Source of the DNA: Psammoneis japonica
Lineage: Eukaryota
Direction of reading: 5' to 3'
NCBI GenBank assembly: GCA_008632985.1
Contig: QPGO01000162.1
Location: 1 to 64,000 of the forward strand
DNA length: 64,000 bases
Part shown: one piece after another, positions 1-64,000 of the stretch
How positions within the stretch are numbered: the stretch's first letter is position 1
Layout of the letters: the number at the start of each line of letters is the position of its first letter
Notes under the pieces: generated by a model
Told to the model about the DNA's origin: nothing
Database searches by the model: none
Seen by the model: only the letters and a program-made list of their open reading frames with translations
Program-made: the position numbers and the translations under genes

Positions 1-3000
1 CAGGGTCAGCCACCTCAGGGCAGTGAAAAAGAGATGGCCAAGCCCTTTTAGAGAGCAGCCCTGGAGGAAAACCAGCTTGTTTCTGCTTTCTTGAATGGAT
101 GCAAATTGGAATGTCTTCAACCAGAAATTCCTGATGTGGCTTTCCATCACCACACAGTCATCAGGCCTTTGGTGGGTGAACATTTGGGCTTTGGAGAGTG
201 CAAAGGCAGCAAGTGGGCTGGAATGCCGGCTGCTGAAAAGGGGCAGATGATGCAGTGCGGTCATGGGATGTGCTTTTGAACATGGAATGAATTTGTTCTT
301 TCATCTTCTCAGACATGATCACAGCTTTGTTGCTCCTCCTGCAGCAGTGGCAGTTCCATTGGTGATCCATCAGGGACTTGCAGGGCTTTTGTCATGATTG
401 TTTGTGGGGAAAGAGACTCAGTTGCTGAACTTTGTGTGGAGCCAAACAAGGCCCAAGTGGATGCCTTAAAGATCAAAAGGGCCAGGGGAGCAAGCATTGG
501 AGAGTCAGTCTTGACTGAGCTGCAAGCAGAAATTCCAACATCGTGGTGGTGGAAGGCAACTGGCTTCATTCTCTTGCCTTTGGGCACAAGACTTTCAAGC
601 AAAACCACTCAATGCTGCTGTTTGGAGTGCTGCAAAGTGTTCATCAGGTGAACATCATTCATTGGGATGCATGCTTTGTGAACATTGTTTTTGCTCCCTG
701 ACAACATGGTTCTCTCAAACCATTGGGGGGCTTCCACAGAAGGCAGCTCTTGTCAACTGGCACAGGGATGTCCACAACCATTTTGTCACCACCAGGACCT
801 GGCCAAGACTCTTGAAGCTGTGCCAGAACCAAAGCATGATTTGCATCCCTTGGTTGCATCCACTGCTCACTTGCTGCTGCCTGGATTGTCTGACAGAGGC
901 CATCAACGCACCACATCAAGCAAGGCCTTCAGTGCAACAGAACAAGTTGTGATGGTGTTTGGCAAGGATTCTTGGAAGCCAGAGTCTGACCATCATTGGT
1001 GATTGTGGGCTGCACAAAGAAGAGAAAAAGGAAGACAACAAGTGCTTCATGGAGAGAAAACAGCAAGAGAACTCATGGGATTGGTGGCTCAGTTGAGCCA
1101 ATCCGAATGCTTCTCTTCCATGGGTGCGCAACCAAGGGCAAGTGTTGTTCCCATTGGTTGTCAAAATCATTGGATTTTGCATCTCACCCAGAAAGTTTCA
1201 TGTGATGAATTGAAACCATCACATTGCATTTTGTGGCAGTGTCCATGCAGAGACAGGTCCAGCAGGAATGCTGCCTTGCTTTGCATCATCCACACAGCAT
1301 CTGCCATCTTGGAAACAGCCAGCATTTGCACTTGCACCAGCTGCCTTGCACCACATAACTCATGTTGCAGTGTCAACTGTCAACAGGACAATCTCACAGC
1401 TCCCAAATGCAAGTTGTCACTTTCCCTGAGATGGTTCATGCCCCAGGCAGTGCCGCCAGCCAGCACTGTGAAGAGAGGAAGATTGGATGTTCAAGTGAGA
1501 CCACTCACATGTGCAAGTCACATGTTCACCGCATGCATCACAAATCATCCCAGACCAATGCTGTTGCTTTGCCATGTTGCTGACAATCAGCAGTTGCAGG
1601 TGTTTCTTGTCACCTTGCCGCATCGCAGCATTGCAGCAATCACCATGTGATGCACGCACCACCATTGCCTGCTGTGGCAATGATGTTGAAAAATTTCTCC
1701 CATGCGCGGCACAAGCTTTGCTCACCCCATTCACATGAGCCTTGCTCAGTTCAGACATCGGCTCATGCACATGTCACTGGCATTGTGTGACCCTGCTGTT
1801 CAAACATTGACTTGTTTCTGCATGCAGTGCATGCAGTGCATGCAACAATTTTGAATGCCATCCCATGCTCACTGTCCACAATTGCCAAATTTTGCCATCT
1901 GTCCAACTAAAAAAAGATGACCAAAACAATGCCTGCAACTCAGCATGAAAGACTTTGACAGTTTTGGGAGCAATGATTGTTGCTGTTCATGTTGCTGCTG
2001 CATTGGGGTTCCGTGGCAGCCACCGACATGCAGCCACACCTGCAAACCATGGGTGTGGCACAAACACGTTCCTTTGTCACTCTCATTTGAGCTCATGCCT
2101 TGCTTTCAGTAGAGTTTGCCTTGCATCTATGGCATCCTTGACAGCCTCAGCTCCTGGGCATGCAACTTTCTTTCACAACCAAACAGAACCTGCTCTTCCT
2201 GTGCTTTTGGGGCATGGCATTGCGGATCTCACTGCATCTGACAATGGCTGGCATTCCAGTTTGGGAGTGCTCACAACATGCAGACATTGTTCATCTGTGC
2301 TCTTGTCTCTGGGAGAATCTTTCCACAAGTCATCTTGCTTTTGCTCACTGAGATGGTCTTGTGACCTCATCCACTTTTGCCCACTGGCAACAGTTTTGCA
2401 AGCAGGTGCCGCACATCTGCAGCAACAGTGCAAAGACCACCACCAGCAGCAACAGAAGAAGCAGCAAGGGGCCATTTCTCAACCCAGCAGTCATGCAGGT
2501 GCTTGTTTGGACCTTTTTTGGATTTGCATCTGTTGAGGACTGCAAGACACCAGGAGCACCAGAAGAACCAGGGCTTGCATTGATGAAGACAGCAGACAAT
2601 GACCACAAGCCAGTTGAGCAAAGTGGATGCTGAGTGCTGAGCAGACTTCATGGGGAAGAAATGTTGAAGGTCCTCCGAGACTGCATGAGTGCAGTCAGGG
2701 CACCAATGATGCACCACCTGGTTGATCCAAAAAAAAGAGCATTGGAGGGCACTGGACCAACTTGCGAGGTTTCTGAAATGCCATTGCCAGCCATTGAAGT
2801 TGAGGTCACCTTTGGAGTTCAGGTCCATTGGAGCATGTGACCCTGATTGTGGGATGGACAAAAATGGTCAAAAGAGCATTTCAAGTCATTTGGACACTTT
2901 GGGTGGCACCTCCTCATCAACCAACTGGCAATTGAGGAAGCAGAGCACAATTGCCTCCCGAGCAGCTGTGAGAGCAAGACACAGTTGGGACAGCATGTGT

Positions 3001-3525
3001 GCAGGACACTCAGTTCCAGAACAACTTGTTGGGCAGAGATTTCACATGTGCAAAGATGATGCTGTGTCACTGTTTCTGGCTGTCAACAATTGAGTTGGTC
3101 AGCAGATAAAACACATTCACACATTTGTGACAGGTGTTTGTTCAAGTTGGTGCAGTGCAGGGAAGTTGAACCATGACACATCATTGTGGAGAATGACCTG
3201 GTGGATGCAAACGGCAAGAACACCTGGGTTGAAACATGTGAGTGACTGTCACAAAATCTGCAAGGTTGGTTTGCAATGGTGGAGCCAATCAAGGAGGGTG
3301 CAATGTTGCAAGCTTCAAGCAGAACTCAGGCGATTGGGTCCCAATCGCAAACCAAAGTGACTCATCCAAGGCATCCTTAGAAACAAGATCAATTGCTCCG
3401 TTGGATGAGGAACGGAAATTGAGTGGTCATTGTGGAGTCTTTGCAATTTGGCAAGATCAATTTGACACAATTGGTTGCCAGAGGAGGTGGACAAAGTGGA
3501 TCACAATCTCACCTGACTTGGAAGA
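1..3525. other. Hypermutated block A (TpA- and CpG-depleted, TpG/CpA-rich) containing unidentified gene relics
   Basis: TA and CG are rare up to about 3525, then common again (e.g. GATACGGTTACTCGTACGAGTAGTAATAG near 3596-3625). ORFs here are Tyr-free and rich in Cys/His/Gln/Trp. Confidence 0.85.
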
Positions 3526-3688
3526 TAGCAGTTCTCTGGTGACCGCGGTTCCAGACGACAACGAAGATTCGGCCAGATTGGCAAACGCCATCGATGATAC
3601 GGTTACTCGTACGAGTAGTAATAGTCGTTGGGAAATCGTTTATGGGACGCATAAGGTCGACCCGCCTGTTCGAAATTTGCATGCATAA
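2470..3688 (+). pseudogene. Degraded gene, possibly F-box-like at its N-terminus, with an unmutated 3' end
   Basis: Consecutive + strand fragments: FLNPAVMQVLVWTF/LDLHLLRTAR (F-box-like spacing), then ORFs 2634-2840 and 2847-3059, and ORF 3242-3688, which runs out of the depleted block into normal sequence. Confidence 0.35.
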
Positions 3689-3728
3689 AGATTCTCAGCG
3701 CAATCCTAATTCTAGTCTTAAAGCAGTA

Positions 3729-4747
3729 CTAAGTTTGAGGCACTTCACTCATGAAATAGTTGCTCGTCGGATCAATGGTTCGCAAATCAACCCTCACACT
3801 CTTGCCTTGGGTGGATGACAAGTGTGCCCGAAGCAAATACTTCGCATTCTTGTTGCTGCTCTTTTTGCCCTTACCGGCTTTACCCTTTTTGCTTTTACCA
3901 AAACTCTCGGGTTTGACATCAAAGATTTCTTCCACAATGGCCCGCACATTTTCCAACAAGGCATCCTTTTCAAAAGACCCCTTGCCCACTCGTACATGAA
4001 TGATTCCAGCCTTTTCCGTTCGGTACTGCACCTGTTGTCCAGCCTGTTCTTGTCGCAACGTATCCAAGAGCTCGTCGGGAGTCGAAACGAGCGTTCCCAC
4101 CTTGGCATTGGGCATGAGTCCACGCGGTCCCAAGGTTCGTGCCAGGGGACCCAACAAGGACTGCACGTCTAGTGTCGCAAGGGCCCGTTCAAAGTCCAAA
4201 GGCACCGTCCCGTTTTGGATGCGATCGACCAATTCTTCACCACCCGCATGCACGGCACCCGCTCCAAGGCTTGTTGTGCCACGTCGGATGACGAAGTAAA
4301 GACGGCACACTTGACCTTTTTGCCACTCCCATGAGGCAAGGTCAACGTCCCTCGCAGGGCTTGACCCGGTTTGCGTGGATCGAGATTCAAATTCAGTGCC
4401 AGTTCAATCGTTTCATCTTGATTCCGATACGGACCGTCGTCCTGAGAGTAGTTTTTGTAAAGAATAATTATGAGCACACGAGAACACCGTTTCTCTCTCT
4501 ACTGCAAAATCTGTTTTGATATTTCGTTTTGTTACACTTACCACCATTCCACGTTGTGCACGACGTTCTGTATATCGTTCCCATTTATCTTCTCGTTTGC
4601 CAATACGCATTTTGACATCCTCCATGACGGACAGCATGGCCTCTTCTATAGCATATTCTGGGATTGGTTTCGGATGAGCACGCGATGTATAATTGGCAAC
4701 AAGAGTCTTCCAACAACCACCACTCGACGACTCGTTAGCGAAAACAT
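3729..4747 (-). CDS. Organellar (probably mitochondrial) ribosomal protein uL1; intron 4442-4541; apparent 1-nt frameshifts near 4262 and in the 5' end
   Basis: L1 motifs ETIELALNLNLDPRK, LRGTLTLPHGSGK, AGGEELV, LGPRGLMPNAKVGT, GIIHVRVGKGSF and LSSTQG. The intron is phase 0 with GTAAGT...CAG ends, joining RGMV|DDGPY. Start is uncertain (ATG at 4747 or 4637). Confidence 0.9.
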
Positions 4748-4949
4748 GATTGTTTCAGAAAAATGAGGCTCTCTGAAATAACAAAATCTGTTCCTCAAAG
4801 CTAAGTCAAAACAATCTACACAAGCTCCGAGTTTTTGTCGCTGTAGAATTATTTCCTTGCAATGATGACGGCTCGATTGATGAGTCTAATGGAGAATATG
4901 ACGAAGCAACGATCTCGATCTTAACCTCGCTACAGTACGTCGTCATGGT

Positions 4950-5337
4950 CAGGCTTGTGAAACATTGTATTTTATATTAAATGTACAATTCTTTAGAACC
5001 ATGCAATGCATATAAAAATGATCTTGTATAAGAAAAATAACTATAAACATTTTAATGACAATAAAAATGCATGTAAAATGCAATGTTAAAATGTGGATTT
5101 CCTAAATGCGTGTCCCGCGCGCTCCGACGCGCGGCGAACTTCTTCAAAAATCACCTTCAATATTCAGTAACACAGGTGGAAACGGCGATTGTTTTTAAAA
5201 ATCCATTTATTGTACATTAATATATATATTACCACCAACAGAAAATAACTGAAAACATTTTCTCAAGGCTTAAAATGTATATTAAATGTTTACATTTAAA
5301 TCCATTACATTAATTAATACAATATTTTACAAGCCTG
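4950..5337. mobile_element. hAT-type MITE, 388 bp, with about 22-bp TIRs and an 8-bp TSD
   Basis: Left end is CAGGCTTGTGAAACATTGTATT and the right end reverse-complements to CAGGCTTGTAAAATATTGTATT. Identical GTCATGGT flanks lie at 4942-4949 and 5338-5345. The interior is AT-rich and non-coding. An 8-bp TSD with CAG termini fits the hAT superfamily. Confidence 0.9.
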
Positions 5338-5486
5338 GTCATGGTGTCGCAACTTCGCAACGAAAACGAAAACTCGTGAGCCATTGGGTTCTGAGCTCAA
5401 AAATGAGAATAGGTCATAGAAGAACTTATTAAAGTACATAAATACTCATATTAAATTATGAAATACNTGTACGATTACCGCAAATC

Positions 5487-8424
5487 GTGCCCTTCCCCAC
5501 GCAATGCAACGGCGCTATTCGTCAACAGCAACGCATTCTCTCCTTGAACCATGCGGCGGACAACGAATACAGTGACGAACCACCCACAAACGACGGCAAT
5601 GCCACGCCAGCAACCACCTCTAACGACGACGATGGTAGCAGTGAGGATGACGGTGTTACGGACGAGAATCACAACGACAATAATGCGACCTTTGACAGTA
5701 TCGCTCTCAACGACAAGTTGATTGCAGACGAGAACCGTGTGAAACAACGCAATCTCCGAATACTGACCTTTGTGGCTGTGTTTGGAATTGTATTGGCCTT
5801 GATTCTAGTCATTGCGATACCCAAGGGCAACACAGTCAAGAACCCTCGAAGGAAATTTTTGTAGACGAAGAAGAGGACGACGATGATGCGTATAACGATG
5901 ACGAATTTGCGACTCAACCGCCCCAAGTCTTTACAAGACCGCGCATTCCCGTTTGGAAACAAACGGAATTGTTGGGGGTCGATATGTAACGATTCGGGAT
6001 GTTACGAGCGAGTAAGTAATTTTCTCTCTAGTAGAGACAAAAGTAGCGTCAGAAGCGTCTGGATCTACTCCAGAGTTGGGCTATGCTCTGACGTTATGAC
6101 CCTCATAACTCATTCGTGCTTTTTTTTTTCTTTTTGCAGATTGAGTCTCTCGTTAGATATGGAAGATATGCGAAACTTGGGAGCCAATGAAACAGAGGCA
6201 AAGCAAAATATTTACTTGAACGTAAGTCGCACACGTGAGCTCAATTCGTTATTGTTTACGAAAGAATAACAGATGTTCCGACCCTCTTCTTCTTCTTCCG
6301 TTAGGGCAATCGATCGTTTGGTTTTGACGATGAGGGTATGCAGATCAAGCGCTCGTTGGCTGGGTTGAGTTTTCAAGCTGGCGGTCGCATGAAGTACGAT
6401 CCTCTCTACAACTTTTTCCGACAAGCCTTTCTCGAAGTGGGTTCGCAGGAAACGGACGAGAGTTTGGGTTTCTTTGACGATCATCCCGTGGAACAGTATG
6501 CCAATACACTTGTCATGGATTTGTTTGAACTCGACCGAGAGGGCAGTGTCGAGGCGACTGCGGCGCTTGTTTTGAATGTGTGGATGGCGGTGGCGCATGA
6601 GTTAAATGCCATTTTGGCGTCGTGTCGGTCCGAGGGAAATGAGGAAGAGGAAAAGAAATACCGAGAAGCGGCATTGGACCGGGCGGCTGCTCTTTATATT
6701 GGAAAGGATCAAGTGGAGGGAGATGGTTTAAATGGGTTTATGCTTTATCAGCACGCGGAGGCTGCCGGTGTCCACTTTGGGCAAGACGATGAAGCGCTCC
6801 TTTCGGAAACCAAGGCCAATCAAGTGATTGTGGAGAATCTGAATCTGATCAAGGCGCACAATGCTGCAAACAAGTGCGATACCGGTGAGGAACAGGATTA
6901 CTTTGACCTACGTCAGATGGTGGATACGATTTATGGCTACATGACTGTGCCTTTGTTGCAGCAGTTGATTCTGGCGATTACACGGAGAGAAGGTGACTTG
7001 ACTGAGCTGTATGCACTCTCGTTTGCACCACGAGTCAGATTCTGTGACCCTGATTCCTACGATCAAATGATGGACATGATGATTGAGGTCGATCTTGAGG
7101 AGTCTCTGTTTCAGGATGCCTTTGACTTGATTGAGGGCGTTATGGACAAGTGTCTTCATGTCACTTGCGAAATGCTCGGGACCGTGAAGAACCTTCCCGA
7201 AGATTGGTATCCAGTCCGTGTTAATGGTACTGATAATGTTACCGTGACGGAAAAGATTACTACTCCTTGCGAGCTTTATGATGTTGATGAGTTCTATTCT
7301 GAAAAAGTTGCTGGTTATTGGTTATCGGATAATGTCGATAAGGTACGTTGCAAGTCAAAGGGAGAGCTGAGTTGCTTCGCTGTATGAAACGTTTTGAGTA
7401 GACCTCACTGATGTCGCGCTGTTGTTCACCTCGAAAATAACAGCTCTCGCATATCGACAACGACATTTTCCAGATTCGCACGTTGTTGGATTCTTATGCG
7501 TACGATTCGGCAATGGATTATTATCTTTATGGCCAGAACAGTCGTCCCAAGGGAGACCTTCTTTCTCTACGAGAACTAGCCACCAGTGACGTGCGTGAGA
7601 ACGTGCCGACCTTTGAGCTCTTTTCGAAATCGTATGCTCATGACACCATAATGTCTGCCTTTCGCCGAGAGGGGAGGTTTGAGGATGCTTCCAAAGACCA
7701 GATAACAGAGGTTATCGTGTCGATGCTGCAAACCTTGGTCATGCCCTTTGCCGTGTTGGAATCGCTGTACGTCGCGATAAACACTTGCGAATCAAAAACT
7801 GATGATACGGATTTGTATGGCTTTAGCAAGAAAGACTTTACCGATCACTTCGTTCATATTTGGGATGTGGGCGCCGCGTTTTACATTGGATCCCTCGAAG
7901 GTGAAGAAGATGAGGGAAATGAAAATGGCACACTTATGTTTTCAATCGCCAAAATGCTCTGTTCTAAGTTTGGAACCTGCGCAAACGACAATTTTGCACG
8001 TGTCAACCTTGACTTGATCACTGCGCTTGGCGAAGGAAAAGAAGCTCTCGCTTTGAATAAATGTGATGTCGCCTCCAAAGTTTTGGAGGAGGAAATCGTT
8101 CCTCGTCTCTTGATTCCCTTGATACAAGGCACCCTTTTTTACGCTGAAGCCAATTCAAAACTTGGGCCTGGAGATGTAAACGGGACTCTTGCATCCGGAT
8201 TTGCGTTTTCTCGGGCCATTTTGCCCCTGATCTATAACATTGATCGCGATGCGGCGGAAATCATTGCGAAGAACACGGAATTCCAATTGAAACGTCAGCC
8301 TGTAGAAGATGGGATTGAGACGGTTTACCAGGCAATGCAGCGCATCATACTTACGGGAGAACTGGACATTGTCATGCCGATGATCTTGTCACGACAACGC
8401 GCGACAATACAACTCACAGCGTAA
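5487..8424 (+). CDS. Membrane-anchored protein with two tandem FEA1-like (low-iron-inducible periplasmic protein) domains; introns 6012-6139, 6222-6304 and 7343-7443
   Basis: An acidic N-terminus and TM helix (ILTFVAVFGIVLALILVIAI) precede two repeats of the FEA1-like pattern: IYLNGNRS/YYLYGQNS, LDRAAALYIG/WDVGAAFYIGSLEG, MTVPLLQ/LLIPLIQG, plus LCSKFGTC. The three introns splice in frame with canonical GT-AG. Start and end are approximate, with frameshifts near 5860-5985. Confidence 0.75.
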
Positions 8425-9019
8425 AGAAAATGTCCCTTGGGTGGCTTTGACGGGAAACGTAGCAGGCAGAAATTTAAATTTAGATGGGATACTTTGTTCA
8501 AAACTGAATGATTCTCCCGCTGGTAAAGCCTTTTCATATCAACCTGTTGTTGGATATTTTCAAAGTGAAAATGTAGACCGTCACTGTCTACCGGTAAGGC
8601 GTTATCCCGTCAGTATCCGACAAGGACAGCATTTTTGTCGATGTTTTTAAAGAACAGAGGGACGAACTACAATTCATTGTACCAAAACCAAAAACTGAGT
8701 ACCATAGTACGTAAACAAAAACCGGCGAACCGGATAGGCAGGAGACGAAGGTAAAAGGCGGGAAAAATCGCTTCCGAAATCGGCTCTGGCTGTCACGAGT
8801 TGAAGTTGAAGTTGCGGCTACATGAACAACTGACAGCGGCATTCATCAATCACGCATCACAACATTATTTGCATACACAATAACATCATGCGAAACATAA
8901 TGGCTATCCGCGACTCGTCAATCATGTTAGAGATCACGAATGATGCGCCTTAGCAGCATACATGTTTTCTCAATTGCAGTCATCACTGTGCCCGCAGATC
9001 AACCTCTCAAGCAGCCACA

Positions 9020-9739
9020 ATGACGTTCCCATCGCGACACTTGAACTTGCTCTATTTTGTTGGCGTCCCACATGGAGGGTTATTGTTGTTTTATTCGAGG
9101 ACAGGGTTTGCGTGTCCTCAGTTTGAAGACGCGTCCGTCAGCGAAAGCATCTTTTGCGAACACGGTGCGGAAATGGAGGGATTCGGTACGGCTGGAGGAG
9201 GTCAATGCGGTCGTTTTCCTCGACCCACATGTGACGGTCCTTGCACCATCAAGATCGAGCGGTCCCCGTTCAATTTCATGATTAGCAGCTTCCGGCTTCT
9301 TGATGGTAACGGGCAGTTTGTAGCAAGTTCAAACTGTTTGCCAGCGTTTGCGGATGAGCGCAGGTGCACTGCGGTTTGCCTGAACTCCGATGGATCTCCC
9401 CAAAGAGGCACTTTTGTGTGTTCGGACAACGATTTCGGTTTGTGTGAATGCGATGCACTGTGTGAGGAGATGAATGGCGGTGGTGCCGTTGGCGGTAACC
9501 CATCCACGCTGAGTCCAACTGTGGTGCCTGTAACGCCAGCTACGAAGCCACCTGTTGTGAGCCCGACTCCTGCGCCTGTGTCGCCGGCTACGAACCCTCC
9601 TGTTTTGAGCCCGACTCCTGTGCCTGTATTGCCGCCTACAAACCCACCAGTTGCCGAAAGCATAACCAAAAGGGGTGCGACGCTGAACGTAATCGAGTGT
9701 GTGGCTTCAGTGGCGGTGGGCATGGTGCTGGCATCCTAG
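9020..9739 (+). CDS. Secreted/surface protein: Cys-rich domain, Pro/Thr/Val-rich repeat stalk and hydrophobic C-terminus (possible GPI signal)
   Basis: 239-aa ORF with a hydrophobic N-terminal region, a Cys-rich core, three PATxPPV(V/L)SPTP-like repeats and a terminal VASVAVGMVLAS. A degraded paralogue lies at about 12000-13280. Confidence 0.65.
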   Translation: MTFPSRHLNLLYFVGVPHGGLLLFYSRTGFACPQFEDASVSESIFCEHGAEMEGFGTAGGGQCGRFPRPTCDGPCTIKIERSPFNFMISSFRLLDGNGQFVASSNCLPAFADERRCTAVCLNSDGSPQRGTFVCSDNDFGLCECDALCEEMNGGGAVGGNPSTLSPTVVPVTPATKPPVVSPTPAPVSPATNPPVLSPTPVPVLPPTNPPVAESITKRGATLNVIECVASVAVGMVLAS

Positions 9740-11807
9740 AAATGGCATTTGTGGAGACGATGGTATCCTGTGCGCCACTGGCGTTGTACGAAGCATTGTT
9801 AGATTGACATTGATTTGAATTGAGACTGCCATCAAGCACTCGTATCTGACAGAAGACTTCAGATGCAAGTTGTTGTGAACGTTCTATACATACGAAATCT
9901 CTGCATCATTGTATGAAATCTACCGTGAACAATGTTATAGACTGCAAAAGAATGAGCTGTGTGACATTTGCAGCCTAATAGAAACAAGTTGACTCCCTGC
10001 TTTATGTCGGTGGGAGAAATGTGTGGCCTCTCGATGTACCCTTAGTGCACTCTCTCTTTGTGTAGCTCTTTTGGAATCCACGGTTTGGATTCCGGGAGGG
10101 TGTGCAACAAACCACTACCGGTAGATTTGGTGGGACTCGTTGAGTCCTCAGTGGTTCGCACTCTGTTTTCTACGTTTGGCGCCTGTGCGCCGCTTTGGTT
10201 CGGAGCCCTGCCTTCTTCAGAGCCTTTGCTCCTCTTGCAATGATGAGATTGGGACAGCAAGTGAGCACCGGAAGAGCAGTTTAGTGGTGTCTTGGTCTTT
10301 CCGGCCGATTGAGTTTGGACAAGTGTCGCCCCAGTGTCAGACTTCTGGTGAGTGCATCAGCGGAGGTGATCTGCCAGATGCGATGTTTCTCATGTCATTG
10401 GACAAGCAATGAGGACAACTGCAAACCATGTGAGGGAGTCCATTGCATGGCAAGTTTGCCCAGAATGTTGCACTGGGATCAGTGAAGTGACATGGAGTCA
10501 GTGCGATTTTTGAACTTCTGGTGGCCAAGTTTCAAGTTGAGAACAATGGAGCGTGTGCACACACTGTGGCAGAGATGATGTTGCAGAGTTGCCAGCATGT
10601 TGCTTCAGTGGCTGCCTGTTCCTCTCTCTCTCTCTCTCTGAAGTGGCCTTTGTGCAAACCAACAATGTCACCTCACAAGATTCTCCAGTGTGCAAGGGCT
10701 CTGCTGAACTGGCAGCATGTGCTGTGTCCAATCTTGTTTGATCTTCTTGACAATCTCTTGAATCAAACTGTCACCAAATGATGCAAAGAGATCAATCAAT
10801 CAATGTGTTGTCAAAAAAGACCATGCTGCTCTTAGGCCATTCTGGGAGACAATGTTCTTGATGTTCTTGTCAACAACCCCAGTGACAAAGAGTTGATCAA
10901 CACAGTGAGTGGGTTGTGCCCAAGATGCAATTCCACCAAAGTGTTGCGTTGTGGCAGTGCCAAAGGAACAAGAAAGCCAGTTTTCACCACACAGGGGCAG
11001 ACAGGCTCAGCACTTTGCATCAGCATCAGCATCAGGCAAGCCTCCGCCCAAACTTCAGGAGGAAGAAAGAGACGTCCACCCGGCTGCAGCCAGAAAGCAG
11101 ACACACTGGAAACAGTGGCGCCAGAAAGACAGACTCAACTTTCAAAGGACAGCAGGGCACAGCTGAGTCCATGGCTGTGGCTTCTTTTTTCACATGACAG
11201 AGTTTCTGCTTCTGCAAGGAGAGTGGATCATTTCCAGCCTCCAAACACTTTTCTGGGTGCAGGAAAAGTTGCGAAGTTCTTTGGCACCTGTTTCACAAAT
11301 GGCCTCTGCACTCATCATTCATCAACTTAGCTTCCAAAATGATGGAAGCTTCAGAGCAGTGAACTTGGATGTGAGAAGGTTGCAGTCAAGCTGCAGAGAG
11401 CACGCGCACTGCCACACAACATGCAACAACTGCTCTCACTTCAACAGGTTGTGGCAAAGAAGTCAGCATCTGGAAACTTCAGAATTTTTTCAGCCCTGCC
11501 TTCTTTTCAATTCTTCCAACAATGCCTTCCTTTTCCCAACTTGCTGCTCCAGAGAACAATTTGACAAGGGCTGTCCTCCCATGCACTGCCACTGGGGAGG
11601 GAGCACTGTAAAAGCAGTGGATGAGAGCTTCCAAATCATCTCTGTCATTGCCTGCACTTTGAACATCACAGCAGAAAGCAATGATGGTGTGATCCTTGTC
11701 CTGCTTTCCCCCATCACCAGGGAAAGAGCAAATCAGTCATCATTGGATTTTTGCTTTGTTGGTGCCACCCAACATTAAAATTGCACCTTCCTTGTGCCCA
11801 ACTCTTA

Positions 11808-11970
11808 AAAAGATTCAATGGTCCCAAGCATTTGGCAACAAAGATCATTGCTTCATTGCAGAGTTGAGAAAAACTGCTCAACTTCCATCGCATCTTTGGC
11901 ACAAAGTGGTCTGGGAATCTGCCTCATTTTTTGTGACAAGCAATTTAGAAAAACACTGCATGGGACACCA
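11808..11970 (+). repeat. About 165-bp dispersed repeat, copy 1 (copy 2 at 28981-29150)
   Basis: AAAAGATTCA(A/G)TGGTCCCAAGCATTTGGCAACAAAG...TCTTTGGCACAAAGTGGTCTG...GACACCA is present at both sites. Confidence 0.9.
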
Positions 11971-11999
11971 TTCAGTGTGGCAAAAGGCACAGGAAAACT

Positions 12000-13280
12000 T
12001 CTGGCTGTTACGAGCACAAGCTGAAATTGCTGGTGTTGCACCGCACAGAACTCATGACAGCGGCAGTCATCATCAATCATCACCACCACCAACACACAAC
12101 ACAAAAACACTGCTGCACTTCTCTGCATGCAACATCATGGCAAAATGGCCAATCATGCCATCAGGGAGATCACCAATGATGCACAGTCACTGCTGAGAAG
12201 CAGCACACATGTTGCACTCACTGTGCCCATGGGTCAACCTCTCAGCCAGCCACAAGGATGTTCCCATCATGACACTTGAACTTGCTCCATTTCATTGGTG
12301 GCAATCATGGAGTGTTGTTGTTGTTTTCTTTGATGGCAGGTTTTGTGTGTCCTCAGTTCAAAGAGGCGTCTGTCAGCAAAAGCATCTTTTTTGTGAACAT
12401 CGTGGTGCAAAAACGGGGGGAGTCAGTGTGGCTGGAGGAGGTCAATGTGGTCAGTTTCCTTGACCCACATGTGACGGGCCTTGCACTGTCAAGATCAAGT
12501 GGCACCCATTCAATTCCATGATCAGCAGCTTCTGGCTTCTTGGTGACAACGTCACGGGCAGTTTGCAGTGCAAGTTCAAACTGTGTGGCAGTGTTCACAG
12601 ATGAGCACAGGTGCACTGTGCTGGTTAGCCTGAATGCCAGCAAATCCCCTGGAGAGGTGCTTTTGTGTGTTTGGACAATGTTTTTGTTTGTGCAAATGCA
12701 ATGGTGGTGGTGCCATTGGTGGTGACACATCCACAGCAAGCCATTGTGTCACCTGCAATGCCAGCCGGCCACAAACCCACCCAAGGTGAGCCCGACTCCT
12801 GCACCCACAGTGCCAGCTGCAAACCCTCCTGATTTGAGTCTGACTTCTGACTCCTGTGCCTAAAATGCCACCTGCAAACCCACTGGTTGCCAAAAGTGCA
12901 GCCAACAGGGGTGCAGCACTGATCACAGTCAAGTGCACAGCATCAATGGTGGCAGGCGTGGCTCTGGCATCATCCTGGAAATGTCATTGGCAGAGTTGAT
13001 GGGAACCTGTGCCCCGCTGGCATTGTAAGAAGCATCGTTTGATTGACATTGATTTGAGCAGAAACTGCTGCCAAGTGCTCACATCTGACAGAAGACTTCA
13101 GATGATGCAAGTTCTTGCAATCAAGCTTGCATGAAATCTGTGTGCCAGCATTGTGTGAACTCTGCATCTGCTCAACACAAAAATGCAATCCACCGCAGAA
13201 AAGTGGTTGCATGACATTTGTGGCCTGGTGGTGAAGAGTTGACTCAATTCTTCAAAACAGCGGGAAAACTGTGGCCTCTC
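12000..13280 (+). pseudogene. Hypermutated duplicate of the 8785-10030 locus (gene 9020-9739 plus flanks)
   Basis: Collinear similarity, e.g. GACACTTGAACTTGCTC, GGCTGGAGGAGGTCAATG, GACCCACATGTGACGG, GTGAGCCCGACTCCTG and TCTGACAGAAGACTTCAGATG. The copy has frameshifts and stops, and its TAG stop reads TGG. Confidence 0.92.
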
Positions 13281-14687
13281 ATTTTTGTGAAGAAGGAGCT
13301 GAGAACCCCCCACTCAATTGATCACAACATCTCCTCTTCTTCATTTTCAATGCAGTGAAAAAACAACAGAGGCACTTGGGCTTGTCCAAAAAGGATGCCA
13401 CAATTGGCATCATTGTCTCAAGTGAGCAAGTTGCTGGAAGATGAGGAGTGAAAGCCTGCCAGCATGAGCAATGGGGGCAGCGCCACCTCCACAGTTGCAA
13501 CCAAAAGTCCCTGCCTGCACTTTGGCTGGGTGCAAGAGAGCAAAGTGGAGAAAGGCCTTTGACACCGTGGCAGAAGGAGAACACAGCAAACATGGTTGGT
13601 GCACACCCTGTCTCTCTTTGGCATCAAAGCCAAGCTGGCCTCAGCCCTGCTGCTTGCCAGGCACAAGCTGAGCCTTGGCACACCTCTCCTGCAAGTGCCT
13701 CCCATGCTGGCTTGACTGCACAGATCATTGTGGCCCTGTTGTTTCTCTCCCATGTCTTGCCTTGCAGATGAGCCTTGTTTTTCGAGAAAGCAAAGTGGGG
13801 CAAGGCCTTTGGGGGGCCCCTTTTGGTGGCAGAGCATGGCAAACTTGATTTGCACAATCTCTGTCTCTTTTTGGCACCAAAGCCACCACGGCATCACAGC
13901 AAGCACCTGCCAAGCTGACCTCAGCCATGCTTCTTTCTTGGTGCGCCTCTCCTGTGAGCACCTGTCATGCTCCTGGCTTGATCACAGAGATCATGCCAAC
14001 TCAACAAGCATGGCTAAACTTCAGCACAAGCTCACCTTTGGTGTGCCACAGCTGGAAACTGTGGAAACCAACTCACCATGACAACTCTGCACAGTCACCA
14101 TTTTCTTAACAGCGCAACCTTCAAGGGCCACAACAGTTGACAGCATGTGGCACCTGCAGTGCATCGCATCTGGCAAACTCATGTGCGGGAGAGTGGAAAT
14201 CATGTGAGAGTGTGATGGGTGTGGCACCTGTTTTCTCTGTGATCAATTGTTTTCAAAGCACAGCAAGGTGCAGACAAGCAATGTTCATTGTGATCCATCC
14301 ACACTTCTCAGAGTCATGGTGAGTTCATTCTTGTCATTGATGGAGCACACTGCACTTGCGGCCACCATTGTCATTGTGTTTTGACAAGCCGTGGAAATTT
14401 TCAAATGTCAAACATTCACAGACAAAATTGCAAAAAAGAGTGCATGTTCTTTGTCATTGAGAGTTTGTTGCACACAGAGCATGTGAGCTTTTCATCAGCC
14501 AAGCTTTGTGGCTGCATCGTGCATTTTTTTTGCTGCTGAGTGCAGCTTCTGTCAGCATCCACACACAAACATTGGGGTTCAAAAAGAGCAACAGGGGTGG
14601 GCTCTTGGCACCAAAGGAAAGAGCCACCTCTGGCCTGTTCCAGCTCCAGGTGATTCGCAGCCACAGGAGGTTCGACTCCCATCATTT

Positions 14688-14857
14688 GCCCATTTTTGCA
14701 TTTGGCCGCGCATTGAACTTTTTCAAAATCCGTTTTTTGCCAAATCGAAGGGCAAATGCACACTTCACATGCATTTTAGGGTGTGCACTTACCTTTCAAT
14801 TTTTGAAATGATCAAAATTGCAGGAGTTTAATGCGCTGAACTGTGCAAAAAATCGGC
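14688..14857. repeat. Imperfect about 170-bp palindrome (fold-back/MITE-like)
   Basis: Left arm GCCCATTTTTGCA..GCGCATTGAACT..AATCGAAGGGCAAATGCACAC. Reverse complement of the right arm GCCGATTTTTTGCA..GCGCATTAAACT..AATTGAAAGGTAAGTGCACAC. Confidence 0.6.
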
Positions 14858-16428
14858 CTTTCGCGTGATGGATTTCTCATCACCTGGGGCTGGAACAGGC
14901 CCTCCTTGGGCAAGCGCACAGCTTGTTGAAAATGTGGCACATGACAGCACCGTGAAAATAAGGCAAGCTGCTTTTTTTGCAGCTGCTGCACTCTTTGGAA
15001 GTGGCAGGGCAAAATGAGGGTTTCAGGTTGAACATCGGGGTGGTGGTGTTTGGAGCTGTCCCGCTGTGACACCCAGCAAAGACGGGGGGCACTTTTGTGG
15101 TGGTCATCACGACATTGAGCAGAGCTGTGTGTGACCTGTTGCAGCTGCATTGATCACCTGGCCATCCACAAATTCCCATGTCCATGCTTGTCCGAGTGGG
15201 GCGCCCTCAGTCGACGTGTTCAAAGGAGGAACCAAGTTCATGATGTGTTGCACGTGGAGAAAGGACAGACACGCAGAGACGTGAAACTCGCGCGCGCGAC
15301 GCTCGATTAGCGACAAGATGTCATGTCGATTCTTACGGAATACTGTCCCTGTGGATTGGACATCTCAATTAACAGGCACGAATCTGCTGATTAAGCAATT
15401 CGTGACACGGGTGTCTGAACAGTTTTTCCGTGTTTGCGCGTTTGCGTGAATGCTCAGTGGATTAAAATGTAGAATGGACAGATTGGAGATTGGTCATTCG
15501 TTAAATGTTCGCATGTTTCTGAGATTTGAGAAATTTGATTCGCTGAAATCTGCCTGTACGGAGACAAAGCTCGAAATCATGAAAAATAGACATTTTTCTA
15601 AATGTCTTCGCAGCTAAAGACCCCTAAGTGATTTTCGACATATATCGACTCCACAGGTGCATGACTGCAGTAAAAGGGACATGTTAATTAAGGCTCTTGG
15701 ACATGCAAATAAGCAAATAGTTGACACGATTTCTGATCAGAAGTTCCGTGATTCGATCGTGGAAACAACACCGAATGCGTTCTTCCTACACTAGGGCTAC
15801 CGCACCGTACTGTGCTTCCCCTCTCTCATAAATCATACAAAGAAGGAAGAAAAACACGACACTTTTTTGAGAACACCATCATGATCATGAAGCGTCTCCT
15901 CTCCGTGGTGGGAGTCATGGCCACCTCCCTGTTGCATCCTGTGGCTGCAAAGTTGGGATCCAATGTGAGTGAAAATGGGCGTGTTGCGACCCATTGTTCT
16001 CATTTCCAGCACAGTCGAGTGACAAACCGTCGTCTCTGCTAGAGAGAGGCGGGTCGCGTGAGAGTTGTGACAAAGAATCGATCGCAACGTCCCTTGTCCC
16101 CACACCTTGTGCAACTTGTGTGGCTCTACCCTGTTTGTCGCGCGGCACTCACCCCAATCCACTGGAGTGTTTGTCGAGGAGTCGCCGCTTGCTCGATCGA
16201 CATGGTGGAAAATACGATTCATCATGATGGTCGGTCGGGTTCGCTGTTGTGATGTTGCTTGGTCTTGTATTCGACTCGTCCGACTCCGTGTACCGGTAGT
16301 GTCACACACGTACACACGGATGGACAAACAAACCGACTCCACAAGCAACAAGCGAGCAACGCAACGCCACAACCCACAACAAACCACCGACAACCGACAA
16401 CAGTATCCAGTATCCAGCATGATACATC

Positions 16429-17808
16429 ATGGCCTACTTGCTTACCGGTACGGCTGATGCTCCTTGTCTCGTATGCCGTTTGCCTCGACATATTTGGAAT
16501 CTCCTCTTCAACCATCGACTTTGTGTTTTGTGTTGTACTTTGTATCTCACTTTTTCTTTTACTCACGACGTGTTGCTCATTTCTTGCCTCTTTTCACTCG
16601 CCCTGCCAATTCACGCCGCTGCGTACACCAAGCTCCACCGTGAGTTGTGCGGCAGTAGTACGTACGATTTGGTTGCTGGCGGTGGAACTGTTGGGTCCTC
16701 CGTCAAGGTTGGCGAGGTCGAAATCAGTGACGAAGGAGACGACCTCGAGGTTTGCTTTTTAATCACCAGTGACTTGACTGCCGAAACTTCCGATGATGGA
16801 TCTCCCACTCAAATCACGCTGGTCCATGTCGAGGCTGGATGCGGAAAAAGCTGTGGAGAACTTAGAGATGAACCCAACGATTTCCATCTCGGCAAGACGG
16901 GGAATCCAAAGACGGGCCATTTCTTCCAAAAGGACTACCACGAGGAGCCGACCATTGACGACTGCGTCACAATCGAAAAGCCCGACTGCGTAGGCGAATA
17001 CGACCAAGTCATGGTTGCCTTTCATGCGGACGTTGTCAAGGAAGGAGGTATGGCCGCTGTGAACTCCTTGTACCCGCGGGAAGAAGTCGAGTTTCGAATG
17101 GTCAGGACTGACGCTGGCAGCGATCCTGATGCTTCCTACTGGGACATCAAAATTGAAAGCATTGCCGGGGATGAAATCCTTAATGGCTATTGCATTGACA
17201 CTGATCGTACCATTGGATCAAACGCTTACTCGGGTACCTTGCACAGCCCTTATGAATGGAATGACATTCCTGCTGGGAATCCTCCCGCCGCCATCGAAAC
17301 TCCTGAGAATCTTCCAGCAATTGCATGGCTCATCAACCACTATGCGCCAGGCCAGCCCTTCAGCGAAGATACCACTGGGCACAATGACATTTTGACCAAC
17401 GTCGCGTGTGCTTCAGATACGAATACTCGACCTCTTTCTTCTGGTGATCTCCAACTCGCCATCTGGACGCTCGCTGGTGACACTCTGACGACAGCCGGAC
17501 TCGGCACACACAGCTTTGCAAGGGGATGTTGGTTGGCCGCTGAGGCCAAGGGCCAAATCGCAGCCAATCCAGACTGGGAACCTGGCTGTGGTGAAGTCTT
17601 CCCCCTTGTCATCATCCCAACTGGGGTTAGTGGCATTTCCAATCAAGTCATCTTTGCACAGGTGACCTTTGCCATTCTTGATGTCCTGTGCTATGGCCGC
17701 GATGAATCGGCCTGGGCCGTAATGGGAGTTGATGGAGACCATTACACTTGCCAGTTCCCTGGTCGTAACTGGGCCACGTACGTTGAGTTCCCCAAGCAGT
17801 GCACTTAA
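16429..17808 (+). CDS. Secreted protein with a putative Cys-Gln thioester domain (TED/TQXA-like) nested in a prokaryote-like beta domain; probable intron 16448-16570
   Basis: GYCID (17185-17199), DLQLAIW (about 17446-17466) and a C-terminal NQVIF (17641-17655). The flanking domain reads LVAGG..VGEVEI..GNPKTGHF..AFHADV and ESAWA..FPGRNWATY. Removing the intron gives the signal peptide MAYLLTVLLISCLFSLALPIHA. Confidence 0.7.
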   Translation: MAYLLTGTADAPCLVCRLPRHIWNLLFNHRLCVLCCTLYLTFSFTHDVLLISCLFSLALPIHAAAYTKLHRELCGSSTYDLVAGGGTVGSSVKVGEVEISDEGDDLEVCFLITSDLTAETSDDGSPTQITLVHVEAGCGKSCGELRDEPNDFHLGKTGNPKTGHFFQKDYHEEPTIDDCVTIEKPDCVGEYDQVMVAFHADVVKEGGMAAVNSLYPREEVEFRMVRTDAGSDPDASYWDIKIESIAGDEILNGYCIDTDRTIGSNAYSGTLHSPYEWNDIPAGNPPAAIETPENLPAIAWLINHYAPGQPFSEDTTGHNDILTNVACASDTNTRPLSSGDLQLAIWTLAGDTLTTAGLGTHSFARGCWLAAEAKGQIAANPDWEPGCGEVFPLVIIPTGVSGISNQVIFAQVTFAILDVLCYGRDESAWAVMGVDGDHYTCQFPGRNWATYVEFPKQCT

Positions 17809-19238
17809 AAGGAACAAGTTGAAAAGGCAAGATTTATGATTTAGCAGAGAAGCAGACTGTTGTTGCATGATTAGGAATGACAAATCGTGGTGAGAGGAAA
17901 AAACTGCTTTGCCTACATAATAGGGATTTGATGCATGTTTTAGTTTGGGCTAACCTGGGGGGCAATGTCCATCGATGTTTTATGTACCGGTAGAAATTCT
18001 GCAAGGTGGAATCAGACTTCAGGCTTTGAAGTATAACGCTGGTTTTAAAAAAGTTTCTCTATAACACAAGTACGCACACGGCGCTTGTTACGGCTGCGAC
18101 GAGGATAAAGGTCCGTGGTGATCCCGGAAGCGATACCTATTGCACTATTGAGGTGACGTAGTGGGATCTACATGGACTACAGAAAAGATGTTTCGCATAG
18201 ATTGAGGCAAAGAAAACGTCGTGGACGATTTATGAAAAATGAGAGTGTATGTTGAGAAAGAGGAGTGGGTATCCTTTTACAATCCAGGTATTCATTGGAA
18301 AGCTCGAAACATGTTTCGTGGCAAACAAGGATACTATATACAACAAGAATGGCAGTAAGGGCTCGCTTTCAGAATCTGACGCTTGCTGCATTTCTACCTT
18401 GATCAGATGAAAAATAGTTTCTGCTTGACTGTATCGGTCAAGATTCTGGAGCAACGTGGGCGGGTAGTCCAAATACCAACAGGAAAGTGGTGCTTGTACT
18501 CTGCTCTCTCTTGTGGGTTGTTTGGGTTCTACGTTGGCGTTTGTTGCGTCCTAAACTTCACGTTACAACAGAACAGCAGCGTTCCAAGTTCCATCTCTAG
18601 ACCTAGCTATGCTGTTGTGACTCCACTTTAGAGAGAACGACCGACTAACTCTAACATCATTGAGAACTGTTTTTGTTAGTCGTAATTACAATATGCATCA
18701 ACTAAACTTAGTTTCGACGAGAGAGAACTTTGTAGAAGCCTGAAATAGATTATGACACAAGTAACCAGCACATGAATCAAACGACACGTCGTAATGAACG
18801 GGAATCGCCTCAAAAAAAAATGTGGCATTCAGAAAATCCATGGGCAACATTGCCGAAAGATTCGCAAAAGTAGAAGTGCTTATGCCACCGGTCACGGCAG
18901 CAAGATACTGTAGTATAGTACGGTAGTTGTATGTGTTTTGGTGGTGGCAAAGATGCCCAAACAACTCCACGTACGTCCTCCTCGTCTTCATAAGACGTAC
19001 GGGAATGTCATGTCGATCACGTATTCCTGCGGCTCTTATATCGCATAGCGACGCGATAGCCGCACTTCTATTTGCCCATTTTTGTTAGACGACTTTGGTC
19101 CCGAGTCGAACCCATGGCTTACAAACGGTTAAAAACAATCGAGAGAGATGCGTTCTGTTGCTTTTGAAGCAATTGCTTCGAAACGTTTTTCAGGGAGTTG
19201 CAGCGTGATGCCGTAATTATCTGTTTCAATCTCACAGC

Positions 19239-20030
19239 TTAATGCATCCCTTTGCTCGCATTGACTGCTCGATGCACCAGGTCCATGATTCGCCAAACTG
19301 GTGGAGTCAATAGAGTTGATCTCAATCGGAAACGAGCCGAAGCATGCTTCAAACAGTCGTGTTCCGGGTACGGAATCCCATCATCAATCCAAACAAAATG
19401 ATGCACGTCCATACTTTGACAGAGTCGTTGATACATGAACACATAATAGTGAATTCCACTGCTCCTGTTCCGCGTCGCATAAACAATGCATTCGTCATGG
19501 CGGCACCATGGGCGGCAACTACAACGTCTTGGCGGTGCAACAAACAACCAATGTCACAAAAACGTGCTGTGTCTTTGTGGTGCACACCTGGAAAACAGAC
19601 AACTGCTGAGAGCGCAACAGTGCCAAAGCAAGTGAAATTGTCAAGAGCTGGTGCATCCAGCCAGCACGATGGTAGCTCTTCTTTAACAGGGGGTGTCATC
19701 AGCACCTTCCTGCACAATGCTGGAAAAGAGCACTGTGGCAACAGAGTTGCAAAGCAAGCAGAAAGCAACAAGGTGTCATTTTGTGCTTCTTCTGTGTCAT
19801 GGGAGTCAAGATGCTGAGCAGGGGCAAGGGTGGAGCACACACTTGGCACTGGCCATGATGAGTTGGCCACTCTCATCTCAGCACTGAGGAAGCAGAGCAT
19901 CACTGCCCAATGTTGTGGCATTGGCATTGCTGCAAACATGACTCGATGGTCAAAAATCAAAACAACATGAGTGCAGGGATTTTCTTGCAACCCCTCTGCC
20001 CCCTGCTGGGAAGAAACCTTTCCATCAGGG
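19239..20030 (-). pseudogene. Glycosyltransferase family 61-like relic
   Basis: DVVVAAHGAAMTNALFMRRGTGAVEF matches the GT61 HGA(G/A)xTNxxF motif. Frameshifted. The 5' part lies in the depleted block and the 3' part (below about 19515) has normal composition. Confidence 0.65.
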
Positions 20031-20231
20031 CATGCATTTGTGCCAGAAAAAGGGTCCAGTGCCCCAACAAAGAAGAAAAGCCCAGAGCTTTGTGGGGGGA
20101 AAGGCAGAGAGCAAGGCACTCCTCTTGCAAAGAGGGTGGTCATGCTGAGTGTTTTGTGGTGGGAGCAGCCAGCAACAGAAGTCCAAGGTGCTGCCACACT
20201 GCTGCTCCAAGCAATGACAACAAACAGCAAC

Positions 20232-20401
20232 AGGAAGAGCACCAACGGGCAAGAGCAACAAGCCAAGGAGCTCCCTGCAAACTGGCAACAGTGGACAACA
20301 CATGCACCAATTTCAGAGAGATTGTTTCGACTGTCCAAAGACATCTGACTGCCACCCACAAACAAACAGTCTGACCATGCACAGTGCAGAGTCAGCTGAC
20401 A
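20232..20401 (-). repeat. 3' LTR of the Copia element
   Basis: Shares GGGCAAGAGCAACAAGCCAAGGAGCTCCCTGCAAACTGG and AAACAGTCTGACCATGCACAGTGCAGA with 27033-27221. On the minus strand it starts TGT, immediately after purine-rich AGGGTGGGA (PPT-like). Confidence 0.85.
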
Positions 20402-23400
20402 TCCCACCCTGATCCAGCATGTCCAACAGAGGAGACAAAGTGGGGTCACAGACAGAACAGAATTGGGAAGTCAACAATCAGCAAAAGTGACACATGGAGA
20501 CTGGATTGCTCTTGAAGAAGTTGGACAGGGTAAAAACAACAAAGGGCAATTCTGCAAATGCCAAAAGACAACAAATCAGGACTCAATGGCGCTGTCCCAT
20601 CATCCGATGGGCATGGCAGGCATGCAGCATTGAGCCAAGAGCTTTGGTGAGGTCACCACTCAGGTTGATGATGCCCGGAATGTGTCAAGTGACAACATGT
20701 CTGTCCTTCTTCCAATCCTGAAGGATGGGCCACTGGGCGTCAATGTGGCCAGATTGTTCAGTCGGAACCCAATTGTTGAGAATCTTGATTGCAGATTCAT
20801 TGTCAACACACAAAAGAGTGGGGCCTTTCTGGACAAAAATCCAAGTTCCCAAAGGACTGACTGAAGGCAGAGAGCAGAGAACCTGTTTGGCGGCAGTGCC
20901 AGCAGCACAAAACTTGGCTTTGGCAGAACTTGCAGCTGTCACCTTTTGCATCAATGCAAAATGGCAGCACCAGCTGGCATGCAAACAACATGCCTGGTCA
21001 TGGAATGATGATTGCAAAGGTCATTGCCACAAACAGCATCCAACAAAGCTTGCAGTTGGGTGAGAGAGTCCAGGGAACCAGGGTGAAAACAGATTCAGCT
21101 CAAGGTGAGCAAAATGATGTGAAGGTGAGGTGGGATCCTTGGTGGGCTTCTTGCATCCCACAACACTTTGCAGGTTGGAGGCACTTTGCAACCCCTTTCA
21201 ATGCATTGCAGTGCATTGGCACCAAACACAAGGCAGACTTCAAGATTGTCATGACAAGAATGCATCCAATGTTGAGGCAGCAAACAATGTGGGCATGCAA
21301 CAATTTGCCAAGAAGGTCATGACACCCAAAACCACAAAGTTCAGCTAACTCCTCATGTTCAGAGGTGCTTTCCATGGGACGAACATCAGAGTGGAATCGG
21401 AGTGGCCTGAAAATCTAAGCCTGCAATTCATCCGCAGCTGAGTGGGGCCATCCATGTGATTTCAAGATGTGGTTGATGCAGCTGTGATGCACGATCGAGG
21501 TGGAGTCATCATGCTGATGGACATCAACACCATTGAACTTGGTGCAAAGACCCAAGTGCTTGAAAGAGTTCACATCCTCACCAGGAACATGGAGTGACTT
21601 GCCAATTGAGTCAAAACTCTTGGTCATGATGGACTCTTTGGGACATGCAATTGCAAAATCATTGACCTGCCAGAGAAGAAGAACATGCTTGCCCTCAAAA
21701 GTGCCAGCACAAATGCACTTGTCATGCACTGTGTTCCAAAACAAAAGTGCAGCATCCACCAAGATGCTGTTGATGTGGTTCTCCCAAAAAATGCCGGACT
21801 CAGGGTGTCCTTGCAAGGCATGCAGGATGGGAAGTGCCTCTGGCCAATCAAGGTCAACACCAAAGCAATCCTTGTGCCAAGAGGCATGTGTGTTGTCAAT
21901 TTGGACATGGAAGGGGGTTGAAGGACAAGGGGAGTGAGCACGCATGCATTGAGCATCACCAGCAAGTGCTTGACAGGCCATGGAAGCCAAGAGAGCAAAA
22001 AACAGCTGTCGGATGGGTTGTTCCACACAGGAGGAGTGGGTGGACTGGAGGCAATGCAAAGCAGGGGCTGCACATGAAGATCCATCACAGCAGCAGTGGG
22101 AGCAGCATGTGCCATCCGTCTTGACGTCATGTTGCCAGTGAGGGTGGAGAATGGCTGCACCTTTGGGGTGCTGGGGAACTGGTTTGCCAAACATGCCCAG
22201 CTCATGGAAGAAGTGGTCCAGTTGCTTGAACTTGCCATCCAGCTCTTGTTCTTCAGGAGTCACTCTTGAGAAAAGAGAGCAAAAATGTTGAAGGCACTGG
22301 CATCCTGGTCAATTGCAGGTGAGAACTCATGGTCCATGCCATCCACAGCAGAGAAATCAATGTCTGGGAAGTGCAGTTCTGCAATGCAGTGTGCACCAGC
22401 CAATGTCAATTCAAGAACATGTTCCTCTTCATCCTCTGCAGGAGGGCAGAAAATGTTGTGCACAACCAAGGTGCACTGGAGGTGTTTGGAATCAAGTTGA
22501 TGCTCTGGAGTGAGCACACAATCTCAAACTCAGGGTTGTCTGCATCATGAAGATGGCAGAGTTCAGCAATGACCTGATCCGCAGTGAAAACATCAACACA
22601 ATCATTGGAAACTGCATGTGCACCCAAAATCATGTTCTTGGCAGCCTTGAGGGAGGAGAAAACACAAGAGGCAGTGCTGTTCCACTTGATGTCTGAGAGA
22701 CAGTTGCAGTTGAATGATGCATCCACAGCAGTGCCTGTGCCAAAGAGTGCATCCAATGGGGAGCATGTGGGATTGCCAGAAAAATGAAACTTCTCCACAG
22801 ATGATTCCATTGATTCAGCAGGGACGGGTCAGGATTTTGTCCTGTGGGAGGCAGTTCATGCCTTCATCACAGCAGAAAAGTGCTTGTCAACCTTGACACG
22901 AGATGTGGCAGGACCATGCTGCATGATGTTCTCAGTGGCATCACGGAGACAGCCAAGGAAGATGCCCTTGACTGAGTTGGAGTGCACCATTGCAGGTTGC
23001 TTCTTGTTCTTGTGGGCCCAAACACGACAACCAAATGTGCACGACACCAAAAAAAATTCCCTCTTTCCTGCAGCAAGAGTGACAGGAGCAACATCATGTC
23101 CTTGGAGGGGCAAGCATTCTTGACACAGAGACAGTGATGGAAAAGCATGGGGCCAGAACTTTGCGGGTGAGTCTGCACCAATGAGCATGGAATGGACAGC
23201 ATTCTGCACCGTCAAGGGACTGCGTTCAATGGGGCCATTCTAATTGGAGGCATCAGCCCCAGACATGCAGATCTTGCAATTGAATTCTTCCTCAAAAAGT
23301 CTGCACAATGCAGGGTCACAGAGTGCAGCTCACCACCTTGATCCACAAATGCACATTTGTCTGGATGTTTTGGTGAGTGCTCATGCAAGAATTAGCAAAT

Positions 23401-26400
23401 CCACATGATTGGAGTTGCTTTTGAAGCAGGAGCAGCACCATGGAGGCAACGGAGGTGCTGTTGGTCACACACAGCAATCCACAAGTCTGGCCACCATCAA
23501 GCCCAAGACAATCAACCACATGGTCTTTGTTCTTGAACTTCAAACCAGCCAATGCAAAATCAACCATGAGTCCTTGATGCACTTGAGCAGCAATGCAGGT
23601 GGAGTTGGGACCCATGGCATTCTCAGTCTGCTTCACTTGGGTGCAGGCAGGGCAAGTGTCCAAATGAGAAGTGCCACATGGGCAAACTTTGGGACCCCAT
23701 CAACATGGTGGCAAGCATCACAAAAGTGGTGATCACTTGGGTTTGCAAGGTGTTGGTGCCATGGGAGATGTTCAGTGTCAGCCTTGAGTGCCTGGACTGG
23801 TGCCTTCTTCTCAAGGCAAGCATCAAAAGGCATGTCTTGACAACAGTGTGAGATCTTCTTCATCTCATGCTGCAGAGCCTTCTTTTGGGGTTGGGGTTGG
23901 GGGTTGGTTTTCCTTGCAGGTGTCAATCACATGCACACAATGACTGCATCACATTCTTTGGCAAATGATGGAGCAGAGATCTTGAGCTCTTGAATGGACT
24001 CATCAACAATGTCATTCATTTTGAGGAGGATGAGGCAAAACACTTCTCATTGATCAGTTGCCCATGAATGATGACATCTTGTCTGGAGCAAAGTTGGTGT
24101 TGCGCGCACCTTGATCGTGGAACTTGAGCAAACAATCAACAGCACAGCCCTTCTTGTGATCACTCATGGATGTGCTGAAGGCCCGTTTGTTGACAAGGGT
24201 CACCTGGAGCTGTGGGGAGGGTGGCAAGCATGTGTGGCAACATGTCCAGCTTTGCTTGCCATGGGGATTCCAAGGTGTCCACAGCCATGGGGGGGCACCT
24301 TGACCAAGCACCAGGTTGACCTTGAGGGGGCATGGGTTGGACAGTGCAAAGGCTTGGCAGTGATGAAGCAGGTCCAGGTCACCAGTGCAGGAGATGCAGA
24401 CTCCAGCATCAAACTGAGCACAGTGCTTGTCACTCTCAAAATGAATGGTGTTTGCAAGGCATTGCACTTGTTGGAGTGTTCAAGGTTGAAAGGTTTGTCC
24501 AATGGTTGCTCAACAGTTCCTCTGCCCTCCCCTGATCTTGATCCCTCCCCTGATCTGCAGTGTGAAGCAATGGATCATTGTCAGGGAGAGTGATGATGCC
24601 AGGTGTTGTCAAAGAGGAGATGGGATGGGTGGCATCCACAACAGCATCTGGAGAAAGAGGTTTTGAACAAGCAGAAGGCAATGAAACGGGGGGGGCTCTT
24701 TCACAGCTGCCCCGCCATCATTGGTGTTGTCTTGGAGAGGAGAAAACAGGCTGCATTGAAGATCCAAAACCAGCTGAGATAGCCCAACTGAAAATCCAAA
24801 GGCAGAGATTCAGCAGGTGGGAGTGCTTGACCCCTCTTCCCAGAGGGCAAGTTTCCCTGTGTGCCAGCAAATGCAGCGGCAAGTTGAGCAGCCTCTCACT
24901 TCAAGAAATGGCACAAAAGCAAATGTGAAATCCCTTGATGCAAGGGTTGTTCTTCAGGATGGGACAATCTTCAAAAAGATGTTCACCAACACAAACTGAA
25001 CAAGGGCAGTTGGCAGCCTTGTTGGGCATGACCTTGAGCTTGAAAACAGATGCTGAGCAAGCAGCATGATGCAAGAGATGGCAGTTGTCTGTTGCAGGTG
25101 CATGAAGCAAGTTCAATTCATTGCAGAGAGACTTTCAAAAGTTTTGTTGCGCATGACCAGTGCATCATCAGGGGTCGAAATGTCTTTGGGTGGAGCAGGT
25201 GCTGGTGGGGCAACGTCAGCATTTGGAGGGGTGTCACAGTCCACAGCATTCACACCAAAAGAAGTGTGGGCAGAGTGTCATCACAATGTTTGTGTTGGTG
25301 GCATGGGTTCCGAGCATGCATGGAACAGTCATCCAAGCAGATCAGACTGTCTGCTGGGCTCAAAAACGTGCTGAGTGTTTCAACAATCTGTTTCTTGGTG
25401 CACTTGCACTTGCAGGCCAACAAATCTTGTTCATGTTCAGCAACCAAAGACAAGGACTTCCTCAAGCACTGGGCATTCTTGACAAAGACAGTCATCTCAT
25501 GAGGGTCATCCAAGGATGAGCCCATGTCAAAAATGAATGTGCTCAGTTGCAAAAAATCCTTGAACAACACAAAACAATTGTTGATCTGCAGGTTGCCTTC
25601 CTTGGGGCATGCATCAACCAATCACACTGCTTCCTCACAAAATGCTGGGTGAACTTGAAAAAGAATCTGTTTCAAGGTGCTGCAGCTGTTGCCACAGCAC
25701 AAGGCAACAATGCTGTGCAAGCGACTGTTCTTGGGGAACATGTTTGAGTGCAAGAGAAGCTTGTGCAAGGCATGCAAAGCTTCAAGGCAATGGATTTGCA
25801 TCTGTTGCAGGAGGTTGATGTCCTGGCTGTCAACAATTGCAAAGCCTCTGTCATCACCATGGTTTCATTTGAATCACCACAAAGGGTGTGCAAAGTGTCC
25901 ACAATCAGTGGCATGGTGCTGGAAGTTGAGATGCCACTGACAAATGCACCATGGAGAGAGTCATTGTGACAGAGACTTGGTTCATGGATGAGAGTCTTAT
26001 GATCTGGGGTTTGGCTGATGACAAAGAGGGAGCCATCAGGTGGGATGAGGTGGTCCGTTCCATCCAGGTGATGCACAGACCCACTGGAGCAGTGAACCAG
26101 TGAGTTCTTGAGGATCACTTTCTCAGACTCCTTGTGGTTGAAATGAGCTCACACATCCTTGGGCAGAGCATCTGGGTGGAACAAGAACTTGGACAAAAGG
26201 GTCATGGTGGGTGTTGTGCCAGAGCTTGTAACTTGGGATGAGGCAGCACCTGAAAGAGCTCAGTTGTCATTCAGTGCATCAATCAGATCTTGAACGTCTG
26301 CAGATCCTGAAGCATGGGACAGTGCCAGTGGGGTCTTGGGAGCATGGACTGGTGGGGATGTGGCAGCTGAGAACAACTTGCCCCAGTCCCTGAATGCATG

Positions 26401-27032
26401 TTGTGTGGAAGGAGAGAAGCACAGACATGAGATGCTGACAAAAACAATCACCTCGGTCTGCTGAGTCAAAAGGGCTGCCTTGATTTTATGGTCCATCATC
26501 TGTTGAGACAGATTGGATGGTTGATCTGATGATGCAGGGATGGAAACCTTGAGAGCGGCTCTGTTGAAGAGCAACATCACTGGAGACATGTTGAGAGGGT
26601 TGAGGGTTTCCAGCAGAATGAGCTCTCAAAGGATGTGATCCTTGAGTTGATCAATGATGTCATCCTTGGTTGTTGCATGCTTGAGATCCTCAAAAAATGA
26701 ATCCAGATTGATGTGATGACACCACAACAAAGGCTGTCAAAGTGCTTGGTGACTTCACTGCTTCAAGCATGTTGTTCAAAGACAACAGAAACCTCCTTGA
26801 GGGTGTCACAAGTGGGCTTCTTGGGGGCAGAAGGAGTCATGGTGGTGGATGAGGTGCACAAAGTTGTTGATCATGCACATGCAGAATCTGGCGTTGGTCT
26901 GCAAGAGCCTGTGCGCTGATGAAAAAAGCTGTTGGGATCAAAAATGGTGGCCGGCTTGTTCAGCTCACAAACCAAATGAATTGCAGCAGAAGTTGCAACA
27001 CAGAAGAATGACAACCTGATGAGGCCACTGCC

Positions 27033-27221
27033 TGTCAGAGCACTGGTGGGCAAGAGCAACAAGCCAAGGAGCTCCCTGCAAACTGGTGACAGTGGATGAC
27101 ACATGCACTGGCAAGAAAAAGTGAGAGAAGATCTCAGAGAGATCATCTCGACTGTCTGCCAAAGACATCTGACCATCATCTGCAAACAGTCTGACCATGC
27201 ACAGTGCAGATTCAGCCAACC
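27033..27221 (-). repeat. 5' LTR of the Copia element
   Basis: Direct repeat of 20232-20401. On the minus strand it ends ...GACA and is followed by GGCAGTGGCC, a possible mutated PBS. Confidence 0.85.
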
Positions 27222-27499
27222 ATCACATGCATTCTCAAAGCCTTGGCATGAGCTGGGAAGCAACCAATGTCAGGTTCTGAGTCTGCCCTTGGACAAAGGT
27301 GATTTGCTGCATTTGTTGTCATTTTCAGTGGTTGAAGGCCATCTGCCAGTCTGCCTGCTGGCAAGCATGCATGAGAAATGAGAAGAAGTTCACATGTGAC
27401 ATCACCTTGCAGCATGGGTGGATGACAGATGCTGCAGTGGGATGATGAAACTGGGTCATGTAGACAGGAAAAGGGAGGGGTTTGGAGTGGGAAACAGCA

Positions 27500-28170
27500 G
27501 AGCAGCACTCAACTTGGTTGAGCAATGGGCAAGTTGGTCAGCAAGGCACTTGGCAACTGCAAGAATGAGACTTTGAAGGCCCCGCTGGAGTGGTGCAGCA
27601 GTGTGATGAGAGAGGCCAAACTGGGTGAAGGGGGGCACATTTTCCCATGCCACATCAGTGGCTTGGAGGGCTCCAGAGGAGGGAGAGTGGAGTGTGCAGG
27701 TGCATGTGGTGTGGGAAGCTTGACATTGAAAGGGGGGGGGGCTTGGAGGTCCAGAACAGGTGGGGGGCTGAATGGTGTTGGTTGGGGCCAAAAAGCAAGA
27801 AATGGGTGAGACACCCATGGGCTCCCAGATGGCCAATGGCAAAAGGGATGAGGTGCGTGCCTTCTTGGTTCAGAGCAGCCACAGTGGTTGATTTGTGCTG
27901 GGGCCCACGACCACTGTTGTTGAACTTCTTCTGCTTGACACTCACATGGTGTGTGCCTTGGCAAAAGGGCTGAGTGTGAGGACAGGCAAGCCATGAGCTG
28001 GAAGGGGTGGCAGCTTTGAGTTGGTGATGTTGATGGCAAGGCACGTGTGACCCAACGGCGAAGCAGTGAAAGGGGTGGGGGTGAGTTGTGTTGGCTGCTG
28101 TTTGCCTGCATCTGTCAGTCACACACAAGCTGCTGGGTTGTGATGCGGGTGTGGGCAGCTTTGACATGCC
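27500..28170 (-). mobile_element. Possible 3' fragment of a non-LTR retrotransposon (RLE-type endonuclease region)
   Basis: KQKKF...AALNQEGTHLIPFAIGHLGAHG resembles the PFAxDxxGxxG motif at the C-terminus of RLE-bearing elements. Heavily mutated. Confidence 0.4.
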
Positions 28171-28384
28171 AGCAGAAACCCAGTTGCCCCATCAGCAATT
28201 CAAAAATTTGCATGACACCAATGGCACTTTCACAATGATGATGATGCAGCAGTGCCTCCAGTGCATTCCCACCACAGCCACACCACAGTGTGTGCTTCTT
28301 GATGTGACAAAGTTAGAAATGGAGCTGCCTCATTGGCGGCATCTCTGATGGTGTTGCTTTCAAATGAATTTGTGGACTGAATGT

Positions 28385-28980
28385 GGCGTGCATGGTGCTG
28401 GCAGCAGCAGGAGCCTTTCACTGCATTTGTGCTGGTGGCAGTTGGAGCCTGTGCACTGCTAGCAGCAATCAAGGCAGTTGCACTCTTTTCATCTGGTGGT
28501 GGTGGCGGGCACCCCTTTGTGCTGCTGGCACTGGCAGTGGTTGGAGGTTTTTGCTGCTGTCAGGCCCCAGCAGCGGTGGCAGTGGCAGCCTGTGCACTGC
28601 CAGCACTGGTGGTGGTGGGAGCCTGCACACCAATGGTGCTGGTGGTGGTTGGAGCCTTTTGCTGCCAACGCTGGTGGCAGCAGGTGCCTGTGCACTGCTG
28701 CTGTGGCACTGGTGGTGATGGGAGCCTGCTGTGTGGCTGCCAGCACTGGCAGCAGTCGGAGCCTGTGTGCCACCAGCCATCAAGGTGGCTGGATCCTTTT
28801 CATCTGGTGGTGGTGGGTGCTCTTGTGTGCTGCTGGCACTGGTGGTGGTTGGATCTTTTTTGCTGCTGCACCCGCGCACTGCTGGCACTGGTGGCAGTGG
28901 GAGCCTGCACACCACTGGCACTGGAAGTGGTTGGAGGCTTTTGCTGCTGGTGCTGGTGGCAGCAGGTGCCTGTGTGCTGC
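28385..28980. repeat. Degenerate minisatellite, unit about 30 bp (GCTGGCACTGGTGGCAGTGGGAGCCTGTGCAC-like)
   Basis: Recurrent GGCACTGGTGG and GGAGCCTG motifs. A higher-order duplication is marked by ATCAAGG...TTTTCATCTGGTGGTGGTGG near 28468-28505 and 28779-28817. Confidence 0.8.
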
Positions 28981-29150
28981 AAAAGATTCAGTGGTCCCAA
29001 GCATTTGGCAACAAAGCAAAGATCATTGCTTCATTGCAGAGTTGAGAAAAGTTGCACAACTTCCATTGCATCTTTGGCACAAAGTGGTCTGCGGCAATCT
29101 GCCTGATTTTTTGTGACAAGTCATTTAGAAAAAACCCACATGAGACACCA
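28981..29150 (+). repeat. About 165-bp dispersed repeat, copy 2
   Basis: Matches 11808-11970. Confidence 0.9.
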
Positions 29151-32100
29151 TGATGGAAGCTGCTCAGTCTAAAGAAAACTGCACTCACAATGTCCTTTTG
29201 CAGCTTCTTTAAGAAAACATGATGGGCCTTGTGTTGATTGCTTTGCAGGGGCATGCAGCAGTCTGGAAGAAAAACACAACAAACTGGCATTCCCAGTGTG
29301 CAGTCAGCCAGCACCCTTTGTGCCAAATGGCAGCACCATTCTCTCATGAACACACTTGAAAAGATGGAAAAGTGAGAATGCAAAGAAAGACATCTGTTCA
29401 TGAAATGGACCAACCCAGCAAGAAGAAGGACTTTGCTCAATGCTTTGAAACACAACTCAAGAGCAAAACAAACCTGGCTGGTTTCTCCTTGGCACCAGCA
29501 GGACAGAAAGACAGCAGGGGGTGCTGGGCCCAGAGAGGCCATTGTTGTTTCAAAAAAATCCTTCTAAAACAGGAGACAGCAATCAAAAGGGATTTTTCAA
29601 GCTGGTGAAATGTCTTCAATTGATTGTGGTCTTCAAAACTTGTTGTGATGATGCAACCCAATGGCACATCCTGCTGATCATGCACTTGCAGAACTTTCAA
29701 AATTAGACAACAACTTTCTGTGTGTCTTCATGTTCTCTCTTTCTCACAGGGAATCAAGAAAAGAAATTGAGGAAAGGAAGGAAAAAAAACCCTGGACAGC
29801 AACCAAAGGAGGCATTTGTTCAAAAAGCTTTTCATTGCTGCTGATGTCATGGGGAGTTTGCAATGATGGAACATCAGCAGTGGCATGATGCAGTCAGCAA
29901 CAGGTTCCTGTTTGGTGGCTCAAACTGTGCTTGACAATGTGCTGCCACTTCTGCTTGTTTTTCCCAAAGCTTCAAAGTGCAGCTGCCTCTGTGGCTGGCA
30001 AGACAATTGCAGACACAAGATTCACAGTGGAAAGAAAAACGTGCTTGGCTGCATTCACATCACACAGCAAGTCACTCTGTTGTGCAACAACATGCAACCC
30101 ATGACTGCAGATGGGCTGTGTTTTAACCCAAGCAACCCAGGTGTCAAGAGGAGCTGAGCAGGGACCCAGAGCATGACTTTTTCAAAGAAAGAGACTTGAA
30201 AGGCTTTGATCTTTGCAGCAATGCAAAAGGCATCAATCAATTGGAAAGTGAATGTCTTGTGAGGGGGGCACAGCTTGGAGCTGTCTGTGCAGTGATGGAG
30301 CAGCATGAACCACAGCACTTTTGGCCAATGGAGCATGAATGGCAAGCTCAAAGGGCAGCTGAAGGTGCACCTCCATGAAAACAGAACTGTGAATGAGGGC
30401 TTCCACAAGAGCACAAAGACATCAGAAATTGGAAAAAGGAAGAAAGGCCAGTGGGACCAAGACCAGCACTGACCCGGAACAAGACATTCTTGATTGGCAC
30501 AATTGCAAAAACAAGAAAAAACTCACAGAGCTGGACCCCAACTGAATGGAACATTGTGAGATTGGGATCTGCGTGCAAGTCTGGTGAGCTGGGCAATCAT
30601 CATGCAGAGCAAAGTTTTTCTTCCAAAGCCACACCAGGAACTGAAGCATGATCTGTGCACACATGATGATGCACAGGTGCAAGGAATCTGTTTGGATGAC
30701 AGCAAGGAGATGACGAGAACAACAATGTCACACAAATGCAGGCATCAGAAGGACTGGGTGTGGCTCATGTGCCATTCTCCCCTCAAGGGTTTGGCAAATG
30801 GATGCAGCAATGTGCTTCTTCTAGCTTCATTTGAAAAGATGCATCAAGATTCAAGGAGCCACAGCAGACATGTCTCATGTGATCTTGGTCTTGTCTGGCA
30901 CCACCAGATTGAAAGACAGGAGTGTTTGATCCTCTCCATTTGATGCATCATCATCTGATGTGCCATCTGGCCTGGGCCTGTCCACATGACCAAGGCTTTG
31001 TTTTTAGCTCCTCAGACTTTGAACAGCAGCACTTGTCAATGTGCTTTGCAGCAACCCTTGCCATGAGGCTTGAATCTAAAAAACCACACATCCAATTTAG
31101 AGTGCTGCTGTGAAATTGTCCAGCAAGGCTGGCATGGGCTGACCCACACTTCCAGCACACTGCAGTGCAGCAGAAGCTTGCAGGATTGGTCAGAAAGGGT
31201 GCAACCAGAGAGTGGTGCCCCACTGGAATGACTGGAGCAGAAGAAATGACACTTGATTTCATTGTGTGGTCTTTCTGGTGATGAACACAACAGCTGCACC
31301 ATGACAGCAAAGGATGGCAACATTCAGAAAACACTTCAAAAGAAACCATGTTCCACCTTTGGATTTGCTTGTGAAGCAAGCACCAGCCAGAGTCTGAAGG
31401 TTGCTCATTTTCACACCATGAAGAACTGCAGCAAGAACAGGGAGGTTGCCACTCAAAGGAGTGAGCTTGACAAGCCAGCAAGTGGAAGAAAGGGGTGGCA
31501 CAGGACTTGGAGGCATGTGACAAGGAGCCTTGAAGGTGTGGCTGGCTGGCCATTGGAAAAGTTGTTTGTCACACATGGAAACAATGCCGGATCTTGTGCA
31601 GAACAGCTGATGCATTCCACAAATGGGCCATTGTCAATTGATGCTAAAGGATGAATCAGACTCATGCTCATCAGGAGGGCAGAAATGCTGATGTGCTCCA
31701 CAAATGGATGATTGTCAATTGACACCAAAGGATGGATCACATTTGTGCTTGTCAGCACTGCAACAGAGGCAGTGCTTTTGCCAAGCAGAGTGAAGAACTT
31801 GTTTGGCCAGCAGGAACAAAGAAGAATGCTGCTTGGACAGATGGACATGGGCAGAAGCAGTTCAGAGATTTGACCAGGCATTTGTTGGTGGTTGTTGCCA
31901 AAGGGAGCAGAATTTGCACTGGATTCTGTGCTGAAAATTCCCTCACTCTGCAGAAAATTGTGAACGAGAATGGCAAGCATGCAAACCACAAGGAGTCAGC
32001 AATGCCAGTGATTTTCCAAAATGAGAAGTGTTGCTTGACTGTGGCAAAGATGAGCAATTGGCAGAGACAGCCAAAACAGGCTGTCAAGGCCCAAGGTGAC

Positions 32101-32939
32101 ACCCTCTGAGAAGGGCAACACCAGTGCAAGAGGGTGTGTGGAAACAAATGCAGCAGGTGCTGAGGGTGTGAGCAGCTGACATGAAAAAGTGCACGACTTG
32201 CATCCAGATTCTCCAGAGCTTCTCAACAAAGTTTGAGTTGCCACAATGCATTTTTCTCAACTCACATGCATTGGAGTGTGCTGCCACAAACTTTTTTGCT
32301 CCCTCCCTTGATGAAGCCAGAAAGCACAGAAATGATTTCTCTTGCATTGCTGGCAAGCAGGTTGGCCACCATTTGTCTTTGTCTGGTGCAACAACTTGCT
32401 GAGTGTGAGCTGGACAACATGAATTCTGGGCTGGTCACTTGAAAGGTTGGGATGCTGGACTGCATCAATGCAGTGGTGCACCACTTGCTTCAACGATGAA
32501 TGTGTTGCTCTCATTGAGGTTGTGTCAACTTGTTGATGCACGTCTTTTGCGTTTGTTCCTCTTTTGTGCTTCTTCTTTTGAGGCTCTTTTGCATCAATGC
32601 CAACAAGCTCTCATCATTTGCTGTCACCAGAAATGGGCTGATTTTCTTGTTCATGGTGTGAGATTGAGAAGAGCAATGGCTCAACATGTCATTGAGCCTG
32701 TTGGAAGGACCAGGCCCTGTGTTCTTTGTGGACAAAGTGTTGCTGAGTTCCCACACCAGCTCAGCCACATTTGGCTTGCTGTTGCTGCTTTCTTTGCTCC
32801 TTGCTGCAGCTCTGAAGCCATCCATCATCTGAGGATGCCACAGGGATGTTTTCTGTTGTTCCCAAGGCCCCTCCTTTGAGGACTGCCAGCTGATGGGTGT
32901 CTGGAGCAGTTGGTCAGAGAAGGCATGATGGAATGTGCA

Positions 32940-33075
32940 GGTGATGAAACCCCTGTGTGCCACTGGCATTGCAAGAGGCATTGTCAGATTGATGTTGATT
33001 GAGTTGAGAGTTGAGACTGCCATCAAGGGCGTGCATCAGACAGAAGTGCAAAACTTCAAATGCAAGTTCTTGGAA
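32940..33075 (+). repeat. Third, partial, mutated copy of the 3' flank of gene 9020-9739
   Basis: CCTGTGTGCCACTGGCATTGCAAGAGGCATTGTCAGATTGA...TTGAGACTGCCATCAAG...TGCAAGTT matches 9767-9871. Confidence 0.8.
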
Positions 33076-33334
33076 CATCAGAGTGCACGATGTCGCAACA
33101 TCTGCACACATGACAAAAACACATTGCCACATCATAAAATCTGCTCATCTGCACATGACGGTTTTTGTTGTTTGGCCAATTGTCAATCTCCTGCCATTCT
33201 TCATGTTTGAACACAGATGTTTTTTAATTTTTGTGCTCTGCCTTTTTCACAACAACCAACGGTCTTTAACGACAAGCCAAACATTGCAGCTGCATGCAAT
33301 GAAATTTTCATCATGCAAAGTGTGCACCAATTGT

Positions 33335-33824
33335 TCAATCAACAACTGTGCTCCAATTTGCCCAGTCATCCGCATTGTCCTCTTCATTCCACATGTCTTG
33401 TCCACTCTCTTGCAAGAATTTCAAACATGCCGCTGCCGCGTTGGATGTTTCCTCATCACCGTTCCAAAAAAGCCACACTGCATTTCTTGCATTTGGGTGG
33501 ACATCATCAAGAGGAAGAGGTCCCTCGAAATGCTGAATCGCATCACTGCTCCCCTCTTGACATCGTGTCGTCAGCTTCTTTTTCTCTTTCTTCATTTTGC
33601 CCGTCCCATTTTTCTCTTCCTTCCTCGTCTTGGCGCCACCTGTTTTCACCGTCTCCGGCATCTTTCCATCCAAATCCTTCTTTTTCATCAATCCCGTTGC
33701 CGTCGCCTTCATCTCTTGTTGTTGTTGTTTTTTTCTGTTGTGTGTCACTTTGTTTTGGTTCCATGTTTCTGACTTCTCTCTGTGCTGTCTCCATTTCCGA
33801 ATGTTTCTTTATGATTGTTCGCAT
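33335..33824 (-). pseudogene. Lys/Glu-rich small gene relic inside the TIR element
   Basis: Overlapping ORFs 33543-33824 and 33335-33748 read as one charged protein ending AVWLFWNGDEE...MWNEEDNADDWANWSTVVD. Confidence 0.4.
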
Positions 33825-34138
33825 GCGTCACTTGAATTCACCCACGTGTTTTTCACGTGCCTTAACGCGCATGTAGAAATCCATGTTTTTTTCCAGTGCA
33901 TGCACCCTTTCTCCTGATGCTGTTTCGCACAACATTTTCTTCCATCAATTCTACACTCCGCACCGCCCTTTCCCGGTGTGATCTCACGCAGGATTTCCCT
34001 GGGAGAAGTCACATGCGCGTCTGGTGGGTTTTTGTGTTTAAAACTCCAAATCGCACCAGGTGCACATGTGACTTCTCCCACACACCACACTGGCACATTT
34101 CTGCAGAAACCAGATTTTTTGGTGTTGGAACAGCAACC

Positions 34139-37100
34139 ATGGCGCCGCGTGACCTGTCGATTGCCTCTTTGTCGCAAGACAACAATGATTCCTGCCTCAA
34201 GGAGGCCGCATTTGAATCTCTCTTTACCAACAGTTTTGGAGTGATTGATGGCAATGAGCAGAGCCGTGTCAAAGCGACAATCGAGATGGCAAAATCCAAG
34301 GTTCAGTTTCACCGCGATTCCACTTGTGATCCCTCTCCGAATTGGATCGCGCTTGCCCATGTGTGGCAAAAGTCGAAGGGCAGACCTCATTTTTTTGTAG
34401 AACTGATGGCTGTGAACCGCATTGTTGCAAAGGAACTTGGGTGCAAGAGCTTGCTGCACTTTCTTTCCGCAAAAGGATGGAGTCACTCCAGTCAAGGTGC
34501 CAAACATCCTCATGCATTGGAGTGTTGCCATGCTCCCAAAGCAGAGGACATGAAAGTCGTCGGTGACAAGGCAAAATCAACAGACATTGCAACCAACATG
34601 ATGGCAAAGATTTCCATGTTGCACAAGCTTCTCCATGATCCCGGATTGTGCGACCCAAAGGGAGAGCCACTTGTCAAGCACACTGAGCTGAGAAGTTTTG
34701 AAGGGAAGGTTTTGCGTTACGCGCAATGCCTTCACATTGGTTTTTTGATTCTTCGTGACAAGATTCCACCGCACGCACCTGAAAGGAATGGTGATTGCAG
34801 TCATTGGCTGTGCTCCCTGTTCGGCGAATGTGATGAGACATCAACTTGCATCAACTTTTTGGAGAATTTCCTGGCTCTTGGTCACTGTGAGACGACCAAA
34901 GATGAATGCCCTGTGTCCTTCCCTGAATTCATAAAGTCGTTGTTCCACCAACACAAAAATTCTTGGGAAAAGCCCACGCGACTGGCGATGCTCGATGTCG
35001 AGCGAGAACAAATGTGTGCAACACATGTCGATGAGACTCTTTTAAGATGTGTGAAAATTGATCGTGTGGTTTCTGCCGCTGACAATTCCGGCAAAAGCAA
35101 GGCTGCAAGGGATCGTTTTGAGGCCATGTAGAAAGCCAGGCTTTGTGACTTTGCCACTCAGCACAAGAAGAAAGAAATCGGCAATGCAATTCCATCCGTT
35201 ACAAATGATGCTCGGAAATGAAAAAAATCCAAATGGCACGAATCCATCATGTTGTTTGATTGATTGTTTGTGCTCCTCTTCTCACCTCCAATTCTTCTGT
35301 TCTTCTTGCCACCTCTTTAGCCGCCTCCCTTTGCTCCTCAAGCCCCAGTCTCAAAAATCCCAAAGATGGCGAACCTTCTGATGTTTCTCAGAACGAATCG
35401 CTGATTCTCCAAGATGTGCCAACTCTCGAGGAACAATTTGAATGTTCCCGAACAAAGTGGCCGACCCTCGGTGTGACTTGTCAGTCGCCTCCTCCTCCGC
35501 CAGACAATTTCACAAAAGAAAAAGCTTGTGAAAGTGTTTCCTGAACCATCTCCGTTTGCGATTCCGGGTGAGGTGAAGTCACAACATTCTCACCTTGTCG
35601 TCTTTGAGGAAACCCCCATTTCAAGTTCCTTCAAGGGGAACTGTGTCAAGCACCAGTCACTCCACAGCATCTCCGATTTCTGCTTGGTGAATCACCTCCG
35701 CAAGCCCATGCATGGTTTTGAAAATGGTGCAGCTCCCAATGATCCGACGCAAGAATCGATGGTTGCAATCACTTGCCTGACCCAGTCAACCTCTCATTTT
35801 TCCAACGTGGTCACTTGTTTGCGATGCACGGACAAGATGCATCAGAAATGCTTTTTTGGATTGCGATTCAGTGTGTCGTCGACACTCCGTGCAGTGTTGG
35901 AACATGGTGAGCCGAACAAAAAAAGGGATGGACCAGAATGCAAGTTGCGCTGTCAGATCTGTTTTGGTTGTTTTTCGTGGACGGTGAGTTAGCTGAAGTG
36001 GGACCTGCTCACAAGCCTGGTGCTGTCTTTGGCAGGGACAAGTGGGAGAAGCTTCCAAAGGATGTGCAGGTGATGATGGCCTCAATCTTGGATGCCGCGC
36101 AACTCTGCGAGGACGAAATTAATCTTGTTGCTTTGAAAGAAATGCGTTCCTTCCATGACCCGTGCCGTGATGGTCTTTTCGCGGCTGAGCTCCGCAAGAT
36201 GGTTGGAGCCAAGCATATTAGAAGGGAAGGCGTGGAAATTCAAGTGAAGTGCATCTCGTCGTCCGGCAAAAAATCCGCCAATTCGAAAACCAAGCCACAC
36301 ATTGACAAAGAGGATTGTGACATGGATGGGTGCACCAAGACTGGTGCTCTTTGCTCATCACTGTGAGACGCTGTTGGTCGCTCTTGGTCGTTGAAGGTTG
36401 TCACTGCATCCAAAGGCAATGCTGGAAACCACGTCAGTTTGGCGCATGGGTGTGCCGAGTTCCGATCGCGTGTGCATGGTCATTTCGCAAAACTTGATCT
36501 GTCACATGCTGCAGAAATGATGAGATGCCGTGGCCCTTGTCGTCCTCCGTCGGGCAAGCTGGCCCACAGAAACATCAAAGATTTTTTCCTTGACCCTCAC
36601 TCTGTGTGGGTGGAAGAGGAAATTGGCAAGCCAAATCTTCCGTCCGACACAGTTGAGCATCCCGTCATTGTCATGCCAAGGAAACGTCTTCCGTTTGCCA
36701 TCGTGAAGGACTTTAATTTGTCGTGCGGTTGCTCGGCAATCATCGACAACCTCAATAGGTTGGTGCACACGATTGCTTTCGTTGCGCCATTGTGGCTGGG
36801 TGTCAAACCGGATTCTCCCGTTTTCACTGCTTGTTGTGCAACACAGATGCTGTGAAGCGTCCTTTCGTGGCTGGCGATCGTGTCCTTCATTACTTCAGAG
36901 AAGCTACGAGGCCGTTCGGCAGCATTGCGGGGGATCGCAATGACCGACGCATGCAGAGCCCAGGACTCGATTTCGAGGAGGTTCATGTGGCAGAGTGCGG
37001 GACGAAACTCAACGGTTTGATGGACTTGCTTGTTGGCGGACTGGTTGTTGTCATCGACTGGATCAATGACAATGTTGGCAAGCCAACGTTCCACAAGGCG

Positions 37101-38660
37101 ATCGAGGACATGTTTAAAACCGTGGTCCAAACATGGGATCATACAGGTGCTGATTGTGGAGAGTTCAGATGCATGAACTCTGTGCAGATGTTGATGCTGT
37201 GTGGCACGGGGATCCATCCTCACCCTGACCTTCGCAATCTTGTCTATCTGGCAGCCAAGTTGGGAGCGGCGAAGCAAATGGAGGAAATGAAGGTCCCGGT
37301 GGAGGAGCGTGATTTACTCTTGGAACACAGAGGGTGATTTTGATTTGGAAGACTGTGGGGAAAGAATGGCCCAGAGTCTTGCCATGTGACCTGAGTGTGG
37401 CTCGTGAAAAGATGGGAATCTGCGATGTCTTTTGTTCGGACAGCATCTGTTGCTCTTGTTCTCTGATGGGCAATCAATGATCAAGCAGCTTGGAAGGTGT
37501 GAATGGGAGCCAGTCCCATTCGTGTCGATTGATGAAGTTCGAGCCGAACTGGAATGGCAAAGAGAGGTTGCTTTTTCATGGCAATCACATTTGTTTTTTG
37601 TCTGATTGTGCTGACATTGTCACATTGAATTCTCGTTCTAACAGGAAGAAGGCCGCCGGTGATTTGTTGTCATTCGCAATGAACAAAAGTGACGATTGCA
37701 AGGAGGAGTCAATTGACAAGAAAACAAGCGAACTTCCAACCACTCACATGGGTGAAGAGGACAAAAGCGAAGAGCCCATTGACGATGAGCACAACCAAGT
37801 TGCACATTGCTCTGAGGGTGAAGAGGACCACAGCAACTCAGGAGATTGTTTCGCCAGTGACGAAACTGACGAGGAAGCACACAATGTGCTGTGGTTGGGG
37901 ATGACCCATCCGCTCAATGCAAGGCATCCATCTTCTCAAGAATTGTGCTCTGAGAAGGGGGTGGCCTCAGTGTCATCCGACCAACACAGGTGAGACGAGG
38001 CCCGCGCAATGGCATTTGAGGAAACTAACAAAACAATCACAAACATCATTTTGACAGTTTCTCTCCAAGACGGCCATCCTGATCTGCACTTAAATTGCAA
38101 TGTGAAAGCAAGAGATTTCGTCAAGAGAGTCAAGCAGCAGTTTGAGAAACTTGTTGATTTCGAAAATCATGGGTTTGACCAAATCATGTTGGACTGCCAC
38201 TGGATGCCAGATGGAGAGTGGCACGACAGTCATTTTGGGTTGACTCAATTTTTCCAGAATCTAATTGATCTTCGGGCCTTGCTCTCCAAAAACAAAGAAG
38301 GGGGGGCGCAGTGATTCCCTTTGCTCTTGCAACCTTCTTCCAGGTTGTCAAACAATGGAAAAAAATTGTCGGCTGTGTTTGACACACGCACAATGGACAA
38401 TGATGCTGCAAAGAGCTGTGCAAGTGCATTCTTTGCAAGCAACCTTATAACCCAAGAACAACGAGAATGGTGGTTGGGAAAGCCTTCCGATCAGGAAGAA
38501 GCTTGTCTTGGAGTTTCCGAAGAAGACATCAGAATGAAAGCAACAGAAGGTGCTCGCACCGCACTGCTTCACGTGTGCCACAATGACTTTGCCAATTCTG
38601 AAAGGATCAAATTCATCATGTTTGCAAGAAAGAGTTGGGAAATCACTGTGAGTGAATGAC
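34139..38660 (+). pseudogene. Large fragmented gene of unknown function inside the TIR element
   Basis: Protein-like consecutive + strand ORFs (34139-35131, 35528-35992, 35938-36366, 36391-36855, 36792-37337, 37490-37993, 38009-38314, 38321-38659), almost Tyr-free. Includes PHIDKEDCDMDGC at 36295-36333. Confidence 0.55.
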
Positions 38661-39387
38661 AGATTGACACGCGCACCCCATTTTAGAAACAAATCTGACC
38701 AAAAATTCCTTCTGTCCTGTGTGGCCCAAACAAATGGGGCCTTTTCTTGCGCTTCCACTGCTCCTGGACATTCTTCATAAACCAAAACATTGTCCCCAAT
38801 TGCTTCGACAGGGACAACCCGTAACTTGGGTGAGTGCTGAGTCTTCTCAGGCATTGAAAGCCAGTTGTTTCATTTGTGATCAAGCTGCCAGCGACTGACC
38901 AAGTCTGCATGCTGATGCCGGTTGCCTCACAGTTCTCTGGTCAATGTTGACAGGGCCTTCATCAAGACTGACTCATGCTCGTTGTCCTTGTCTTGTGGAT
39001 GAGAAGGGAAAAGAAGAACAACACGCAAAAAATGGCGGGAAAATGGCAAACATTGCATCATCTTCCAGATTTGGATGATTCTTGTGGGTGTGATGTGTCT
39101 GCATTTTGATTTTTTATCTGGCGTTTACAATGAACATTGTTCCTTTTTGTTTGCTGTCAAAATGCAGGACATCATCTCCGTTGAAACGCAATGACAGCCA
39201 TGTCAAAAAGCAAGTTGGACTGTTCATTGTCATGTGCAAACACATTTTCAAATTTCAATGTCACTGACAACAATTTGTGCAATGTTGTAGAGAAAAATGG
39301 AGTGGCTGGCTGTCTCAACACGACCCAGACGATGGTTGCACTGTCAAACAGCAACACTCCTCTCATTGTTGCCGTGTAAAGATCAAG

Positions 39388-40722
39388 ATGTCGTCTGCAG
39401 CACTGCCGGCAAAGAAGAGAAAGAAAAATGAGACTGTTGAGCCAATGAGCCCGAGACTTCAGGCAGTGTTGAAGAGAACAGGTGCGCAGGCAGCACATGG
39501 TGCGTTGAAATCAGAAGTTGAGAAGGTGGCTAGAAATGATCTCTTTCCACAGGTGAAGTTTCTCAGTCCATCAGAATTGGCAAGCAATGGGAGCATCTCA
39601 ATGTTTGTCAAGAAACAGATTGCGGGTGGCAACATGGACACTTCAAATTGGTCAGGAACTTGGGAGGAATGGGCAAAAAAGGCGGCAAAAAGGCAAATTG
39701 ACAATTGCAGAAACACGGTGTGTTCGGCTGTTGGGGCGGAGGCAATGGCCCGTAAGTCAAGTGACCAATGTGTGTGATTCAAGAGTTGCGTGCATCTCAC
39801 AAGAAGAAGATGGTGATGCTTTGTCTGCACAGGCGTTGTTGCCAAGGAAGAGGGAAAGGAAAAAGAAAAGAAACTCAAGGCGGCAGTCAGGAGGAAAAAG
39901 CAAAGCAGGAAAAAGTCAAGCCGTGACAAGAATGAAGAGAATGACATCCCGTTTGTGCCGACATGGGATCCGTTTGGCCTGGACACTGTCGCCGGTGGCA
40001 AACGAAGGAACAAGCAGGCATGCAAGTGGTTCTGCGATCACATCCTGCCTCAAACCAAGCAAAAGCAGGCATGGAGCAGCGCCATCAAAACTGGGAATGC
40101 ACAGGTCTCACAGTTGTTTGCGGCAGGTGACGAAGCTTTGGCGCTGTCAGCTGTGGAGAATTGTTGGCAGGTGTGGGCATGCAGGAACAAGGAGGAGGCG
40201 GTGGAAGAATTGGGTGAGGAAATGGAGCCCGAAGAAACAAGGCCTGCCCCTTGGTGCACGAAGCCAAAGAAACAATGAGTGTCTTGGGGAGACGACGGAA
40301 TCATTTTGTTCAACGATTTGTGCAAAGAGGTGACGAAAGACAGAGACTCAAAGGAGGGCAAGGAGTTTGAAAAGTGGCATGCGGAGATCAAGAAAAGCAA
40401 GTGCGAGAAGTCCAGAGAAGCAAAAAAGAAGAAGAAGACAGCACCGACCGGTGATGCAGAGAAGGTGAAGGCAATGAACAGCCCAATGGTGGAGAGCAGC
40501 ATGGACAATGACAGCAACAACAATGAGCAGGAGGAAGGTGCAAAAGGCAGTGCGAATGATGGAGGAGATGAGTCCAATGGAGACGAGTCCGATGGAGACG
40601 AGTCCAATGGAGACAAGTCCGATGATGATCATCAGCTTAGTTTGAGAGAGTTGCAGCAAGAAAATGTGTGCACAGTTGGCACAGCACTCGGTCATTGCAC
40701 TGCAGACGTGACAAGGGATTGA
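39388..40722 (+). pseudogene. Hypothetical protein relic inside the TIR element, with an acidic GDESN/D-repeat tail
   Basis: VARNDLFPQVKF, a probable intron from GTAAGT (39752) to CAG (39832), then WFCDHIL..GDEALALSAVENCWQVW..PWCT..SWGDDGIILFNDLCKEVTKDR. In-frame TGA at 40276. Confidence 0.55.
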
Positions 40723-43700
40723 CTTGACCGATGAAATGCTTTTCTTGTTTAAAACAATGTTTGTGAAAATTGACAAACCAAGGTTTGTGTGGCAATGCAA
40801 TCACGCATTGGCGTGTGGCAACAAGGTGGAGGCAGAAATGGTGATGTGGATGCAGTGAAAACAGCACACACAATTCTCAATGAGTCATTGCAATGTTGGC
40901 ATGCCAAACTTGCAACCAGAGGTTGGCCTGTCACCATGTGACAACAACGTTTTGCAATGTTTTAATAAATTGTCATCATGTAAATCCACACATTTTTAAC
41001 ATTTCCTGCACTCTGATGTGGTGACTTGTGTGCAGAATGCATCAAAGACCAGGCTCTGCATTTTTTGATGATGACATGCATTGCATGGTGCATGCATCCT
41101 GCTCAACTGTGATCTGGGCAATTGCTTGCTCATCAAACAACCAAGAATCTCATGAGATGTTTTGACAAAATGTTGTGTTGGCAATGCAAATGCTGGTGCA
41201 CCAGATCACAAAATCCTCTGCCACCTCATTCAAGCCTGACAGTGAACTCTTTTGGGGCTTTTCAATTGTGTGAACACCTTCATGATGCCCACATGACAAA
41301 TGTTGACCAATTGCAAACAGCAAGTTCCACATGAATTTGCACCAGATCACACGCATTTTGCTGATCATCCTCCCATCACACAAGACTTGGCAGGGCTCCA
41401 GTCACGTGAGAGCAGCAGGACATTCTGTGTTGTTGGCTGGTTGTCAGCTCAACAAGAGGCAACCAAGTGGGAGCAAAGAGCAACAGTGAGCAACAACTTT
41501 GTTGCATGGCAGCCTGTGCAACATTTTCCCAGCTCTGTCCTGCATGTGCAAAGTGATCCTCTGGAGTGGCCACAGGCACACTGGGAGAAGTTGGCAACAG
41601 AAGTTTGAACTTTTTTGGTTCAATTTTTTGCCAAAAAATTCCAAGCTCTGGAATCCAGAGCATCTGCCATCAATCTTCATGCACTGGCACATTTGTTTGC
41701 AGCAATTGTGGGTGGTCATTCATTGGAGAACCATTGAGAAATCATTGGGGCTGAAAACAGTGATTTTCAATCATCACAAATGGCACTGTTTGACACCAGG
41801 TGCAACTGAGAAGGCATGTCCCAGAGCTGAAACATGTGCCTGACAAAAACGCCAATGCACAGCACAACACACAGAGCCTTCATCTCATGAACAAACATTC
41901 TTCTGCAGAGTCACATCCATTGCAGCAGCAAGAACAATGAATTTTCAGGGTGCCTCTGCACAGCCACAGCATTGATTCTGCACAGAAATGAGCAGTTTGT
42001 GAATTTTTGCAGCAGAAGTTTGGACTTTTGCAACCACCTTCCAGCACTGGTGCTTGTGCAGCACAGCCAGCATCCAGAGGTGCACAAATTGTCTGTTGTT
42101 GTTTGCACATGGGCACTCACACACTCAGCACATGGGTGAATGACAGCACGCAAGGAAGCACACATGCAGATGACAAGATGATTTGTGCACCTCTCCAGCA
42201 CAGTGGGTCAAACCAATTGGTCTGGCAGGATGTTGCCAATTGCCACCATGGCCAACATAAAATGATGGAGAGTGACAGTCCAAAGCAAGAGGTGAGAAGG
42301 GCATGGCAATTTTCTTGCATGGTTGCTTGCAGCCCCTCTTTGACTTCAACTTTTCTTCTCAACACACGCCAGCTTTTGACATCAAACTCCATCTTGAGCA
42401 GCCAGAAAGTGGCACACCCACCCATCCAACATCTTCAAAAACTGTCACTGCAGCTGCCCCAGTGCTTTTTGATCAATCCATTGACTGTCCCAACCTGGGT
42501 GCAGGATCACCAAAGACAATGCCTTCTCAAGCCAGAGAGCAAGAAATGAAAAAAGAAAATTAAGACTGCAGCAACAGCAATTTGCGGGGAGATGACCACA
42601 AAGATCACTCTTTGAAATTTGCCAATTGAGAAATGTGGGAGCAATCAGTTGCTGCTGCTCATGAATGTCAGACAAATCCAAGGTTTGCAACTTCATCCAT
42701 GCTGACTGGTTTGGTGGTCTTGGGCACTGAAAAAGCCCTGTGTCTCAGTCTGATGCATTTGGCAGCTCCCTCATCTCATGTTCTCAAAACCATCTGGGCA
42801 ACATGTTTTGCTGCAATGTCCATGAAAAATTCAGTGGTGTGGTCACCTTGTGTGCAAATCAGAGTGCAAGGACAAACAAGCATGCCGCCGTCTCTTTTGA
42901 CATTGTTGAAGAGGATTTCAATGGGCATTTTCTGCATGAAGAATCCAAAGGAGATGCTTGGCATCATGTCATGCCTGAAGACATTGTTCTTCACAAGATT
43001 GGCATGGCACTCAGATGTGACAAGCTGTTGAAAGTAGAAACCTTGGCTCTGACAGCATTTCCATGCACAAAAGGCAGAGCAAATCAAACCTGACAACAAG
43101 GCATTGGAGTGGTGGCAATGCCAAGCTCAGGAGAGAAGCAGCCACATTCTCAAAGGTGTGCTCTAACAATCACATTGGAGGCATGCAATGCAGCAAGTGC
43201 AACAAATGTTGAAGAAGCTCCAAGGTTCATGAATCCAGACATGAAGTCAAAGACACAGCAGAATGAAAAGGAGTTGAAAGAGAAAGACTTCAAGCATTGC
43301 AAGTGAGTGCACAAGTGCTGCTGGGCACCCACAATGTTGGCCAAACTTTTGCTTGCCTGGTTTGCTCACATCCTTTTGCTTGTTTGGCTGTGTCATGAGC
43401 TCTTTGCAGAATGGAATGATGACATTGCACCTGTTGAATTCTCAGAGCTTGGGGTGGTTGTTTGGTTAAAACAACACAGAGCAGAGCAGTCGAGAAGAGT
43501 GCGAAGAGACACCCCTTGAGAGTGCTGCACACACAAATGACACAAGAGAGCAAACAAAAGTGGATTCTCAAACAGCCTTGAAGCCCCATTGCATTGAAAC
43601 CACTTTTGATTTCAAACTTGCTCCAAAAACAACAATGGAAGAAGATGACAATGACATGAGTTTTTCCACGATGCTGGAAATTTGCCACATGTTTGTTGGG

Positions 43701-44305
43701 CACATTGGACTCAAATGCAAGGAAACTGTGAAAGAGGCTGTGCAGATCAAGTGTGGAAATCTTTGCTGGCAAGCTGAAGGGACTTGCTCACTGCTTTTTT
43801 CCTGAAGCAAATCATGGTGCATGTTCGGAGCGCTGAAACAAGGCCTCTTTGTGCACGCAATGGCAACAATCTCAAATCCCACAGCAACTGCGGAGGAAAG
43901 TGGTCCATGCATTTGAGACTCTTTGACTTATGTTGCGCGAATCTTCTTAGCTTTCACACAAGCATGTTTTATGCTTTTAGCCCTGGCACCTGACTCTACC
44001 TACTCTCTAGCTCTAGAGCTACAGCAGCTAGAGTAGAGAGAGAGGGAAGTCAGACCAACACGACGGGTTAGCGTGTGCAACGTCCGGGTTTGCCACCAGA
44101 ACCTGACACCAGAGCCCCTGATCAGGTCGCTAACGACTTTGTTATCGACGCTGCCTGGTGCGGGGTGGCGGGTCCACGATCCGCGCGATCGATCCGGAGA
44201 GAAAGAGATCATACATACAGTACGGTGGTACAGCAACCGTCACACCAAAAACGAAAACGCAATACGTGCTCTAATCACTTCTCGCCCTCCTCTTACTTGT
44301 AAAGA

Positions 44306-45571
44306 ATGGAAAACATGGATACTGATTTGATGGACTTATCGGCGGAGAGTTGTCTGTCCTTGGGAGATTCTTTTGCAGTCGACGAAGCATACGAGTCGGC
44401 TCTTGACGCATACGCAGCGGCGTTGTCGCTGTTGACGACTACTAAGGACGACAACTGTTGGGCGCTGCGTTTGCGAACCTTATCGCATCGAGCTGCCGCT
44501 TTTCTGGTGTGTAAGCGGTATCAAGAAGCTCTTGAGGATGCGCAGACAGCCCTTTCGATCCAAGATACCTCTGGATTGCGGCCAGGCGAGCGAGAACTGT
44601 GTCACAAGCGTTTGGGCATTGCTGCATACAACCTTGCAAGATACGACGAAGCTCTGGTGGCCTTTGAGGCCGCAAAGCAACTGGCTAGTCTTAATCATCG
44701 AGATTTGAAGGTTTATGAAGAATGGCTTCAACGATGTCTGGATGTCATGTCGCCATCAAAAGCTACTTCTCAGAGTGCGCATTCAGTGACCTCACCCCAT
44801 TCTGATCTCGACAGACCTTCCACTACTGTTCCGTCTCCTTCCTCTCGCAACCCGGCCGTCGCCGCAAAATCACACCCGGAAACTCCTTCAGTGATCAAGA
44901 CGAAACCACCAGCAGCTCAGTCCCTTCCCAAATACCAGTACTATCAGAACAGTAGTTTCGTGACTATTGCTCTGTTGGAAACCAACGTAAAGCCACAAGA
45001 TCTTCGAGTCGATTTTGAACCCAAAAGGCTCACTGTCATTCTTACCAAGGGCAGTCAGTCCTTTACTGTCATTTGTGGTAGTCTTACGGATGAAGTTGTG
45101 GTGGAGAAGTGCCGTATCGTGTACAAGGATGAAAAGGTTCTCATAAAGTTGCGGAAGAAGGATTCTGTACACGAGTGGCAACAGCTCATTAGCAAGGTTG
45201 AAGAACCGACAATTCCAGAAGCGAGCTCTCTGGAATCAGATAAAATCCCTACTTTAGACTCGTCCAAGACACGGGCCTATGCTTCTCATCGTGACTGGGA
45301 TGCCATTGAACGCAATCTAGAAGAGCAGGAAAAGATCGAAAAGCCAGAGGGTGACGAAGCCTTGAACAAATTGCTCCAGCAGATATACGGCAATTCCGAC
45401 GACGACACTCGACGAGCCATGATCAAGTCTTACCAGACATCAGGAGGCACCATTCTGTCTACAGATTGGAATGATGTCAAGGAGAAGGACTACGAAAAGG
45501 AACGAGTCGCACCCAAGGGCATGGAATGGAAAACGTATGAGGGAGATAAATTGGAACAAAAGGAAGATTAG
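44306..45571 (+). CDS. SGT1: SGT1 co-chaperone (TPR-CS-SGS)
   Basis: N-terminal TPRs, CS domain (PKYQYYQNSSFVTI...KVLIKLRK) and SGS domain (DWDAIE, GDEALNKLLQQIYGNSDDDTRRAMIKSYQTSGGTILSTDW). Confidence 0.95.
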   Translation: MENMDTDLMDLSAESCLSLGDSFAVDEAYESALDAYAAALSLLTTTKDDNCWALRLRTLSHRAAAFLVCKRYQEALEDAQTALSIQDTSGLRPGERELCHKRLGIAAYNLARYDEALVAFEAAKQLASLNHRDLKVYEEWLQRCLDVMSPSKATSQSAHSVTSPHSDLDRPSTTVPSPSSRNPAVAAKSHPETPSVIKTKPPAAQSLPKYQYYQNSSFVTIALLETNVKPQDLRVDFEPKRLTVILTKGSQSFTVICGSLTDEVVVEKCRIVYKDEKVLIKLRKKDSVHEWQQLISKVEEPTIPEASSLESDKIPTLDSSKTRAYASHRDWDAIERNLEEQEKIEKPEGDEALNKLLQQIYGNSDDDTRRAMIKSYQTSGGTILSTDWNDVKEKDYEKERVAPKGMEWKTYEGDKLEQKED

Positions 45572-46491
45572 AAAGGCACTCTAGCTTTCCTAGACAATAG
45601 CGATTAGAAAAGGAGAGTCTCGAGGAAAGCGAAATGTAGAAGTATGTATACTTTCAGATGATGTATTTGTATGGTCTGAACTACACTGAGCGAGAGATAG
45701 TAGCATCAAAATCTGTGTCGCAATCGACGACTCCCTCATCTCAGAAGATGATTTGAAGGATGGTGAAGAGTGGGAATTATGCCGAGAAGCTTTCTCCCCA
45801 AGTCTTGGCTGCAACGGACACAGTTGTGGTAGTGGCGTCCGTGTATCCTCGAAATTCCAATGTCATTCGTTCCTGCGTGTTCTTCTTTTCGTTGGACAAA
45901 GATTGGTTCGACAATGCCCACCGTCGTCTTGACAACATGTTTGTGGAGTGATGGATAAGCTGCTGTCTCAGATTGAAAGTGCCGGCGACCATGTCATTCT
46001 TTTGTCAGAGTCGCTCCGTTCAAACGAAGTGGAAAAAGTTTCGAATATTCATTCAGTCATGGCATATGCCGCAAATCGCTAGCAAGTGCAGAGAGCGCAT
46101 AACTTGGAAACTCTGAAATACGCCAAAGATATATACTTACACTAGAAGGCTGCCACTTCAGTTTTTCCTACTAAATAAAGGACACCATTTGTGCCCATGT
46201 TCCGGAGAGAGGAGTAGTTCTTTCAGGCGAGTATGATTTGTCTTCCGTGGAATGTCGAACGAATCGGATTATATTCCCAACTCTATTTGAATTCAATGGC
46301 GCAACGATGAGAGATGCGGCTCCGTAGAGCTAGACACCGACGAATATAGGTTTGTATACCGTTGCAGTGGTTGCAGAGTCGCACGCATCAGTTTCTAGTT
46401 TTCCTCGAATCTGGTATATTAGTATCATTAGTCCCGCACATAGCTGGTTTGAGTCGCTGGTTTGAGTCGGCTTTCATCGATGTTTCTATTC

Positions 46492-48248
46492 TCACGAGCA
46501 GCGAGCGATGACGCAACTGATATCATCCAGCTTGCCTCCCTTGCCACTCTTGTACTCAGGATCGCCATTTCTCTTGGCTAGCACTGCATATGGTGTCTCA
46601 GCGTCCTTGTCAAGTGACACCTTTCTTGATAGATCCACGATCCGTTTTGCAAGAGTAAACGATCGCTCCTTCGGTCCTGCACTTTCCACTGTTTCGCAGA
46701 TTAGTTTTTCATCAAGATTGTCAAAGACTCCGTCCGATCCCATAACAATCACGTCACCTGGCAACACCTCGATATTCAACTTCGTAGCATCCGCCGGACG
46801 GTCTGGCGAGTCGTCCGCCAACTGATAGGGACAATCAAAATAATGGACAATCTCGCGAGTCTTTGCACGAACTTGGCCATCTCGCACCAACAGACACACT
46901 GAATCACCCAAGTTTACGGCACGCAAATAGCCATCTTCGCTGACGGACGCAACGACGGCGGTGGAGGCCCCCGTAGCACTTTTGTCCGCAAATTCAGCAG
47001 CCTCCAACAAAGCCGATGACAATTCCTTGGTGGTAAGACCCTTACTACCATCAACCAATGAGAGCAGCTCATCTGAAAGTGTTTTGGAATATAGAGGAAC
47101 ACCGTCGAGTTTCTCTGCGCCGCTCACGCCGTCAAAAACACCAAACGTCCTTCCCTTCACAAATGCAGCATCTTCACCTCCCCAGCTCACTTTGGCAGGA
47201 TGGGGCAAGACGTGGGTTGCGATATCCAGTTGGATAGCTTCGCTGGGTTCAGCCGAGGCAGTCGCCTTTTTCTCTTGTTTTGGCTTCTTGAAAAGGTTCC
47301 TAATGCCGATGCCAGATATTTTCGGTTCTTCCTTCGCAGCCTTTGGTTCCTCTGTTACTGTTTTCTCTTCTCGAACATTTTTACTACCCAGTACATTCAT
47401 AAGTGAAAATGCCTGTGAAGCGTCTACCGTGTCCTTCGCGGGGGTGATTTCTTCTATCTTGTCGGTCTCTTGCTTGACCACTGGCTTGCTGTCTGCAAAT
47501 ATATCAAACAGTCCGAATTGCTCTTCATCCTTTTCTTCTTTCGAGGACACATCTTTCACAACTTTTGAATCCTCGACAGGAGGCTTTTTCTCGTCAAAAA
47601 TAGCATCGAAGCCATCAAACCAGTTAGACTCTTCCTTTGTCGCCGGTTTCTTCTCTTCGACTACCTCTGCTTCAGCCGATGTCTTTGGATCATCAAAGAA
47701 TCCATCAAACCAGCTTGTTTCATCTTTTTCAACAGCGGCCTTGTCCTCAACTGGACTGTCATCTTCCACGGTCTTTGCATCTTCAAAAATACCGTCGAAC
47801 CAATTGGATTCCTCCTTTGTAGCTTGCGACCTTTCTTCTGTCACCAGCCGCTCTTCTTCTTTAGTTTCGGCTAAGGTTGACATGACAGACGAGAAGAACC
47901 CCCCACCGCTTTCCTGCGGTTTCGCTTGTTCTGCTTGTCTATATTCTAACTGTTTCTTTCGACCTCGCGTCTCTTTCTTGAAGACAGTCGAACCTTTGGG
48001 AAGGAACTGGTAGGAGGCTCCCATAAGGATTCACCCGTCTTGCCATTGAAGTAGTAGACCAGTCCGGTATTTTCTTCGTCCAAATAGGCTGTCCAGTCAC
48101 CCTCATTAGCCAGTGGTTCCATAAATATCCTCGACGAAGCGCGCGTCTCTTGTGTTCTGCATACATCTTTCGGTTGTGTCACAAATGCCGATACTGGCGA
48201 CGTGCGAGTAACAACGACAAGACCAGTCAATGCCGCTGCGAGTCTCAT
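46492..48248 (-). CDS. Plastid-targeted PP2C phosphatase (PTC7/PBCP-like) with a WW domain and acidic repeat linker; one frameshift near 47950-48000
   Basis: Signal peptide ending VSA-F, WW domain (WTAYLD..VYYFNGKTGESLWEPP) and PP2C motifs GGEDA, GVFDGVSG, GASTA, NLGDS, HYFDCPYQL, GSDGVFDNL, GGKLDDIS. Confidence 0.9.
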
Positions 48249-48812
48249 AGTTTTTTTGCAGTTTCTTCACGGTACTTCTTGGAGACAATAACTAAAAGCA
48301 AAGGCTTGCAGATTCAAGTGTCGTGTCTGTTGACTCACTCTCCAGAGTTTTTTTTTCTGACAAGACGCTTCGGTGTTGACAACACAGCAACCAAATTGCT
48401 TGGGACTCCAGACGACGTCGTGCTTTGGCTTGACGATGCGAGAAAGATTTGCCGCCAACACTACACGTTTGCTTTTGTGACACGTCAGCAGTCAGTCCTT
48501 CGCGCGGGGCTGCCTGGCGGAGATATGTACCATTTTGTCCTCCGTGTCTCAGTACCAAGTTCTCACATACGTATCATGCAGTACTCTATCTACTTCCGAA
48601 GACAAAGTCACACCCAGGTCAACGGTCACACAGACTTCACGACAGTCTCAAAATCGCCCAACGCATCTGTCGCCATGACCACATTCAAAGTGCCGGCGCA
48701 GTTTCAAGTTGTACAGTAAGGTTAGTTGACACAGCGGCAGCTCTTTTTTCAGCCACTCAAACACCAAAAGGGTCTCTGGTATAGTAAGTTCAAACAGCAG
48801 TGAGGTCATATA

Positions 48813-49813
48813 ATGTTTAAGAGTTTATCAGCACTCCGCGGATCCGGGAGCAGCAACAAGGACGATCCCAACAACAACAGTGCGGAGGGTTTGTCCTTTG
48901 CTGGGGGAGAGGAGGTGACAGAGGATGGTGCCGCCCGGGATGCTTTGGAGAAAAAAGTCCGTGATCGAGACTCGACTGTAAGTGCTCTCGAAAAGAAACG
49001 GAGTGAGAAGGAGAAGGAGCTCGAGGCTCTCCAGAAGGAGTTGGAGGAGGAACGTCTCAAGCAGATGGAGGATGCCATTTTGCATCGCTTGGAGCGAGAG
49101 CGTCTTCAACGACAAACCAAGGCCATGGAGGAACGATTAGAAGCTCTTGAACGTGATATGCAAGATAAGGAGGCTATTCAGGAGTACGCCAATCTCATCA
49201 AGAGCGTGGCTCCTGCCAACGGGGTTGATTCACAGTATGTGATGAAGTTGCAGTCGCAGCTTGCAAAAGCGATTAAAAAAATGGACGCAACGTCACATCA
49301 GATGACACTTGTGGAAGACAGCTGCAATGAAGTTGTAGGCTCGCTCAAAACAGAGATCGCGGAGATCGTGCGAGATCGCTGCCGCACCGAATTTGAATTG
49401 CGCAAGCAACTAGAATTGTTAGAGGAACAAAAAGCGACCATGCAGGCCGATTATGAAGATCAGATCAAAAAGAATCAGGAGGAACTGGAACGGCTAAAGC
49501 TATGCGCCAATGAAGAGGAAGCTGAAGATATTCAATCTCAACTGGAAGAGACGGAAATGAGGTGCGTTCTTGCACTCGTAGAAGACGGAAAGTGGCCCTA
49601 TTGGAACAATCTCACTTTGTGCTTTTATCAATTCGCTGCACTAGGCTGGAAGAGCTTCATCGGGTACATCAAATCCAGACGGAAACTATTCAGGAGCTCC
49701 ATGACACTTTGGAAACGTATGATGATCAAGCATCCACGATGGGGGCGTCTGTGGTTGGATCCGTGGCTCAATCTGTCATTGAAGAGAAAGAGGACGAAGA
49801 TGAGGAAGAGTAG
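48813..49813 (+). CDS. Coiled-coil protein of unknown function; intron 49562-49644
   Basis: Long E/K/Q/L-rich ORF. A GTGCGT...CTAG intron joins ETEMR|LEELHRVH in frame and leads to TAG at 49811-49813. Confidence 0.8.
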
Positions 49814-50114
49814 GAGTCTGTCTGGGGCAAGCATCGGTAGGACGGCTGGAGCACGTATGGTTGTTGGCTCATGTATGGTGGCACGGACATGGATCTACCT
49901 CTATGTTGTCGGGGGGTGAATGAAAGAGATTGCCATGTTAGCAAGTTATGCACTGCTCCGGTGTGCAAGACACGATATTCAGAGTTGGACGTGCATACTC
50001 TTTCGAGTGAGTAAAACTAGTTGTGAAGAATTACATATTACGAGTTTTTGAGTTCCATGTCTGCGTTCAGCGGGGACCACCTATCTTACCTAGTAGAAGT
50101 AGTCTAAAGGTACC

Positions 50115-51274
50115 TTACTTTCGGGTCAGAGCCACGCGAGCCATCTGGACCGCTCCCTCGTACGTCTCGTTACCACCAATGAAGCCGGCCGCGTGGCAGA
50201 ACTTGCACCCGGGGATCTTTGCAATCTTGGCCAGGTCTTGATCGCGTACCCCCCTCCATTCTTCGGGTAAGCTGAGTCTGTTCTCGAATCCTCTTCCTTC
50301 CACAGTGACAGCCTGAACACGCCACATACCAGCTACATCCGTGTAGAGAACAAACTTGATGAGCGGATCAATGTTATGTTCCTTTTCCAGGTCGTAAAGG
50401 TGGTTTCGCCAAGGCAAGCCGCCGCTTTCCAAGCAAATCACTTCCCCTGATGCAGCAACTTCACTACGCGTTAATAATGCCTTTTCTACTAGGGAGCGGG
50501 CAGGGATGTCGCTCTCAACAATATTGACCAGAATGGAGAGGAACTCTTCACCACAAATGGAACTGGCAACCTCGAACCTGTTGTCAAGGCTAGGCTTTTT
50601 CCAGTGGCATCCACTTCATTCCAACGAGGATTCAAACGAGCCACACGACGAGACAAACCCGTGTTGTCCTTATAGATGAGATCAACGCCTTCTTCGACCA
50701 TTTCTACTCCCGTATCAATGGCGTCCAGCGCCTCCAGAAACGAATCATAAAGCTTGTTGTATGCCAAATCTAAATGCTCGTTCGACAAGTCTGGGTAGTG
50801 TACTTTTATGACGGCTTTTCCAAAATGACGGTACACTAGTCCACTAGCACTCAGCTTGGTACAGCGTCCATTGCCTCCTCCGTCATCAAATCGTTCGTCA
50901 TAACCACGTTGGTGATGATCGTAACGCCGAGTCTCGTGGTTGTAGATGCCTCCAACATCAATAACAATATCTAGCTGGTCCAGAACGTCGTTGTCTCTCG
51001 AACGAACTACCTTAGAATTGCGATACTCTGGAAGCTGACGTAGCATCCACACCCCCATAGCTTCGTCCGCCTGAAACGTACCCGAATGCGTCCCAATCAC
51101 CTTGCTGGATACCTCAGTCTCATCAAGTTTTGCTCGCTTTGTCGAGAATGCCATTCTTCTGGTTGATACGACACGAGGAGACGTCCAAGCTGCTGCTCTC
51201 CTCGCTATGGAGGAGAAGAAGAAGAGCGAAATGATCAATCCACAATGTGAATGCCACCACTCCGCAGTCACCAT
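50115..51274 (-). CDS. MYG1: MYG1 (UPF0160) exonuclease; apparent frameshifts near 50600 and 50495; start at 51274 or 51154
   Basis: IGTHSGTFQADEA, DVGGIY..RYDHHQRG, KLSASGLVYRHFG, DAIDTGV, WRVQAV, LPEEWRG, FCHAAGFIGGN. Confidence 0.93.
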
Positions 51275-51821
51275 GAGCCATGCGCATGAGGCCGAATTCG
51301 CACTTGTGGCACCTTTTTGCGGCGGTGTGTAAAGTACTGTACTGTACTTCTACCGTACCGGTATGCTGTACCGTGATTATCATAGAAAATCTGTGCCAAA
51401 ATCAGAATCTGTTTCTATTTTTCAGGGCTTCAGAAAATCTGTACCCATTCTGAACGGAAATCTGGAATCTGTATCCCAGTACAAATTTACGTAGTTGCGA
51501 CACTGCTTTCATCATTGTGGTGGTGCTTGGAGCTGACGGTGCTTTTTGTTTTCGTTGTTGCTTTGAACAGCTTGGTCAGAGGACACACATGCCATGAGTG
51601 AGCAACCGTGTTGAAAGCGAACACCATCAGCTGCAGCAGCATTGTCAGAGGAAAATGATGTCAGCGTGAAGAAAGCAAGAGCAGAGCGCTCCAAGAAACA
51701 GGGCAACAGGAAGGAACTGCCACCTGAAGACAACAGCTCCTCTGGTTTCTTGAGTGGATCTGTCTAAGACATGCCCCACCATTGCTTCAAAGATTCCGAG
51801 GGTGGAAGAAGAAGCAAATCA

Positions 51822-52025
51822 AATGCCATCTGTCGTGTCGCATCGAATGCAGCATCGCGTCGGATGCTGTGTGTCGCGTTGGACACCGTCTGCAGCATCA
51901 TGTCAGATGCCAGCCACAGCACTGCATCCAATGCTGTCTGCAGCATCATGTCGGGTGCTGGCTGTTGCATTGCATCAAATGCTGTCTGCGTTGTCATGTT
52001 GAATGCTGTCCATCGAATGCTGTCA
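51822..52025. repeat. Degenerate tandem repeat, unit about 24 bp (AATGCTGTCTGCAGCATCATGTCG-like)
   Basis: Recurrent (A/G)ATGC(T/C)(G/A)TC...GCATC units. Confidence 0.6.
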
Positions 52026-52139
52026 ATCACACTGCGTTGGAAGCTGTCTGTCTCGTCTCATTGAAAACTGAGTGACTCGGAGGGAGTGACTTGCTTGCAA
52101 CCAGTTTTAGATTGGATTCCATGCTGCTTGGCACTCCAG

Positions 52140-52300
52140 TTTGTTTGTTCAATGCCACTCTAGATTCCACACCGGCACTGCTCTGGGTCGTTTGTTCAAC
52201 ACTGCTCTAGATTTAGATGCTGCTCTGGGATCTTTGTTCGGCGCAACTTTCTAGATTAGACACTGCTCTTGGTTCATTGTTCAATGCTGCTCTAGATTCA
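52140..52300. repeat. Tandem repeat, unit about 42-48 bp (TTGTTCAA..CTGCTCTAGATT..CTGCTCTGG)
   Basis: Four TCTAGATT cores near 52159, 52206, 52250 and 52291. Confidence 0.75.
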
Positions 52301-55300
52301 ACAATGTGCTGGAACCAATGCAGTTGGATCACACAGCAGCTTTGTTGATTCTGGAGCATCTGTTTTTTTCTTCATTGCTGGCATTCATTCCAATGAACAT
52401 CCGCGCACAATGGCATGGCACAAATGCCGTCTCCTCATGGTGCACCATTCCTCTTGCAATTTTCAAACTCCTGGACAGAAGCTTGCCACTCGTCAAGCTC
52501 ACTTTCATTCCTCTGTGCAACATTTCGATTTTTGTTTGGCTCATCCACAGAAAAATGTCCACATCGCACACATTGATGGTGCGCTTGGTTGTCCGGCAGG
52601 CATCCGCCGACAAGAAACTTCCTGTTGCGCTCTTCGGACATCAGGGGCACGACCACAGCCTGATCTTGATGCAAAGCAGCATGATGAGCTGCGTTTCTTG
52701 CTGACAATGCAATGTCCCTCACTTGGCTGATGGTCTTCATGATTGGGTCCACCTGCCCGGCATGAGTGGCACGCTGTGGTTCTCCTTGCTTCCGCATGCG
52801 ATCAAGCACATCATTCAAATCCAGCAATGCCGCTGCTGTGGGTGCCGCTCCAAAACTGGTCTTGTTTGGTGCAGCAACAGTGGAAGGAATGCATTTCCTG
52901 AATGCTTCGACATCGCGGGCATTCTCCGTGCCAATCCTGTTCTCAACTTCCACCTTGTTTGTGATGAAAATCTTGACGATCTTTTCTTCTCCGCCACCAC
53001 ACCATGACTCAGTTCCCTCAGCTTGTTGAGCATTTCATCCCTCATGGGACCATATACATTGTCATGCTCAACAGTGTCACATGGAGTTTTGGCATTTGAT
53101 TCCTGTGCATGGACACGGTTGTGCATGGCGTTTGCTTGCCATGGTCGACAAGAGACATCGAGAGTGTTTTGTGCGTCGCGGTGTCGGAGAGGTGGATTGA
53201 GATTCCGTTTCGGCAAAGAATGCTTTTTTTCTACAAAGGAGCTTGGTGCATTTCCATGTTGTGGTGAGAGCAGAATTTCTTTTGTGGTGAGAGCAGAATC
53301 TTGCGTGCCAAGTGCTCAGCGCAGCTTGAAGCTGTGCGATGCGCGAGAGAGGAGCAGAGTGACAGATCACAAGTGAAGACGACCGCCTTCGCGTTCGCCA
53401 CGTCATGCTGGCGTTCACTGCTTTCCAAGATGACATCAGAGAACACAGCAGTGAAGCCACATCTGGGCACTGTTTTGGCTTCACTCTGCTTTTTCCCAAG
53501 TGAACGTGGTGCAGAAATCTGCGCAAACAATGAGATGAGCACACACACCACAAACAACAGCATCATTCATGCTGCTTGTTCACCGAAGCAATGACAACAC
53601 GAGATCTCTACCCACAAAATGCACAATTGAGATTTTCATTCAACATTCTTGTCCTTGTTGGGCTTTTTGGTGCCCCCAAATCCTAAAAACTGACACACGA
53701 CGTCAACAACAACTGTGTTGCTGCATTCTGTGTCATCGCACTGAGTTGCCAACAACAATTCCTGTAGAACACATTCAAAATTTCACTCTTTTCAACACAC
53801 ATTCTCATCAAATTTTCACAAGAGTGTTGAGGAAAGAACAGTGCATTGAAAACAGCTCAGGCCCCAAGTGCCGCAATTGCCATCATTCTTTGCTGTTGAA
53901 CAGCGGCTGCAACAACTCCAAAAGGAATCTTTGTTTTCACACTGACTCAAAGGATTTGAAAATCGAGCATGATGTGAATCCCCTTGAATCCACCACAAAA
54001 GATTCCTTTTTCTTCATGACATCAGGGTTTGGCTGATTTTGTCAAACGCAAAGGCGACCGTGTTCATGATCTGTCACTCCAGTGCTGTGTGAGCAGCTGC
54101 CGGCCACAGTGCTGACAAAAGGAATTTCAATTGTGCAACATCCCATTTTCACTGAGTCTGACCAGATTGGTGCTGCACACATGACATTGCCATTGGCAAT
54201 TGCCACAAGTCCTGCATGTGTCACTCGCTTCTCTTGCACACAAATCTCAACAAGTCATCCCCAGGGCATTGCTGTTGAGCATGGATTCTTGGCTGGCGCT
54301 TGAGGCATCAGACCATGCTGCTGCTGCATGCTCCCATGCCGTCCCCATCAAAATTGCCCAGCTGCATCAGTTCATTCCATGTCATGAATCCATTGTTCAC
54401 TCTGCACATTTTCTGGGAACAACAGGACAAAAGAGTGCTTCCACAAGTGAAAAAAGAACACACTGTTTGACAAGGGTTGCAAGCAAATTCTGACTCAACT
54501 CACACGTTGTGTGCAGTGCTGTGCACACTTTGTGTGCTCACCTCTTCTGGTGCAGACATTGTGCAACATTCTGGCTTTGATTTTTCAGATGTCATTGTTC
54601 AGGTGGCTCATTTCTGTCTCATGAAAGTGCCATTTGGATGATGGCATGTTGTTCAGATGAGACATGAGGTCATTCACAGACATTTCCAAATCACTCAATG
54701 AAGCTGCCACCACCAAAAGTCATGCTTTGGTGCGCCCCACCCAATTTGACAATGGCAGACATGACAGCATCAAAAGTGCAACTTTTTGTGATGATCCTGA
54801 GGGTGCAAAAGCAATTTGGTGTGAAACGGCATGTTTGATGGTCAGGTGTTGACATTGCTCAATGTCTCAGCCAAATCATTGCTTGTTCAAGACAGTCCCT
54901 CTTGGCATTCCACCCAATTAGATGATGATGGACATGACACAAAAAAGGGACAATCTGAAACAGCAATTCTGAGGGAGTGAAAGCAATTTGGTGAGAAATG
55001 GCAGGTTGACTTCATGGTCACCAAGCGAGAGCAGTGGAGGGAGTTGGAAGCTTGGCCTTGCATGTTGTGACCACACGTTGAGTCTTGTGAATCGCGATGA
55101 TGACACTCTTTTCTTGTTGTGACGTTGACAGCTGCAACAGTCCATTTGGGCAATGAGGTTGATTTTTGGCACCTGCATGATTTCTGTGGCGTCCCCACCC
55201 ATGGCAGTGCATGCTCAATGCACAGCACAGTGGTGTTGGGAAACTGCAAGAAGCTTTCCAAGATGGCGTTGCACAGCTTGGAGACTGGAGTGACCGAACT

Positions 55301-58069
55301 CAGCAAGCTGAAAGAGGCAATGCCCAATGTTCAAGCTGGGGACAACTCAATCAAGCAAGATGAGCCAACACAAAGAATTGCAAAATTGTCCATTTCCACG
55401 TGTCCAAAAGAGCTTGAGCTTCTGGGCAATGACAGAACATTGGCCCCACCTCAACATTCCTTTTCTTTGTGAGACAGCCTGTTCTTGTCATTGACTGCAT
55501 TCTTTGCCAAAGTCAATGATGAGGATGACCCCAGGTTGATGTGACCCTGATTGAGATGTGTCAATGGTTGGCAAATCTTCACGACAGCCCCAAATTGTGC
55601 GCAGTGGTGACGTTGACCCCTGACAGTCCAATTTGTGAGAGTGGACATGTCTTGCTCTGGCCCAGTGTTGGATGTTTGTCCTTTGCCCCACTGAAGTCAC
55701 AAGCCCATTGTGTGCAATTGATGCCTCCAGTGTGTTGAACCAGAGTTGGGTGGTGGATTGCACACAGTGTTTTTTGACACTTGGAAAGCCCTGTCCAGCT
55801 GGAGATTGGACAGCTCAAGCTTGGCTCAGTTGGGAAGTCCAGGCAACTGGCTGCTCCAGTTGCCAGCTGGAGACAGGGTGGCCCATTTGTGGCTGGCAAA
55901 AGCTGCTGCAGCAGGCTGGTCAAAAGAGACAAAAGTCAATTGTTTTGTAGACAAGGACCCCAAGATTGACTTGAAGAACCGCTCCTGTTGTGGCCAATGT
56001 GGGCTGGCTGGGATGACCCAGGAAGCAAAGAGTCACAGCCATCCCCACCTGACCAGCTCATCCTGTGGCCCTGCCCCCCAACACCTGTTCTTGCACAACC
56101 ACAGGACACACACAACTGAGAACTTTGTTGACTTCACAAAAATCCCGCTCCTTGCAATGATGCAATGACAACACCAGCTGCCAGCACAAGGGAGAGTGCC
56201 GATGAGAGACTCTGTCCCTGTGCTTGTCATCCAAAAGACCAATGATGACAACAGTTCTGTCAGCTCTGGCAACATCCCAGATGATGGCTCCCTCTCCCTG
56301 AGCTCAACATGCAGGACAATGACATCTCTGCAAGCCCAGTTTGGCTGACATCCAAGACAATGACTGTCTCAGCATCACAACCAAAGTTGAGCTCAGCTGG
56401 GAGAATGACATCACCTCAGTGCCTGCTTCCACCAGCAACAAGAAGACACATGATGCCAATGATGACCAATGCCCCATGATGAGCCCCACATGCAGTGGCA
56501 ATGATGGAGGTGACAATGGATCATTGCTTGCTTTGGTCACCAAGAAGGATGACAGCTGGTGCACCAGCTCACAATGGCTTTGTCATCACGACCAAGCATG
56601 TGGCACCCCACACTGAGACTGCATTGATGAGGTCATGCTGCCAATCTGTCCGGTGGACCTGCTGGACTTGCAACTGCCATCTGATGAAGACACTCACAGA
56701 CCTGCTTGTTCTTGATTTTGAGCTGGAGTTCTGAATGAGTCAGCAGATGCACCCAGTCCAACCCCACCTGTTGTTGTCACAGACCAAACGGACACATCAC
56801 CCCATCACCAGAACCACAATTCTTTGTCAATGCCATGGAGCACACCATGCTCAGGAACAGTGCAAAAACAATCACTCTGTTTGACCATGGACTGCACTCA
56901 AGCAGCAAAAATCAAGAAGACATGGGTTGATGAGTGTCTTGATGGTCAGGAAGATGTGATGAGTTGCTCAGATGACACATGTCACTTGATTTTCATGCTT
57001 GTGCAACTTGGGCAGGGTGACAAAAAAGACATGAACAGAAGTGGGCTCAAAGTTGTGCATCCCAGCTTTTCATGCTGTCTCCATGAAAAGTCATTGAAAG
57101 GGCTCTCAAGGCCATGACCAAACCAGCTGGGTCTGGCACTTTTGCCCCCCCCCCCCCCCTTGCAATAACATTTCAAGGCCAGATGCCACATCTGAGCCTT
57201 GTGTGCCTGGAGGAAATGGCTGCCACTGACTCCTTCTTTGCAGGTGTGGAAAAGCTTTTCCAGGTGCACCACACAAGTTCATTGAGGCACGTCCTCTCTC
57301 ACATCATGACAAACTTTGTCGCGCATTTGAGCTGAGTTGGAGCTCCCTGCAACATGCAAAGATTTCATCTGGAGAGAAAGTGCACATCACCACAAGCTCT
57401 CTGCTGTGACAATGCTGGGGCCCAACAATCCAAGGCACAGTTGCCAACATCAACTGCCAAAAGTTTGTGGCTGGGGGGCAGTTCACCAAACCTTGCCATC
57501 CCCAGCAGAGCCCCTGGCTGAGCCACATGATGCCATCAAGTTTGTTGCAACCTGCTCACAAAACATCGTGGATTGCATGAATGCATCCATTGTCATGTGG
57601 CCAGAATGTTGCACCTCTCTGTCTTAGATCAAGAGATCAAGACTCAGGGAAGTGTCACATGAAAGTCAATGTGTTGTGGCTCAATGGCAACATGACATGC
57701 TGGACCCACTTGCACACACCCTGTGCAACAGCCCTTGGCTCCTCATTTTGTCATCTGTGCATGCTCAATGACCATGAATGTCATTGACGTACCCAAAATT
57801 GCAACAGACCTGCAAAGTTTGGCACCTTCAAACCCTGGGAATGCAGCAAACTCCTGCCTGAAGGCTTCGAACATGCCTCCCACCATGTCACATTTTCTGT
57901 CAAGTTTGGCCTCTGCCAGAAAGCACACCTTGCAGCCATGGGCAACTTTGCTGATCCTCCAAAAGAAGGCACACATGTTTTGCACTTCACATCAAAGGGC
58001 CAGTGCTTCCAGTGTGGTTGAAGCTCCTCTTGGTGCTCCCAAGTGCAGTGTGCCACAGCTGTCATGGGC

Positions 58070-58240
58070 TCCAAAGACATGCTTGGTTGGAGCATCTGGA
58101 CTGGCATGCAACCAGCAAATTGAAGCACAGATGAAAGCACTTCTGTGTGGACTCTGAAAACATGCTTGGTTGGAGCATCTGGGGGCTGGCATGGCAACCA
58201 GCAATTAAAGCACAGACAACAGCACTTTGTTGTGGACTCC
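58070..58240. repeat. Tandem duplication of about 83 bp
   Basis: ACATGCTTGGTTGGAGCATCTGG...GCAACCAGCAA..AAGCACAGA..AGCACTT..TGTGGACTC occurs twice. Confidence 0.85.
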
Positions 58241-59049
58241 ACACCAAAGAAGAACAATTCCACCTCCTCCATTTCAGCATTTTTTCCAACAGCAGCCTCA
58301 AGAACAAACTTTCCTTTTTGTCTGCACTGCTGTCAAATGCACCATGCATGTGTTCATTGGCCTCCACCTTCCATTGTGCTGGGAATTGCGGTTCTTGAGA
58401 AAACAAGTCTTGTCATTGAGGAGGTCTTCCTGACAGTCTGCAAGGACACAGTCTGTGAAACCCAGTTGGTGGCAAATCCACAAGCACACCGACAGGTGAA
58501 AATCAGACTGCAGCCGGCCAGTGGCATGGATGGCAACAGCACCTGAGCAAACTTGCTCTTCCTCCAGCCAACCCACGGCAATCTGACAATGAAGATGGAA
58601 AGTGTCTTTTGAGCCCAAGGGCAGGAAAAGGAGCACTCCCTGCTCAAAGCAAAAGCAGTGCGCCTTGCTTTCCACATCTGAGCAAATCTCCGCTGTTTCA
58701 CCAAACTGGCTCCAGCTTGTTGAAAGCAATGTGGCCACCAAGGTGTCAATCCTTCTGCACCACAGGGCCAGCCAGTCACATCCTACAATGTGACATCATG
58801 ATCTTTGTGCACTCAAAAGTTGGTTGTTTTAAAACAGGTGCATGTGCAAAACTGATGAGATTGCTCAACACGTGTGTTCACATGCCAGGTGCAAACAAGG
58901 GACAGCATGGAAAGACACGGATCAGTGACTAAACTCGTGGCCATCTTAGCACAGTCTGTCAACTTATAGAGTGATGGTGATGATGGTCTTTTCAATGATT
59001 GGAAGCTCCGAGAATGTTCTGAATGCGAGGTTGGACATTGCTTGTCTCC

Positions 59050-60326
59050 TCACTCATCGCCAACGCAAGCCTTCTGGTGCGATGGCCATGTCATTTTCAG
59101 TCCAAAAGGGCTGGAAAATTGTCGTGAAGTCGGCACAACGAAATTCCAAGTCAAAGACACGAATCTGAACCTTGAAAGCAGGCATTTTGGACAAAACTTT
59201 GCAAATTTGCTTTCCTGTTCGCGGCCTTTCAGCTCGGAATGCCAAAGAAATCCCTCCTCCTCCAGGATTTCCATACAGACGTCTGCTTCACATCGAAAGG
59301 CATTTGAAGAATCATGCTCGGCCTGCACAATGAGAGCCCTTGCTCCAGCCTGAGTGCCATCCACCTCGACTGCGTCATTGCACCAAGTGAAAAACATTCC
59401 AAAGCCATCGCGGTCGTCGAACAAATGAGATGAGGTCGTTCAGTCATCTAGAATGCACACTGATTTCATGTTGTCACGTCTGAAGAGAGTGACTTGGAGG
59501 CTGGGTGCATCTGTGCGCAGAGCATCATCTGCAACGCGTTTTATGATGCCATCGCCATCGACGACGTCATCATCATCGAACCAATCGTCGTTGCAAGATC
59601 CTGTCAGTCAGGATGCATACGTGTGAGCCGGACGGTTTTGACAATGAACTCACACCAGTAGAAGCGCAAATTGCTCTACGTGCGCAATCGTGCCTCGGTC
59701 CTGTTGGTCACACCGTCATCGCATCCTGACTTTGATGCATTGTACGGATTTTCAACCAAGTTCCACCCCGGTGTCATCTGCGTGCATTGTGGAAGTGGTC
59801 CGTGCTGAAGCTGATCATGCATCCATGAAGCTACAATGTGTCGGCGACGCTCGTTTCTGTTGACATCATTGATTCGGCAGAGTTCCACAACTGCAAAGAT
59901 GGAGCTCAGCGGAAGGTTGCTGCGACCGAGTGGCTCCTCTGTCGAAATTCCCACTGAGAGCGATTTGGTCAAGTGACGGAAATCCCAGTTCGATTGTACA
60001 GAGAGACAACTCTGGACCGCATTCTCGGAATGAGTGTTTGCGCAGATTTGTTTCCACAAGTCTCCGCCTTCTCGACCTGAGGAGAGCATTTTTTTCCAGG
60101 ATTCACACACTCGAGACGCAGATCCGACATCCCGAGCGTCAAGCCAGCGCACGACGAGCCGCCACGTAAAGCCATCCATCACAAAGTTTGTTCTGTCAGA
60201 AGACGGGCTCACGCTATCATGTGGTGGTGTATGCAACGATTCATTCGCTTGATTCTTGTTGTTGTCCTTTTTTCTGAAAAGGCGTGAAGCCAAGGCAGAA
60301 ATCTTTGAAAAAGACTCCACAAGCAT
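59050..60326 (-). pseudogene. F-box protein gene, partly TpA-eroded and frameshifted
   Basis: TWRLVVRWLDARDVGSASRVCESWK..DLWKQIC (F-box), continuing through LQVTLFRRDNMKSVCILDD (about 59443-59499) into ORF 59050-59424. Very few Tyr. Confidence 0.7.
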
Positions 60327-62086
60327 TCGACACTAATTGTGCCATTGCTGTCAAGAGCTGCTGCGATGGTGTGACATGCCTCATTGCCTTCTCATTGCTG
60401 TTTTTCCTCTCCCGGGCGTCCTCGCTCTTCCGACATAAATGCTGTGTTTTTTCAGTTTTCAGCGCTGATCAGCTGATTTGAGAAAGGAACATGTGCTTTA
60501 CCAATCGATGTTGACAGTTGTTAGTTACTGTAGACTACTTCTACTAGAGTTAGTGCCGGCTTTCCGTCCCAGCTTCGTGATGCCAGGTGTAAAAATTAAC
60601 CCCCCGTTTTTAACCAAATACCCACCTAGATCGACTAATAGTATACAGATACGAAGTTCAGCACACTTTTGGGGGCTTACAATGGGGGTGAACGTTAGTT
60701 ACTAACCAATCACTGAATGTTGACTCTCGCACTTGCCCGTGTAATAAAGGTGCTCCACGAAAAGTTAGTTCTATTTTGAAATACCAGATACCATGAACAA
60801 TACATACCTGTTACATTCTCGCAAGACATCCGTTTAAAGAGTATGAGACCGATAATGCTCATATCTTGTGTATTTTGTGGCTCTAGCTGGGGTCAAAAGT
60901 CTAGCTAATTCTACCAAAATTTTGAGTCGAGTGGGTCATACGGGATTCAAGACACGTGACTCGCTGTAGGAAGAAGTGAAATTGACCCGTTCTCGACACC
61001 GAGATTAGATGATAACATCAACACAAGACCTATTTCAAGGCTATATTCTATTGTCTAATCCATGGCTAGCCTCCTGACAACTATATTTCACCTCTTTCAT
61101 GCTATAAATTGTGGCAAAGCAATCCGTGAATGCTCATTTCAAGTCACACTTTTCTATTTTGAGATTTGACATTTGTAACTTTGCGATGAATCTAGAGTAG
61201 ATACGAGCCAGGGAGGAGCTCTATTCACTATTATTTATCATTCTATAGAATGGCAGCATCAGAATAATATTGTCAACGTTGTTTGACTGCTTTTTTCTTG
61301 AACCGTACGCCAATTTCATTCTGCATTTTCACTGCCATCCGCCTGACTCTCCCCCATTCAAGAATACTTGGCTGAATGCATTACAGTTGCTTTATCAAAG
61401 TCTTCAAAATAATCGTCTGTTCAAAACCATTGCTCAAATGGGATAGATGATATGACGAAGACGTTGGATTCGTTCATGTGCTCATGCTAGGAAAGACAAC
61501 AAGAATTGGCTGCGGCGGCAAGAAAGTTGAGTGAGACAACAAGTGGTGAGCCTTGGACATATTGGTAACACAATTTTGATTTTAAATTTACTTGCCTTTT
61601 TATAAACTCGGACTTTAACAAATCGGGTTCCGAAAATCCGGCAAATGGTGAGTTGATGCGTCGTCTGCATGCAACATGGCGTCACGAACGGGTGCAACGG
61701 TATGTTTGCATAAAACTCGACTCTCCGCCGTTCTCTGATGGTCCCTTTACAACCCCAAACGAAAGATAGTGTAATAAAGCTGCTGTAGTAATGGGACTAG
61801 AAACGACGATTGTTTAGACACCTTATCTACCGCGTCAATGTCATCGTCGGCTCCGGCGGTTTTTTGACAAGTTCTCCGTGTAAGTTACTGTACCGGTAGT
61901 TAGTTGTCACCGCGGTGATGGTCTGTACGCTAGTCCGGAGCGCGCCTGCCGTGCCAGTTTGAAGTTACTTAAGGCCTGGGTCATAGCAGCGCGCCTCGCA
62001 CATTTTGCAACAATCCAAAAAACCTGTCTGAAAACCACCATGGCGGACCTCGGTTCTTTCCGTTCGCCACAACGCCAAGTCTAGTC

Positions 62087-62142
62087 GTGGGACTACGGAA
62101 GTCCTGTGGGACTAAGGAAGTCCTGTGGGAAGTCCTATGGGA
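62087..62142. repeat. Short tandem repeat GTGGGACTA(C/A)GGAAGTCCT (19-bp units with an internal GGAC..GTCC inverted repeat)
   Basis: Two full units plus truncated units, read directly from the sequence. Confidence 0.8.
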
Positions 62143-63859
62143 GAATACAAAATTCTGAAAATGCAGCTAGAGTGTGTGCGCCCAAAGCGTGATTTTTGTC
62201 ATATAATCAAGGATACGTCATCAAAACATAAATTCAGGGCATTCTAAAAAATGGAGCAGACGAAGCATCTCAAACATCAAAATGAAAAGCGATGTGCAGA
62301 GAAACCGAGCACCATGATGTCGTCCTCTACCGGTGCTCCTTCCTCAACTACTCCAGACCACAGGACATCGTCAATCATAAGCAATGGTACAGCCCCAGAA
62401 AGCCTTCTTCTTGCGTCTTTACAAATAATGGACGTGGGGCTAGTCGACTCGCATCTTGAATCTGCTTAAGTTGCTGTTGCCTCGGTTTATTGGCATGTTG
62501 CTTGGAAGAAGTCTTTCTGTATTTGATAACTCTGTGGCTTCCATGTGCACAGACGCCAGTGACAAAAGCACTGGGAATGCGTGTGCAAGACCGCGGCTCA
62601 TCTCAACAAAAAACATTGACAGCTGCAGCTGGCATTTCGCATTCCACAGTCTGGAGACTTGTGCTGTTGTCTGTGGTGTTGCCGACCCTGTATCAGAAAT
62701 TAGTTTCGTGGTAGGAAAGTTCTTTATCCAACACAACGAATCAAACGAGAATTGATCACTTGGCCATGGAGAGAAAAAGAAAACTGATTCAAGGCGTACT
62801 GACTGTAATTCAACGGACGGTTCCCATTATGAGGTTGACAACTCTTCTAGGTTGCTGGTGCGGTCGTTCCAATTCACCAAGCTTGGCCATGTGCCTTGTT
62901 GGATTGAATTACCGTCAAGAAGACCAGATTCCTCCGCTCAATGAACGTATGCGCATCGATGGTGGCTCTATGAGGAGCTTTTGCGCACGTTGCAAGATGT
63001 ATCTCCTTATTCACGAACTTGCTCCTTTCGCTCGTTGAACTCGTGGTGAGTGTTTGCCAGACGTGCTTTGGCCAGAATGCTTTGTATGTTCTCTTATGCC
63101 TTTTTCCCATTGTTATATCTACTCTCAATTACACTATCTTACTAGGGTGACGGATTACGGATTACGTACCATCGTTTCTGAAAAGACGCAGCAAGACCAC
63201 TAACTGTCCTCGGTAGGAACTTTTTTTTTTGTGGATAGATGCAACCTCTACTAGAGAGACCAACCCTCTTACCTCTTCTTTGTCCTTTTATGCTTTGCGT
63301 TCCGCAGCTGCGCACTATGCGAGACGACTCCAATATCCATACCATGCATTACAAATTGTGGGCACTTGTATTGCTACACGTGCTTATGGAATGCCGTCTT
63401 GGATAATCCGCGTTTCAAATACGCACACCTTCTGTAAAGGAAAAGGGCCGTGATCAATAGAACGGAAAAGATACACACGTCGAGACAATTCTTATGTTGA
63501 ACGTGGCTCAGCTCTGTCGGCTGTATCACACGATATCTATTTACGCTATCCCACAGCGTGAGATGTCTACAGTACCAACAGTAATGCATAAGTATGCGAT
63601 ATGAAAGGATAAAACAGTGTCTCCGACCCGCGAGTTTCCGCAACCCCTTCACGGCTTTGGAGTGCTCTTGACATTTGGACAGTTTTTGCCGTTTGCGTTC
63701 CCAAGATACTCACTAGTGCCTCTACCGTTTCTATCTCGAGACCCGCCTTTTGGAATAATTGTCATGGACAACAAACTACCACCCTTGACAGCGCTGCCGT
63801 TTCCTTGTGCTGCTTTGCTGCCGGTATCTCCGTCTTCATTCAGCACTTTGCCAAACAAG

Positions 63860-64000
63860 TAGCCCGATTTGTCGCAACCATATGGCTAGGACCGCCCAGA
63901 GAAGCTGTGAGAATAGACGCAGGCACCCACAGGCTATGGATCGTTCGAGATGGATGTTTTGTCCTTGCCCCACTGAAGTCGTAAGCCCTTCGTGTGCAAT
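63860..64000 (+). repeat. Unmutated homologue of 55585-55720, running off the end of the window
   Basis: GGATGTTTTGTCCTTGCCCCACTGAAGTCGTAAGCCCTTCGTGTGCAAT versus GGATGTTTGTCCTTTGCCCCACTGAAGTCACAAGCCCATTGTGTGCAAT. Confidence 0.8.

What the first reader, a model, noticed from the sequence alone, without database searches (positions are those of the whole stretch)
12000..13280. Intact gene and its mutated duplicate 3 kb away give the direction of mutation directly
Aligning 8785-10030 with 12000-13280 by eye: GCAGCATA(8960)->GCAGCACA; GGTACGGC(9185)->AGTGTGGC (TA->TG and CG->TG side by side); ATTAGC(9281)->ATCAGC; TGTAACGC(9529)->TGCAATGC; GCTACGAA->GCTGCAAA; CCTACAAA->CCTGCAAA; stop TAG(9737)->TGG(12976); TCGTATCT(9840)->TCACATCT; GTATGAA->GTGTGAA; CCTAATAG->CCTGGTGG. 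Nearly every alignable TA of the open copy is TG or CA in the broken copy, in both orientations. The target is a host-type gene duplicate rather than a TE, and one copy largely escaped, unlike classical RIP, which usually hits both copies.
Basis: seen in the sequence. Interest (0 to 1): 0.88.

Follow-up and report, generated by a model that had tools for sequence, protein, structure and literature searches.

The report
TA- and CG-erasing mutation blocks in diatom
A dead copy of an expressed diatom gene lies in one of several sharply bounded stretches where almost every TA and CG has been mutated to TG or CA, which points to a TA-specific DNA mutation process for which my literature searches found no description.

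Summary
Copy B (11979-13280) is a pseudogene paralogue of the transcribed orphan gene A (CDS 9020-9739). Of A's 35 aligned TA, 1 survives in B and 23 are TG or CA. Of 68 CG, 6 survive and 52 are TG or CA. Other dinucleotides are kept at 67%.

The direction TA→TG/CA is supported independently. In a copia element in another block, 0 of 16 conserved Tyr columns keep Tyr (8 Cys, 6 His). In an open frame of a "TA-only" block, 1 of 18 Tyr is kept while Arg CGN codons persist.

The duplicate is not the target. B sits in a 4.3-kb block that runs 1.6 kb and 1.4 kb beyond the homology. Nine such blocks, with borders sharp to ≤50 bp, cover 65% of the window, while gene islands, introns and spacers are untouched.

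The loss is strand-symmetric, shows no strand tracts, depends on flanks (RTAY lost fastest, YTAR slowest) and went on over time (TG↔CA swaps).

Best reading: a long-running TpA-specific A:T→G:C process plus CpG decay in silent DNA. It is not classical RIP. The enzymology is unknown, and six paper searches found no description.

The parts
9020..9739 (+). Copy A: intact CDS of an orphan, probably secreted, Cys-rich and Pro/Thr-rich protein with a hydrophobic C-terminal tail. The region homologous to B is 8760-10032.
   Evidence: The frame 8954-9739 is open with Met at 9020. A cDNA-like contig of run X2 covers 9050-9993 with 0 differences. No homologue was found and no Pfam family. That the protein is secreted is my reading of the sequence and was not tested.
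11979..13280 (+). Copy B: pseudogene paralogue of A that has lost its TA and CG.
   Evidence: Alignments. Start codon lost, two CGA→TGA stops, 8 insertions and 4 deletions relative to A's CDS. All in-frame stops seen are TGA.
10332..14651 (.). D block (TA and CG both nearly absent) that contains copy B.
   Evidence: HMM segmentation gives 12 TA, 40 CG and 998 TG/CA. DNA contigs of X1 cover it at depth 60-87, as for the flanking genes, with 1 difference and 1 gap.
32952..33076 (+). Fragment C: third partial copy (3' part of gene A), also mutated.
   Evidence: blastn E 5e-17 to 9767-9880. In the three-way alignment one CG of A appears as CA in B and TG in C.
1..3519 (.). D block
   Evidence: 8 TA, 27 CG, 826 TG/CA. 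Its border at about 3520 is sharp to ≤50 bp.
19536..33428 (.). D block, 13.9 kb, holding the copia relic.
   Evidence: 28 TA, 86 CG, 3221 TG/CA.
20592..24292 (-). Degenerate Ty1/copia polyprotein, used as the outgroup test of direction.
   Evidence: tblastn with P0126 matches residues 11-1277 of 1280. The RT piece P0122 hits homologues at E 3e-78. Of 16 conserved Tyr columns 0 keep Tyr (8 Cys TGY, 6 His CAY). Of 17 conserved Arg columns 2 keep Arg and 12 are Gln, His, Cys or Trp. p = 5e-10 and 1e-7.
33431..40812 (.). T block: TA nearly gone, CG mostly kept.
   Evidence: 42 TA, 280 CG, 1380 TG/CA.
33866..35128 (+). Open frame of 421 codons in the T block, a gene relic with almost no Tyr.
   Evidence: Its one homologue, P0275, is 60% identical. 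Of 18 aligned Tyr, 1 is kept, 8 are Cys, 5 His, 3 Phe and 1 Ile. Of 19 Arg, 10 are kept, 9 of them as CGN. p = 7e-7 for Tyr and 0.33 for Arg.
40814..43924 (.). D block
   Evidence: 9 TA, 16 CG, 745 TG/CA. Sharp border at about 43926.
51501..53701 (.). T block
   Evidence: 13 TA, 80 CG, 468 TG/CA. Sharp border at about 51500.
53704..58916 (.). D block
   Evidence: 9 TA, 45 CG, 1228 TG/CA.
58918..60494 (.). T block with an F-box-like open frame (59679-60332, minus strand) that has 1 Tyr in 218 residues.
   Evidence: Sharp border at about 60496.
14656..15270 (.). T block that overlaps a high-copy repeat.
   Evidence: 4 TA, 21 CG, 126 TG/CA. Word depth about 4025 at 14406-14872 and 424 at 14873-15339, against about 60 elsewhere.

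Best explanation
SHOWN. Copy B is a dead tandem paralogue of the transcribed orphan gene A. It lies inside one of nine sharply bounded blocks. Five blocks have lost both TA and CG, and four have lost TA but mostly kept CG. Together they make up 65% of this window, which comes from a probable pennate diatom.

In these blocks TpA and CpG have been converted to TpG/CpA by transitions within the dinucleotide. The number of YpR steps per kb is unchanged.

The process acts on double-stranded DNA. TG and CA outcomes are equal, also within one retroelement. It acts site by site, with no strand tracts. It hits transposon relics and gene relics alike. It spares the expressed gene islands, including their introns and spacers.

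TpA loss is separable from CpG loss and faster (the T blocks). It depends on flanks: RTAY is lost fastest and YTAR slowest. The process went on after the first depletion, because TG↔CA double swaps are 10-30 times commoner than independent hits would give.

INFERRED. The blocks are long-silenced DNA. The CpG part is ordinary deamination of 5-methylcytosine. The TpA part comes from an unknown TpA-directed mutagenic activity or base modification of silent chromatin that gives A:T→G:C. Candidates are adenine deamination to hypoxanthine, or thymine oxidation (5hmU/5fU, TET/JBP-type) that mispairs with G.

Under an equilibrium reading, a TA is lost about 100 times, and a CG about 33 times, as fast as one is regained from TG/CA. 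T blocks are then younger and D blocks older. Copy B is a bystander in such a block, not the trigger.
For: Mosaic and mass balance:
- TA o/e is 0.62, 0.10 and 0.03 in normal (N), T and D sequence. CG o/e is 1.00, 0.68 and 0.12.
- YR steps per kb are 242.1, 237.3 and 242.6.

A versus B:
- TA kept 1 of 35, CG kept 6 of 68, other dinucleotides 721 of 1077.

Polarity from outgroups:
- Copia, D block: Tyr 0 of 16 (14 Cys or His), Arg 2 of 17, all other residues 181 of 237.
- T-block frame: Tyr 1 of 18, Arg 10 of 19, not different from the rest.

Symmetry and independence:
- CG→TG 24 and CA 28; TA→TG 11 and CA 12.
- 39 runs of outcomes against 38.3 expected.
- Tyr codons gave Cys 16 and His 11, whatever the preceding base.

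Flank dependence:
- Of the 66 TA surviving in D blocks, 42 are YTAR (15.5 expected) and 1 is RTAY (15.8 expected), p = 2e-14.

Ongoing process:
- TG↔CA swaps are 25 of 210 between A and B and 29 of 185 in six pairs of repeats inside D blocks.
- In the three-way alignment A and C share CA where B has TG, and A and B share CA where C has TG.

Regional limits:
- Introns and spacers of normal blocks keep TA o/e 0.56-0.82.
- Borders are sharp to ≤50 bp.
- The block runs 1.6 kb and 1.4 kb beyond the A/B homology.

The sequence is real:
- DNA contigs of run X1 cover normal and depleted DNA alike at depth about 60, with 0-1 differences.

Context from the literature:
- Diatom transposons are CG-methylated by DNMT5a (PMC9998398; passages read).
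Against: - No methylation, chromatin or small-RNA data exist for this genome, so 'silent chromatin' is inferred.
- Borders sharp to ≤50 bp fit a trigger defined by an element or by homology at least as well as a chromatin domain.
- The whole genome was not available. Copy number and age could not be related to TA and CG loss beyond 14 kb of read depth.
- The T-block polarity rests on a single homologue.
- The only DNA run that holds the sequence may be the source of the assembly, so it is not independent.
- The rate ratio of TA to CG loss differs between T blocks (about 6) and D blocks (1.5 apparent, about 3 under equilibrium). One two-rate model therefore fits only roughly.
- No chemistry was tested. 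No half-site asymmetry was found that would favour either candidate.
- Some A/B swaps could come from changes in A's own lineage or from alignment error.
Confidence: 0.68

Rival explanations
1. An acute genome defence triggered by repeats or homology: like RIP in logic, but with a new chemistry (TA→TG/CA plus CG→TG/CA). It would mark duplicated or transposon DNA in one or a few rounds. Later decay would explain the rest.
For: - Everything identifiable in the blocks is a duplicate or a mobile element: copy B, fragment C, copia, a high-copy repeat.
- Borders are sharp to ≤50 bp.
- Diatoms carry DNMT4 enzymes related to fungal RID, of unknown function (PMC9998398; passages read).
- A young high-copy repeat is already TA-poor but keeps its CG.
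Against: - Copy A is untouched although it is 77% identical to B and only 2 kb away.
- The block extends 1.6 kb and 1.4 kb beyond the homology and is single-copy by depth, 60-87.
- There are no strand-coordinated tracts.
- TG↔CA swaps within depleted lineages need continued action.
- Surviving TA are far fewer, and differ in flanking context, from what regrowth after a single old event would give.
Confidence: 0.2
2. The direction is the reverse. TG/CA would be ancestral, and copy A would have gained TA (classical RIP, CA/TG→TA) and CG.
For: Classical RIP does produce TA from CA/TG. A two-sequence comparison alone cannot give polarity.
Against: - Homologues from other organisms have Tyr where the window's copia has Cys or His in 14 of 16 conserved columns, and Arg where it has Gln, His, Cys or Trp in 12 of 17.
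- The T-block frame shows the same for Tyr.
- Copy A is open and is covered by a cDNA-like contig, while B has frameshifts and stops.
- Copy A's composition equals that of conserved genes, introns and spacers.
- Copy A would also have had to gain 62 CG.
Confidence: 0.01
3. RNA editing (ADAR-like A-to-I, APOBEC-like C-to-U) of transcripts, followed by reverse transcription and integration of the edited copies.
For: One block holds a retrotransposon. From recall, not from any call: ADAR favours a 5' U, which would give UA→UG.
Against: - Within the one copia coding strand, A→G (Tyr→Cys, 8) and T→C (Tyr→His, 6) are equally common. Editing of the sense RNA cannot give T→C.
- There are no strand tracts.
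- Almost every TA is lost, while transitions at other sites stay at background level.
- Blocks include DNA with no sign of retro-origin and end sharply next to normal spacers.
Confidence: 0.02
4. An artefact: modified bases misread by the sequencer or polisher, or a misassembly.
For: Block-wise systematic miscalls at modified bases are known for some platforms (recalled, from no call). The only DNA run found may be the assembly's own source.
Against: - Logan contigs built from the reads reproduce 6000-11868 with 0 differences and 11843-14737 with 1 difference and 1 gap. They form a single path at full depth of about 60-66, with no half-depth TG/CA bubbles.
- The depleted copies also differ from their relatives by indels and transversions.
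- Amino-acid patterns are coherent across 3.7 kb of copia.
Confidence: 0.03
5. A genome-wide mutation bias against TA and CG that shows only where selection is absent. The normal blocks would simply be under constraint.
For: The normal blocks are gene-dense.
Against: - Three cDNA-supported introns and six spacers inside normal blocks keep TA o/e 0.56-0.82 and CG o/e 0.7-1.7.
- TA is frequent across codon boundaries and at third positions of conserved genes.
- Borders are steps of ≤50 bp, not gradients.
Confidence: 0.03

Closest known systems
Repeat-induced point mutation (RIP) of ascomycete fungi
   Same: Dense, context-specific transitions confined to sharply bounded segments that hold duplicates and transposons. 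They destroy coding capacity and leave a dinucleotide signature. An untouched paralogue can serve as the reference.
   Different: - RIP is C:G→T:A, mostly at CpA, and so creates TpA and TAA/TAG stops. Here TpA is destroyed (A:T→G:C) and TAA/TAG stops are erased.
- RIP mutates both copies within the duplicated segment. Here copy A is untouched and the block exceeds the homology.
- No strand-coordinated tracts were found.
CpG decay by deamination of 5-methylcytosine in methylated transposons (vertebrates, plants; diatom transposons are CG-methylated, PMC9998398)
   Same: Symmetric CG→TG/CA. Independent events at each site. Limited to silent or repeated DNA. The equilibrium o/e is near 0.1.
   Different: This explains only the CG half. 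No known methylation-driven process removes TpA. Here TpA goes first and faster (T blocks).
CTAG depletion in enterobacteria, ascribed to very-short-patch (Vsr) repair of T:G mismatches (recalled, from no call)
   Same: A DNA-level process that turns TA into CA/TG within a defined context and leaves a depleted word in the genome.
   Different: - It is bacterial and genome-wide.
- It is tied to the Dcm site CCWGG.
- It is weak. It is neither regional nor near-complete.
Hyper-editing of retroelements by ADAR or APOBEC enzymes
   Same: Clustered transitions in mobile-element copies, with a preference for certain neighbouring bases.
   Different: Those are strand-specific and partial. Here both strands are hit equally within one element, almost every site is hit, and DNA that is not of retro-origin is included.
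Thymine hydroxylation at TpA: base J in kinetoplastid telomere repeats, 5hmU enriched at TpA in dinoflagellates (recalled, from no call)
   Same: A precedent for an enzyme that modifies T on both strands of the palindromic TpA step in silent or repetitive DNA of protists.
   Different: - It is not known to erase TpA from the sequence.
- It is not known in diatoms.
- No modification data exist here. It is only a candidate chemistry.

Membership tests
Fungal RIP | Mutations are C:G→T:A transitions that raise TpA and lower CpA/TpG. | tested here: not met
   TpA falls to o/e 0.03 and TpG/CpA rise to 1.85-1.90. Polarity is TA→TG/CA.
Fungal RIP | Both copies of a duplication are mutated. | tested here: not met
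   Copy A has normal composition and an open frame, and a cDNA-like contig covers it.
Fungal RIP | Mutation is confined to, or just beyond, the duplicated segment. | tested here: not met
   The block extends 1647 bp and 1371 bp beyond the A/B homology and is single-copy by depth.
Fungal RIP | Dependence on a RID/DIM-2-type cytosine methyltransferase, and premeiotic timing. | not testable with these tools
   No genome is held. Diatom DNMT4 is related to RID, but its function is unknown (PMC9998398, passages).
5mC-driven CpG decay | Symmetric CG→TG/CA, arising site by site. | tested here: met
   CG→TG 24 and CA 28, with 6 of 68 kept. No runs of like outcomes. Arg CGN codons became Gln, His, Cys or Trp in 12 of 17 columns.
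5mC-driven CpG decay | The affected DNA is cytosine-methylated. | not testable with these tools
   No methylation data were available.
5mC-driven CpG decay | It accounts for the whole signature, with no other dinucleotide lost. | tested here: not met
   TA is lost more completely than CG, and alone in the T blocks.
ADAR/APOBEC editing of retro-copies | Changes lie on one strand, in clusters. | tested here: not met
   Tyr→Cys 8 and Tyr→His 6 on one coding strand. Runs test 39 against 38.3 expected.
Ty1/copia retrotransposon (the relic at 20592-24292) | Polyprotein in the order gag-protease-integrase-RT-RNase H, with similarity to copia RT. | tested here: met
   tblastn aligns residues 11-1277 of the 1280-residue homologue P0126, collinear on the minus strand. 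phmmer E 3e-78. Weak Pfam hits to RVT_2 and SH3_retrovirus. LTRs were not identified.

The most novel reading that the evidence does not exclude
This diatom has a dedicated activity, aimed at silent chromatin or at mobile elements, that specifically converts TpA to TpG/CpA in double-stranded DNA. It could be a modification or a deaminase, and it prefers RTAY. It acts about 100 times faster than TA is regained and several times faster than decay of methylated CpG. That would be a genome defence of opposite polarity to RIP, an 'anti-RIP' giving A:T→G:C. It wipes out every Tyr codon and every TAA/TAG stop in its targets and leaves kb-scale TA- and CG-free deserts. A few Tyr-less copia proteins among the public homologues hint that it is not confined to this window.
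Probability: 0.45. Interest if true: 0.92.

Novelty: new variant of a known kind. Interest (0 to 1): 0.82.

Why it matters
- Regional point-mutation decay of silenced DNA is known in only two forms: RIP (C→T in repeats) and CpG decay. A TpA-specific A:T→G:C process that is regional and near-complete would be a third form, with unknown chemistry.
- It could point to a natural activity on double-stranded DNA that edits A:T to G:C, or to a new mutagenic base modification in diatoms.
- It would change how diatom transposons are dated, because transitions at YpR steps are not clock-like.
- It would change how diatom genomes are annotated. DNA without TA has only TGA stops, so it yields long spurious frames rich in Cys, His, Trp and Gln and lacking Tyr.
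- The A/B pair and the copia relic give ready-made polarised test cases.

Tried and rejected
- **Whole genome:** none is held, so genome-wide copy number and age could not be examined.
- **Outgroup orthologue of gene A:** none found. The word-indexed search gave 0 hits among 1503 candidates.
- **Earlier notes of this scan:** three look-ups returned nothing.
- **Expression:** no RNA holder is listed for the stretch. Run X2, which behaves as cDNA, has no contig on 10203-16273. I do not count that blank as evidence.
- **Metagenome search for depleted relatives:**
  - The first alignment, A2, was too divergent.
  - With A3, 2 loci encoded a relative out of 173 pattern matches. Both have normal TA and CG.
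  - So no depleted DNA was recovered from elsewhere.
- **Half-site model (TAY or RTA on one strand):** no asymmetry of outcomes with the preceding base. After a purine, TG 9 and CA 6. After a pyrimidine, TG 7 and CA 6.
- **Processive strand tracts:** none.
- **Terminal inverted repeats around the T block 33431-40812:**
  - Arms 33531-33766 and 40256-40488 match 79% in purine/pyrimidine space.
  - The four-letter alignment scores 477.5, against 366 ± 25 (maximum 426) for shuffles, and is low-complexity.
  - Not convincing.
- **LTR pair for copia:** 20236-20396 and 27037-27216 are homologous, but the second lies about 2.7 kb beyond gag, so they are not shown to be LTRs.
- **Pfam on block frames:** of 124 open frames from the blocks, 9 gave hits at E ≤ 0.01, all below the curated cut-off apart from a low-complexity GLTT repeat.
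- **tRNA scan:** 0 genes.
- **Paper searches:** six searches found no description of regional TA→TG/CA loss. Only search listings were seen, apart from passages of PMC9998398.
Full report
**What the window is.** The window is eukaryotic. Normal-looking parts encode SGT1 (44303-45571), a PP2C phosphatase, MYG1 and ribosomal protein L10a. Among the 120 best SGT1 homologues, the few that carry an organism name are pennate diatoms (Nitzschia, Seminavis, Cylindrotheca) at 44-48% identity. The best unnamed hits reach about 52%. No whole genome is held.

**The observation.**
- The two regions are homologous: blastn E 6e-168 and MAFFT alignment A1.
- A transition-tolerant alignment pairs 8760-10032 with 11979-13280: 1215 bases, 77.4% identical. 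Identity rises to 86.3% when purines and pyrimidines are collapsed.
- Of 35 aligned TA in copy A, copy B keeps 1 and has 11 TG and 12 CA. Of 68 CG it keeps 6 and has 24 TG and 28 CA. All other dinucleotides are kept in 721 of 1077 cases. Fisher tests give p = 3e-15 and 4e-22.
- Outside YR dinucleotides there are 31 transitions and 29 transversions in 491 sites.

**The two copies.**
- Copy A has an open frame (Met at 9020, stop at 9737-9739) for a Cys-rich, Pro/Thr-rich protein with a hydrophobic tail.
- Copy A has no homologue in the word-indexed search and no Pfam family.
- Copy B has lost the start codon. It has two CGA→TGA stops, 8 insertions and 4 deletions relative to A's CDS.
- One run (X1) holds 99% of the sampled words and may be the assembly's source.
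- X1 contigs reproduce 6000-11868 with 0 differences and 11843-14737 with 1 difference and 1 gap. Depth is about 60-66, the same in normal and depleted DNA.
- A second run of the same sample (X2) carries three GT..AG joints (6221/6305, 7340/7442, 16446/16632). It therefore behaves as cDNA. It has a 944-base contig on 9050-9993 with no differences. Copy A is therefore transcribed.

**The larger pattern.** A dinucleotide scan and an HMM over YR dinucleotides split the window into three states.

| State | Blocks | Share of window |
|---|---|---|
| D: TA and CG nearly absent | 1-3519, 10332-14651, 19536-33428, 40814-43924, 53704-58916 | 47% |
| T: TA nearly absent, CG mostly kept | 14656-15270, 33431-40812, 51501-53701, 58918-60494 | 18% |
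| N: normal | remainder | 34% |

- TA o/e is 0.62 (N), 0.10 (T) and 0.03 (D). CG o/e is 1.00, 0.68 and 0.12. TG and CA rise to 1.85-1.90 in D.
- The sum of the four YpR dinucleotides per kb is constant: 242.1, 237.3 and 242.6. So the change consists of transitions within YpR steps.
- Borders are steps of ≤50 bp at about 3520, 19535, 43926, 51500 and 60496.
- Copy B lies in the D block 10332-14651. That block extends 1647 bp and 1371 bp beyond the homology with A.
- The block is single-copy by depth, apart from a high-copy repeat at its right edge (14406-15339).

**Direction.** The pair A/B cannot give polarity alone, and no orthologue of A exists in the searched library. Two independent outgroup tests were possible.
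1. *Copia relic in a D block.*
   - The D block 19536-33428 holds a near full-length Ty1/copia polyprotein on the minus strand, 24292-20592.
   - There are 270 columns where ≥8 homologues agree at ≥60%.
   - Tyr is kept in 0 of 16 columns: 8 Cys TGY, 6 His CAY, 1 Ser, 1 Gln.
   - Arg is kept in 2 of 17 columns; 12 are Gln, His, Cys or Trp.
   - All other residues are kept in 181 of 237 columns. By residue this ranges from 33% for Val (n = 6) and 50% for Glu (n = 14) to 100% for Cys.
   - p = 5e-10 and 1e-7.
2. *Open frame in a T block.*
   - The 421-codon open frame 33866-35128 has one homologue, P0275, at 60% identity.
   - Of 18 aligned Tyr, 1 is kept, 8 are Cys, 5 His, 3 Phe and 1 Ile.
   - Of 19 Arg, 10 are kept, 9 of them as CGN. 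That is no different from other residues.
   - p = 7e-7 and 0.33.

TA and CG are therefore ancestral and TG/CA derived. TA loss can occur without CG loss.

**Properties of the process.**
- *Strand symmetry.* TG and CA outcomes are equal, also on the single coding strand of copia. This excludes editing of a sense RNA.
- *No tracts.* 39 runs of outcomes against 38.3 expected.
- *Flank dependence.* Of the 66 TA left in D blocks, 42 are YTAR (mostly CTAA/TTAG and TTAA) and 1 is RTAY. If they were fresh arrivals from TG/CA, 15.5 and 15.8 would be expected, p = 2e-14. T blocks show the same trend.
- *No half-site asymmetry.* Outcomes do not depend on the preceding base.
- *Continued action.*
  - TG↔CA double swaps are 25 of 210 between A and B and 29 of 185 in six repeat pairs inside D blocks.
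  - Independent transitions at both sites would give about 0.4-1.2%.
  - In the three-way alignment A and C share CA where B has TG, and A and B share CA where C has TG.
  - The swaps are most simply explained by TG/CA mutating to TA or CG and then being resolved again.
- *Regional limits.* Three cDNA-supported introns and six spacers in normal blocks keep TA o/e 0.56-0.82.
- *Rates.*
  - If D blocks are at equilibrium, a TA is lost about 106 times, and a CG about 33 times, as fast as one is regained.
  - In T blocks the apparent ratio of TA to CG loss is about 6.
  - T blocks can therefore be read as younger and D blocks as older.

**Interpretation.** The best reading is a long-running decay of silent DNA in sharply bounded blocks, with two components.
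- The CpG part matches deamination of 5-methylcytosine. Diatom transposons are CG-methylated by DNMT5a (PMC9998398; passages read).
- The TpA part has no known counterpart. I infer a TpA-directed mutagenic modification or deamination. The candidates are adenine deamination and thymine oxidation. Both rest on my own recall of the chemistry and were not tested.
- Copy B is a bystander in such a block. Copy A escaped because it lies in the neighbouring expressed gene island.
- The main rival is an acute trigger based on repeats or homology. It is favoured by the sharp borders and the repeat content. It is disfavoured by the untouched copy A, the overshoot beyond the homology, the lack of tracts and the continuing swaps.
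- Reverse polarity, RNA editing, an artefact, and a genome-wide bias masked by selection are each contradicted by specific results.

**Spread and novelty.**
- Among the 150 best copia homologues in the public library, 4 have under 1% Tyr.
- P0232, P0227, P0224 and P0238 have Cys or His at 3-4 of the conserved Tyr columns they cover, and mostly keep Arg. P0129 shows the opposite pattern: Tyr kept and Arg→Trp at 3 of 3 columns.
- Their sources could not be looked up, so they may come from the same organism.
- The two related metagenome loci recovered have normal composition.
- Six full-text searches found no description of regional TA→TG/CA loss in diatoms or elsewhere. I saw only listings, so a description in a paper outside the library or its supplements cannot be excluded.

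**Verdict.**
- The idea that the gene duplicate is the target is not supported.
- The real finding is a block-wise erasure of TpA and CpG, whose TpA component appears undescribed.

Noticed in passing
all D and T blocks, e.g. 33866-35128, 19352-20470, 21418-22308: DNA without TA has only TGA stops, so long open frames abound. 124 of the 162 stop-to-stop frames of ≥110 codons lie in the blocks. Their products lack Tyr and are rich in Cys, His, Trp and Gln. Gene callers will report them as proteins.
   Followed up: partly
14406-15339: A high-copy repeat at the right edge of the block that holds copy B. Word depth is about 4025 (14406-14872) and 424 (14873-15339), against about 60 elsewhere. It is TA-poor but keeps its CG. 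It holds a self-inverted stretch at 14651-14892 in purine/pyrimidine space and a GGTTCGACTCC motif like a tRNA T-arm (the likeness is from recall). ARAGORN finds no tRNA. It could be a MITE or SINE that spreads in a TA-free form.
   Followed up: partly
19352-20470 (minus strand), block border at about 19536: An open frame carries the last 38 positions of the Glyco_transf_61 profile at 19457-19570. The match scores 22.5 bits, below the cut-off of 27. It lies right on the border between a normal block and a D block. If this is a true gene relic, the border cuts through a former gene rather than along an insertion junction.
   Followed up: partly
proteins P0232, P0227, P0224, P0238; P0129: Public copia homologues with the same signature of Tyr→Cys/His with Arg kept, and one with the opposite pattern of CG-only decay (Tyr kept, Arg→Trp). 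Their sources could not be looked up.
   Followed up: partly
33531-33766 and 40256-40488: Inverted pyrimidine-rich and purine-rich arms just inside both ends of the 7.4-kb T block. They are 79% alike in purine/pyrimidine space. The four-letter alignment is only weakly above shuffles. They may be degraded terminal inverted repeats of a DNA transposon.
   Followed up: partly
6222-6304, 7341-7441, 16447-16631: Three GT..AG introns supported by contigs of run X2. That run is labelled 'DNA?' but behaves as cDNA.
   Followed up: no
17770-19400: DNA contigs drop here to about half depth (29-39), with clustered variant letters. This suggests two diverged haplotypes of a diploid. The stretch 6000-14737 is at full depth with no variants.
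   Followed up: no
28381-29113: A GC-rich (0.57) internally repeated stretch inside the large D block. It matches itself both directly and inverted. The neighbouring 28981-29151 is 88% identical to 11808-11971, next to copy B.
   Followed up: no
six repeat pairs inside D blocks: At sites outside YR dinucleotides, transitions outnumber transversions 40 to 8 in 366 sites. Transitions in general may therefore be raised in the blocks, not only at TA and CG.
   Followed up: no
5467: A single N in the window.
   Followed up: no

Follow-up and report, generated by a model that had tools for sequence, protein, structure and literature searches.

Near-Complete Loss of TpA from Blocks Holding Mobile and Duplicated DNA in a Diatom Genome, Probably by Mutation in Place to TpG and CpA

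The window analyzed here comprises the first 64,000 nucleotides of contig QPGO01000162.1 from the diatom Psammoneis japonica. Base-composition-normalized dinucleotide counts across these 64 kb delimit four TpA-poor blocks (positions 1–3525, 10172–15307, 19521–43928, and 51493–60498), in which the ratio of observed to expected counts (O/E) is 0.03–0.17 for TpA and 1.39–2.02 throughout for TpG and CpA, as against 0.57–0.74 for TA, 0.92–1.11 for CG, and 1.07–1.30 for TG/CA in the four segments between blocks. Between 19600 and 43900, 79 TA dinucleotides are observed where base composition predicts 1615, a deficit far beyond chance. A sequence-only reading of this DNA had described four blocks nearly without TpA and with excess TpG/CpA, set in neighboring DNA of ordinary TA and CG content, and the counts reproduce that picture almost to the base. 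G+C is equal in the two kinds of DNA (0.455–0.493 in the blocks, 0.449–0.482 outside), and the TA edges of the blocks are sharp, to within tens of bases: at the right edge of the third block the last TA lies at 43467 and TAs are dense from 43929, and at the left edge of the fourth a TA at 51492 is followed by the next only at 51765. The block edges adjoin the 5′ ends of genes.

The blocks differ in the extent to which CpG has been lost along with TpA (strand is given only for features to which one is assigned). Old hypermutated DNA makes up block 1 (1–3525, running off the start of the window; TA 8 observed against 233 expected, O/E 0.03; CG 0.13), block 2 (10172–15307; 17 against 331, 0.05; CG 0.25), block 3a (19521–32950; 25 against 856, 0.03; CG 0.10), block 3c (40931–43928; 9 against 221, 0.04; CG 0.10), and block 4b (54051–58900; TA 0.03, CG 0.14). 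The remaining sub-blocks are 3b (32951–40930, plus strand; TA 45 against 545, 0.08; CG 0.63), an unclassified high-copy element; 4a (51493–54050; TA 0.08, CG 0.58), where CpG is partly retained; and 4c (58901–60498; TA 0.17, CG 0.91), the least advanced segment. The earlier statement that CpG, too, is mostly gone from the blocks holds for the old sub-blocks (CG 0.10–0.25) but not for these three TA-poor ones, which keep CG at 0.58–0.91.

Block 3a, itself low-copy in run X1, carries, on the minus strand, the frameshifted polyprotein of a Copia-like LTR retrotransposon (20590–24470, gag to RNase H; TA O/E 0.016). A tblastn search of this interval with the homologous protein P0123 covers residues 11–1277 of 1280, and at E ≤ 1e-3 the reverse transcriptase (RT) ORF at 21418–22308 matches 1005 public sequences as homologs. 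A putative 3′ LTR (20236–20396, minus strand) pairs with 27037–27216 (minus strand), a putative 5′ LTR or a dispersed copy of the former; the alignment spans 184 columns with 76% identity, and the sequences to either side of it are unrelated. Block 3b contains a series of plus-strand ORFs, including one of 421 aa at 33866–35128 that has a homolog, P0121, with 60% identity; its word depth in run X1 is 4157–26863, compared with 59.5 in single-copy genes, corresponding to ~70–450 copies, and a search of the element for LTRs or TIRs found none. Smaller duplicates are a dispersed repeat recovered as a self-match between 11808–11971 in block 2 and 28981–29151, and a local tandem duplication at 28432–28980 (28432–28698 and 28746–28980). 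Block 4c includes an F-box-like ORF (59679–60332, minus strand) with one Tyr in 218 aa, and short patches of block 3c match an expressed-looking contig of X2.

Together with one duplicated gene fragment, the Copia-like element, the ~70–450-copy family, and the small tandem and dispersed duplicates are the repeats found in the blocks. The view that the blocks consist of TEs and duplicates and are targeted as repeats is thus borne out in part: such sequences are present, but only 1 of 80 block ORFs has a TE Pfam match (RVT_2, weak), most of the block DNA defies classification, the old block DNA is mostly low-copy today in run X1, the blocks continue across unrelated sequences, and an unmutated paralog lies nearby. 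Pfam matches were absent from the five ORFs of at least 130 aa in block 1, and among viral genes sought in the blocks none was recognized.

The dinucleotides lost and gained balance closely. Going from normal DNA to the blocks, TA falls from 43.1 to 3.4 per kb (−39.7) and CG from 54.6 to 16.4 (−38.2), while TG rises from 74.5 to 110.0 (+35.5) and CA from 69.9 to 111.6 (+41.7); the YpR total per kb is 242.1 for normal DNA and 241.4 for the blocks. Both strands are equally affected, as block 3 has 2691 TG and 2631 CA. AA/TT, AT, AG, and GA stand at 0.87–1.20 of their frequency in normal DNA; for AA the ratio of blocks to normal DNA is 1.07, and its O/E is 0.83–1.53 across all 1-kb windows. This absence of AA depletion rules out error-prone patch repair of the Pol eta type (WA>WG), one of the mechanisms initially considered. 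The counts support a reading in which the blocks are the product of TA>TG/CA and CG>TG/CA changes on both strands. Since TpA and CpG both end as TG/CA, these form a common sink and G+C stays unchanged.

The direction of change is read from outgroups, not from de novo events, and the reference within the window is a pair of paralogs. The copy at 8983–9921 lies outside the blocks and has normal composition, whereas that at 12218–13163, a duplicated host-like gene fragment, lies inside block 2; self-BLAST aligns the two over 974 columns at 74% identity. Of 20 TA sites in the normal copy, 15 are CA (9) or TG (6) in the mutated one, with 4 other outcomes and 1 kept, and of 56 CG sites 48 have become TG (24) or CA (24) and 4 are kept. 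Other dinucleotides are retained at 55–82%, with AA at 74% against 5% for TA. As the unmutated paralog lies only ~2.3 kb from its saturated copy, this pair, although a single case, argues for targeting by domain and not by homology.

Comparison with intact homologs gives the same direction at the protein level. Relative to P0123, none of 37 Tyr residues is kept in the Copia-like element: 18 are His, 13 Cys, 3 Phe, and 3 other residues, with the His and Cys outcomes interleaved along the one element. Arg is kept at 8 of 82 positions, the remainder including 15 His, 14 Cys, and 9 Gln. At 8 columns where 150 public RT homologs conserve Tyr, the window has HHHHHCSC, and among 138 further Copia RT proteins from public data, 3 have the same Tyr>Cys/His pattern. 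In 80 related Copia loci from metagenomes, TA O/E is 0.28–0.80 (median 0.62) against 0.016 here, so TA depletion is not a trait of the family. The high-copy ORF behaves similarly against P0121, with 13 of 18 Tyr replaced by Cys (8) or His (5) and the others being Phe (3), Tyr (1), and Ile (1). Mass balance, the paralog comparison, and these Tyr and Arg fates agree with the proposal that TpA was lost as A:T>G:C on both strands.

The losses of TpA and CpG are separable, and that of TpA comes first: the three sub-blocks with CG at 0.58–0.91 already have TA at 0.08–0.17, and the opposite combination occurs nowhere. CpG decay, read from its CG>TG/CA footprint, forms a second, later layer and does not explain the loss of TpA. 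Retention of TA depends on its flanks, at 0.00 for RTAY, 0.03 for RTAR/YTAY, and 0.17 for YTAR in old blocks, and at 0.06, 0.13, and 0.31, respectively, in young blocks. The young-block values fit independent rates for each adenine (1.41 + 0.585 = 1.99, compared with 2.04 observed), a model that also predicts the greater gain of CA than of TG found between R..R flanks (847 vs. 496 in old blocks, 183 vs. 113 in young). Tyr codons show a trend only, in the expected direction, with 16 Cys and 13 His after Y and 10 Cys and 13 His after R. The flank rule could instead reflect the sites at which TA is regenerated, by C>T at YCAR.

Duplicates within the blocks have resolved their former TAs differently. 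The tandem pair at 28432–28698 and 28746–28980 shows independent TG/CA resolution, with 8 CA/TG discordances contributing 16 of 40 mismatches, and the putative LTR pair has 4 among 18 mismatches. Near-copies or alleles of block 3c in X1 also differ by CA/TG swaps, which make up 7 of 30 listed groups of differences that separate the window from near-identical X1 contigs over 41.0–43.3 kb. Such adjacent CA/TG swaps between duplicates indicate mutation in place, on both strands. The high-copy family presents another picture: X1 has just 220 variable places in the 20 kb examined, compared with an estimated ~290 former TA sites in the element, and its copies seem to share their TG/CA resolution, which suggests that the family multiplied after its TpA was lost. 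Its copy number is thus no evidence of repeat-induced mutation, and its spread was not halted by the process.

Contrary to the initial assumption that no such pathway had been described, the same mutational signature has been reported once before, in the chlorarachniophyte Bigelowiella natans. The main text of this preprint (Mettrop et al. 2026; bioRxiv 10.64898/2026.01.13.699255) describes A:T>G:C hypermutation, only at TpA, of DNA integrated from NCLDVs and virophages: in mutation-accumulation lines, two hypermutable viral regions acquired 231 mutations, of which 230 were A>G/T>C, each of them at TpA, and the mutations arose de novo at ~1e-7 to 1e-6 per site per generation in certain lines only. 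The process there acts mainly on a viral insertion present in single copy, its signature was seen with Illumina reads, and its TpA-depleted coding sequences are enriched in TE-type Pfam domains; the authors favor a deaminase and propose ADAT2 as the candidate enzyme. As far as that text goes, the two cases share the change of TpA to TpG/CpA on both strands, long-term TpA depletion with a gain of CpA and TpG, and confinement to discrete regions derived from mobile or foreign DNA, beside normal genes, here with Copia-like and high-copy elements inside the blocks. They also share the A>G/T>C bias, seen here at 15 of 20 TA sites and at 31 of 37 and 13 of 18 Tyr codons, other transitions in our data being accounted for by CpG decay. 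They differ in host, a rhizarian there and a stramenopile here; in extent, with a Rho of 0.45 in the NCLDV region but saturation here at a TA O/E of 0.03; and in targets, which are viral there and here a Copia element, an unclassified high-copy element, and duplicated fragments. CpG decay, unmentioned in that text, overlies the footprint here; a 3′ flank bias is present here, whereas the main text reports none; and de novo events were recorded there, whereas the window shows a footprint, with the CA/TG swaps relative to near-identical X1 contigs as the only hint of such events. Our full-text literature search returned no report of TpA hypermutation in diatoms.

Better-known systems resemble the footprint in part. 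Fungal RIP, which in ascomycetes depends on RID and DIM-2, changes C:G to T:A mostly at CpA, increases both TpA and A+T, and introduces stop codons. Like RIP, the process here fills mobile and duplicated DNA with transitions, and its dinucleotide footprint lies in blocks beside normal genes; unlike RIP, it removes TpA, leaves G+C unchanged, creates no stop codon, and has spared one paralog. RIP is therefore ruled out, as already recognized from the opposite direction of the change. Decay of methylated CpG in silenced transposons matches the CG>TG/CA changes of the paralog pair and the Arg>His/Cys/Gln changes of the Copia element, but has no effect on TpA, and CpG loss here lags behind, with little or none of it in three TA-poor sub-blocks. 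In retroelements, ADAR hyperediting and APOBEC editing likewise leave clustered transitions, made by deaminases and fixed in genomes, the former strand-limited and through RNA, the latter as C>T at TC/CC, in contrast to the symmetric, in-place TA>TG/CA seen here. Relatives of TadA and ADAT2–ADAT3, deaminases marked by an HxE-PCxxC motif, among them the adenine base editors, the mRNA editors of the sexual stage of filamentous fungi, and a DNA-active ADAT2 of amphioxus, share with the proposed process the deamination of A to I. The natural substrate of TadA/ADAT2 is U33–A34 of the anticodon loop, an inherent 5′-U/T preference, and the UAC read by E. coli TadA agrees with the TAY bias here. The amphioxus ADAT2, the sole DNA-active ADAT2 assayed, differs from the proposed TA-specific activity in that it favors adenine in GAA and cytosine in TCG (PMC10354150).

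We consider it likely that silenced mobile and duplicated DNA of this diatom nuclear genome has been mutated in place from TpA to TpG/CpA, with adenine deamination as the inferred lesion. Either A:T pair of TpA becomes G:C, on both strands of one element, and TpA is nearly exhausted before ordinary CpG>TpG/CpA decay shows. The change would come about by enzymatic conversion of the adenine in 5′-TA to inosine, which is read as G, with TAY preferred over TAR by ~2.4:1. In-frame stop codons would not arise from this change, and elements would instead be inactivated through the loss of Tyr codons, of TAA/TAG stops, and of signals that include TA, TATA boxes and AATAAA among them. That the enzyme belongs to the TadA/ADAT2 type, drawn to silent chromatin and not to sequence homology, is a more tentative proposal, and one we hold at somewhat less than even confidence.

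Adenine deamination and damage to thymine leave the same sequence. Modification of the T of TpA in silent chromatin, by a dioxygenase of the TET/JBP type or by alkylation, could yield, for example, 5-hydroxymethyl- or 5-formyluracil, mispairing with G and giving T>C on either strand. In the telomeres of kinetoplastids and in dinoflagellate DNA, base J and 5hmU are found preferentially at TpA; 5-formyluracil mispairs with G. The A:T>G:C observations fit this origin equally well, RTA>RCA mirroring TAY>TGY; nothing in the sequence favors it, however, the literature examined documents no mutagenic outcome of this kind, and the B. natans preprint favors a deaminase in its main text, so that we regard a thymine lesion as unlikely. 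A homology-dependent, RIP-like process, as first suggested, would recognize duplicates, perhaps premeiotically, and mutate both copies at TpA. The blocks do hold duplicates and a high-copy family, and their abrupt edges look like repeat-unit ends; we nevertheless judge such a process distinctly improbable given the normal TA and CG of 8983–9921 beside its saturated copy, the continuity of the blocks over unrelated and today low-copy sequences, and the single-copy main target described in the B. natans text.

Still less probable is that TA-free sequence was inherited from TA-less masters or selected to avoid TA. The high-copy copies do appear to share TG/CA states (220 variable places), and this family was amplified TA-less; against this, conserved Tyr codons have become Cys or His and reading frames are broken, the 80 Copia relatives have ordinary TA, duplicates within blocks resolved TG/CA independently, and the affected DNA includes a duplicated host-like fragment. 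We give very little credence to a base-calling or assembly artifact on modified DNA. Diatom TEs are methylated, a passage of PMC2806351 mentions CpG methylation at a retrotransposon, and the platform of X1 is unrecorded; an X1 contig equals 30001–33103 with 0 differences, reproducing 3.1 kb of the TG/CA mosaic exactly, although X1 may be the assembly's own sample and with its unrecorded platform lends weak independent support to the bases. Strand-specific miscalls would yield paths that are all TG or all CA and not an interleaved mosaic, the Tyr>Cys/His pattern recurs in the 3 of 138 public RT proteins, and the B. natans signature came, in the text of the preprint, from Illumina reads. The idea that retroelement transcripts underwent ADAR-like A-to-I hyperediting before being reverse-transcribed and integrated has the ADAR preference for a 5′ U in its favor but can be dismissed almost entirely: the strand symmetry (His 18/Cys 13; TG 2691/CA 2631), the 3′ preference for a pyrimidine and not G, the divergence of putative LTRs and tandem copies after insertion, and the involvement of non-retroelement DNA and of whole multi-element blocks contradict it, and to our knowledge ADARs are confined to animals.

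With enzymatic deamination of adenine as the preferred reading, the window extends the B. natans-type signature to a diatom genome, at saturation and with a TAY>TAR flank bias. It is possible, though we would not yet call it probable, that distant SAR lineages, diatoms and chlorarachniophytes, have in common a dedicated genome-defense mutator, probably a chromatin-recruited 5′-TA DNA adenine deaminase, to which TA-free elements are immune. If so, silenced mobile DNA would lose its TpA more quickly than methylated CpG is lost to decay, and elements that have become TpA-free could multiply again, as the TA-less ~70–450-copy family suggests, in an arms race over a dinucleotide.

Dinucleotide counts normalised by base composition in 1-kb windows, together with 200-bp density maps and segment totals, bore out the four blocks poor in TpA and rich in TpG and CpA that had been described from the sequence alone. 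These lie at 1-3525, 10172-15307, 19521-43928 (block 3, the one originally flagged) and 51493-60498. Within them, the observed/expected ratio (O/E) is 0.03-0.17 for TpA and 1.39-2.02 for TpG/CpA; between 19600 and 43900, 79 TA are observed versus 1615 expected. The four gene-bearing segments between the blocks have a TA O/E of 0.57-0.74 and a CG O/E of 0.92-1.11, the transition at the block edges takes place within tens of bases, and segment totals show G+C to be equal in blocks and flanks. Immediately outside three of the edges, adjoining gene 5' ends, clusters of CTAC, GTAC and CTAG occur at 5-6-base spacing (43997-44034, 51330-51383 and 60522-60551). Telomere-like repeats at the block edges were rejected on inspection of the sequence. 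A single N at position 5467, inside A+T-rich normal DNA, is the sole ambiguous base of the window.

The direction of change was read from mass balance, a paralog and protein outgroups. The density of pyrimidine–purine (YpR) steps is 242.1 per kb for normal DNA and 241.4 for the blocks, where per kb TA is down by 39.7 and CG by 38.2, and TG is up by 35.5 and CA by 41.7; G+C is unchanged because TA>TG/CA gains one G:C pair and CG>TG/CA loses one. Self-comparison identified 12218-13163 as a duplicate of the normal-DNA segment 8983-9921. The 20 TA of the normal copy are represented in the block copy by nine CA and six TG, with one kept, and its 56 CG by 24 TG and 24 CA, with four kept; for the remaining dinucleotides, retention is 55-82%. 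A frameshifted, nearly full-length Copia-like polyprotein region at about 24470-20590 (minus strand) covers residues 11-1277 of the 1280 of P0123, an intact Copia reference, by tblastn. At the 37 Tyr positions of P0123 this element has His 18, Cys 13, Phe 3, others 3 and Tyr 0 times, and it keeps 8 of 82 Arg, 15 of the others having become His, 14 Cys and 9 Gln. A second protein comparison comes from the 421-aa ORF of an unclassified high-copy element (32951-40930), whose one public homolog is P0121 (60% identity): the 18 Tyr of P0121 correspond to Cys 8, His 5, Phe 3, Tyr 1 and Ile 1. Public homologs of the reverse transcriptase (RT) ORF of the Copia-like element number 1005 at E<=1e-3, and in eight mostly-Tyr columns of 150 such homologs the window reads HHHHHCSC. 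As judged from aligned sequences, these fates of Tyr and Arg are the exact outcomes of TAY>CAY/TGY and CGN>CAN/TGN, and with the paralog and mass-balance evidence they show that the sequence-only reading of the pattern as A:T to G:C mutation at TpA on both strands was right. The 80 Copia loci from a metagenome scan with the Copia RT alignment have a TA O/E of 0.28-0.80 (median 0.62) versus 0.016 for the Copia body of the window, so TA depletion is not a trait of the Copia family. None of the 80 is TA-free, a count that does not measure the frequency of the footprint, since search patterns and ranking were biased to intact copies.

Along the single Copia element, sites changed to His (TA>CA) are intermingled with sites changed to Cys (TA>TG), and gains of TG and CA in block 3 are equal overall (2691 vs 2631). 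Duplicates differ from each other in the same manner: adjacent CA/TG discordances number eight in the tandem pair 28432-28698 / 28746-28980, making up 16 of its 40 mismatches, and the putative LTR pair 20236-20396 / 27037-27216 has four CA/TG discordances among 18 mismatches. Three sequencing runs from one sample were available; between the window and near-identical contigs of the DNA run X1 at 41.0-43.3 kb, a CA/TG swap was found in 7 of the 30 difference groups listed. To judge from these comparisons, once-identical sequences are resolved differently at the same sites, as independent decay of ancestral TA or CG predicts. The paired swaps between duplicates rule out a single-strand RNA intermediate. 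Unlike the other duplicates, members of the high-copy family seem to have their TG/CA resolution in common, with just 220 variable places in the 20 kb compared in X1 and about 290 former TA sites estimated in this element alone, so the family multiplied after TpA loss.

CpG depletion had been taken to coincide with TpA depletion; it does not, as three TA-poor segments keep CpG, namely 32951-40930 (TA O/E 0.08, CG O/E 0.63), 51493-54050 (0.08 and 0.58) and 58901-60498 (0.17 and 0.91). The converse state, CpG-poor and TA-keeping, is absent from every segment of the window. The TpA process is thus faster or earlier than CpG loss, since TpA is nearly gone where CpG loss has barely begun. Residual TAs are non-random by flank: retention relative to normal DNA (strand-symmetrised) is 0.00 in old and 0.06 in young, CpG-keeping blocks for RTAY, 0.03 and 0.13 for RTAR/YTAY, and 0.17 and 0.31 for YTAR. 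A model in which each TpA adenine is struck independently, at rate a before a pyrimidine and rate b before a purine, gives a=1.41 and b=0.585 in the young blocks, with a+b=1.99 versus 2.04 observed. It implies that RTAR should go to RCAR more than to RTGR, and CA gain in R..R flanks does exceed TG gain (847 vs 496 in old and 183 vs 113 in young blocks); former Tyr codons, an independent check of the flank rule, show a trend in the predicted direction and no more. Alternatively, the residual-TA pattern could mean that new TAs arise preferentially at YCAR.

Word depth in X1 over the high-copy element is 4157-26863, varying along its length, versus 59.5 over single-copy genes, corresponding to roughly 70-450 copies. 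A repeat-structure search found no LTR or TIR in it, PDB sequence searches with three of its ORFs gave nothing below E = 0.07, a homolog search with ORF 39557-40330 was without match, and P0121 has no relative among viral contigs. One X1 contig links 40929 back to 33302 through 37 other letters, so the TA-less element may be head-to-tail or circular elsewhere in the genome. Close to its end, at 40564-40623, a 15-nt unit (GGAGAYGAGTCCRAT) is repeated four times head-to-tail. The blocks also hold small tandem and dispersed duplicates; the remaining block DNA is unrecognisable, with one TE-like Pfam match, a weak RVT_2, among 80 block ORFs (>=130 aa), none beyond it when 11 long ORFs are included, and 0 Rfam matches in the whole window. 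The older block parts are low-copy in X1. Long ORFs in the blocks are not evidence of genes, because TAA and TAG are nearly gone. A transcript-looking contig of 2591 nt from the RNA-like run X2 matches 42535-43966 in no more than four short patches; TA and CG are present in its loose ends, for which reason an expressed gene may have a hypermutated pseudocopy in block 3c (40931-43928).

The process had been considered undescribed, but one preprint on the rhizarian alga Bigelowiella natans precedes it with TpA-only hypermutation. As its main text describes, 230 of 231 mutations in two integrated viral regions of mutation-accumulation lines were A>G/T>C and lay without exception at TpA, at about 6e-7 per site per generation; TpA-poor, CpA+TpG-rich clusters enriched for TE domains occur genome-wide, the main target is single-copy, and ADAT2 is proposed as the enzyme, whereas neither CpG nor diatoms, stramenopiles or trinucleotide contexts are mentioned in that text (bioRxiv 10.64898/2026.01.13.699255). 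Full-text literature searches found no diatom report of TpA hypermutation, and a word search of a 2009 diatom retrotransposon paper gave only a remark on CpG methylation (PMC2806351). Compared with the B. natans system, the present case adds a second, distant lineage, depletion at saturation and more mechanistic detail. The description of the process as repeat-targeted holds in part: the Copia-like element, the high-copy family and duplicates are inside the blocks, but the older block DNA is low-copy and mostly unrecognisable, and a nearby paralog is unmutated. This paralog, whose mutated copy lies about 2.3 kb away, and the single-copy B. natans target suggest that targeting would follow the chromosomal domain and not sequence homology.

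The window records a TpA-specific A:T>G:C process on double-stranded chromosomal DNA, in sharply bounded gene-free domains, layered over slower CpG decay. Its chemistry would be the deamination of adenine to inosine by a TadA/ADAT2-type enzyme. Such enzymes act naturally on U33-A34 in the anticodon loop, and E. coli TadA on UAC. Amphioxus ADAT2 can deaminate DNA, with GAA and TCG as preferred contexts (PMC10354150). A lesion on thymine instead, through TET/JBP-type oxidation or alkylation, would account for the sequence data as well as an adenine lesion does, and we consider it unlikely. An artefact of base calling or assembly is very unlikely: an X1 contig matches 30001-33103 with 0 differences (X1 may be the source sample), strand-specific miscalling would not yield the mosaic of TG and CA, and the same Tyr>Cys/His pattern is seen in three (P0229, P0224 and P0235) of 138 other public RT homologs. 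Tyr is kept at one of the eight conserved columns in P0235 and at none in P0229 and P0224, which hints at TA-erased Copia copies in other public assemblies.

RIP is the textbook case in which a genome mutates the repeats it carries, and the A:T>G:C process at TpA is its mirror image. By the codon table, TA>TG/CA is unable to make an in-frame stop codon; it does away with Tyr codons, with TAA/TAG stops and with every signal containing TA. Elements would thus be inactivated through missense changes and the loss of regulatory signals, a route different from that of RIP.

The normal segments carry eukaryotic genes, for an intronless SGT1 (TPR-CS-SGS), PP2C, MYG1 and ribosomal protein L1/L10a. Among named sequences, the SGT1 protein is closest to those of the raphid pennate diatoms Nitzschia, Seminavis and Cylindrotheca (44-48% identity); its top unnamed matches reach 50-52%, and all named ones among the matches listed are diatoms, for which reason the host is called diatom-like. 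These matches speak against B. natans as the host, which was rejected. In addition, the SGT1 gene (44351-45677) is spanned gap-free by an X2 contig, whereas genes of B. natans are rich in introns. Contigs of X2 are confined to 44351-50000 and the short patches in 42535-43966, and one skips 83 nt from GT to AG at 49559-49643, marking an intron, so this run acts like RNA though listed as 'DNA?'; its missing cover over the blocks was not counted as evidence. Two further ORFs are of note. One of 373 aa straddles a block edge (19352-20470, minus strand); its C-terminal end, at the edge, has a weak Glyco_transf_61 match (E 1.5e-4, below the Pfam cut-off) and its in-block portion is without any Pfam match, and it may be a gene cut short or overrun by the block. 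The other, F-box-like with 1 Tyr in 218 aa (59679-60332, minus strand), lies where the process is least advanced (TA 0.17, CG 0.91) and could be a host-type gene at an early stage of the mutation process.

For annotators, the warning is that TA-free DNA produces spurious long ORFs and pseudo-proteins devoid of Tyr. Base-editing research would take an interest in a natural enzyme that deaminates adenine in double-stranded chromatin DNA. Testable details have been gained in the preference for TAY over TAR, the action on both strands, the sharp domain edges and the loss of TpA before CpG, and a second lineage enables comparative gene hunting, by shortlisting genes common to both and missing where the footprint is absent. 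That a diatom-like genome bears the footprint in saturated form means that the process is not peculiar to one species or to viral insertions.

Follow-up and report, generated by a model that had tools for sequence, protein, structure and literature searches.

Features of the Locus

The window, that is, the whole stretch of 64,000 nucleotides of Psammoneis japonica DNA analysed here (contig QPGO01000162.1, positions 1 to 64,000), consists of depleted and normal blocks that alternate with edges sharper than ~100 bp (Table 1). TA is retained in the normal blocks, even in non-coding DNA. The block that concerns us begins at a sharp low edge, at ~19520–19533, and carries the remnant of a retrotransposon pol gene, within which an open reading frame (ORF) corresponds to the reverse transcriptase (RT) domain. 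From stop to stop, this ORF extends over 21418–22308 (297 aa). Tyr is absent from it, and His, Cys and Arg make up 9.4%, 6.7% and 1.0% of its residues; in its relatives, Tyr accounts for 3–5% and Arg for 6–8%. The dinucleotide counts of the same stretch are equally skewed: a single TA, that of the TAG stop, compares with an expectation of 50.9, and CG occurs 8 times where 53.9 would be expected, while CA and TG occur 99 and 100 times, respectively, against ~52 expected for each.

Table 1. Coordinates of the features in the window.
Feature	Position	Strand	Remarks
Normal-composition gene region	8785..10032	+	Mutated duplicate 3.2 kb away
Duplicate of 8785–10032	12000..13280	+	Inside a depleted block; DNA-level control for both changes
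Depleted block with the element	19550..33000		Obs/exp: CpG ~0.1, TpA ~0.02, CA/TG ~1.9
Short repeat, possible LTR remnant	20172..20406		Downstream of pol
Partner of the short repeat	26983..27227		181 matches, 31 mismatches
pol remnant	20595..23998	-	Pre-integrase, integrase, RT and RNase H region
RT ORF	21415..22263	-	282 aa from GTG; RT domain of a decayed Ty1/copia element
Catalytic motif	21658..21672	-	W-Q-V-N-D; R-Q-V-D-D in relatives

Identity of the Element and its Host

The host is a diatom; the best named matches of the gene MYG1 in the window are from Seminavis robusta (74% identity) and a Chaetoceros entry (72%), and, for the element, the closest named relative is a protein of Nitzschia inconspicua. 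When the ORF was compared by phmmer with 1.84 billion representatives, 1005 matches had E ≤ 0.001, and the strongest of them reached 3.4e-78 with 51% identity. The Pfam RVT_2 domain (PF07727) is recognized in the ORF with only 16.6 bits, which is under the cut-off of 31.6; five of six scanned relatives pass (35.7–64.8 bits) and one, P0002, fails (28.1 bits). RVT_2 is carried by the relatives, and the homology of the ORF to RVT_2-bearing polyproteins is clear; its sub-threshold score is due to decay, added to the divergence of the lineage.

The pol remnant is broken into at least eight pieces in different frames, which a tblastn search with P0002 (1280 aa) found to be colinear, residues 112–1276 of the query following one another along the minus strand between 23998 and 20595. 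A weak match to SH3_retrovirus (21.5 bits) lies at 22859–23239 on the same strand, upstream of RVT_2, and an integrase match upstream of the RT corresponds to the copia order. The element is a dead member of Ty1/copia. The two short repeats that flank pol, a weak pair of ~235 bp, may be LTR remnants; at 6 of their 45 CA/TG pairs the two differ, with CA in one repeat and TG in the other. Maumus and colleagues are said to have described diatom Ty1/copia groups termed CoDi in 2009. The present copy has in common with diatom elements of this type the pre-integrase, integrase SH3 and RVT_2 regions in copia order, and RQVDDFA is a motif common to its relatives, but it differs in being dead.

Direction of Change at Conserved Residues

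The preliminary description had attributed the ORF to a Copia RT in which expected Tyr residues read His or Cys and expected Arg and Asp residues read Trp, Cys, His or Asn. The 282-aa frame without Tyr was found as described, and its translation contains all of the strings on which that reading was based (WQH, THSSC, CIC, LLWQVNDFA and CCSH). In a MAFFT alignment of the ORF with 65 relatives that span the domain, the columns occupied by His in WQH and THSSC and by the last Cys in CIC hold Tyr in 49, 52 and 63 relatives, respectively. The three columns of the catalytic motif that correspond to W, N and D of the ORF hold Arg in 62, Asp in 63 and Asp in 64. When only the 10 closest relatives are taken, their consensus has WQY, RRSR, TYSSC, IY and LLLRQVDDFA, in agreement with the intact forms given in the preliminary description, CIY being represented by IY. 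The condition set there for refutation, His or Cys in intact relatives at these positions, is not borne out. No close relative that is intact and active and shares the His/Cys pattern is present among the 150 matches listed.

The codons indicate how these replacements arose. CAY and TGY occupy places where TAY is expected, TGG stands in the place of the motif Arg, and tgc tgc tcc cac is found where the Arg-Arg-Ser-Arg of the relatives would permit CGC CGC TCC CGC. Val-Asp is represented by gtc|aat, where a CpG would span the codon boundary; with its change the catalytic pair loses its leading Asp, so that, as had been proposed, CpG decay has destroyed the catalytic Asp-Asp.

Chance replacement was assessed by scoring the relatives, leave-one-out, at the eight conserved-Tyr columns of the ORF. 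The 520 cells contain 397 Tyr, 55 Phe and 17 His or Cys, in comparison with His or Cys at seven of the eight columns in the ORF itself (Fisher p = 1.2e-9). One relative, P0114, also has His or Cys at five of the eight. Extension of the comparison to 395 conserved positions of the whole pol gave 21 conserved Tyr, of which 9 are replaced by His, 9 by Cys and 3 by other residues, with none kept; the equal numbers of His and Cys imply that both strands were struck equally. Thirty conserved Arg have become Cys, His, Gln or Trp in 19 cases and are kept in three. At the nucleotide level, single-transition differences from the consensus of the relatives number 72, and reversal of 61 of them restores TA (30) or CG (31). 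At the saturated Tyr codons of the element, the direction of change does not follow the preceding base, His following a purine (R) in five cases and a pyrimidine (Y) in four, and Cys in four and five.

The outcomes at conserved Tyr and Arg, set against the rarity of His and Cys in the relatives, indicate that the changes ran from TA to CA or TG and from CG to CA or TG. Protein conservation therefore does polarise the TpA change, as the preliminary description had maintained, and the direction of this change is set in two further ways, by an unmutated paralogue and by a family consensus with both CA and TG at the same site (see below). Together, these data show two context-specific transitions, CpG to TpG/CpA and TpA to TpG/CpA, that are nearly complete in the block.

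It could be argued that nothing has mutated and that the composition is native or selected, in a lineage that uses His and Cys or avoids TA and CG. The pattern in P0114 would fit such an explanation, as would a high-copy repeat that adjoins the block at 33–41 kb and is TA-poor in most copies. However, the relatives have Tyr, Arg and Asp at these places, the ORF has lost a catalytic Asp and pol is frameshifted, and one and the same consensus-TA site can hold CA in one family copy and TG in another; native composition is accordingly very improbable. The 33–41 kb repeat implies either that TA was lost before amplification or that dead DNA was amplified, and hence an attack copy by copy fits this repeat less simply.

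Duplicate Pair and Surviving TA in the Window

The duplicated gene segment (Table 1) allows both changes to be followed in DNA. The normal copy has 71 CG, of which 52 are CA or TG in the duplicate and 6 are kept; its 37 TA have become CA or TG in 23 cases and are kept in 1. The changes within the pair are limited to the copy inside the depleted block. The pair is a small sample and gave no usable base-context signal. The TA steps that survive across the depleted blocks number 56, of which 37 are YTAR and 1 is RTAY, in comparison with 171 and 290 of the 941 TA in normal blocks (Fisher p = 4.7e-14 for YTAR and 7.5e-8 for RTAY). The surviving TA steps follow the same rule, a preference for TAY, as the environmental family considered below.

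The depleted block is single copy in the reads, and k-mer contigs cover 21000–33103 at a normal depth of ~30–40, mostly with 0 differences. These contigs are from run X1; two further runs, X2 and X3, contributed almost nothing, and no RNA run that contains the stretch was listed. Since the assembly may have been made from the only run listed for it, the reads do not constitute independent support, and this leaves some room for a sequencing or assembly artefact such as the misreading of modified bases in repeats. Nevertheless, the reproduction of the block by the read contigs, the frameshifts and transversions that the copy also carries, and the occurrence of the same TA-specific pattern in unrelated metagenome assemblies reduce the probability of such an artefact almost to nil.

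Separation of the Two Changes in Environmental Copies

An independent family, possibly from several hosts, consists of 52 copies out of 80 metagenome loci. The eight copies with the highest TA rates, chosen after the rates were seen, form the hit group, and the other 44 serve for comparison. In the hit group, the 813 consensus-TA cells comprise 350 TA, 247 TG and 184 CA (57% lost), whereas in the other copies 3314 of 4016 are still TA (17% lost). By contrast, CG is kept in 73.5% and 74.1% of cells, respectively. Across the family the extent of TA change spans a 16-fold range, and hit and unhit copies have lost CpG equally. The TA rate rises with the transitions at sites other than TA (Spearman 0.45, p = 9e-4). 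CpG loss, which was expected to track general divergence, does not do so significantly (Spearman 0.14).

The base context of the change is narrow. The A-to-G rate is 0.269 in TA, as against 0.045 in AA, 0.054 in CA and 0.021 in GA, that is, 5 to 13 times more frequent after T than after other bases, and on the 3′ side it decreases from TAC (0.39) and TAT (0.30) to TAG (0.17) and TAA (0.14). Mutated sites are common to two copies as often as expected under independence, and in most pairs of copies about a third to half of the shared sites have changed in opposite directions (CA versus TG). No clustering of mutated sites along the element was seen in the family, and no strand coordination between neighbouring sites, the runs of direction matching random expectation in all eight hit copies. 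These related environmental copies show that the TpA change is separate from CpG decay, strikes whole single copies on either strand without coordination, and prefers 5′-TAY-3′.

Two further explanations are affected by these observations. In the first, the TA change arises secondarily, during repair: mismatches from deamination of methylated CpG provoke resynthesis by an error-prone polymerase of the eta type, which mutates nearby WA as in antibody hypermutation. The presence of both changes in exactly the same blocks of the window would be expected from such coupling. It is difficult, however, to reconcile with the sparing of AA, with the variation of TA change between copies that have lost CpG to the same extent, and with those blocks of the window in which TA is gone and CpG largely kept, and a repair origin is therefore improbable.

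In the second, the RNA or cDNA was edited during retrotransposition by an ADAR- or ADAT-like activity and the changes were fixed on integration. The targets are indeed retrotransposons, and the hit copies have a modest excess of A-to-G on the sense strand (247 TG versus 184 CA, p = 0.003), although such an excess can follow from TAY Tyr codons on the sense strand. ADAR-type hyperediting is expected to affect one strand or to proceed in coordinated runs, whereas here both strands are heavily struck and uncoordinated, as is seen from the 9 His and 9 Cys in the window element and from the random runs in the family. Moreover, the change has also reached the duplicate of a host gene segment, which lies 3.2 kb away from the original, and whole blocks of unrelated sequence are in the same state with sharp common edges. 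Editing of this kind is thus more improbable still.

The preliminary description had also held that the TpA change inactivates transposable elements. Transitions in the hit copies reach 20–35% at the bases of TA sites against 1–4% at other sites, from which it follows that the TA change can be early and massive, and this supports the claim indirectly; on the other hand, frameshifts and 38 transversion differences are likewise present in the pol copy of the window, and the window alone cannot show that it was killed by the TpA change.

Comparison with Known Systems

The only precedent found is a preprint of 2026 on Bigelowiella natans, in the text of which TpA-only hypermutation of integrated viral DNA is described (Mettrop et al., bioRxiv 10.64898/2026.01.13.699255). 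According to this text, the two cases agree in that only TpA changes to TpG or CpA, on either strand. In B. natans, the change is limited to foreign or silent regions and, here, to depleted blocks with sharp edges beside normal genes; it is active there in some lines only and here in some copies only. Reverse transcriptase and DDE domains are over-represented in B. natans sequences with long-term TpA depletion, which is counted as a further likeness. The cases differ in the host, a chlorarachniophyte there and a diatom here; in the measured targets, a giant-virus insert and a virophage insert as opposed to LTR retrotransposons; in extent, TpA obs/exp of the B. natans insert being mild at 0.45 and ~0.02 here; and in the mutation rate, which was measured directly in B. 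natans and is inferred here from sequence alone. The preprint text mentions neither CpG nor diatoms or stramenopiles, and a term search of that text found no flanking-base preference. The literature searches brought up no report of TpA hypermutation in diatoms.

Fungal RIP of ascomycetes is similar in resembling a genome defence, in producing context-specific transitions, in ruining mobile elements and in leaving a dinucleotide signature in blocks. In RIP, however, CpA becomes TpA and TA is enriched, whereas here TA is erased (TpA ~0.02) and CpA/TpG stand at ~1.9. RIP mutates both duplicates, but here the normal copy at 8785–10032 keeps its 71 CG and 37 TA and only 12000–13280 has changed. RIP also makes stop codons, which a change restricted to TA cannot do. 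Passages of Hoguin et al. (2023; PMC9998398) describe the diatom methyltransferase DNMT4 as related to the fungal RID protein and of unknown function, and report that diatom transposons are methylated. Methylation-driven CpG decay, which likewise converts CG to TG or CA and is confined to repeat blocks, accounts for the CG change only; among the environmental copies, the loss of CpG is the same with or without the TA change.

Possible Mechanism and Significance

We assign a probability of about 0.75 to the joint reading that the ORF is the RT domain of a dead Ty1/copia retrotransposon of a diatom lineage, lying in a silent block of ~13.5 kb in which TA and CG have been mutated and a targeted mutator would have acted. 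This mutator would be directed at mobile or silent DNA and be of the B. natans kind, and CpG would have been lost in the same domains by the usual deamination of methylated cytosine. Tentatively, and at somewhat less than even odds, the enzyme may be an ADAT/TadA-type adenine deaminase that acts on DNA, the product of which, inosine, is read as G.

Because the A of TAY is the T of RTA on the other strand, sequence alone cannot tell which base is attacked. With the same targeting, the substrate might therefore be the thymine in 5′-RTA-3′, which could be hydroxylated to 5-hydroxymethyluracil, for example, or further modified, mispair with G and give T-to-C changes. The signature is symmetric in this respect, and in dinoflagellates 5-hydroxymethyluracil replaces thymine, preferentially in TpA and TpC. 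Neither a thymine-modifying enzyme nor a modified base was seen here, however, and T-to-C is not raised outside TA (0.021–0.054 in non-TA contexts), which makes attack on thymine unlikely, if less so than the other alternatives to the joint reading.

Diatoms may possess a genome defence, aimed at silent or mobile DNA, that is the chemical reverse of RIP, with A changed to G in 5′-TAY-3′ on either strand, copy by copy, probably by an ADAT/TadA-like deaminase acting on DNA. In view of the TpA-only change measured in a chlorarachniophyte, such a system would be common to stramenopiles and rhizarians and represent an old eukaryotic immunity; the chance that this broad proposal is correct falls a little short of one half. 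As a natural defence, enzymatic A-to-G editing of DNA has hardly any known examples in eukaryotes; a single report was found, and it concerns one alga. The saturated TpA-only signature in diatom retrotransposons, together with strikes on single copies in their environmental relatives, would extend it to a major group of phytoplankton and to transposons. The data provide an extended motif, TAY, that can be tested, and they split the TA change from CpG methylation decay. Since diatoms are transformable, the enzyme could be sought by knock-out.

Consequences for Annotation

A mutator that acts on TA only creates no new stop codons. The removal of Tyr and the change of TAA and TAG stops fill the depleted blocks with long spurious ORFs. 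As such blocks are almost without TAA and TAG, and their proteins fall below Pfam thresholds, they will be misread by gene callers and repeat annotators. A Pfam scan of 146 of the 162 window ORFs of at least 110 aa gave almost nothing in the depleted blocks, and no family was returned by a protein-atlas look-up for the 421-aa ORF of the 33–41 kb repeat. ORFs of at least 60 aa number 45 in 6 kb.

Identity of the ORF

The ORF lies where the preliminary description placed it (Table), and its translation contains all of the residue strings quoted there. Tyr is absent from the protein (3–5% in its relatives) and Arg makes up 1.0% (6–8% in its relatives), with His at 9.4% and Cys at 6.7%. In the DNA, one TA (inside the terminal TAG) and 8 CG are present where 50.9 and 53.9 are expected, and CA (99) and TG (100) exceed the approximately 52 expected for each. 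The Pfam domain RVT_2 scores 16.6 bits (cut-off 31.6). A phmmer search of 1.84 billion representative proteins gave 1005 matches at E <= 0.001, the best at E 3.4e-78 and 51% identity. Long relatives carry, in order, gag-pre-integrase, an integrase SH3-like domain and RVT_2; residues 112 to 1276 of one relative, P0002, are colinear with positions 23998 to 20595 of the window, split into eight or more pieces of differing frame, and upstream of the ORF there is a weak match to SH3_retrovirus. Homology, domain order, colinearity and the upstream match together identify the ORF, at the sequence level, as the reverse transcriptase (RT) of a dead Ty1/copia element. Among named proteins, its nearest relative comes from Nitzschia inconspicua, and the nearby host gene MYG1 has its best named matches in Seminavis robusta (74%) and a Chaetoceros entry (72%); the host is therefore a diatom.

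Features of the window; limits of depleted blocks are approximate and derive from dinucleotide counts
Feature	Position	Strand	Remark
Depleted block	1-3500
Gene region, normal copy	8785-10032
Depleted block	10500-14500
Duplicate of 8785-10032	12000-13280		inside depleted block
Depleted block (copia)	19550-33000
Pol remnant	20595-23998	minus
RT ORF	21415-22263	minus	282 aa, GTG start
RT ORF, stop to stop	21418-22308	minus	297 aa
SH3_retrovirus	22859-23239	minus	weak match, Pfam scan
Tandem repeat	28381-29113		period ~282 bp
TA-depleted, much CpG retained	33000-41000		high-copy repeat
Depleted block	41000-43900
DUF6824	42731-43090	plus	weak match
TA-depleted, much CpG retained	51500-53500
Depleted block	54000-58500
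TA-depleted, much CpG retained	59000-60300
ORF with weak F-box matches	59679-60332	minus

Direction of Change

The preliminary description had taken His and Cys in the RT to replace Tyr, and the losses of Arg and Asp to result from CpG decay. Alignment with 65 relatives spanning the domain bears out both readings. Tyr occupies the position of the His of WQH in 49 relatives, of the His of THSSC in 52 and of the final Cys of CIC in 63, so that His or Cys is not the state of intact relatives; Arg stands in 62 at the Trp of LLWQ, and Asp in 63 at the Asn of VND. The ten closest relatives have a consensus (WQY, RRSR, TYSSC, IY, LLLRQVDDFA) that matches the expected motifs WQY, RRSR, TYSSC and LLRQVDDFA. 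The codons agree with CpG decay: the ORF has tgc tgc tcc cac at the relatives' Arg-Arg-Ser-Arg, tgg at their Arg, and gtc aat at Val-Asp, where the lost G belonged to a CpG spanning the codon boundary.

Seven of the eight conserved-Tyr columns of the RT carry His or Cys in the ORF (p = 1.2e-9 vs relatives); a leave-one-out control of each relative at the same columns gave 397 Tyr, 55 Phe and 17 His or Cys among 520 cells. For the whole pol, tblastn of 34 relatives, each of at least 900 aa, provided 395 positions with at least 10 relatives and at least 50% consensus. None of 21 conserved Tyr is kept (9 Cys, 9 His, 3 other) and 3 of 30 conserved Arg are (7 Cys, 6 His, 5 Gln and 1 Trp among the replacements), other residues being largely retained (Gly 34/41, Trp 6/7, His 11/14). 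Among 157 codon-level mismatches to the consensus, 30 revert to TA and 31 to CG, each by one transition; the remainder comprises 11 other transitions, 38 transversions and 47 with at least two changes. Reversions to TA or CG are about six times as frequent per site as other transitions. Because His or Cys is not what the relatives carry at these columns, the direction of change is from TA to CA/TG and from CG to CA/TG.

Two relatives have patterns of their own. P0005 retains 7/8 conserved Tyr and 0/8 conserved Arg, a pattern suggestive of CpG decay alone; in P0114, His or Cys fills 5/8 Tyr columns, yet the protein still scores 64.8 bits with RVT_2.

Depleted and Normal Blocks

The signature extends beyond the ORF, and two kinds of block alternate along the window, several edges being sharper than ~100 bp. 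Observed/expected ratios in depleted blocks are ~0.1 for CpG, ~0.02 for TpA and ~1.9 for CA/TG. Normal blocks, non-coding DNA included, have ~1 for CpG and 0.5–0.7 for TpA, and contain genes for ribosomal protein L1, SGT1, PP2C phosphatase and MYG1. Three further blocks are TA-depleted with much CpG retained, and no block within the window has lost CpG and kept TA.

A duplicated gene provides a control at the DNA level. The normal copy has 71 CG and 37 TA; the duplicate retains 6 of these CG and 1 of these TA, and shows CA/TG in place of 52 and 23, respectively. CA stands for TG, or the reverse, at 25 of 223 CA/TG steps, as expected if an ancestral CG or TA was resolved differently in each copy. 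This differs from fungal RIP in that one duplicate copy alone changed. The duplication is local, its copies lying 3.2 kb apart, and the gene codes for a Pro-rich protein that is probably secreted.

The stretch was found in one sequencing run only, possibly the one from which the assembly was made, so that the reads are not independent support. K-mer contigs of that run reproduce 21000-33103 at a depth of ~30–40, mostly with zero differences; the copia block is therefore single copy and present in the reads. This agreement argues against a polishing artefact.

Hits on Single Copies in an Environmental Copia Family

Scanning metagenome contigs with the RT alignment yielded 80 loci with TpA observed/expected of 0.29 to 0.83, of which 52 form one family with 78–92% DNA identity to the reference locus L036; L025, L046 and L059 (near-identical duplicates) and 25 poorly aligning loci were left out. 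Transitions were scored against the family majority. Per consensus-TA site they range across copies from 0.022 to 0.349, and CG transitions are 0.05–0.2 in all copies. Eight copies reach at least 0.20 at TA sites, with 0.012–0.041 at their other sites; these hit copies were selected after their rates were known, and the TA rate correlates with other transitions (Spearman 0.45). Their 813 consensus-TA cells read TA in 350, TG in 247 and CA in 184, with 73.5% of CG kept; the 4016 cells of the other 44 copies read TA in 3314, TG in 296 and CA in 260, with 74.1% kept. Back change from CA or TG to TA amounts to 1.3–1.8% in the hit copies.

Sites mutated in two hit copies are about as many as independence predicts (e.g., 50 observed vs 44.5 expected), and in most pairs opposite outcomes, CA in one copy and TG in the other, account for roughly a third to half of them. 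This overlap and these opposite outcomes show that the hits are independent events on single copies, with TA as the ancestral state. Mutated sites show no clustering along the element in the hit copies, and strand coordination of direction is absent in all eight. RNA-level editing fits poorly, as both strands are hit without coordination and the duplicated host segment is also changed. The family may be spread over more than one host.

Sequence Context and Possible Mechanism

In the hit copies, A->G is specific to an A that follows T (TA 0.269, AA 0.045, CA 0.054, GA 0.021) and varies with the 3′ base (TAC 0.39, TAT 0.30, TAG 0.17, TAA 0.14). Given a preference for TAY, the TA steps left in DNA at saturation are expected in YTAR, an unfavourable context on either strand. 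Consistent with this expectation, 37 of 56 TA in the depleted blocks of the window are YTAR and 1 is RTAY, vs 171 and 290 of 941 in normal blocks (p = 4.7e-14 and 7.5e-8, respectively). The same TAY rule thus holds in two unrelated data sets; at Tyr codons of the saturated copia sequence, the direction of change no longer shows it.

What these patterns show is a process at the DNA level that turns A:T into G:C specifically at TA, strikes both strands alike and is limited to mobile or silent DNA; it is distinct from CpG decay and able to strike single copies massively. Polymerase-eta-type repair is a poor fit: AA is spared, and TA change does not go hand in hand with CpG loss. The natural target of ADAT/TadA enzymes is tRNA A34, which follows the invariant U33 and, in the bacterial substrate, precedes C35; the early base editors derived from TadA have a preference for YAC. 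Both agree with TAY, TAC being strongest, and an ADAT/TadA-type (ADAT2-like) adenine deaminase acting on DNA is a tentative candidate, at somewhat less than even odds. The thymine in RTA may be attacked instead, via thymine modification, since A in TAY and T in RTA are indistinguishable by sequence.

The process would be a directed mutator like that measured in Bigelowiella natans mutation-accumulation lines, where two integrated viral regions gained 231 mutations, 230 of them A->G or T->C and all 230 at TpA, with a rate of ~6e-7 per site per generation in some lines only (bioRxiv 10.64898/2026.01.13.699255). Its authors proposed an ADAT2-like adenine deaminase; no flanking-base preference was found in the text, which does not mention CpG, diatoms or stramenopiles (bioRxiv 10.64898/2026.01.13.699255). 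The simplest account of CpG loss is that methylated cytosine was deaminated in the ordinary way; methylation of diatom transposons is reported, and diatom DNMT4 is described as related to the fungal RID protein, its function not being known (PMC9998398).

No report of TpA hypermutation in diatoms was found in the literature searched, the B. natans preprint being the sole precedent found for a kind of mutation very recently described. New here are diatoms as a host group, LTR retrotransposons and a duplicated gene fragment as targets, TA change at saturation, its separation from CpG decay, and the TAY preference.

Consequences for Annotation and Further Observations

TA-only change creates no new stop codon: TAA and TAG become Gln, Trp or TGA, Tyr is removed, and ATA, TTA, CTA and GTA codons are altered. 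This explains why 19500-25000 and the other depleted blocks, in which TAA and TAG are nearly absent, contain long overlapping ORFs in each of the six reading frames (6 kb has 45 of 60 aa or more), almost none of which reaches the Pfam threshold. Gene predictors would call many spurious genes there.

The DUF6824 match (17.7 bits, below the cut-off), within a depleted block, may be another decayed gene copy. The blocks at 51500-53500 and 59000-60300, the latter overlapping the F-box-like ORF, have almost no TA and normal CpG density, and may be either recently mutated sequences or low-TA genes.

The 33000-41000 repeat has a summed contig depth of 4,000–22,000, vs ~33 for single-copy DNA; reads joining 40929 to 33302 point to a unit length of ~7.6 kb, and no protein family was found for the repeat. 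TA observed/expected is 0.05–0.1 and CpG 0.5–0.75. Among the places at which most copies depart from the window copy, the 38 with the best support include 18 with CG in the copies and CA/TG in the window, and only 4 that involve TA; TA poverty is therefore common to the family and CpG loss is copy-specific. In the tandem repeat at 28381-29113, where 28589-28698 and 28871-28980 are 84% identical, Pro/Ala/Thr-rich runs are encoded in several frames, and the reads show many alternative joints.

Follow-up and report, generated by a model that had tools for sequence, protein, structure and literature searches.

Decay of CG to TG or CA by deamination of 5-methylcytosine is familiar from methylated transposons. 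Transition hypermutation of transposon copies, A>G included, is also known from ADAR and APOBEC, which act on retroelements at the level of RNA or cDNA and leave strand-coordinated marks. RIP in Neurospora and the RIP-like process in fungal transposons introduce context-specific transitions in repeats, wreck the reading frames and have sharp borders beside normal genes; according to the accessible parts of two sources, RIP consists of C>T at CpA, creates TpA and raises TpA/ApT and the AT content (PMC4165359, PMC12730594). In dinoflagellates, homologs of TET/JBP make 5hmU that is enriched in repeats, prefers TA/TC and is tied to transposon silencing (PMC11572971, accessible part). Moreover, fungi harbour TIR-bounded DNA transposons, including KDZ, in which one gene specifies a dioxygenase fold of the TET/JBP type (PMC12730594, accessible part).

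The 64-kb stretch of diatom DNA analysed here (the window) resembles each of these systems in part. Its repeats record a TA-erasing process that is separate from ordinary CG decay and ahead of it, and our literature search found no paper that describes TpA erasure in diatom repeats. Unlike RIP, this process destroys TpA, with CpA/TpG up to an o/e of 1.9 in the converted blocks at a steady G+C of 0.48-0.49, and an unconverted paralog coexists with a converted one. Deamination of 5-methylcytosine accounts for no more than the CpG half of the pattern: it leaves TpA alone, whereas here TpA loss precedes and has a different flank preference. In contrast to the ADAR and APOBEC footprints, the changes extend over a DNA element with TIRs, a duplicated piece of a gene and entire domains, with the strands equal and no runs. 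The dinoflagellate system shares the TA preference at repeats, and the diatom element encodes a TET-like fold; however, that system belongs to another group of organisms, and mutational loss of TpA is not among the features reported in the accessible part of PMC11572971. Unlike the fungal TET+ transposons, the diatom element contains no recognised transposase and its protein gives no match to Pfam Tet_JBP, 7 of 8 relatives have Ser where the distal iron-binding His would be, and there is an extra C-terminal helical domain. The coordinates are collected in Table 1.

Table 1. Features of the 64-kb window (window positions).
Feature	Position	Strand	Basis or remark
Unconverted paralog in gene block	8983..9921	+	blastn, 73.7% over 974 bp with 12218-13163
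Converted paralog, in which CG>CA/TG and TA>CA/TG can be read directly	12218..13163	+	alignment A1
Left flank, old block with conversion complete (both CpG and TpA nearly gone, CpA/TpG ~1.9)	19501..33074	.	low copy in X1
TIR-bounded high-copy DNA element, one copy; TpA nearly erased, ~2/3 of CpG kept	33075..41019	+	dinucleotide counts, contig depth
Left terminal inverted repeat, 13 bp	33075..33087	+	perfect reverse complement of 41007-41019
N-terminal part of large gene, Tyr codons converted	34139..35350	+	frame 2; tblastn with P0001 residues 1-407, 58% identity
2OG-Fe(II) dioxygenase-fold domain homologue	35558..36741	+	frames 2 then 1; in-frame TGA 36364-36366
C-terminal helical domain homologue	36750..37379	+	frame 3; tblastn
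Further coding region, two in-frame TGA	37880..38635	+	P0122 homologue, 53% identity over 251 aa
Right terminal inverted repeat, 13 bp	41007..41019	+	contigs from other copies have loose ends that start behind 41018
Right flank, old block with conversion complete	41020..43900	.	dinucleotide counts
Second TA-low, CG-retained zone	51501..54000	.	500-bp windows, CG o/e 0.44-0.71, TA 0-0.21
Third TA-low, CG-retained zone	59001..60500	.	500-bp windows

The element is a discrete insertion. Its TIRs, of which a 12-mer occurs once per orientation in the window, lie exactly on the coordinates of the insertion claimed in an earlier note on this DNA, and steps in repeat depth and CpG coincide with the same edges. 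On the left, 5 CG in 32000-33074 are followed by CG at 33088, 33094 and onward; on the right, the last inside CG is at 40948 and the next at 41352. The summed contig depth in the public run X1, which is possibly the window's own assembly sample and hence not independent, was 4,000-29,000 in bins covering 33073-41314; single-copy genes had 59.5, and the flanks 35-640. From this copy depth the element is probably younger than its flanks, as had been claimed. A contig of the same run (29021-33103, 4,083 bp) has 0 differences to the converted flank and stops at the repeat edge.

Within its 7,945 bp the element holds 287 CG (36.1/kb, o/e 0.64) and 49 TA (6.2/kb, o/e 0.09), versus 20 CG (3.6/kb) and 11 TA (2.0/kb) in the flanks (3 kb left and 2.5 kb right; rate ratio p=8.6e-43 for CG and p=3.1e-4 for TA). 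The gene-bearing blocks, 21,500 bp in total, served as the normal reference and have 54.7 CG/kb (o/e 0.99) and 43.1 TA/kb (o/e 0.61), from which the element differs with p=6.7e-11 and p=8e-72, respectively. The earlier description of frequent CpG and nearly absent TpA inside the element, between flanks poor in both, is borne out by these counts, and the strings quoted as examples are present at 36462, 36541 and 36873/37097 (36400-37330 has 54 CG and 8 TA). The CpG o/e of the element is far from the 0.11 of its flanks and of the old blocks, and the two are therefore not equally depleted. Of the proposed TpA loss without CpG loss, the first part stands, but the second is too strong: CpG is about one third below the gene blocks and 15 of 34 inferred Arg codons of the form CGN have undergone changes of the CpG type. 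If the ancestral CpG and TpA densities of the element are assumed to resemble those of the gene blocks, arithmetic from the counts gives a survival of 0.14 for TA and 0.66 for CG, and of 0.19 and 0.78 in the other TA-low zones. TpA in the element is still 3-fold above that in the flanks, so its conversion is near-complete, yet unfinished. In all, about 85-90% of TpA versus about 35-45% of CpG is converted in this copy, which puts TpA conversion ~4-5-fold ahead per site.

The same order is found across the window. Among 128 windows of 500 bp, 26 are TA-low/CG-high and 0 are TA-high/CG-low, which agrees with the claim that the two processes are separable and that TpA goes first. That TpA editing is also faster holds as a lead in order; as a rate it is confounded with CpG protection. 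An F-box-like ORF (59676-60332, - strand) with 0.5% Tyr lies inside the third TA-low zone.

The direction of change can be read from the paralog pair. The 57 CG of the normal copy correspond to 25 CA, 24 TG, 4 CG and 4 other dinucleotides in the converted copy (49 of 57 converted), and its 22 TA to 10 CA, 6 TG, 1 TA and 5 other (16 of 22). The copy at 8983-9921 is unconverted, so being duplicated is not enough to set off conversion; the trigger may be the chromatin domain or the repeat.

In the 11 long + strand ORFs of the element there are 3 Tyr in 1,967 residues, in line with the nearly Tyr-free frames noted before. Among relatives from other sources, 29 of 33 proteins have 1.9-5.2% Tyr, and 2 are Tyr-poor (P0144, 0%; P0138, 0.7%). 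At 47 positions where the majority of relatives has Tyr, the window copy has Cys 15, His 13, Phe 9, Tyr 3 and other residues 7 times (codons TGY 15, CAY 13, TAY 3), whereas Phe and Trp were kept at 44 of 67 and 15 of 18 positions. Opposite the 18 Tyr of P0001 in 34139-35350, for instance, stand Cys at 8 positions, His at 5, Phe at 3, and Tyr and Ile at 1 each. At the codon level, 28 of 31 TAY versus 15 of 34 CGN were converted. The relatives carry Tyr where the window has Cys or His, which argues against an intrinsic poverty; the TpA/Tyr poverty is acquired by mutation.

We consider it probable that two context-specific transition processes are at work and that the element was inserted in an older, fully converted block, with TpA conversion leading CpG decay. 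In gene-free, repeat-derived DNA of the diatom, C>T at CpG and T>C/A>G at TpA would both end in CpA/TpG. The CpG process has the expected footprint of 5-methylcytosine deamination, and the TpA process would be due to a separate agent. The data themselves show the insertion, its copy number, which way the changes run, and that the two losses are separable and come in this order. Both would have finished in the older block before the element entered, and both clocks would start at insertion. The TpA process may be enzyme-driven in silenced chromatin. We favour a chemistry in which a base of the TpA step is modified, on whichever strand: a TET/JBP-type dioxygenase could oxidise the thymine methyl to 5hmU/5fU, which would mispair with G, or adenine could be deaminated at TpA. 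The accessible part of PMC7051996 gives A:T>G:C as the principal mutation from 5-formyluracil. The youth of the element, CpG protection and inherited depletion are partly confounded.

Source copies may already have been TpA-poor from earlier rounds, with only the CpG loss post-insertional, in which case the TpA state of the copy says little on rates since insertion. We regard this as unlikely. The family is very abundant though all frames of the window copy are broken, P0144 and P0138 are themselves Tyr-poor, and 1,278 of 6,274 contigs are at least 99% alike to the window copy, a class that is inflated by short contigs and that leaves room for amplification after partial conversion. However, a protein with 28 of 31 Tyr replaced is unlikely to be functional, and any autonomous source would therefore be expected in unconverted form. 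Moreover, the copies among the X1 contigs differ mainly by transitions (636 vs 130 transversions), and the largest group of contigs by likeness (2,354) is that of 90-95%, where a pairwise divergence of ~7% is our estimate for independent conversion. At 39149 the window has TG and all 18 other contigs have TA, and at 36754 and 36962 it has CA and all others CG; as far as copy comparison can tell, these sites reflect post-insertion action on the window copy. Nevertheless, 33811 is TA in the window and TG in all 24 other contigs, so some private differences run against the direction of conversion.

The coding capacity of the element bears on another alternative. The region 34139-35350 has a BLASTP match of 60% over 333 aa, and P0126 aligns in tblastn with residues 78-401 to the same region, 503-632 to 35558-35971 and 646-878 to 36010-36741. 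In the relatives the homologous domain resembles NgTET1 (Z 8.7) and TET2 (Z 8.3) in fold, and translation against their alignment showed that HxD survives in the window copy, where it reads H-I-D. By this likeness, the large protein of the element has a 2OG dioxygenase fold of the TET type, which was unexpected, and its activity is putative. The C-terminal domain matches 31 relatives, all with E<=1e-3 and the best with 4.3e-29; in fold it weakly resembles PUGT gp46 (Z 6.8) and the AGOG glycosylases (Z 5.2-5.6). In 37880-38635, Tyr of P0122 are replaced by Cys/His and one TGA faces an Arg, the pattern expected of CGA>TGA. The CpGs of the element could thus be unmethylated, through transcription or its own TET-like dioxygenase, with the TpA process independent of methylation. 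For the TET/JBP-carrying DNA transposons of fungi, removal of silencing marks has been proposed (PMC12730594, accessible part), and the TA-low/CG-high zones 51501-54000 and 59001-60500 adjoin genes, the former the 5' end of a MYG1-like gene. Yet we think protection rather unlikely: the gene is broken in the window copy and a trans-acting enzyme would not favour its own copies, a good part of the element's CpG is already gone, most relatives have Ser for the distal His, and youth alone fits the high copy number.

It is improbable that both losses stem from methylation, with TpA eroding faster than CpG because each deaminated 5-methylcytosine sets off long-patch error-prone repair that restores CpG and miscopies nearby A:T at TA. 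Polymerase eta acts in a comparable way at WA motifs in somatic hypermutation. The two losses do share their domains and the sharp borders of these, TA-high/CG-low windows are absent, and the non-YR changes of the converted paralog lean to transitions (70 vs 40 transversions). However, ApA is undepleted (o/e 1.15 in old blocks vs 1.14 in gene blocks) although WA includes AA; in the paralog pair 1 of 22 TA was kept versus 72-75% of AA and TT; and the TA-low zone 59501-60500 has a CpG o/e near 1. The palindromic RTAY preference also speaks against such repair. TA survival per kb relative to the gene blocks was 0.3% for RTAY, 1.3% for YTAY, 4.5% for RTAR and 17% for YTAR in the old blocks (chi-square p=1.4e-20), and 1.9%, 13%, 17% and 35% in the element (p=1.7e-6), so that loss is fastest at RTAY and slowest at YTAR. 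The flank effect on CG is weak and opposite in direction.

Nanopore reads show systematic miscalls at methylated motifs. That modified heterochromatin bases were miscalled here (5mC as T, modified T/A at TpA as C/G) is nevertheless very improbable, even if X1 is not an independent run: its 31-mer contigs extend to 315 kb and a perfect match to 4,083 bp of converted flank needs accurate reads, CA<->TG swaps between paralogous copies are unlike a fixed miscall, and converted copies carry indels and 15.6% ordinary (non-YR) divergence. Equally hard to maintain is a composition or selection by which the family avoids TA, for which the low TA count itself is the sole argument and which is contradicted by the Tyr content of the relatives and the site-by-site replacement of Tyr, while the depletion extends to non-coding parts and unrelated blocks.

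A single-strand rule, with the A deaminated in TAY, was rejected: the His or Cys outcome at Tyr codons does not follow the 5' base in the manner predicted (Fisher p=0.14, trend opposite), and CA and TG outcomes form no strand runs (37 runs vs 33.3 expected). In the flanks, comparison with paralogous contigs revealed adjacent CA<->TG swaps on the left and swaps at 41732-3, 41918-9, 42725-6 and 42754-5 on the right. In addition, the left flank gives a weak Copia-type hint at 22859-23239.

The window is eukaryotic and intron-poor, and at a resolution of 500 bp its composition forms a sharp mosaic. Besides SGT1, the best named relatives of which are from the diatoms Nitzschia, Seminavis and Cylindrotheca (44-48% identity), it holds a MYG1-like gene, a PP2C gene and a ribosomal L1 fragment; from the relatives of SGT1 the host is taken to be a diatom. 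In the gene blocks (21,500 bp) the observed/expected ratio (o/e) is 0.99 for CpG and 0.61 for TpA. The gene-free blocks (27,481 bp) have a CpG o/e of 0.11 and a TpA o/e of 0.03, with CpA at 1.90, TpG at 1.84 and an unchanged G+C content of 0.49. Because TAA and TAG are nearly absent from these converted blocks, long ORFs fill them in all six frames alike; a Pfam scan of 93 of the ORFs returned only a weak F-box match and a sub-threshold hint of a Copia-type SH3 domain.

The element at 33075-41019 shows a third composition. It contains 287 CG (36.1/kb, o/e 0.64) and 49 TA (6.2/kb, o/e 0.09), against 3.6 CG and 2.0 TA per kb in the adjoining 5.5 kb of flank (p=8.6e-43 and p=3.1e-4, respectively), and it lies below the gene blocks in both dinucleotides (p=6.7e-11 for CG, p=8e-72 for TA). 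The step in CpG density coincides exactly with both element ends. The earlier note had described frequent CpG, almost absent TpA and nearly Tyr-free ORFs at this location. The counts agree with that description, the example strings quoted are present, and the 11 long plus-strand ORFs of the element contain 3 Tyr among 1,967 residues. Its wording that CpG had not been lost is right in that CpG is mostly kept, but overstated, as about a third of it is gone.

Features of the window by position (strand given where assigned)
Feature	Position	Strand	Remarks
Converted blocks	1-3500, 10501-14500, 19501-33074, 41020-43900, 54001-58500
TA-low, CG-retained zones outside the element	14501-15500, 51501-54000, 59001-60500
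Retroviral/Copia polymerase SH3-like domain	22859-23239	-	sub-threshold match, E 2.2e-4
Large gene of the element	34139-37379	+	frames 2/1/3; homologous to proteins of 600-1,135 aa without a Pfam family
SGT1 gene (TPR-CS-SGS)	44303-45571

The element is one copy of a high-copy element bounded by terminal inverted repeats (TIRs), inserted in an older converted block. This follows from four observations. An inverted repeat of 13 bp, free of mismatches and found nowhere else in the window, occupies 33075-33087 and 41007-41019; the summed depth of contigs of X1, the one public sequencing run containing the stretch, is 4,000-29,000 over 33073-41314, against 59.5 for single-copy genes and 35-640 for the flanks; the converted left flank is reproduced with 0 differences by a contig of 4,083 bp, which ends at 33103, where the repeat starts; and the loose ends of contigs of other copies begin behind 41018. 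As in a TIR DNA transposon, the repeated unit is thus bounded by inverted repeats, and the depth step and loose ends fall in the same places. LTRs or long TIRs of at least 40 bp were not found in the element, and no matching flank bases were recognized as a target-site duplication, a short one of which could be hidden by conversion of the flanks after insertion. One X1 contig links 40929, in the 3' end region, to 33302, in the 5' region, with 37 other letters in between, which hints that the genome has further copies, rearranged or joined head to tail. Two 81-nt units stand in tandem at 31598-31759 of the converted left flank (74% alike).

Comparison with database proteins shows that the poverty of the element in TpA and Tyr is acquired. 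The 421-aa ORF at 33866-35131 has a single database relative, P0001 (60% identity), and the region 37481-38656 has the relative P0122 (53%). For the ORF at 36759-37337 there are 31 relatives (best E 4e-29); these proteins are 600-1,135 aa long, and the match lies close to their C-terminus. Over 34220-37331 the element is colinear with the relative P0126 (1,135 aa), through frames 2, 2, 1 and 3, so that intact relatives encode one large protein, the gene of which is interrupted in the element by TGA stops and changes of frame. One of the in-frame TGA stands opposite an Arg of P0122, as a CGA>TGA change would predict. Tyr makes up 5.2% of P0001, and its 18 aligned Tyr correspond in the window to Cys (8, TGY), His (5, CAY), Phe (3), Tyr (1) and Ile (1). 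Likewise, of the 47 positions at which Tyr is the majority residue among all relatives, the window shows Cys at 15, His at 13, Phe at 9, Tyr at 3 and another residue at 7, while Phe is kept at 44/67 positions and Trp at 15/18. By the earlier note, active, unmutated copies that were intrinsically poor in TpA and Tyr would have refuted its reading; among the relatives, Tyr amounts to 1.9-5.2% in 29 of 33. Two metagenome scans (with P0001 and with alignment A3) and a viral scan (with P0126) found no unconverted DNA relatives.

That conversion acted on this copy after its insertion is partly shown by comparison with the other copies in X1. Among the best-supported differences listed, position 39149 is TA in 18 of 18 other contigs and TG in the window, and positions 36754 and 36962 are CG in all other contigs and CA in the window; position 33811 goes the opposite way, with TA in the window and TG in 24 others. 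The copies differ by 636 transitions and 130 transversions. Their commonest likeness class, 90-95% (2,354 of 6,274 contigs), is close to the pairwise divergence of about 7% that we estimate for independent conversion of an unconverted source. The strongest rival is that the depletion was inherited, at least in part, by the inserted copy. Since these private differences were drawn from the best 40 of 779 variable places, partial inheritance may have contributed.

The loss of TpA is separable from that of CpG and leads it. Within the large gene of the element, TAY has been converted at 28 of 31 informative codons, and among the Arg codons 19 are still CGN and 15 of 34 have become CAN, TGN or TGA. 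Survival in the element relative to the gene blocks is 0.14 for TA and 0.66 for CG. By our own arithmetic the first-order decay ratio of TA to CG is about 4.7 from survival and about 4 from the codon counts. Moreover, of 128 windows of 500 bp, 58 are low in both dinucleotides, 44 are high in both, 26 are TA-low and CG-high, and none is TA-high and CG-low. The order proposed in the earlier note is therefore supported by codon counts, survival ratios and windows alike, and its causal reading, of a TpA editing faster than 5mC deamination and not simply a by-product of it, is a candidate explanation. A rival account of the same figures is protection of CpG in the element; the CpG already lost there can be set against it. 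One of the TA-low zones outside the element, of normal CpG and bordering a converted block, contains an F-box-like ORF at 59676-60332 on the minus strand (weak Pfam match, E 1.4e-4; 0.5% Tyr), which may be a host gene or pseudogene hit by TpA conversion without CpG loss.

The TpA process also has a sequence preference of its own. Relative to the gene blocks, TA survival in the old, converted blocks is 0.3% for RTAY, 1.3% for YTAY, 4.5% for RTAR and 17% for YTAR (p=1.4e-20); in the element the corresponding values are 1.9%, 13%, 17% and 35% (p=1.7e-6). The residual TpA of the old blocks consists of YTAR (TTAA, CTAA/TTAG, CTAG) at 36 of 54 sites, against 18% in the gene blocks, and of RTAY at 1 of 54. 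This bias, with RTAY near extinction, reveals a palindromic tetranucleotide preference of TpA conversion, and it can be described by a palindrome whose two half-sites act independently. A rule by which A is deaminated in TAY on a single strand is not borne out at the Tyr codons or in the pair of paralogs described below; the CA/TG outcome does not track the half-site, so that a simple single-strand TAY deaminase is unsupported. The effect of neighbouring bases on CpG is weak and opposite in direction. A further rival, collateral damage to TpA from the repair of deaminated 5mC, is improbable. In the element the TpA change is more than a shadow of CpG decay: it leads, it follows its own preference and it is found almost alone.

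The direction of change can be read from two paralogs of 74% identity, one in a gene block (8983-9921) and one in a converted block (12218-13163). The 57 CG of the normal copy correspond in the converted copy to CA (25), TG (24) and CG (4), and its 22 TA to CA (10), TG (6) and TA (1); divergence outside CG and TA sites is 15.6%. CA and TG are swapped at 22 of the 150 CA/TG sites of the pair, and the same adjacent double differences are found between the flanks of the element and paralogous contigs of X1. Such swaps are to be expected if two copies convert an ancestral CG or TA independently of each other. Artefact, a further rival, is very improbable. The CA and TG outcomes alternate randomly (37 runs, against 33.3 +/- 3.9 in shuffles), and by this run count no strand-coordinated runs are present. 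As the gene-block paralog retains normal CG and TA, duplication alone is no trigger of conversion, with the proviso that selection on the gene copy could mask it. Part of the gene-block sequence (9767-9880) has another converted copy at 32952-33076, in a second converted block; its homology stops exactly at the left edge of the element, and no continuation was found in the right flank.

The large protein of the element matched no Pfam family: searches with ORFs of the element (16 + 8), 12 relatives and 18 members of A4, an alignment of relatives, recognized none and hence no transposase, leaving much of the protein (large parts of 1,100 aa) and the 3' third of the element unassigned. None of the 18 members of A4 had a Pfam match, to TET/JBP or otherwise, at E<=10, and a sequence profile search of the PDB gave no meaningful match. 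In AlphaFold models of the relative P0123 (pLDDT 73.6) and of the domain only (pLDDT 71.7) the middle domain falls among the 2OG-Fe(II) oxygenases (double-stranded beta-helix). The nearest structures to the domain model are NgTET1 (Z 8.7, 167 aligned, rmsd 4.5), TET2 (Z 8.3), FTO (Z 7.7) and CcTet (Z 7.1); all 50 of the matches listed are 2OG oxygenases, and the whole-protein model gives the same top matches. Foldseek against the PDB yielded none at E<=1e-3, with CcTet at E 0.21 and probability 0.30. The models thus predict a TET-like 2OG dioxygenase fold, with a Z margin of TET over FTO of about 1 that does not settle the subfamily. As in the TET/JBP dioxygenases, an HxD motif is present: H224 and D226 are invariant in 7/7 sequences of A5, a second alignment of relatives, and in 8/8 of A4, and the window copy reads H-I-D. 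Downstream, R262, at the 2OG-binding position, is invariant among the relatives. Unlike in those enzymes, the expected distal His, nine residues before R262 as placed by motif spacing and not by superposition, occurs in 1 of 8 relatives, the other 7 having Ser there, so that the predicted enzyme may or may not be active as a dioxygenase. For the C-terminal helical domain the models offer only a lead, a weak resemblance to a phage 5-phosphomethyl-dU glycinyltransferase (Z 6.8) and to AGOG-type glycosylases (Z 5.2-5.6). For P0001, the ESM Atlas gave no lead of 0.9 or above (DUF2828/TROVE below it). An imperfect 40-nt inverted repeat (34000-34080, 83% complementary, 1 nt between the arms) closely precedes the first Met of the gene.

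Considering the mechanism, the CpG half, with TpG or CpA at 49 of 57 CG in the paralogs and 15 of 34 CGN Arg codons, is by its footprint probably ordinary 5mC-type decay. The TpA half leaves ApA, TpT and ApT alone, and the pattern in sharply bounded silent domains requires A:T>G:C changes at a self-complementary dinucleotide, on either strand and near saturation. An enzyme-made base modification is most likely behind it. The methyl group of thymine could be oxidized or adenine could be deaminated, and both fit. PMC7051996 gives A:T>G:C as the principal mutation of 5-formyluracil, and PMC11572971 describes dinoflagellate TET/JBP homologs that place 5hmU on repeats with a TA/TC preference. A TET-like gene inside the element makes thymine oxidation more interesting and proves nothing. 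It seems to us improbable that the footprint was made by an agent encoded in the element itself, a TET/JBP-like dioxygenase possibly with a glycosylase/PUGT-like C-terminal domain. At YpR steps of repeat chromatin such an enzyme would oxidize pyrimidines at the 5-methyl group. Acting on 5mCpG, it would reverse methylation and preserve CpG; on TpA it would form 5hmU or 5fU, which would mispair with G and turn TpA into CpA or TpG. The fully converted old blocks would then be what remains after the protection of CpG lapses. If true, a thymine/5mC oxidase carried by a diatom transposon would have TpA loss without CpG loss as its signature, and repeats would be hypermutated from A:T to G:C by an enzyme in a way that is new.

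To our knowledge, the known repeat-directed DNA hypermutations (RIP, RIP-like TCG mutation, CpG decay and APOBEC marks) are all cytosine deaminations, C:G>T:A. The repeats analyzed here show an equally thorough change the opposite way, A:T>G:C, confined to TpA. RIP of the Neurospora type changes C to T at CpA, so that TpA accumulates and CpA/TpG are lost, whereas the converted DNA has a TpA o/e of 0.03-0.09 and CpA/TpG of 1.5-1.9; moreover, RIP mutates all duplicate copies, and here one paralog is normal and the other converted, although mutation of the gene copy could have been hidden by selection. ADAR-type hypermutation of retroelements produces strand-coordinated A>G clusters on retrotranscribed copies, whereas the outcomes here alternate randomly and the element has TIRs and no LTRs. 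Full-text literature searches outside the subscription journals yielded no description of TpA erasure in the repeats of diatoms or other organisms; PMC4165359, on the truffle methylome, reports the reverse, with TA enriched in the vicinity of methylated sites. DNA transposons with TET/JBP genes are described for fungi in PMC12730594, and none was found described for diatoms. The TpA question is now directly testable. Converted DNA of this kind, almost devoid of TAA and TAG, abounds in spurious long ORFs, and its old transposon proteins are nearly invisible to profile searches, so that repeat and gene annotation of such genomes is misled. Two short, Tyr-poor, His/Cys-rich relatives from a representative library, P0144 (0% Tyr) and P0138 (0.7%), may be converted copies of the protein family that are already in public protein collections.
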